A stretch of DNA of 26,254 bases from a virus (Duplodnaviria; Caudoviricetes), in IMG/VR virus record IMGVR_UViG_3300047564_003057, positions 1 to 26,254 of that record; one strand, 5' to 3'. A program made the position numbers and the translations under genes. Below, one piece after another: positions 1-26,254 of this stretch. The stretch's first letter is position 1. Each line of letters begins with the position of its first letter. The notes below the pieces were generated by a model, which was not told the DNA's origin, ran no database searches, and saw nothing but the letters and a program-made list of their open reading frames with translations.

Positions 1-1016
1 GTACTCAAGGTATCCAGGGCACTCAAGGAACCCAAGGTATCCAGGGCACTCAAGGAACCCAAGGTATTCAGGGTATCCAGGGAACTCAAGGAACTCAAGG
101 TGTCCAGGGTATCCAGGGTATTCAGGGAACTCAAGGTATCCAGGGCACTCAAGGAACTCAAGGTGTCCAGGGAGTTCAAGGTATTCAGGGAACTCAAGGA
201 ACCCAAGGTGTTCAAGGTATCCAGGGCACTCAAGGAACCCAAGGTATTCAGGGCACTCAAGGAACCCAAGGTGTTCAGGGAGTTCAGGGAACCCAAGGAA
301 CTCAAGGTGTTCAGGGCACTCAAGGTGTTCAGGGAACTCAAGGAACCCAAGGTGTTCAAGGTATCCAGGGCACTCAAGGAACTCAAGGTGTTCAAGGTAT
401 CCAGGGAACTCAAGGAACCCAAGGTGTTCAAGGTATCCAGGGCACTCAAGGAACTCAAGGTGTTCAAGGTATCCAGGGAACTCAAGGAACTCAGGGTGTC
501 CAAGGAATCCAGGGTATCCAAGGAACTCAAGGTGTTCAAGGTATCCAGGGAACTCAAGGAACTCAGGGTGTCCAAGGAATCCAGGGTATCCAAGGAACTC
601 AAGGTGTTCAAGGAAGACAAGGAACTACAGGTACTCAAGGTATCCAGGGAACTCAGGGAACTCAGGGAGTTCAAGGTATTCAGGGAACTCAAGGAACCCA
701 AGGTGTTCAAGGTATCCAGGGCACTCAAGGAACTCAAGGTATTCAGGGCACTCAAGGAACTCAAGGTATTCAGGGCACTCAAGGAACTCAAGGTGTTCAA
801 GGAACTCAAGGTGTTCAGGGTACACAAGGAACTCAAGGTGTTCAAGGTATCCAGGGCACTCAAGGAACCCAAGGTGTTCAGGGAACCCAAGGTATTCAGG
901 GCACTCAAGGAACTCAAGGTGTTCAAGGTATCCAGGGCACTCAAGGAACCCAAGGTGTTCAGGGAACCCAAGGGGTCCAAGGAAGACAGGGAACTACAGG
1001 AACTCAAGGTGTTCAG
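1..1016 (+). repeat. Collagen-like block 1: at least 113 Gly-X-Y triplets (9-bp unit), almost all GTQ/GIQ/GVQ
   Basis: GGN-NNN-CAR 9-bp periodicity from the window start to GTK at 1017; the register is preserved. Confidence 0.95.
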
Positions 1017-4000
1017 GGAACCAAAGGTAATGATGGAAACTTCGGTGGAGCCACATTCGACTACACATTCAGTAATGACACTACAAATTCTGATCCTGGA
1101 GTTGGATTCTTAAAATTCAATAACCTGAATATAACTCTCGCATCATCACTTCATATAGATGATCAAGATGACAACAGCACTGATATCCAACCATTCCTAA
1201 GAACTATTGATGATTCCACATCAACAATTAAAGGACACTTCAGAATTTCAAATAGATTAGATGCTTCTGACTTTGCTCTGTTTACAATTTCTAGTGTAAT
1301 AGAAGAAACTGGATATTTCCATGTTAGCTGTTCTTATGTTTCAGGTAGTGCAACTGCATTTACTAATAATGAAGATGTAATCATTACCTTTGCTAGAACA
1401 GGAGATAAGGGTGATCAAGGAATTCAAGGAATTCAAGGAATTCAAGGTACTCAAGGTATCCAAGGAACTCAAGGAACTCAGGGCACTCAAGGTACTCAAG
1501 GAATCCAAGGTATTCAGGGTATTCAGGGTGAACAGGGAATCCAAGGTACACAAGGTAGACAAGGAACTACAGGTACACAAGGTGTCCAAGGAATCCAGGG
1601 CACTCAAGGAACCCAAGGTGTTCAAGGTATCCAGGGAACTCAAGGAACCCAAGGTATTCAGGGAACTCAAGGTGTTCAGGGCACTCAAGGAATCCAGGGC
1701 ACTCAAGGAACCCAAGGTGTTCAAGGTATCCAGGGAACTCAAGGAACTCAAGGTGTTCAAGGAAGACAAGGAACCACAGGAACTCAAGGAACCCAAGGTA
1801 TTCAGGGAACTCAAGGTGTTCAGGGCACTCAAGGAATCCAGGGTATCCAAGGAACCCAAGGAACCCAAGGTGTCCAGGGAGTTCAGGGAACCCAAGGAAC
1901 TCAAGGTGTTCAGGGCACTCAAGGTGTTCAGGGAACTCAAGGTATTCAGGGCACTCAAGGAACCCAAGGTGTTCAAGGTATCCAGGGAACTCAAGGAACT
2001 CAAGGTGTTCAAGGAAGACAAGGAACCACAGGAACTCAAGGAACCCAAGGTATTCAGGGAACTCAAGGTGTTCAGGGCACTCAAGGAACCCAAGGTGTCC
2101 AGGGTGTCCAGGGTGTCCAGGGCACTCAAGGAACTCAAGGTGTTCAAGGAATCCAGGGTATCCAAGGAACTCAAGGTGTTCAAGGAAGACAAGGAACCAC
2201 AGGAACTCAAGGGACCACAGGTTCTCAAGGAATCCAAGGTATTCAGGGCACTCAAGGAACCCAAGGTGTTCAAGGTATCCAGGGAACTCAAGGTATTCAA
2301 GGTATTACTGGTCCAGTAGCAGGATCCGCAAATCAAGTTGTTTATAAAGATGGTTCAAATAATCCAACTGGTTCTAATAACTTAACATTTAATGGAACTG
2401 CTCTCGGCATTGGAACAATTATTGATATTATTCCTTACGACAATTTAGAATCTCTCAGTTTTGAAGCATCTGCTGGACAGTTATTCTCTATTACAAATAA
2501 TTTGAGTTCTGGATCTATTTTTGCGGTCAATGATATTAGTGGAATTCCAAGTATTGATGTTGATGCGGATGGTACAGTTTTATTAGCACCATCAATTGGT
2601 AATATTGGTATAGGAGTAACAAATCCAACACAAAAACTTCATGTTTCAGGAAACTTAAGAGTTACTGGAGCAATTTATGATTCTAATAATGATGCTGGAA
2701 CAAATGGATTTGTTCTTAGGTCTACCGCAACAGGAACTGATTGGGTAGATCCAACAACAGTTTCTGGACTACAAGGTGTTCAAGGTATTCAAGGTAGACA
2801 AGGAACCACTGGAACTCAAGGTGTTCAAGGTATTCAGGGAACCACAGGAACTCAAGGAACTACAGGTTCTCAAGGTATTCAGGGTATTCAAGGAACCACA
2901 GGAACTCAAGGAACCACTGGAACTCAAGGAATCCAAGGAATCCAAGGTATTCAAGGTAGACAAGGAACCACTGGAACTCAAGGAACTACAGGTTCTCAAG
3001 GTATTCAGGGTATTCAAGGTATTCAGGGAACTCAAGGAACCATAGGTTCTCAAGGAACCACAGGTTCTCAAGGAATCCAGGGAATCCAAGGTATTCAAGG
3101 CAGACAAGGAACTACAGGAACTCAAGGAACCACAGGTTCTCAGGGAATCCAAGGAACCACAGGAACTCAAGGAACCACAGGTTCTCAAGGAATCCAAGGA
3201 ACCAAAGGTAATGATGGAAACTTTGGTGGAGCTACGTTTGATTATACATTCAATAATGACCTTACAAATTCCGATCCGGGAGTTGGATTCTTAAAATTCA
3301 GTAATTCAGATATAACTCTGGCGTCAGTACTCCATATAGATGATCAAGATGATAATGGAACTGATATCCAACCATTCCTAAGAACTATTGATGATTCCAC
3401 ATCAACAATTAAAGGACACTTCAGAATTTCAAATAGATTAGATGCTTCTGACTTTGCTCTGTTCACAATTTCGGGTATTACTGAGCAGACTGGATACTTT
3501 AACGTAAGTTGTGCTTATGTCTCAGGTAGTGCAACTGCATTTACTAATAATGAAGATGTAATTATTACCTTTGCTAGAACAGGAGATAAGGGTGATCAAG
3601 GAATCCAAGGAACCACAGGTTCTCAAGGTATTCAAGGAATCCAAGGAACCACAGGTACTCAGGGCATCCAGGGAATTCAAGGAAGACAAGGAACCACAGG
3701 TACTCAAGGAACAACAGGTACTCAGGGCATCCAGGGAATTCAAGGAACCACTGGAACTCAAGGGACCACTGGAACTCAAGGAACCACAGGTTCTCAAGGT
3801 GTTCAAGGAAGACAAGGAACCACTGGAACTCAAGGAACTACAGGTTCTCAGGGTATTCAGGGAACCACTGGAACTCAAGGAACCACAGGTTCTCAAGGTA
3901 TTCAGGGTATTCAGGGAACTCAGGGTGTTCAAGGTATTCAAGGTGTTCAAGGAAGACAAGGAACCACTGGAACTCAAGGAACTACAGGTTCTCAGGGTAT

Positions 4001-6137
4001 CCAGGGTATTCAAGGAACCACAGGAACTCAAGGAACCACAGGTTCTCAAGGTATTCAGGGAACCACAGGAACTCAAGGAACTACAGGTTCTCAGGGTATC
4101 CAGGGTATTCAAGGAACCACAGGAACTCAGGGTGTTCAAGGTGTTCAAGGAAGACAAGGAACCACTGGAACTCAAGGAACTACAGGTTCTCAAGGTATTC
4201 AAGGAACCACTGGAACTCAAGGAACGACAGGTTCTCAAGGTATTCAAGGAACCACTGGAACTCAAGGAACTACAGGTTCTCAAGGTATTCAAGGAATCCA
4301 AGGTATTCAAGGTAGACAAGGAACCACTGGAACTCAAGGAACTACAGGTTCTCAAGGTATTCAAGGTATTACTGGTCCAGTAGCAGGTTCGGCCAACCAA
4401 GTAGTTTATAAAGACTCATCTAATAATCCAACTGGTTCTAATAACTTAACATTTAATGGAACTGCTCTCAGTATTGGAACGATTATTGATATTGTTCCTT
4501 ATGATACTGTTAATTCAGGCACTCTTTCCTGGGAAGCATCTGCTGGACAGTTATTCTCTATCAGCAATAATCTCACATCTGGTTCTATTTTCTCTGTTAA
4601 TGATGTTTCCGGAATTCCAAGTATTGATGTTGATGCAAATGGAACAATTGAACTTGGACCTTATGGCGGAAACATTGGTGTGGGTGTAACAAATCCAACA
4701 CAAAAACTTCATGTTTCAGGAAACTTAAGAGTTACTGGAGCAATTTATGATTCTAATAATGATGCTGGAACAAATGGATTTGTTCTTAGGTCTACCGCAA
4801 CAGGAACTGATTGGGTAGATCCAACAACAGTTTCTGGACTACAAGGTGTTCAAGGTATTCAAGGTAGACAAGGAACCACAGGTACTCAGGGCATCCAAGG
4901 AACCATAGGTTCTCAAGGAACCACAGGTTCTCAAGGAATCCAGGGAATCCAAGGTATTCAAGGCAGACAAGGAACTACAGGAACTCAAGGAACCACAGGT
5001 TCTCAGGGAACCACAGGTACTCAAGGAACCACAGGAACTCAAGGAACTACAGGTTCTCAAGGTATTCAGGGTATTCAAGGAACCACAGGAACTCAAGGAA
5101 CCACTGGAACTCAAGGAATCCAAGGAATCCAAGGAATCCAAGGTATTCAAGGTAGACAAGGAACCACTGGAACTCAAGGAACTACAGGTTCTCAAGGTAT
5201 TCAAGGAACCACTGGAACTCAAGGAACTACAGGTTCTCAAGGTATTCAAGGAATCACAGGTATTCAAGGTCCTGGTGGATTAACAACAACTAATGCGGAC
5301 ACTCTCGACACCCTTGACAGTTCTCAGTTCTTAAGGTCTGATGCTGCCGACACTGCTTCAGGAAGAATTCAATTTACTGCTAATAATGATGTTTTAGAAA
5401 CTTCAACAGGTAGTTTAGGTAGTATAGAGATATATCAAGATACTGCTAGCGCAGATGCATTTATGGCATTCCACGTTGCTGGAGATTTCGCAGCATATTT
5501 TGGATTGAAAGGAGATATTAATGACTTTGCCGTTGGTGGTTGGTCAATGGGCAATGTTTACTATAAAGTATGGCACCAAGGGAACCAGGGATCTACTTCT
5601 GGCCTTGATGCTGACTTACTTGATGGACTCCATGAAACTACATTCTTCAGAAGAGCAGTTGATACTTGGAACACTTCGTCTGAGGGAATTGGTAGAATCT
5701 ATTTTGCATCCAGTGCTAGATCATATTATAAATCTCCTAATGGACATGAATTTAGAAGAAATGCTACTGATACTGCCACATTTACTATAGATGATAGTGG
5801 AAATTGTACTGCAGTTGGAAATGTAACTGCATACTCTGATATTTCACTGAAAAAAGATATTGAAGTTATCACTGATGCTATAGAAAAACTTGAAAAAATA
5901 AATGGAGTTACTTATGCCAGAAATGATATTGATACTGACAGAAGATATTGTGGAGTGATAGCACAAGAAGTTGAAAAAGTTCTTCCAGAAGTTATTGAGG
6001 AATCTGACGATGGTATAAAATCAGTTGCTTATGGCAATATGATTGGATTACTCATCCAAGCAATTAAAGAGCAACAAAGTCAGATAAATAGTCTCAATCA
6101 ACAAATTAATGAATTGAAAAAAGAAGAACATTCATGA
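1..6137 (+). CDS. Giant collagen-like tail fibre/appendage protein with C-terminal S74 intramolecular chaperone; 5' end lies outside the window
   Basis: The frame with codons starting at 3 reads (G)TQGIQGTQ... and is the same frame as ORF 2502..6137. I found no in-frame stop in 1-2501, including the non-repetitive parts 1020-1400 and 2310-2501, so TTG 2502 is internal. It has five Gly-X-Y blocks, GNIGIGVTNPTQKLHVSGN fibre motifs, NADTLD and LDADLLDG motifs, and a terminal SDISLKKDI...GVIAQEVEKVLPE...LLIQAIKEQ segment. Confidence 0.9.
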   Translation, partial: TQGIQGTQGTQGIQGTQGTQGIQGIQGTQGTQGVQGIQGIQGTQGIQGTQGTQGVQGVQGIQGTQGTQGVQGIQGTQGTQGIQGTQGTQGVQGVQGTQGTQGVQGTQGVQGTQGTQGVQGIQGTQGTQGVQGIQGTQGTQGVQGIQGTQGTQGVQGIQGTQGTQGVQGIQGIQGTQGVQGIQGTQGTQGVQGIQGIQGTQGVQGRQGTTGTQGIQGTQGTQGVQGIQGTQGTQGVQGIQGTQGTQGIQGTQGTQGIQGTQGTQGVQGTQGVQGTQGTQGVQGIQGTQGTQGVQGTQGIQGTQGTQGVQGIQGTQGTQGVQGTQGVQGRQGTTGTQGVQGTKGNDGNFGGATFDYTFSNDTTNSDPGVGFLKFNNLNITLASSLHIDDQDDNSTDIQPFLRTIDDSTSTIKGHFRISNRLDASDFALFTISSVIEETGYFHVSCSYVSGSATAFTNNEDVIITFARTGDKGDQGIQGIQGIQGTQGIQGTQGTQGTQGTQGIQGIQGIQGEQGIQGTQGRQGTTGTQGVQGIQGTQGTQGVQGIQGTQGTQGIQGTQGVQGTQGIQGTQGTQGVQGIQGTQGTQGVQGRQGTTGTQGTQGIQGTQGVQGTQGIQGIQGTQGTQGVQGVQGTQGTQGVQGTQGVQGTQGIQGTQGTQGVQGIQGTQGTQGVQGRQGTTGTQGTQGIQGTQGVQGTQGTQGVQGVQGVQGTQGTQGVQGIQGIQGTQGVQGRQGTTGTQGTTGSQGIQGIQGTQGTQGVQGIQGTQGIQGITGPVAGSANQVVYKDGSNNPTGSNNLTFNGTALGIGTIIDIIPYDNLESLSFEASAGQLFSITNNLSSGSIFAVNDISGIPSIDVDADGTVLLAPSIGNIGIGVTNPTQKLHVSGNLRVTGAIYDSNNDAGTNGFVLRSTATGTDWVDPTTVSGLQGVQGIQGRQGTTGTQGVQGIQGTTGTQGTTGSQGIQGIQGTTGTQGTTGTQGIQGIQGIQGRQGTTGTQGTTGSQGIQGIQGIQGTQGTIGSQGTTGSQGIQGIQGIQGRQGTTGTQGTTGSQGIQGTTGTQGTTGSQGIQGTKGNDGNFGGATFDYTFNNDLTNSDPGVGFLKFSNSDITLASVLHIDDQDDNGTDIQPFLRTIDDSTSTIKGHFRISNRLDASDFALFTISGITEQTGYFNVSCAYVSGSATAFTNNEDVIITFARTGDKGDQGIQGTTGSQGIQGIQGTTGTQGIQGIQGRQGTTGTQGTTGTQGIQGIQGTTGTQGTTGTQGTTGSQGVQGRQGTTGTQGTTGSQGIQGTTGTQGTTGSQGIQGIQGTQGVQGIQGVQGRQGTTGTQGTTGSQGIQGIQGTTGTQGTTGSQGIQGTTGTQGTTGSQGIQGIQGTTGTQGVQGVQGRQGTTGTQGTTGSQGIQGTTGTQGTTGSQGIQGTTGTQGTTGSQGIQGIQGIQGRQGTTGTQGTTGSQGIQGITGPVAGSANQVVYKDSSNNPTGSNNLTFNGTALSIGTIIDIVPYDTVNSGTLSWEASAGQLFSISNNLTSGSIFSVNDVSGIPSIDVDANGTIELGPYGGNIGVGVTNPTQKLHVSGNLRVTGAIYDSNNDAGTNGFVLRSTATGTDWVDPTTVSGLQGVQGIQGRQGTTGTQGIQGTIGSQGTTGSQGIQGIQGIQGRQGTTGTQGTTGSQGTTGTQGTTGTQGTTGSQGIQGIQGTTGTQGTTGTQGIQGIQGIQGIQGRQGTTGTQGTTGSQGIQGTTGTQGTTGSQGIQGITGIQGPGGLTTTNADTLDTLDSSQFLRSDAADTASGRIQFTANNDVLETSTGSLGSIEIYQDTASADAFMAFHVAGDFAAYFGLKGDINDFAVGGWSMGNVYYKVWHQGNQGSTSGLDADLLDGLHETTFFRRAVDTWNTSSEGIGRIYFASSARSYYKSPNGHEFRRNATDTATFTIDDSGNCTAVGNVTAYSDISLKKDIEVITDAIEKLEKINGVTYARNDIDTDRRYCGVIAQEVEKVLPEVIEESDDGIKSVAYGNMIGLLIQAIKEQQSQINSLNQQINELKKEEHS
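1017..1400 (+). repeat. Globular spacer domain A, copy 1 (about 125 aa)
   Basis: GNDGNFGGATFDYTF...DPGVGFLKF...IDDSTSTIKGHFRIS...EDVIITFART, repeated at 3198-3581 (offset 2181). Confidence 0.9.
1401..2309 (+). repeat. Collagen-like block 2: 101 triplets
   Basis: From GDK at 1401 to GPV at 2310 is 909 nt, i.e. 101 x 9. Confidence 0.92.
2310..2765 (+). repeat. Globular/beta spacer domain B, copy 1 (about 150 aa)
   Basis: GPVAGSANQVVYKD...GQLFSI...GIPSIDVDA...GNIGIGVTNPTQKLHVSGNLRVTG...WVDP, repeated at 4374-4835. Confidence 0.9.
2766..3197 (+). repeat. Collagen-like block 3: 48 triplets, rich in GTT/GTQ/GSQ/GIQ
   Basis: From GLQ at 2766 to GTK at 3198 is 432 nt. Confidence 0.92.
3198..3581 (+). 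repeat. Globular spacer domain A, copy 2
   Basis: Colinear with 1017-1400; 3360-3463 is identical to 1179-1282. Confidence 0.9.
3582..4373 (+). repeat. Collagen-like block 4: 88 triplets
   Basis: From GDK at 3582 to GPV at 4374 is 792 nt. Confidence 0.92.
4374..4835 (+). repeat. Spacer domain B, copy 2
   Basis: Colinear with 2310-2765 apart from a 6-nt indel; 4686-4879 is identical to 2616-2809. Confidence 0.9.
4836..5267 (+). repeat. Collagen-like block 5: 48 triplets
   Basis: From GLQ at 4836 to GPG at 5268 is 432 nt. Confidence 0.92.
5835..6134 (+). other. Peptidase S74-type intramolecular chaperone (auto-cleaved) domain of the fibre
   Basis: AY-SDISLKKDI (Ser/Lys dyad pattern SDxxLK), G-V-I-A-Q-E-V, and a terminal coiled coil LIQAIKEQQSQINSLNQQINELK. 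Confidence 0.88.
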
Positions 6138-6154
6138 TAAGTTAGAAACGACTT

Positions 6155-8707
6155 ATGACATTACCTGCTTCAGGATCAATATCACTATCAGATATTCACC
6201 AAGAGTTCAGTGGGGATACTGCTCCAACTACAGCAGGTCCACTAGAACTTGGTGAATATTATGGTCAGGATAATGCTCCAACGAGTGGTGCTATAAGTTT
6301 TTCAAATTTTTATAGTACAGATGGTGTCCCAGCAAGTGGACTTCAACTTCATTGGGATGGGCAAATATCAGAGAGTAACGCTGGTACAGGTGGAGTTGAA
6401 GATATAGGAACTTTTGACAGAAACGGAACCCTTACAAATGGAGCATCTTATAGTGCTACTGATAAGGGTATCATAGTGTTTGATGGTGTTGATGATTGTG
6501 TTAATTTTACGGCGTATAAAGGAATTACAGGTGCTACAGCAAGAACTTCTATAATATTTGTAAAACTAGACGCGGCAACACCATCAGTAGTTCAAAGAAT
6601 ATTTGCCTGGGGAAATCCTGCCACTAACGGCCGAAAGTGGTCAATGGAACTACTCACCAATGGCTGTTTTAATATGGGTGTTGGTGGTGGATATAAACAA
6701 ACTTATATTTCATTTACAGGAAACCAGTGGAATATGTTTTCTGCTACCTGGGGTGGTGGAAGCGGATTTCCTCCTACAGACCCAATAACATCTTTTGCTG
6801 TTGTTGGTTCTGTAGTCAGTGGAACTGGTGTTCCCGGTGGTACTACCGTTACTGCCATTGATGCGAGTACAAATACAATTACTCTATCAAACAATCTTAG
6901 TAGTACAATATCATTAGCAACTCTCACTTTCACAAACAATTATCTTCTTGCGACTGGTGGTTCTGGAGGTTCTTCTACTGATAGTGGTGCTAGTGGAGGA
7001 GGAACTGGAGGAACTTCCAGTGGTCTTGAAAGAGATGGTGGTGGAAACGGCGGATCAGGTGGTTCTACTAGTGACTCAACTACTGGTGCTGGTGGCGGTG
7101 GTGGTGCTGCAGGATATACTGGAAATGGTGGCGAGGGTGCTGACAGAGGTGCTAACAATGCGACTTCTGGGGGAACTGGTGGAGGTGGTGGTGGTGGTGG
7201 CAGCGGCGGTGCTAGCAACGGTGGTGCCGGTGGTGGTGGAACAGGTCTAAGAGCAGCTGGTCAGACCAACAGTGGTGCCGCAGGAAGTGGAACCACAGGT
7301 GGCGGTGGTGGATCGGGTGGAACTAATGGAAGTAACTCTACTGGAAGTACTGGTGCTAATGGAGGCACTCAGTATGGTGGTGGTGCTGGTGGTGGAAGAA
7401 ATCTTGCTGATGGTGGAGATGCTGGACCTGGAGCAGCAAGAATTATTTGGGGTGCTGGTAGGTCTTATCCAGCAACAAGTGTCGCAGATAGTGGAACCAA
7501 CCAATCAGTTTTCACTACATCTGGAACATTTACCGTTCCAGCAGGAGTCACCCAAATTTCTGCGGTTGTTATTGCTGGTGGTGGTGGTGGAGGTAATGCC
7601 ACTGATGATGATGAACCAGGTGCGGGCGGTGCTGGTGGTGGTCTAGCATATGGTACTTGGACTGTTACGGCAGGAACTCAATTTACAGTTACCATTGGTT
7701 CTGGAGGACAAAATGGTGTAACTGGTGGAACTGGTGGTTCTTCCAGTATTTCGCGTTCAAGCACAGCATCTGCGACTGGAACTATAGGAACCAATACAAT
7801 TGTAGTAGGAACTCCTGGTGGCAATGATACTCCAAATATTACCTTATATCACAATGCTCAGCAATTAGTTAATTATTTTACTTCAGCACAGACTATTGAT
7901 ACATCTAATGATATTGATGTTCAGATCGGAACAAATACAGGATTAACTTACACGGATGGTCAAGTTGCGAAAGCTTTAATTTACAATAGAGCACTTAGTC
8001 ATTCTGAAATCGCACAAATTTATAACGCAAAGGCAGTTGCTCTCGGACTATCTCAAGCAGCAGCAACAACTGAAGCGCCTATCGTAGTAGAATTTGTAAC
8101 AGCAGGAACTCATATATTTGGAGCGGGTGGAAATTCATTTACAATTACTGGAATTCAATCTGGAGACTTTATAATTGTTGCGGGAGCAGCAGACAATACT
8201 AACATCACTGGTCCAACTGGATTCACTAATGGTGGTAATGATGGTGGAAGTAGTGAACCTGTTAGTTATTGGGGATATGTTTTTGCTACAGGAACATCAT
8301 ATACGGTTAGTGGATTACAAGGATCAACAACAGCAGGCAGTCAATGTGTCTACATTTATATGGTCTTTAGGAATGTAAATGCTACAACTCCTATTGATGT
8401 TTCATCAGGACCTACAGGTTCCTTAGACCCACCATCAATCACAACTAATTTTAATGGTTGTATGATTGTTGCTTTGGCAATGGTTGATGATGACAACCAG
8501 GCACCTAATGTGACTGCTCCAACTGGTTATACTTTGGCTGCTGCTGAAGATGTTGGAACAACAGGAAATGACCTTAACGGAGCAACTGTTATGGGAGCAT
8601 ATAAGCAACAAACTACAGCAGGAGTTGAAAATCCTGCAGCATTTACTATTGGTAGCACTGATTCGTATGATTCTTATACGATATCATTAAGATCGGTACT
8701 AACATAA
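6155..8707 (+). CDS. Putative fibre-tip adhesin: N-terminal attachment motif, split LamG/ConA-like domain, glycine-rich domain, C-terminal beta-sandwich
   Basis: 850-aa ORF 17 nt after the fibre stop. N-terminus MTLPASGSISLSDI...EF...EYYG...SGAISFSNFY. LamG motifs LQLHWDG, FDGVDD, QWNMFSATW and ...LIYNRALSHSEIAQIYN. Poly-Gly tracts with FTTSGTFTVPAGVT and GAARIIWG. Confidence 0.8.
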   Translation: MTLPASGSISLSDIHQEFSGDTAPTTAGPLELGEYYGQDNAPTSGAISFSNFYSTDGVPASGLQLHWDGQISESNAGTGGVEDIGTFDRNGTLTNGASYSATDKGIIVFDGVDDCVNFTAYKGITGATARTSIIFVKLDAATPSVVQRIFAWGNPATNGRKWSMELLTNGCFNMGVGGGYKQTYISFTGNQWNMFSATWGGGSGFPPTDPITSFAVVGSVVSGTGVPGGTTVTAIDASTNTITLSNNLSSTISLATLTFTNNYLLATGGSGGSSTDSGASGGGTGGTSSGLERDGGGNGGSGGSTSDSTTGAGGGGGAAGYTGNGGEGADRGANNATSGGTGGGGGGGGSGGASNGGAGGGGTGLRAAGQTNSGAAGSGTTGGGGGSGGTNGSNSTGSTGANGGTQYGGGAGGGRNLADGGDAGPGAARIIWGAGRSYPATSVADSGTNQSVFTTSGTFTVPAGVTQISAVVIAGGGGGGNATDDDEPGAGGAGGGLAYGTWTVTAGTQFTVTIGSGGQNGVTGGTGGSSSISRSSTASATGTIGTNTIVVGTPGGNDTPNITLYHNAQQLVNYFTSAQTIDTSNDIDVQIGTNTGLTYTDGQVAKALIYNRALSHSEIAQIYNAKAVALGLSQAAATTEAPIVVEFVTAGTHIFGAGGNSFTITGIQSGDFIIVAGAADNTNITGPTGFTNGGNDGGSSEPVSYWGYVFATGTSYTVSGLQGSTTAGSQCVYIYMVFRNVNATTPIDVSSGPTGSLDPPSITTNFNGCMIVALAMVDDDNQAPNVTAPTGYTLAAAEDVGTTGNDLNGATVMGAYKQQTTAGVENPAAFTIGSTDSYDSYTISLRSVLT

Positions 8708-8732
8708 ATTAATTTAGAGTTTCTATTTTTGT

Positions 8733-8933
8733 ATGAGATACGCAGTCATAGATTCTAACAACTATGTTGTAAATATTGTTTTATGGGATGGAGTTTCCGA
8801 ATGGTCACCAGGACCAGGATTGAGTTTAATACAAATACAAGAAGAACAATTTGTTGATATTGGGTGGACTTATGATGAAGAAACTGGTTTGTTTATAAAC
8901 CCAATACTGCCAGTCGGAATTGGGACCACTTAA
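8733..8933 (+). CDS. Small tail-fibre-assembly-like protein
   Basis: 66 aa with YAVID..VVNIVLWDG and IGWTYD...F..P motifs, typical of small proteins that follow phage fibre genes. Confidence 0.7.
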   Translation: MRYAVIDSNNYVVNIVLWDGVSEWSPGPGLSLIQIQEEQFVDIGWTYDEETGLFINPILPVGIGTT

Positions 8934-8939
8934 ACCTAT

Positions 8940-8947
8940 AATAAATA
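8940..8947 (+). promoter_or_regulatory. T4-type late promoter-like box (AATAAATA) upstream of the glyco-cluster
   Basis: One mismatch to TATAAATA, located in the 30-nt gap before ORF 8964. Confidence 0.55.
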
Positions 8948-8963
8948 GGCATATATTTACACT

Positions 8964-9956
8964 ATGCTTTTGTGTATGAGAAACTTTGCAAAACTTGCCT
9001 TGGAGAACGGTGGATCTATTCACCCTCTAATTATTCCATCAAATTTAACAAACGGATTAGGATTAATGAATCCTTCTGTTTTAGTTGAAGATGGTAAAAT
9101 AAAAATAATTCTAAGATCAGTAAATTACACTTTTTACCACTCGGAAAAGAAACTATTTCAACACGTTTGGGGTCCATTAACATACGTTCATCCTGAGAAC
9201 GATATGCATTTAAGGACAATAAATTATTATCTGGAACTGGATAATGATTTTAATATTGTGAGATACAATAAAATTGACACTTCAAAGTTTCCAGAAAAGG
9301 AATTGTGGGATTTTGTGGGTCTAGAGGATGCCAGGATTTTTCGTTGGAATGGAAAATTATACACATCTGGAGTTCGTAGAGATCTTGATACTATTGGAAC
9401 TGGGAGAATGGAACTATGTGAGATTGTAGTTACTGATGATAAAGTAGAGGAAATATCTAGGTTTAGAATTCCTCCTCCAAAAGATCCAAATTCTTATTGT
9501 GAAAAGAACTGGATGCCAATTCTCGATTTGCCATATCACTATGTAAAATGGGGAAATCCAACGGAAGTAGTCAAGGTTGACCCAGAAAATAAAACTTCAC
9601 AAACAGTTTATTTGGGAGAGCAAATTAATTTACCAAGAGATCTTCGTGGCGGTTCTCAATTAATTCCTATTGGAGATTACTATCTTGCGTGTACTCATGA
9701 AGTATCTTTATTTGATAGTGAAGTTGGAAGAAAAGACGCAGTTTACTATCATAGATTTATTGTCTGGGATAAATCTTTTAAAATTGTCTCTTACTCAAGA
9801 GAATTTAACATTATGGATGGAGATGTTGAATTCTGTATTGGTATGGCGATTAAAGACGAAAATATATTAATGACTTTTGGATTCCAAGACAATGCTGCTT
9901 ATATTTTAAAAGTTTCGATACAAACAATTTTGGAGTTTATCAATGAGAATAATTGA
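8964..9956 (+). CDS. Five-bladed beta-propeller glyco-enzyme (GH130/GH43/GT91-like); the start may be ATG 8976
   Basis: Motifs MNPSV, GLEDARIF, CEKNWMP, LRGGSQ, YYHRF, VEFCIG and FGFQD. Confidence 0.65.
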   Translation: MLLCMRNFAKLALENGGSIHPLIIPSNLTNGLGLMNPSVLVEDGKIKIILRSVNYTFYHSEKKLFQHVWGPLTYVHPENDMHLRTINYYLELDNDFNIVRYNKIDTSKFPEKELWDFVGLEDARIFRWNGKLYTSGVRRDLDTIGTGRMELCEIVVTDDKVEEISRFRIPPPKDPNSYCEKNWMPILDLPYHYVKWGNPTEVVKVDPENKTSQTVYLGEQINLPRDLRGGSQLIPIGDYYLACTHEVSLFDSEVGRKDAVYYHRFIVWDKSFKIVSYSREFNIMDGDVEFCIGMAIKDENILMTFGFQDNAAYILKVSIQTILEFINENN

Positions 9957-10683
9957 TTGTTTTCCATACTTTGATGAAAAAGAATTGTTAGAACTTAGAA
10001 TAAACTTGCTTTATGAACATGTAGACAAGTTTATCATTTGCGATGCTGATAGAAGTTATGACGGTAAACCTAAACCATTTACATGTAAAAATGTTATTGA
10101 TACATTAGGACTTCCTCAAGAAAAAATTCAAATTTTGGAAGTAAATCTCCCAAATAATCATATAAATTCTTGGACTTCTCCTAGTTTGTTGAGAGAAAGA
10201 ATGCAAAGAAATGCAGCAGAATCTCTTATGGAGGATGGTGATATTTTTATCATTAGTAATTTAGATGAAATTATCAATCCAGATTTTATTGAGTATTATT
10301 CAAATGTGGTAACACAAAATCCGAATAATATTCTTAGGATTCCTATGGCATTTTTAAAAGATGGAGCGAATTCTAGAGTTTATGGGCATGATAATCAACC
10401 CATTACTTGGAATGCTGCTTTTTTATGCATGAAAAATCATTTGAATGAATACACCTTTTCTGATATTAGAGAGTCTTATATTAAACAATCAAATTACATA
10501 CAATTTCCTAATATTTTTGTAACAGAAAACAATGTAGTAGAAGATGCTGGATGGAAATTTTTTATTTCAAACAATTTAAATGAAGTTGTAGAAGAACATA
10601 CATTAAAACCATACCCATTAAATCTTTTACCCCAAAAGATTTTTGACTTGGATAGAGTTAAAAAATTTCTTGCTGTCATTTAA
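9943..10683 (+). CDS. GT17 (GnT-III-like) glycosyltransferase homologue with degenerate motifs
   Basis: IIDCFPYFDEKELLELRINLL..VDKFII...GKPK, RERMQRN, IISNLDEI and AGW. Overlaps the upstream gene by 14 nt. Confidence 0.7.
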   Translation: MRIIDCFPYFDEKELLELRINLLYEHVDKFIICDADRSYDGKPKPFTCKNVIDTLGLPQEKIQILEVNLPNNHINSWTSPSLLRERMQRNAAESLMEDGDIFIISNLDEIINPDFIEYYSNVVTQNPNNILRIPMAFLKDGANSRVYGHDNQPITWNAAFLCMKNHLNEYTFSDIRESYIKQSNYIQFPNIFVTENNVVEDAGWKFFISNNLNEVVEEHTLKPYPLNLLPQKIFDLDRVKKFLAVI

Positions 10684-10695
10684 AGATTTTAAATA

Positions 10696-11667
10696 ATGAA
10701 AAATATAGTGTTTCATTGCAACTCTTTGAATGAGAGGGGAACATCAGTTTCTGTTTTTGATTATGCTTTTTATTGTAGAAAATATTTGAACTTAAATCCA
10801 TTCATTATGTATGATTTAAATTATGAAAATAATGAGGATTCTGTTTTTAATTTTAAAAAACAATTCGAAACCATTGGTTATAACTCATTTATCAATGTTC
10901 AAAGTTTTATAGACAAAAAAAATATTGATTATTTTTATGCAATTAAATATGGAACAACAGATGGAATTTTAGTAGAAAACTCTAAGAATTTAATTCATTC
11001 TGTTTTTTGTTCTGACACATCTCAAATTCACGGTGATAGATATGCCACAATTTCAGAGTGGATGACTAAAAGATGTAACTATCAAATACCGTTTGTACCA
11101 CATATGATAAATCTTCCATCCAATGAAGGTGATTGGAGAAGAAAACTTAACATTCCCAAAGATGATGTGGTAATTGGAAGGTATGGTGGAAAAGAGACAT
11201 TTAATATTGATTTTGTCTCAGAATGTATTCTGGATATTTTATATGAAAGAAGTGACATTTGGTTTTTATTTTTAAATACTGAAAATAAAATAAACCATGA
11301 AAGATGTTTATATTTTGATTCCATAATAGATTTACATAGTAAGGTCGAATTTATCAATACATGCGATTCTTTTTTACACGCAAGAGATTATGGAGAAACT
11401 TTTGGTCTTTCTATTTTAGAGTTTGCTTCTAAAAATAAGCAAATAATTTCTTATGATAATGAAGAGTTTCAAAATAATCACCCTTTGGGCGGAAGAAATC
11501 ATTTTTTATTTTTAAGAGATAATTGCTATAAGTACTATGATAAAAGTAGTCTTAAATATATTCTTTTAAATATTAGTAGGAATAATCCATTTGATACTAC
11601 ATATTTAAATGAAGAATTTTCTCCACAATCTGTAATTAAAAAATTTGAAGAGGTTTTTATAGAATGA
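10696..11667 (+). CDS. GT-B fold (GT4-like) glycosyltransferase
   Basis: N-terminal LNERGTSVSVFDYA, IGRYGG, and FINTCDSFLHAR..GETFGLSILE (EX7E motif). Confidence 0.8.
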   Translation: MKNIVFHCNSLNERGTSVSVFDYAFYCRKYLNLNPFIMYDLNYENNEDSVFNFKKQFETIGYNSFINVQSFIDKKNIDYFYAIKYGTTDGILVENSKNLIHSVFCSDTSQIHGDRYATISEWMTKRCNYQIPFVPHMINLPSNEGDWRRKLNIPKDDVVIGRYGGKETFNIDFVSECILDILYERSDIWFLFLNTENKINHERCLYFDSIIDLHSKVEFINTCDSFLHARDYGETFGLSILEFASKNKQIISYDNEEFQNNHPLGGRNHFLFLRDNCYKYYDKSSLKYILLNISRNNPFDTTYLNEEFSPQSVIKKFEEVFIE

Positions 11668-13814
11668 ACTATGCTTATATTTTTGTCGATAACTTAAATG
11701 GACATTCTTACAAAAATGGTTTAGATGAATTGAGAGCATCTATATCCACATTAAAGAAAAATCAAATTTATAATACCATTCAAATTTTTAACAATGAATT
11801 TGATGGAAAAAATGTTGAATATTTTGGGGTGGAAAAAATAGTTCACAATCATTTTAACATATCAAGAAATTATGGAGGTTCAAATAATATAAACCCAATC
11901 AATATTCTTGTGGAAAAAATAATTCAACTCATGAATTTTGATGAAAATCAAGATATTGTTTTAATGGATATTGATACATCTTCACAAAAAACAATTCCTA
12001 AAGATTTTTTTAATTCCAACTATATTGTTTTTGACACTGTCGAGTATCCGATAATGCAGTGGAGGAACTTGGATAAAGTTCTTCCACAGATTCCTTGGAA
12101 AGATTTTGATGTTAATTTTGACAGTTCTTTTATGATGTATAATACTGGAGTAATATACATTCCAAAGAAATTTAGAAAGGAACTTTGTGAAAAGGCATTA
12201 AAACTTGTTGATTATATGAATTATAATTTTGATCCATCTGAAAGGTGTGGAAATAAATTGGATGAGCAAATTGCTTTAAGTATTGTCTGTCATGATGCTT
12301 ATGGAAGATTTGGAAATATTAAATATTCTTCAGATTATATTCATCATCATTGGGAAGATAGACAAAAAGGTATAGAGTGGTGGAAAAAAATAATAGTTGA
12401 AGATAGATTCAATGACTTTATTGAATCCCATTATCAAACATGCGTGAAGCAGGTTAATCAAATTAAATCTATTCTGGAAAAAAAGGTTATTATTGATGTT
12501 GGAAGTAATATTGGTCTTTTTTCTAAAGCAATAGCAGAAAATGTTGATTATGAACACATTTACTTATTTGAACCATCGATAGAATATTTTAATAAAAGTA
12601 AGGAAATATTAAAGAGTTTTTCCAATATTACATATAATAATTGTGGTCTTGATTTATGTAATAAAAAACTAACTCTTTTTAAAGACAATAAAAATATCGG
12701 GTGGAATACCATCTACACTAAAGACCCAATGCAGAGTGAGACATTTTATAAAAAAATGGTTTCTGAGGAAATAAATGTTGTCAAACTTGATGATTATTAC
12801 AAAGATATAGAAGATGTTGGTTTTATAAAAATAGATGTTGAAGGTTATGAAAGAAATGTTTTGGAAGGTTCTTGGGACATAATTAAAAAATTTAAACCTT
12901 ATATTTTAATAGAAGTTTCTTGGGGTACAAATCATCCAGATTGGGAACTTAACAAGAACACTTACGAAAAGTTATTCTCGCTAGGGTATGAAAAAGTAGA
13001 TTTTTCAAATCATACTGAAGATATTTTATTTAAACCAATAATCAATGTAAATAAACTTCCAATTTCGATAGGAATTCTTTCTTGGAAATCAAATCAAACT
13101 CTAAGAAATACTCTAAACTCTTATCAAAGGAATGGATTATTTGATATTGTCGATAATGTTGTATTATTTTTTCAAGAAATTTCCGAAGAAGATAGAATTC
13201 TTGCCAAAGAATACAATCTTCCATATATTTCAACGGAAGAAAATATTGGAATAGGAGGCGCTTTTATAAAACTTGCAGAGGTTTTAAAAGAAGAAAATAT
13301 ACTATTATTGGAGCATGATTGGGAACTAACTGAAGATATCAAAACAACATTTTTACAATTAAAGCAAGGTGTAGAATTATTAGATAAAGATTATAATTGT
13401 ATTAGACTTAGAAGTGTTGAGAATCCTGGTCATCCACTTTACTCTCAAAATGTCTATGAGGGAAATGAATTGAATCATTACGATCCTTCAATAGATTTAA
13501 TATCTCCCCATTTATTTGAATGTCGACATTGGATACAAAATGTAGATGAGGTTTTTCCAGATAAAATTAAAAAGGAAAATAATTACTTTACAACAACAAG
13601 TAGATGGAGCAATTTTACAAACAATCCTTGTTTATACAAAAAAGATTTTTATATAAGCAGTATACGCCCCTTTGAGAAGAAAGGTTCTCTTTATGATGGT
13701 TTGGAGTTGAATGTTAGTCATTGGTGGGGAAGGCAAGATTTTAAAATTGCTTGGGGTAAGGGGATTTTTACACACAATGATATTGAAAAATATGGACCTA
13801 ATACTACAGTCTAA
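11664..13814 (+). CDS. Three-domain fusion: GT-A nucleotide-sugar transferase, FkbM-family methyltransferase, GT2-like transferase
   Basis: First domain LMDID, YNTGVIY, DEQIALS, IHHHW. Second IIDVGSNIG, LFEP, FIKIDVEGYE. Third SIGILSW, NIGIGGA, LLLEHDW, FTNNP. ATGA overlap with the upstream gene. Confidence 0.78.
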   Translation: MNYAYIFVDNLNGHSYKNGLDELRASISTLKKNQIYNTIQIFNNEFDGKNVEYFGVEKIVHNHFNISRNYGGSNNINPINILVEKIIQLMNFDENQDIVLMDIDTSSQKTIPKDFFNSNYIVFDTVEYPIMQWRNLDKVLPQIPWKDFDVNFDSSFMMYNTGVIYIPKKFRKELCEKALKLVDYMNYNFDPSERCGNKLDEQIALSIVCHDAYGRFGNIKYSSDYIHHHWEDRQKGIEWWKKIIVEDRFNDFIESHYQTCVKQVNQIKSILEKKVIIDVGSNIGLFSKAIAENVDYEHIYLFEPSIEYFNKSKEILKSFSNITYNNCGLDLCNKKLTLFKDNKNIGWNTIYTKDPMQSETFYKKMVSEEINVVKLDDYYKDIEDVGFIKIDVEGYERNVLEGSWDIIKKFKPYILIEVSWGTNHPDWELNKNTYEKLFSLGYEKVDFSNHTEDILFKPIINVNKLPISIGILSWKSNQTLRNTLNSYQRNGLFDIVDNVVLFFQEISEEDRILAKEYNLPYISTEENIGIGGAFIKLAEVLKEENILLLEHDWELTEDIKTTFLQLKQGVELLDKDYNCIRLRSVENPGHPLYSQNVYEGNELNHYDPSIDLISPHLFECRHWIQNVDEVFPDKIKKENNYFTTTSRWSNFTNNPCLYKKDFYISSIRPFEKKGSLYDGLELNVSHWWGRQDFKIAWGKGIFTHNDIEKYGPNTTV

Positions 13815-13817
13815 ATA
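13811..13817 (+). promoter_or_regulatory. Possible late promoter variant (CTAAATA) overlapping a stop codon
   Basis: TAAATA core at the start of the only sizeable gap in the cluster; weak evidence given the AT-rich background. Confidence 0.3.
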
Positions 13818-13929
13818 AGATAGTTTATTACCAAAGTAATCATAATTAAACAAAGACAATTTGTTAGAGGTGATTACAAAATCATACTCAATAATGAGTG
13901 AATTTATTATTAAATGGAAATCTAAAGCT

Positions 13930-15792
13930 ATGTTAAGAACTGACATCATAAACATTTTGATTAAAAAGATTGGTGCTAAGAAATATTTGGAGATTGGCGT
14001 TTCAAATGGAATTAATTTATCACAAATAGATTGTGAGTATAAAATTGGAGTAGACCCCGATCTTAATAGTCCAGCAAATGTTCATTTAACTTCTGACGAT
14101 TTTTTTTATAAAAATGAAGAAACTTTTGATATCGTGTTTATAGATGGATTACATCATTATGACCAAGTTTATAAAGACATATTGAATTCTTTAGATGTAT
14201 TAAATGATGGTGGATATATCGTTTGCCATGATATGAATCCTTGGCAGGAAGATATCCAAATAATTCCATACAATCCACAAATTCACACTCTCTGGACTGG
14301 AGATTGTTGGAAGGCATTTGTTCGTCTAAGAAGGGAACGAGAAGATTTGGAAATGTATGTGGTTGATACTGATTGTGGATGTGGAGTAATAAAAAAAGGA
14401 TCCCAAAAATGTTTAGAGGGGAATGAAGATTTAAACTGGGGTAATTTGGAAAAAAATCGTCAAGAATGGTTGAATTTGATTTCTAAAGAAAATTTTGTAG
14501 AAAAAATACAATATACAGTTTCCAATTCTAATGACTTTGATAATCTATTAAGGACCTATATTTTTTCACCAGAAGATCCTGAAAATAATTACAATCTTGG
14601 TGTTTACTATGAAAAAATTGGGCAGACTGCTTCAGCAGTCTCATATTATCTAAGAGCGGCGGAAAGATATGATAATGCTTTATGTAAATATGAATCATTA
14701 ATTCGTGCTTCTATCTGTTTTGATAAGCAAGGTACTAGAAATTTTACCGTGAAAAGTTTACTTTTACATGCTCTAGCAATATGTCCCAAAAGACCAGAGG
14801 CATATTATCTAATGAGTTGTCATTATGAAAAATCTGAAGGTGATGGTCATTGGAATGACTGCTATACAATAGCATCAATAGGATTAGGAGTTTCGGAATT
14901 AAATCCAGAACCACTAAAAACAGATTTAGGATATCCAGGAGAATATGCTCTTATTTTTCAGAGAGCATTAAGTTCTTGGTGGTGTGGTCTATGCGAAGAA
15001 TCTAAGAGTACATTTTTAGATCTTCTGGAAAATTACAATATGAATGAGCAATTTAAAAATTCTGCTATAGAATGTTTAAAACTAATGAATTATGAGTATG
15101 ATACTACTATCAGTCTGACTCCTTTTAGTAAATATAATAAAAATAAATTCGATAGACTAAAATATAAATTTAAAGGATCTGAAAATATTAAAGAAAATTA
15201 TTCGGAAGCATATCAAGATATTTTTGTTTTGACAATGCTAAACGGAAAGAGGGAAGGAACATACTTAGAATTAGGTGCAGGAAGTCCTTTTTATGGAAGT
15301 AATACGGCTTTATTGGAGAGGGATTTTAATTGGAAGGGAGTAGCACTTGATCTTGATGAGGCATTTGTAAATTCACATTCGAAAGAAAGAAAAAACCCAT
15401 GTCTCTTAAAGGATGGAATAACTACAAATTATGAATCTTTATTGGCATCGTTAGATTTTCCAAAAGAAATTGATTATTTACAATTGGATTGCGATCCACC
15501 ATCAGTAACATATCAAATTCTTTTAACCATTCCATTTGAAAAATATAAGTTTGCGACAATTACTTATGAGCATGATTATTATTGTGACGAAACAAAATCT
15601 TATCAAAATAAGTCAAAAAAATATTTGGAAAGTTTTGGATATGTAAGAATTTTTAACAATATTTCACCAGACAATAATAGATCATATGAAGATTGGTGGG
15701 TTCATCCCGATTTGATAGATTCTAAAATTATATCAGAATTAATGGTTATTGATGATACTATAAAGAAGGGAGAAGATATTTTTGTATTATGA
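13930..15792 (+). CDS. Fusion: class I SAM methyltransferase, TPR region, FkbM-like methyltransferase
   Basis: YLEIGV, DIVFIDGLH, GGYIVCHD; helical repeats YNLGVYYEKIGQTASAVSYY and PKRPEAYY; YSEAYQD, YLELGAG, GSNT, IDYLQLDCDP, EHD, EDWW. ATG 13930 is preferred to TTG 13861 because the methyltransferase domain begins there. Confidence 0.78.
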   Translation: MLRTDIINILIKKIGAKKYLEIGVSNGINLSQIDCEYKIGVDPDLNSPANVHLTSDDFFYKNEETFDIVFIDGLHHYDQVYKDILNSLDVLNDGGYIVCHDMNPWQEDIQIIPYNPQIHTLWTGDCWKAFVRLRREREDLEMYVVDTDCGCGVIKKGSQKCLEGNEDLNWGNLEKNRQEWLNLISKENFVEKIQYTVSNSNDFDNLLRTYIFSPEDPENNYNLGVYYEKIGQTASAVSYYLRAAERYDNALCKYESLIRASICFDKQGTRNFTVKSLLLHALAICPKRPEAYYLMSCHYEKSEGDGHWNDCYTIASIGLGVSELNPEPLKTDLGYPGEYALIFQRALSSWWCGLCEESKSTFLDLLENYNMNEQFKNSAIECLKLMNYEYDTTISLTPFSKYNKNKFDRLKYKFKGSENIKENYSEAYQDIFVLTMLNGKREGTYLELGAGSPFYGSNTALLERDFNWKGVALDLDEAFVNSHSKERKNPCLLKDGITTNYESLLASLDFPKEIDYLQLDCDPPSVTYQILLTIPFEKYKFATITYEHDYYCDETKSYQNKSKKYLESFGYVRIFNNISPDNNRSYEDWWVHPDLIDSKIISELMVIDDTIKKGEDIFVL

Positions 15793-17183
15793 ATAGGAAA
15801 AAAATAGCATTTGATATTGGTTCTTGTAAAGGGGAATCTATTGAAAAATTTAAAGATTATGACGAAATTTATTGTTTTGAACCTTGCTCCTTCTCTTTCA
15901 AAAAACTTAAAGAAAACTTTGAAAGTGACTCCAGAATAAAATTTTTTAATGTTGCGATATCAAATAAAAATGGATTATCAAAGTTCTATTTTTATTATCA
16001 TTATGCGTATTCATCATTAAATGAAATTGACAATGAGGGAGAATTTTCCAAATTTTGTGAAGAATTTGATCCTGGATTTGATAAATTGGAAGAAATTGAA
16101 TTGGTTGAAACTTTAAGATTAGACTATTTCATAAATGAAAATAATATAGATTTTATTGATTATTTAAAAATCGATACTCAAGGAAGTGATTTAAATGTTA
16201 TTAAATCTTTGGGAAAAATGATTTCTATAGTAGATACTATAGAACTTGAAGTTCAGTTGAAATCGCTATATAAGAATTCACCATCGGAAGAAGATGTATT
16301 CAATTATATGGAAGAAAATAATTTCTTTCTTTCTTCCAACGAAAGTAATGGTTTGGGATTAGATGAATTTGAAAGAAAATTAATTTTTAAAAATAAAAAT
16401 TTGTCTATACCAGTTATTGGAACTGCGGTTGTAAATAGTTCACATTGGGTTAAACGCCTTTTAAAAAGTATTGATTATCCAGTTGAGAACTTTTTTATTG
16501 TCAATAATAATGGGAAAGGAGAACTTGATGATGAATTGGAAGAACTTAAAAAAGAAAATAATCCTTATGTAAAAAATATAAAAATTTGTAATTTACCTGG
16601 AAATATCGGATGTTCGGGCGCTTGGAATTTAATTATAAAATGCTTTATAATGTCACCATATTGGATTATTGTAAATGATGATGTTGCTTTTGATAAAGGA
16701 TTTTTAGAAGAGATGGTAAATACTTCAAGAGAAAATTCTGATGCTGGTGTTATTCACGGTCTATCTGGAGATTTTGATGTTGGTAGTTGGGATCTTTTCT
16801 TGATAAAAGATTTTGTTATAAAAAAACTTGGTTTGTTTGATGAAAATTGCTATCCAGCATATTGTGAAGATGTGGACTATTTAATGAGATTGATAAATTC
16901 AAATACAAAGCGTATCACATCACTAAATTCAAATTATTTTCATGGAGATGGAAACAAAGAAGAGTATTACACTCACGCGAGTCAAACAAGTAAGAAAGAT
17001 CCAGAATTATCAGTTTTATTAAGATATTCTCATGATCTAAATATGGAATATTTGAATGGTAAATGGGGACCACATTGGAGAGGTTGTAGTCCAAATAAAT
17101 TACCATTCTTAGATAAAGAAAGATCTTTATCCGAAACTACTTATGATTTGGAATTTTTAAGAAAAAAATATACAGGATTTTAA
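15789..17183 (+). CDS. Fusion: FkbM-family methyltransferase and GT2-like glycosyltransferase
   Basis: FDIGSCKG, CFEP, YLKIDTQGSD; then IPVIGTAVVN, NIGCSGAWN, IVNDDV and FDENCYPAYCEDVDY. ATGA overlap with the upstream gene. Confidence 0.8.
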   Translation: MNRKKIAFDIGSCKGESIEKFKDYDEIYCFEPCSFSFKKLKENFESDSRIKFFNVAISNKNGLSKFYFYYHYAYSSLNEIDNEGEFSKFCEEFDPGFDKLEEIELVETLRLDYFINENNIDFIDYLKIDTQGSDLNVIKSLGKMISIVDTIELEVQLKSLYKNSPSEEDVFNYMEENNFFLSSNESNGLGLDEFERKLIFKNKNLSIPVIGTAVVNSSHWVKRLLKSIDYPVENFFIVNNNGKGELDDELEELKKENNPYVKNIKICNLPGNIGCSGAWNLIIKCFIMSPYWIIVNDDVAFDKGFLEEMVNTSRENSDAGVIHGLSGDFDVGSWDLFLIKDFVIKKLGLFDENCYPAYCEDVDYLMRLINSNTKRITSLNSNYFHGDGNKEEYYTHASQTSKKDPELSVLLRYSHDLNMEYLNGKWGPHWRGCSPNKLPFLDKERSLSETTYDLEFLRKKYTGF

Positions 17184-17186
17184 ATT

Positions 17187-17813
17187 ATGGCATTAATATT
17201 AAATGGCGATGGGGCACAAATCAATGACAGATCTAAAGGAACACTTTGGGTTGTAGACAATTACTATAAAGATCCTTATGCTATTAGAGATTTTGCCCTA
17301 CAACAAGAATATGGAGAAGGTGGATTTGGTAGAGGTTTTATGGGAAATAGAACCGGTGAACAATTTATTGTTGATGGTACCAAAGAATCTTTTGAAAGAA
17401 TAATGGGTAAAAAAATCACTAATTGGACAGAAACATATCAAGTTTGTGGGGTTTTTCAATACTGTACAGCAAAAGATCATTTGGTATACCATGCTGATTC
17501 TCAAATGTATGCGGGTGTTGTTTATTTAACTCCGGATGCTCCTTATGAAACTGGAACTTCGTTGATTGCACATAGGAAAACTAGAGTAAGGCACTCAAGT
17601 GAACCAGGTGCAGATGAAATGTGGGCAGATGCTGCTCCTACAGGATGTTTTGTGGATTCAACTCCCTGGCAAGAAGTTGATGTAGTTGGAAATGTATTTA
17701 ACAGATTGGTATTATGGGATGGTCATTGTCCACATACAGCTTCAAAATATTTTGGATTTACTAAAGAGACATCTAGATTATTTCACATATTCTTTTTTGA
17801 TGTTGAAGAATAA
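17187..17813 (+). CDS. 2OG-Fe(II) oxygenase superfamily protein (DUF6445-like)
   Basis: VVDNYYKDP, HxD motif (YHAD), GVVYLTP..P...GT, FNRLVLWD...H, and distal R in SRLFHIFFF. Confidence 0.72.
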   Translation: MALILNGDGAQINDRSKGTLWVVDNYYKDPYAIRDFALQQEYGEGGFGRGFMGNRTGEQFIVDGTKESFERIMGKKITNWTETYQVCGVFQYCTAKDHLVYHADSQMYAGVVYLTPDAPYETGTSLIAHRKTRVRHSSEPGADEMWADAAPTGCFVDSTPWQEVDVVGNVFNRLVLWDGHCPHTASKYFGFTKETSRLFHIFFFDVEE

Positions 17814-17815
17814 TT

Positions 17816-17829
17816 TATAAATATAAATA
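17816..17829 (+). promoter_or_regulatory. Two overlapping perfect T4 late promoter boxes (TATAAATA at 17816 and 17822)
   Basis: Sequence TATAAATATAAATA ends 16 nt before ATG 17846. Confidence 0.8.
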
Positions 17830-17845
17830 AATGTTCTAACCAACA

Positions 17846-19420
17846 ATGGCAAAGATTAAATCACATAAATCAGTTGAGCAAATTGCCAAGAAACATAAGG
17901 TTAGTGTATCTGATATTGAAAAGCAACTTGATATTGGTGTTCCCATTGAACACGAACATACCAAAGATAAAGATTTAGCAAAGGATATTGCCTTACAACA
18001 TCTAGGGGAATTTCCAGACTATTATACCAGACTTTCTAAAATGGAAAAATCAGCAAAGAAACTCAAAGAAGAGCACGAGGAGTCAAGATATTGTCCACTC
18101 TGCGATAAGAGGGAAAAAAGATCTGAGTGTAGTTACGGAGAGAATGCTTGGGATAAGGTCTCTGTAAAAGATGAAGAATATTCAATGGCTAGATCTGAAC
18201 TCAAAACCATTGATGATGCGGTTAAGAAGTTGATGGGTAAAGTTGGAAAAGATGAAGGTAATCTAGAAGCGTGGGTTCAATCTAAAATTACTAAAGCAGC
18301 AGACTATATTGACACTGCTGCTGACTATGTCGCAGGAGGAGAAATGAAAGAGTCAAAATCTCCTCTTGTGGATAAAATTATTGATGAAGAAAAGAAAAAA
18401 ATGAAAGGTGAGGATCCTTGCTGGAAAGGATATGAGATGGTTGGAACTAAGAAAAAAGGTGGTAAAGAAGTTCCCAATTGTGTTCCTAAAGAGTCTGTAA
18501 CTATTCAAGATGCTGATGGAAATGATTATGTTGAGTTTGTTGATTTAATCACTCCAGAACCTCTTATCTCTGAAGCATCAACTCGTCTTCAGGCACAAAC
18601 TGGAAATCTAATTGCTGTTCTACTTTCTTGGAGAGGGAAAACTTATTCTATAACGATGTTCTTCCCACAGGTAAAGATGCCTTCAAGAAAAGATGTGGAG
18701 GAAGAAATACAAAAGGTATATCCAGGTTCAAGAGTTCTTCAGTTTCACGTAACTACTCTAAAAGGAGACCAACCTATTGTTCAAGTTCAAAATACTAAAT
18801 CAAAAAATTATCTTTTGAATAATAAAACTATTGGGGAAGAAACGGATATGAAGAAGCGTGCGGAGGAAAATGAAAAAGCACGCAAAGAAATGATGCAGAC
18901 AAAAGCATATAAAGATATGGTTGCTGCAGTAAGAAAGAAGTTTGATGAAGAAACTGAACTTGATGAAGATGCAGGAATAATCAGTGGTTTGGCGGGACTT
19001 GCTCTCGGGGCAAAGGGCGCTTCATATGCAGCAAAGCATAGCAAAAGAATGAGAGATTATCCAAAAAACTTTGTTAAAGGTATTGTTGACCCAAGAACTT
19101 ATGGTTCCAAAAAGAAAAAAGAGCAAAAAGAAGAGGTTGAAATATCAGAGGGAAAAAAGTCTGAGATGCCTTGTAATAAACCCAAGGCAGAAGCACACGG
19201 TTCAGGAGAAACTGGAAAATCTCACGTTGTAAAAGCGTGTGAAGGTGGAAAAGAAAAACTTATTCGTTTCGGACAAAAGGGAGTTAAAGGTTCACCAAAG
19301 AAAGAAGGAGAGTCTAAAGAATACGCAAGTCGTCGTCATAGGTTCCAAACCAGACACGCTAAGAATATTGCTAAAGGAAGAATGTCTGCTGCTTATTGGG
19401 CAAATAAAGTAAAATGGTAA
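17846..19420 (+). CDS. Mosaic Lys/Glu-rich phage protein (DUF5661-like N-terminus, CxxC module, CWxGY module, basic C-terminal SAAYWA module); possible head-internal polyprotein
   Basis: IEHEHT...IALQHL.EFPDYYTRL; YCPLC; LEAWVQSKITKAADY; PCWKGYEMVGTKKKGGKEVPNCVP; WRGK...MFFP; LIRFGQKG...SAAYWANKVKW. Confidence 0.75.
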   Translation: MAKIKSHKSVEQIAKKHKVSVSDIEKQLDIGVPIEHEHTKDKDLAKDIALQHLGEFPDYYTRLSKMEKSAKKLKEEHEESRYCPLCDKREKRSECSYGENAWDKVSVKDEEYSMARSELKTIDDAVKKLMGKVGKDEGNLEAWVQSKITKAADYIDTAADYVAGGEMKESKSPLVDKIIDEEKKKMKGEDPCWKGYEMVGTKKKGGKEVPNCVPKESVTIQDADGNDYVEFVDLITPEPLISEASTRLQAQTGNLIAVLLSWRGKTYSITMFFPQVKMPSRKDVEEEIQKVYPGSRVLQFHVTTLKGDQPIVQVQNTKSKNYLLNNKTIGEETDMKKRAEENEKARKEMMQTKAYKDMVAAVRKKFDEETELDEDAGIISGLAGLALGAKGASYAAKHSKRMRDYPKNFVKGIVDPRTYGSKKKKEQKEEVEISEGKKSEMPCNKPKAEAHGSGETGKSHVVKACEGGKEKLIRFGQKGVKGSPKKEGESKEYASRRHRFQTRHAKNIAKGRMSAAYWANKVKW

Positions 19421-19444
19421 GATAATTGATATAAAGAGAAAAAT

Positions 19445-21091
19445 ATGAGTGATGTATATCTTGGCAATCCCTTATTAAAAAAGGCAAATACACCGATTGA
19501 ATTTTCTCAGGAGCAAGTCTTAGAATTTATTAATTGTAAAGACGACCCTGTTTACTTTGCAAATAATTATATTAAGATTGTTTCTCTTGATGAGGGTTTG
19601 ACTCAATTTAAACCTTATGACTTTCAAGAAAGATTAATCAATAGGTTTCACAATAATAGATTTAACATTTGCAAGATGCCACGACAGACTGGAAAGTCTA
19701 CTACTGTGGTTTCATATCTTTTACACTATCTCATTTTTAATGATAGTGTAAATATTGGTATTCTAGCAAACAAAGCAGCAACAGCAAGAGAATTGTTACA
19801 AAGACTTGCAACTGCGTATGAAAACTTGCCAAAATGGATGCAACAGGGTATTATATCTTGGAATAAGGGTTCTATTGAGTTAGAAAATGGCAGTAAGATA
19901 TTGGCAGCTTCTACATCTGCGTCTGCTGTCCGAGGCATGTCGTTTAATATCCTCTTCCTCGACGAATTCGCTTTCGTTCCAAACCATATTGCAGACTCGT
20001 TCTTTGCATCTGTTTATCCTACTATTACTTCTGGCAAAAACACAAAAGTCATAATGGTTTCTACCCCACACGGGATGAACCATTTTTACAGGTATTGGAA
20101 TGATGCTGAAAAAGGAAAGAATGAATATATCCCGACAGATGTTCATTGGTCGGAAGTTCCTGGAAGAGATTCTGCTTGGAAAGCACAAACAATTGCAAAC
20201 ACTTCAGAACAACAATTTAAAGTTGAGTTTGAGTGTGAGTTCTTAGGGTCAGTTGACACTTTAATTGCACCATCAAAACTTAAGTCTTTTGTTTATGAAA
20301 ATCCTATTATAAGAAATGCTGGACTAGATGTTTATGAAAATTCAAAGGAAAATCACGATTATGTAATTACTGTTGACGTTGCTAGAGGAGTAAGTGAAGA
20401 TTACTCAGCATTTATTGTCATCGATATTACAGAGTTTCCTCATAGAGTTGTTGCGAAGTATAGGAATAATGAAATAAAACCAATGATGTATCCAAACATT
20501 ATATACGAAGTAGCAAAAAATTACAATAGTGCTTATGTATTATGTGAAGTTAATGACATTGGTGATCAGGTAGCTTCATTACTACATTATGATTTAGAGT
20601 ATCAGAATATTTTAATGTGCTCAATGAGAGGAAGAGCAGGACAATCTGTTGGACAAGGATTTTCTGGAAAGAAAACTCAGATGGGAGTTAAGATGTCCAA
20701 AACCGTTAAGAAGGTCGGAGCACTTAATCTAAAAACAATAATAGAAGAAGATAAACTTATTTTTAATGATTATGAGATTATTGCCGAACTTACAACCTTT
20801 GTTTCAAAACATAATTCATTTGAGGCAGAAGAAGGATGTAATGATGACTTGGCAATGTGTTTAGTCATTTATGCTTGGTTAGTTGCTCAAGATTATTTTA
20901 AAGAATTGACTGACCAAGATATCAGAAAGAGATTATATGACGAACAAAAAAATCAAATAGAGCAAGATATGGCACCATTCGGATTTATACTCGATGGAGT
21001 TAATGATGATAGGTCTTTTGTTGATGATAGTGGGGACAGATGGTATACGGATGAATATGGTGATATGGCATATATGTGGGATTATAGGTAA
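19445..21091 (+). CDS. gp17: T4-like terminase large subunit
   Basis: YLGNPLLK, Walker A PRQTGKST, Walker B ILFLDEFAF, motif III STPHG, nuclease motifs VDVARG and DDLAM; 548 aa with no intein. Confidence 0.97.
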   Translation: MSDVYLGNPLLKKANTPIEFSQEQVLEFINCKDDPVYFANNYIKIVSLDEGLTQFKPYDFQERLINRFHNNRFNICKMPRQTGKSTTVVSYLLHYLIFNDSVNIGILANKAATARELLQRLATAYENLPKWMQQGIISWNKGSIELENGSKILAASTSASAVRGMSFNILFLDEFAFVPNHIADSFFASVYPTITSGKNTKVIMVSTPHGMNHFYRYWNDAEKGKNEYIPTDVHWSEVPGRDSAWKAQTIANTSEQQFKVEFECEFLGSVDTLIAPSKLKSFVYENPIIRNAGLDVYENSKENHDYVITVDVARGVSEDYSAFIVIDITEFPHRVVAKYRNNEIKPMMYPNIIYEVAKNYNSAYVLCEVNDIGDQVASLLHYDLEYQNILMCSMRGRAGQSVGQGFSGKKTQMGVKMSKTVKKVGALNLKTIIEEDKLIFNDYEIIAELTTFVSKHNSFEAEEGCNDDLAMCLVIYAWLVAQDYFKELTDQDIRKRLYDEQKNQIEQDMAPFGFILDGVNDDRSFVDDSGDRWYTDEYGDMAYMWDYR

Positions 21092-21333
21092 TGGAAATAG
21101 ACGACGATATTGATGGTCAAATAAAATTAGGTCATTTATTGTTAAATGATAGGAAGTGTAGGTCTTGCGGACAAATCAAAAATCTTTTAGCAAACTTTTA
21201 TAGAACAAGAAAAAATAGAGGAATGATACCATCATCATACTCATATGAATGTAAAGAATGTACAATAAAAAGAGTAGTTTCTAGTAGGATGGTGTCCAAA
21301 GTCTCAGATAAGTGGGAATATCCTGATTGGTAA
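21091..21333 (+). CDS. Small CxxC...CxxC zinc-binding protein between gp17 and gp18
   Basis: RKCRSCGQIK...FY...YSYECKEC; TAATG stop/start overlap with gp17. Confidence 0.7.
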   Translation: MEIDDDIDGQIKLGHLLLNDRKCRSCGQIKNLLANFYRTRKNRGMIPSSYSYECKECTIKRVVSSRMVSKVSDKWEYPDW

Positions 21334-21374
21334 TCCTGTTCATTGACTGTTTCCCCACTGAAACTTTAGGTTTT

Positions 21375-21410
21375 CCTAAATATTTTTTAGATAAACTGAG
21401 ATTCAGGAGA
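21375..21410 (+). promoter_or_regulatory. Late promoter variant (CCTAAATA) and AGGAGA ribosome binding site of gp18
   Basis: CTAAATA at 21376-21382; AGGAGA at 21405-21410, 7 nt before ATG 21418. Confidence 0.55.
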
Positions 21411-21417
21411 AAATTAA

Positions 21418-23829
21418 ATGGCGACTCCTCAATTATCTCCCGGTGTATTAATCAGGGAGGTTGACCTAACAGTAGGAAGAGCTGATAATGTATTAGATAA
21501 CATTGGTGTTATTGCGGGACCTTTCCCCCTAGGACCAGTTGAGGAACCAATTGATATTACCACAGAGCAAGACTTAATCAATGTCTTTGGTAAGCCTCTT
21601 TCAACAGATGCACAGTATGAGTACTGGATGAGTGCATCTTCTTTCCTCTCATATGGAGGAGTTCTTAAGGTTGTAAGAGCAGATGGATCAAATCTGAGAA
21701 ACGCAAATGTTCTGACTGTTGGAACAGGAAGCACTAACAGCCTCAGAATTAAGAATTTTGATGATTATGAATTAAATTACGCAGATGATATTGCAGATTA
21801 TATTTTTGCTTCAAAGACACCTGGTTCTTGGGCAAATGGTCTTAAAGTTGCCATAATTGATGATAAGGCAGACCAAATAATTAGTGGAATTAGCACCGCA
21901 ACATTTACATTTAATGTAGGTGTAACAACTACTGTAACATACACTTCTGTTGCAACTGAAATTGGTGTTACGACAACTGCGGGTATTTTACTCGGAGATG
22001 AAGTAAGAGGTAATGAAATTGGAGCGGGAACAACCGTTGTTGGTATTTCCACAGGTCTTATTACCTTATCGCAAGCATCTACAGGAACAAATGGTTTTGT
22101 TGAAACTGTAGAATTTGGTTCAACAACAGCATCTGGAGCAGTTCAAGTTGGATTCGCAGTAACCACACCACTTACAAACATAACAGTTGTTGGTGCTGGA
22201 GCAACTTCATCTTTCAACGGATATCTAAAAGCAATTGTTACTGGTGTTGGTGAGGACAGTGTTGATGTTAAAATTGTATCCCGCGTAAGTTCTGCTGGTG
22301 TTGAGACTCCAATTTCTTACGCAGAAGCAACTCCTGGAAATGCTTTCTTAGCAGATGATTCAATTTCATATGTAAATAACTCAGGAGTTTCTGTTGCCAC
22401 AACATCAATTCCAGACGGAGGAGTTCTTGATTGGTATGAAGAGCAAACCATCACTTTGACAAATGGCGGATCTGTTTTCTGGAAATCACTTGCTCCAAAA
22501 CCAGGAACATCCCAGTATGTGGCAGAAAGAAATGGTAAGAGTGATGAAATTCACATTGCTGTTTTTGATGACCTTGGAACAGTTACTGGAGTTAAGGGAA
22601 ATCTTCTTGAGAAGCACATCGGTCTTTCCAAAGCATCCGATGCTGTAAGTGCCATCAATTCTCCAAGAAAGATTTTCTGGAAGAATTATATTGCTCAATT
22701 CTCTGCAAATCTTTATGTTGGAGATAATCCATCGGATGAGGCAAATGATGCAGAAGTTTATTCAACAGCATTCTCATCTGGATTTACTCCAAACACAAAT
22801 ACTCAAGGTTTATGGAACTTAGAGGCACAAGATAGAGAATTCAGTGCTATTGGTAATCAACTATATGTCCTTGCTGGTGGTGTTGATTACAGTTCTGCTG
22901 GAGGAATGAAGGCTGAACTTGGTAAGATTATTAATGCCTACAACTTGTTCTCCAATAGAGATGAAATTGCTGTTGACTTCATTATTCAAGGACCTAGTGG
23001 TGGAGATGATATTTATGAGTCTCAAGCAAAAGCAGCTCAACTGATTTCTATTGCTAATCAGAGAAAAGATTGTATTGCTGTTGTTTCACCACACAGACAA
23101 GGTGTTGTAGACCAAACAAACACCGAGATTCAAACAAATAATATTATTGAGTTCTTTAGTGGAGTTAATAGTTCTTTAGCATCCTCTTCTTATGCTGTAT
23201 TTGATAGTGGATATAAGTACACCTACGATAGATTTAATAACAGATTCCGCTACATTCCTTGCAACCCAGATGTTGCTGGATTGATGGTAAGAACTGCTAT
23301 TAATGCTTATCCTTGGTTCTCACCTGCTGGACAACAAAGAGGTATTTTGAATAATGCCGTTAAACTGGCATATAATCCAAATAAGGCACAAAGAGATCGT
23401 CTTTATCCTCAAAGAGTTAATGCTATCATTAACCAACCTGGAGTAGGAATTCTACTCTTTGGTGATAAGACCGCACTAGGATATGCATCTGCTTTTGATA
23501 GAATCAATGTTCGCCGCCTGTTCTTAACTGTTGAGCAAGCACTCGAAAGAACTGCTCAGGCACAACTCTTCGAACTGAACGACGAACTCACAAGAGCAAA
23601 CTTTGTAAACATTGTTGAACCATATCTCCGTGATGTACAAGCTAAGAGAGGAGTTTATGACTTCCTCGTAGTTTGCGATGCTTCAAATAACACTCCTGAA
23701 GTTATTGATAATAACGAGTTTAGAGCAGATATTTATCTGAAGCCAACCAAATCTATTAACTATGTAACACTAACCTTCATTGCTACACGCACTGGGGTAA
23801 GTTTTGAAGAAGTTGCTGGTAGAGTTTGA
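21418..23829 (+). CDS. gp18: Contractile tail sheath protein
   Basis: LSPGVLIREVDLT, FGKP, PWFSPAGQQRG, FGDKT...SAFDRINVRRLF, FELND and IYLKPTKSINYVTLTF. Confidence 0.97.
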   Translation: MATPQLSPGVLIREVDLTVGRADNVLDNIGVIAGPFPLGPVEEPIDITTEQDLINVFGKPLSTDAQYEYWMSASSFLSYGGVLKVVRADGSNLRNANVLTVGTGSTNSLRIKNFDDYELNYADDIADYIFASKTPGSWANGLKVAIIDDKADQIISGISTATFTFNVGVTTTVTYTSVATEIGVTTTAGILLGDEVRGNEIGAGTTVVGISTGLITLSQASTGTNGFVETVEFGSTTASGAVQVGFAVTTPLTNITVVGAGATSSFNGYLKAIVTGVGEDSVDVKIVSRVSSAGVETPISYAEATPGNAFLADDSISYVNNSGVSVATTSIPDGGVLDWYEEQTITLTNGGSVFWKSLAPKPGTSQYVAERNGKSDEIHIAVFDDLGTVTGVKGNLLEKHIGLSKASDAVSAINSPRKIFWKNYIAQFSANLYVGDNPSDEANDAEVYSTAFSSGFTPNTNTQGLWNLEAQDREFSAIGNQLYVLAGGVDYSSAGGMKAELGKIINAYNLFSNRDEIAVDFIIQGPSGGDDIYESQAKAAQLISIANQRKDCIAVVSPHRQGVVDQTNTEIQTNNIIEFFSGVNSSLASSSYAVFDSGYKYTYDRFNNRFRYIPCNPDVAGLMVRTAINAYPWFSPAGQQRGILNNAVKLAYNPNKAQRDRLYPQRVNAIINQPGVGILLFGDKTALGYASAFDRINVRRLFLTVEQALERTAQAQLFELNDELTRANFVNIVEPYLRDVQAKRGVYDFLVVCDASNNTPEVIDNNEFRADIYLKPTKSINYVTLTFIATRTGVSFEEVAGRV

Positions 23830-23849
23830 TTAGATAAATTAATTACAGA

Positions 23850-23855
23850 AGGAGG
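23850..23855 (+). promoter_or_regulatory. Strong ribosome binding site (AGGAGG) of gp19
   Basis: AGGAGG 8 nt before ATG 23864. Confidence 0.7.
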
Positions 23856-23863
23856 ACTCAAAA

Positions 23864-24484
23864 ATGGCTACATACAGAACTATTTCAGGATTTAAATCTG
23901 CCTTATCTGGAGGTGGAGCAAGACCTAACCTATTTGAAGTAACTATTCCAGCATTTCCTGCCGGTATTGGTTGGGATGATGAAGAATTTAACTTTATGTG
24001 TAAGGCAGCAGCTCTGCCTGCTTCAAATATGGCTCCAATCGAAGTTCCTTTTAGAGGAAGAATCTTCAAGGTTGCTGGAGACAGAACATTTGATACTTGG
24101 ACTGTTACCGTTATTAACGATGAAGATTTCATTCTAAGAAGTTCATTTGAAAAATGGATGAACTTGATGAGCAAACTCGATAACAACACTGGCGCAACCA
24201 ACCCATTTTTTTACATGGTAAATGCTAATGTAAGTCAACTTGGAAGAGGAGCTTCTCAGGGAAGATTCTCTGCAAACAATGACCCATCAGTAGATGTAGT
24301 TAATGGCGGTGCTGCTCCTCCATTAAGAACATATCAATTTATTGATATTTTCCCAACTAATGTATCAGCGATTGATCTTTCATACGAAAGTTCAGATACT
24401 ATTGAAGAGTACACTGTTGAATTCCAGGTTCAGTACTGGACTGCTGGAGCAGTTGCAGATCAAACTGGCGATCTTATTGAGTGA
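23864..24484 (+). CDS. gp19: Tail tube protein
   Basis: GGGARPNLFEV, CKAAALPAS, FRGRIFKVAGDRTFDTWTVT, FPTNVSAIDLS and IEEYTVEFQVQYW. Confidence 0.96.
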   Translation: MATYRTISGFKSALSGGGARPNLFEVTIPAFPAGIGWDDEEFNFMCKAAALPASNMAPIEVPFRGRIFKVAGDRTFDTWTVTVINDEDFILRSSFEKWMNLMSKLDNNTGATNPFFYMVNANVSQLGRGASQGRFSANNDPSVDVVNGGAAPPLRTYQFIDIFPTNVSAIDLSYESSDTIEEYTVEFQVQYWTAGAVADQTGDLIE

Positions 24485-24490
24485 TAAATA
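24483..24490 (+). promoter_or_regulatory. Late promoter-like box (GATAAATA) before the portal gene
   Basis: One mismatch to TATAAATA, overlapping the gp19 stop codon. Confidence 0.65.
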
Positions 24491-24518
24491 GTAAAGATAA
24501 AATCTTTAGAATTTAATT

Positions 24519-26171
24519 ATGGCAAAACTTTTTGGTTTTTCTATCGAAGATAGTAAGCCAGAATCAAAAACGGCATTATCCCCCGTTCCCGTTAATAGCG
24601 AGGACGGGGTTGACCATTATTTGAGTTCTGGTTTTTTTGGTACATCTATAGATATTGAAGGTGTCTATAGAAGTGAAAATGAATTAATTCGGAAGTATAG
24701 AGAAATGGCACTTCATCCAGAAGTGGACAGTGCCATTGAAGATATCGTTAATGAGGCAATTGTTTCCGATTCGGATGATTCTCCTGTTCAGATAGAATTA
24801 TCAAATTTAAATGCAAGTGAAAGTCTTAAGAAAAAGATTAGAGAAGAATTTAAAACTGTTCTGCAACTTTTAGATTTTAATAAAAAGTGTCACGAAATTT
24901 ATAGAAATTGGTACATTGATGGAAGACTTTATTATCACAAAGTTATTGACATAAAGAATCCAAACGAAGGAATTCAAGAATTACGGTATATTGATGCTTT
25001 AAAAATTAGATATGTAAGGCATCAAAAGAGAGAAAAAAATAATTCAAATAATATTGGTGTTAAAAATAATTCCAATTTGGAGTTAGCATTTCCAAAAATA
25101 GAAGAGTATTTTATATACACACCAAAAGGAAATGATAAGTCAGGAACAATTTCCTCATTTTCTGATGGTAGTATAAAGTTCGCAAAAGATTCTATCACAT
25201 ACTGTACATCTGGTCTTGTTGATAGGAATAGGGGAATTTGTTTATCATATTTAAATAAGGCAATCAAGTCCCTAAATCAACTGAGAATGATTGAAGACTC
25301 TTTGGTCATTTACAGACTTTCAAGAGCACCAGAAAGAAGAATTTTTTATATTGATGTAGGCAATCTTCCAAAGGTAAAAGCAGAGCAATATCTCCGCGAT
25401 GTGATGATGCGTTATCGTAATAAATTGGTTTACGATTCTGCTACTGGCGAGATTCGTGATGATAAAAAGAATATGAGTATGCTTGAAGATTTTTGGCTTC
25501 CTCGCCGTGAAGGTGGAAGAGGAACTGAAATCTCAACACTTCCAGGTGGACAGAATCTTGGAGAATTAACCGATGTAGATTATTTCAAAAAGAAATTATA
25601 TCGTTCTCTAAATGTTCCTCCAACAAGAATGGAAGGTGAGGGTGGTTTTAATCTGGGTCGTTCATCAGAAATTTTAAGAGACGAACTTAAGTTTACTAAG
25701 TTTGTTGGAAGATTGAGAATGAGATTCTCAAATATGTTTAGTGATATTTTAAGAACGCAGTTGATTTTGAAGAATATAATCACTCCCGAAGATTGGGAGA
25801 TTATGCAAGAACATATTCAATATGACTTCTTGTATGATAATCATTTTTCAGAACTTAAAGATTCGGAATTACTCACTGAAAGATTAAATCTAGTTGCTAC
25901 GGCAGAACCTTATATTGGAAAGTATTACTCTCAAGATTATGTAAGACGTAAAATTTTACGCCAAACTGATCAAGAGATTATTGATCAAGATAAGCAGATT
26001 GAATATGAAATTGAGAATGGAATCATTCCAGATCCAAATGCTCCGATGGAAGGAGATATGGGTGGAGGAGATATGGGAGCTGCAGGAATGGATCTGGGTG
26101 CTCCGATTACAGAACCTGATGCCGAACCACAATCTAAAGTTGTTGAACCTCCCAAGGGTGGTGAGATATAA
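24519..26171 (+). CDS. gp20: Portal vertex protein
   Basis: YREMALHPEVDSAIEDIVNE, WYIDGR, RAPERRIFYIDVGNLP, EDFWLPRREGGRGTEI and EILRDELKF. Confidence 0.97.
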   Translation: MAKLFGFSIEDSKPESKTALSPVPVNSEDGVDHYLSSGFFGTSIDIEGVYRSENELIRKYREMALHPEVDSAIEDIVNEAIVSDSDDSPVQIELSNLNASESLKKKIREEFKTVLQLLDFNKKCHEIYRNWYIDGRLYYHKVIDIKNPNEGIQELRYIDALKIRYVRHQKREKNNSNNIGVKNNSNLELAFPKIEEYFIYTPKGNDKSGTISSFSDGSIKFAKDSITYCTSGLVDRNRGICLSYLNKAIKSLNQLRMIEDSLVIYRLSRAPERRIFYIDVGNLPKVKAEQYLRDVMMRYRNKLVYDSATGEIRDDKKNMSMLEDFWLPRREGGRGTEISTLPGGQNLGELTDVDYFKKKLYRSLNVPPTRMEGEGGFNLGRSSEILRDELKFTKFVGRLRMRFSNMFSDILRTQLILKNIITPEDWEIMQEHIQYDFLYDNHFSELKDSELLTERLNLVATAEPYIGKYYSQDYVRRKILRQTDQEIIDQDKQIEYEIENGIIPDPNAPMEGDMGGGDMGAAGMDLGAPITEPDAEPQSKVVEPPKGGEI

Positions 26172-26174
26172 ATA
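26167..26174 (+). promoter_or_regulatory. Perfect T4 late promoter box TATAAATA overlapping the portal stop codon
   Basis: Exact match ending 23 nt before ATG 26198. Confidence 0.78.
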
Positions 26175-26197
26175 ACTACAAATTAACTTTTATTTTT

Positions 26198-26254
26198 ATG
26201 GAAGAACTTATGGATATGATTGTGACTGATGAGTCTCCATCACAAATTAGCGAC
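26198..26254 (+). CDS. 5' fragment of the small acidic gene after the portal (gp67 position), truncated by the window end
   Basis: ATG 26198 reads MEELMDMIVTDESPSQISD to the window edge and follows a late promoter box. Confidence 0.65.
   Translation, partial: MEELMDMIVTDESPSQISD

Follow-up and report, generated by a model that had tools for sequence, protein, structure and literature searches.

Gene content of the locus

The DNA analyzed here (the window) is a 26 kb fragment (26,254 nucleotides) of a virus of the class Caudoviricetes, and our analysis covered this record and its 16 proteins. The following features were identified, all on the plus strand:

3..6137 (+): collagen-like fibre ORF, 5' end missing; putative substrate
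6155..8707 (+): Gly-rich, LamG-like putative adhesin (LamG match below cut-off)
8733..8933 (+): 66-aa protein matching only PHROGs of unknown function; a putative assembly gene at most
8940..8947 (+): late-promoter-like box AATAAATA, some 24 nt upstream of the propeller gene
8964..9956 (+): propeller (core), a five-bladed beta-propeller with a GH130/GT108 fold (as described in PMC7660257)
9943..10683 (+): accessory gene of GT17-like type, decayed in comparison with most homologues
10696..11667 (+): accessory glycosyltransferase, weakly GT4/GT-B-like (recognized through homologues)
11664..13814 (+): accessory fusion of a GT8-like domain, an FkbM methyltransferase and a GT2-like domain
13894..15792 (+): fusion of a Methyltransf_24 domain, a TPR domain and an FkbM-like domain
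14509..15108 (+): TPR domain (core), inside the 13894..15792 fusion gene
15789..17183 (+): fusion of an FkbM methyltransferase and a GT2 domain
17187..17813 (+): DUF6445 2OG-Fe(II) oxygenase, HxD...H...R intact
17816..17823 (+): late promoter box TATAAATA, which restarts the packaging/tail genes and marks the cluster end
19445..26171 (+): T4-like core genes (large terminase, sheath, tube, portal)

The T4-like core genes place the fibre and the cluster that follows it in the g15-g18 variable region. The visible part of the fibre ORF, open at its 5' end, encodes 2044 amino acids with 409 Gly-X-Y triplets in five blocks, interrupted by two kinds of repeated globular inserts, and its C-terminus is an S74 chaperone. 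The Y position is occupied by Gln in 332 triplets and by Thr in 62, and the X position mostly by Thr, Ile or Val (Thr in 192 triplets, Ser in 24). The first-pass annotation had described this collagen as Thr-rich and Pro-free, a description that holds but for three Pro, each within a GPV or GPG triplet. It had also drawn on the Thr of Riftia cuticle collagen as a precedent, which concerns Thr in the Y position; most Thr of the window collagen lies in the X position, and the parallel is not supported in that form.

The cluster itself comprises seven co-oriented genes (8964-17813) separated by gaps of -14 to +12 nt, with the exception of 79 nt before the ATG at 13894. Its domain content agrees with that first proposed, including TPRs and a propeller glyco-enzyme. 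There are five GT-like domains: GT17 and GT2 were matched directly, the GT4-like and second GT2-like domains were recognized through homologues only, and the GT8-like domain, with a conserved DxD (D102/D104), comes from a language-model atlas only. Direct matches identified three of the four methyltransferase domains (FkbM twice, Methyltransf_24 once), and the fourth, FkbM-like, was recognized via a homologue only. The 2OG oxygenase retains H102-x-D104, H183 and R197. The GT17-like gene at 9943 has lost both the intact DxD and the C-terminal GWHFSW of its family (SDCDEI to SNLDEI, HxG to YDG, GWHFSW to GWKFFI, and a deletion of about 45 residues), and is possibly inactive. As noted at first pass, no nucleotide-sugar genes were detected among the 16 proteins of the 26 kb fragment.

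The propeller and TPR domains form the conserved core

Comparison of 79 propeller loci revealed that only the propeller and the TPR domain are conserved across them, so that the earlier view of the seven genes as one dedicated system does not stand. The TPR domain is present at 74 of these loci and may represent a substrate-binding or scaffold part. Of 68 long representatives, 32 carry it on the same polypeptide as the propeller; methyltransferase, GT2, GT17 and radical-SAM domains are also found among the fusion partners of the propeller family. The commonest accessory transferase is the GT2 of gene 15789..17183 (45/79 loci), and the DUF6445 oxygenase occurs at 41/79, sometimes fused to the propeller and/or the TPR domain. 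The remaining genes are rarer: GT17 is found at 14/79 loci, the GT4-like gene at 4/79 and the GT8/methyltransferase/GT2 fusion at 1-3/79. A homologue of the adhesin is present at merely two of the 79 loci, placing it outside the conserved unit.

The predicted fold of the propeller is five-bladed and nearest to GH130. The PF04041 match of the window protein (12.8 bits) lies below the Pfam gathering score of 26 bits, 20 of 45 homologues match this family (E up to 0.1; best 2e-4), and identity to known GH130/GT108 members is 11-16%. The conserved residues are N36-P37, R51, E121-D122, K181, R228, H245, Y261 and D309. Among these, D122 (the catalytic Asp) and R51, E121 and D309 (+1 subsite) align to solved GH130 members in weak local alignments and are retained in 51-53 of 54 homologues. 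K181 and H245 are invariant and R228 is kept in 49/54, their equivalence to the phosphate-site Arg/His and +1 Lys being assigned tentatively, from motif order. The propeller is predicted to be a beta-mannosyl transferase/phosphorylase. According to the available descriptions, GH130 members Teth514_1788, Uhgb_MS and Lin0857 and the GT108 Leishmania MTPs share with it the five-bladed propeller, the catalytic Asp motif, the +1-subsite Arg/Glu/Asp and the E/K beta-1,2 signature (PMC12814180, PMC7660257); unlike the phage protein, tied or fused to TPR, they are nearly all single-domain.

Co-occurrence with Gly-X-Gln collagens

The propeller-TPR core adjoins 19 of 57 collagen-selected locus groups and none of 43 collagen-free (S74-)fibre groups, and among whole records the propeller is found in 16 of 30 with collagen as against 0 of 15 without, counts that come from phylogenetically non-independent, fragmentary records and control phages of differing lineage. 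The first-pass annotation had named occurrence of the cluster independently of collagen fibres as grounds for abandoning its proposal; when this was examined, the association survived comparison with two control sets and was also seen among whole records. Linked collagens are lower in Pro than unlinked ones; Thr content showed no difference between the two, the selecting pattern itself having required Thr. The glycosylated-fibre interpretation is thus partly supported: it keeps its collagen link, its late box and its Pro-poorer collagens, and finds no support for a single dedicated system, for a Thr difference between linked and unlinked collagens, or for adjacency, since the module is frequently distant from the collagen gene.

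Several individual loci qualify this picture. One (L040) combines the module with a Pro-rich collagen (0.19 Pro per triplet), which counts against the reading proposed below. Another (L055), one of eight better-assembled propeller records, is without Gly-X-Gln and has instead a Gly-Ser/Phe-Thr collagen. The complete genome of S-CRM01 encodes Gly-X-Gln collagens, which are Pro-richer, and neither propeller nor TPR was found in it; therefore, such fibres can exist without the module. The module can also follow genes for nrdB, RNA ligase, the small terminase or nucleotide-sugar synthesis. Conceivably, its glycosylation targets are other proteins of the virion (adhesins, S74 fibres, capsid, sheath), with collagen merely marking phages with elaborate decorated appendages. 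Many propeller loci indeed come after non-collagen fibre or structural genes, in L027 the module is flanked by the two terminase genes (small and large) and no fibre accompanies it, and in mycobacteriophages the capsid and tail tube are reported to carry the glycans (cited in PMC12619734). We consider this unlikely, given the absence of the module from all 43 collagen-free S74-fibre groups and all 15 collagen-free control records, and the position of the L140 propeller and TPR directly beside two collagen genes.

A further possibility is that the propeller acts in the breakdown direction, releasing Man-1-P from beta-mannosides by phosphorolysis for donor supply or trimming, or that the pair is a co-inherited lineage trait that does not act on collagen. 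The solved folds closest to the propeller are phosphorylases, the absence of nucleotide-sugar genes from the window makes a donor-supply role conceivable, and the association counts are uncorrected for lineage. Against this, the pairing with collagen recurs in non-T4 phages with unrelated portal and capsid families, and the propeller family forms multi-domain fusions, whereas more than 99% of GH130 phosphorylases are reported to be single-domain (PMC7660257), making this explanation quite unlikely.

Proposed function

The genes, the GH130-type fold and the residues conserved in it, the linkage and fusion of propeller and TPR, and their co-occurrence with Gly-X-Gln collagen in both T4-like and non-T4 phages are observed. 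On this basis we propose that the propeller and TPR domain, a conserved phage unit, likely attach beta-linked mannose to a glycan carried by the Gly-X-Gln collagen fibre of the phage itself. Extension and O-methylation of this glycan would fall to the variable glycosyltransferases and methyltransferases. Late cytoplasmic beta-mannosylation and O-methylation of the collagen fibre is the best reading, held with slightly better than even confidence.

According to this model, the cluster would be expressed late, from the NATAAATA box or via read-through out of the fibre genes. The box at 8940, noted at first pass, has one mismatch to T4 TATAAATA and matches exactly the cyanophage late promoter consensus NATAAATA (PMC2984593), as expected upstream of a T4-like late transcription unit; late boxes precede the module in 10/43 relatives versus 50/410 background starts, which counts against the model. 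The collagen chain would be held in the cytoplasm by the TPR domain, and the propeller would run synthetically, as an inverting transferase using host alpha-Man-1-P or GDP-Man. The glycan would be carried on Thr/Ser hydroxyls, with beta-1,2 extension of an already-placed sugar favored by the E121/K181 signature, and the GT2 at 16398-17180 would be the likely priming enzyme in the window. Finally, the glycan may help the Pro-poor helix hold, or shield the fibre, the least firm of these five steps. Also counting against the model, characterized GH130s use free oligosaccharides and show weak transferase activity (PMC12814180, PMC7660257).

If correct, the proposed mannosylation would bring glycoprotein synthesis within the range of the GH130 fold and provide a way to obtain stable collagens that lack Pro. 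A bolder version, which we regard as rather unlikely, is that propeller-TPR is a new kind of protein O-mannosyltransferase placing beta-mannose from Man-1-P/GDP-Man directly on Thr of Gly-X-Gln collagens, with Gln in the Y position being hydroxylated by the 2OG oxygenase at those loci where it is fused. In that case, a machinery for collagen maturation that replaces proline/hydroxyproline would have arisen independently in aquatic phages.

Polysaccharide synthesis commonly involves GT2, GT4, GT8 and FkbM families, and some propeller loci lie amid nucleotide-sugar genes, both consistent with a cluster that acts on the host surface, remodeling LPS/O-antigen or EPS. Cyano- and pelagimyophage glycosyltransferase islands have been interpreted in this way (PMC7029224), and the propeller of S-SCSM2R is annotated as MGP among cell-wall genes (PMC12801897). 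Such a role would not predict the near-obligate TPR partner or the collagen association, and a late promoter box lies upstream of the cluster. In addition, close propeller homologues in a species-genome collection were limited to 12 short MAG/bin contigs, at least two with phage genes, and the family appears largely confined to phages; host-surface remodeling is accordingly improbable. DNA hypermodification, in which the oxygenase, methyltransferases and glycosyltransferases would make glycosylated bases, is far less probable still: such phage pathways have been described (10.1101/2023.12.21.572611, PMC13326640) and one cluster domain matches PHROGs labelled 'DNA methyltransferase', but the domains found are FkbM, Methyltransf_24 and DUF6445, Pfam/NCBIfam searches of the cluster proteins gave no DNA cytosine methyltransferase or TET/JBP family match, and the locus lies amid late structural genes and tracks collagen.

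Comparison with known systems

To our knowledge, no GH130-TPR unit occurs in mycobacteriophages. Their virion glycosylation (Freeman et al. 2023, as cited in PMC12619734, PMC12801897) resembles the fibre modification proposed here in that phage-encoded glycosyltransferases modify the phage's own particle, the reported targets being capsid and tail tube rather than a collagen fibre. Clostridioides difficile SgtA is a TPR-bearing glycosyltransferase encoded beside the collagen-like gene BclA3, and O-glycosylates collagen-region Thr (PMC7157674); both systems thus genetically tie a TPR-linked sugar enzyme to a Thr-rich collagen-like gene. SgtA, as described, is a GT-A enzyme with UDP-GlcNAc as donor and the Gly-Pro-Thr repeats of a spore protein as target (PMC7157674), whereas in the putative phage system the TPR partner is a GH130-fold propeller and the collagen is Gly-X-Gln and nearly Pro-free. 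Moreover, the constant TPR partner is the propeller and not a GT-A domain, GT2 being limited to the 45 loci mentioned above.

Mimivirus (L230 and the fibril glycogene cluster) likewise combines Pro-poor collagens, a 2OG oxygenase, glycosyltransferases and a sugar O-methyltransferase (PMC9614988). Its L230 collagen lysyl hydroxylase/glucosyltransferase is reported to target Lys (PMC9614988), which occupies the Y position in only 4 of the 409 window triplets, and the phage oxygenase is present at only about half of propeller loci.

Cyano- and pelagimyophage 'LPS' islands likewise have variable clusters of GT and methyltransferase genes next to their fibre genes, located in the g15-g18 variable region, and were published as host-surface modification (PMC7029224, PMC12801897, PMC2984593). 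This is the usual interpretation of such islands in aquatic T4-like phages, made on genomic grounds only in the accounts available. The propeller has been annotated once, as S-SCSM2R ORF194 'MGP', in text that mentions neither a TPR partner nor a collagen link (PMC12801897). S-SCSM2R is a cultured phage with both the enzyme pair and a candidate Gly-X-Gln substrate (ORF204); ORF204 is not among the non-structural proteins that its virion proteome text gives as detected, and the 17 structural ones are left unlisted there. With the enzyme pair, its candidate substrate and a cultured carrier of both specified, the target question becomes directly testable. With an estimated 1,600 or so viral stretches carrying the propeller, fibre glycosylation could be common in aquatic phages.

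Gene content of the window and its collagen-like fibre

Because terminase, sheath, tube and T4-type portal genes occupy 19445-26171, the window was assigned to a T4-like myovirus; the virus record behind it is 26 kb and coextensive with it. The closest GenBank carriers of its propeller (8964..9956, a predicted beta-mannosyl transferase/phosphorylase) are phages labelled Synechococcus, and one close carrier, DSL-LC02, was assembled from a metagenome (PMC10611076). The fibre gene is as follows:

3-6137, + strand: collagen ORF, open at its 5' end, 409 Gly-X-Y triplets

The Y position is Gln in 332/409 triplets and Thr in 62/409, X is Thr in 192/409, and Pro occurs three times, which bears out the first-pass annotation of a Thr-rich, Pro-free fibre to within three residues. 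A non-collagen insert of ~116 aa, without Pfam match, occurs twice (1053-1400 and near 3234-3581) and is also present in Pelagibacter phage HTVC010P, DSL-LC01, Caulobacter phage DMCA and two huge phage records.

The seven genes first called at 8964-17813 are real and share one orientation. Direct Pfam matches support two FkbM and one Methyltransf_24 domain, GT17, GT2, the TPR and the 2OG oxygenase (DUF6445). Of the five GT-like and four methyltransferase domains initially proposed, the GT4-like, second GT2-like and fourth methyltransferase domains were recovered via homologues only, and the GT8-like domain from a language-model atlas only. Compared with most of eight aligned homologues, the window GT17 gene lacks the DxD, HxG and GWHFSW motifs and ~45 residues. 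Upstream of the large terminase, 17846-19420 encodes a charged 524-aa protein, preceded by a perfect late box, pieced together from DUF5661 and several PHROGs without known function; relatives occupy the equivalent site in 6/79 propeller loci.

A conserved propeller-TPR unit

Relatives were surveyed in the 80 top-ranking of 605 propeller-bearing viral stretches (~1,600 estimated); omitting L001, a locus identical to the window, left a redundant set of 79 loci (43 distinct). Within this best-of-605 set, the TPR domain (14509..15108 in the window) was found in 74/79 loci and in 66 of the 67 whose downstream sequence extends for 5 kb or more, the accessory GT2, C-terminal FkbM-like and oxygenase domains in 45, 44 and 41, GT17 in 14, GT4-like in 4, parts of the 11664 gene (a GT8-like/FkbM/GT2-like fusion) in 1-3 and the adhesin (6155..8707) in 2. 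Propeller-TPR fusions, in either order, occur in 32/68 representatives longer than 450 aa (three of the 32 include the oxygenase) and in only 8/120 top long homologues, most of which carry radical-SAM, FkbM or GT2 instead. A search of 50,697 GenBank phage records returned three propeller and two TPR matches, the TPR carriers being two close propeller carriers. Two peptide patterns applied to a species-genome collection yielded 12 propeller loci, each on a MAG/bin contig of 2-61 kb, where the TPR adjoins or is fused to the propeller in 12/12, Gly-X-Gln collagen flanks 5/12 and phage genes are present at at least 2/12. On these counts, the unit is the propeller plus TPR, apparently mostly phage-restricted, with a changing set of tailoring enzymes; the seven genes are thus not the single dedicated cluster first proposed.

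A radical SAM/SPASM domain is often fused to or 3' of the propeller (P0005-P0120; L019:12257-13174), which suggests that other lineages tailor the glycan in an unusual way. In 12 loci, L058:10259-11014 among them, a fusion of a cytidylyltransferase with a mannose-6-phosphate-isomerase-like cupin is encoded close to the module and possibly supplies donors. A sulfotransferase and, besides it, further 2OG oxygenases recur among fibre genes 5' of the module (L067:1010-1834 and 12 other loci). Distant relatives P0241, P0253, P0258, P0262 and P0269 have two propeller domains per chain, and in L088:7980-8953 and G056:C1:13439-14346 the propeller gene is split over two frames, by frameshift or assembly error. 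An HNH/endonuclease VII-like gene lies between propeller and TPR at L135:4052-4660, and the window encodes an endonuclease VII-like gene at 21091-21333.

Association of the unit with collagen fibres

The association was tested from the collagen side, blind to the enzymes, using a Gly-X-Gln DNA pattern (155 loci, 78 with flanks, 57 groups). Propeller or TPR flanked 19/57 groups, kinship being ignored in this as in the other co-occurrence counts, most records being fragments and control phages coming from different lineages. In the 48 groups for which the S74 fibre chaperone was the selection criterion, 3/5 with Gly-X-Gln collagen (one a near relative of the window) carried the module versus 0/43 without (p 6e-4), and both domains were absent from the flanks of 62 groups selected by large terminase (75-91% identical; 0/62). 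In whole records (46/50 examined), the propeller occurred in 16/29 collagen-selected versus 0/17 controls; after one collagen-bearing control was reassigned to the collagen set and another, with four pattern matches, removed, the figures were 16/30 versus 0/15 (p 2e-4, kinship ignored). The link to collagen that the first-pass annotation required in relatives held against two control sets and in whole records.

In the reverse test (40/42 records examined), the Gly-X-Gln pattern was found in 14/23 propeller records versus 2/17 controls; 18 of the 23 had been chosen because no collagen lay nearby, and 9/18 of these carry it elsewhere. The pattern was present in 7/8 propeller records at least 38% complete. 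Similar collagen DNA occurs in 88 GenBank records, only three of them Synechococcus phages, two with the module and one, S-CRM01, without. DSL-LC01, a distant propeller carrier, has a collagen with the window fibre's insert domain but no window-type TPR. L140 and L088, phages whose portal and capsid proteins belong to unrelated families, show the pairing as well.

Mere co-inheritance with collagen, or phosphorolysis by the propeller, which has a GH130-like fold and key residues but scores under the family cut-off, seems to us improbable. The gene order gp13-14-15-16, collagen, propeller in L166/L136 makes it likely that fibre and cluster entered the g16-g17 gap together; elsewhere the module is often distant from the fibre gene, e.g., after nrdB, RNA ligase or small terminase.

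Predicted target and comparison with known systems

Judging from sequence, we lean modestly towards a beta-mannose-containing O-glycan built on the phage's own collagen Thr/Ser. Late in infection, the TPR would hold the collagen chain; the propeller together with a priming transferase would assemble the glycan from host donors, and accessory enzymes would lengthen and methylate it. The box first noted at 8940 fits the cyanophage late consensus NATAAATA (PMC2984593). Of five plus-strand ATAAATA boxes in the window, four lie 23-71 nt upstream of a gene start; the remaining one overlaps the portal gene end at the window's edge. In relatives, enrichment of the box is only modest (10/43 dereplicated loci versus 50/410 other starts).

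Modification of the host surface, the published reading (PMC7029224, PMC12801897), is in our view rather improbable as the role of the cluster, and DNA modification is hardly credible. Other virion proteins are an unlikely target, if one to be weighed. The portion of PMC12801897 on the S-SCSM2R proteome names neither ORF204 (the Gly-X-Gln protein) nor ORF194/195 (ORF194 is the propeller, 'MGP') among non-structural virion proteins and leaves the structural ones unlisted; this weighs neither way for ORF204, which is made of repeats and might carry modifications.

In its proposed way of working the module resembles C. difficile SgtA/BclA3 (PMC7157674), although it falls outside that type because its constant TPR partner is not a GT-A; BclA glycosylation, invoked initially as precedent, is confirmed in a review (PMC8968730). 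Unlike substrates of mimivirus L230 (PMC9614988), the window collagen lacks Lys targets. Our literature searches found no publication on the propeller-TPR-collagen link.

Proline and threonine content of linked collagens

Module-linked collagen groups had a lower median Pro per triplet than unlinked ones (0.008 versus 0.031; 28 versus 25 groups, p 0.002, kinship ignored; one of the 57 groups was left out as having no called collagen ORF and three as having fewer than 30 triplets), and 0.07 Pro per triplet was reached by 0/28 linked and 5/25 unlinked groups. Module-free collagens include the two long ones of S-CRM01 (~0.2) and that of IME08 (0.45). The module-bearing L040 is a counter-example at 0.19. 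Thr content did not differ between linked and unlinked groups, the selecting pattern itself requiring Thr. The low Pro fits, but does not show, the earlier idea that sugar takes the place of Pro in stabilising the helix; the Riftia precedent concerns Y-position Thr, whereas Thr in the window collagen is mostly in X. At L106:2-13000, directly 5' of the propeller, a single ORF holds ~1,100 Gly-X-Gln triplets, very long for a phage collagen.
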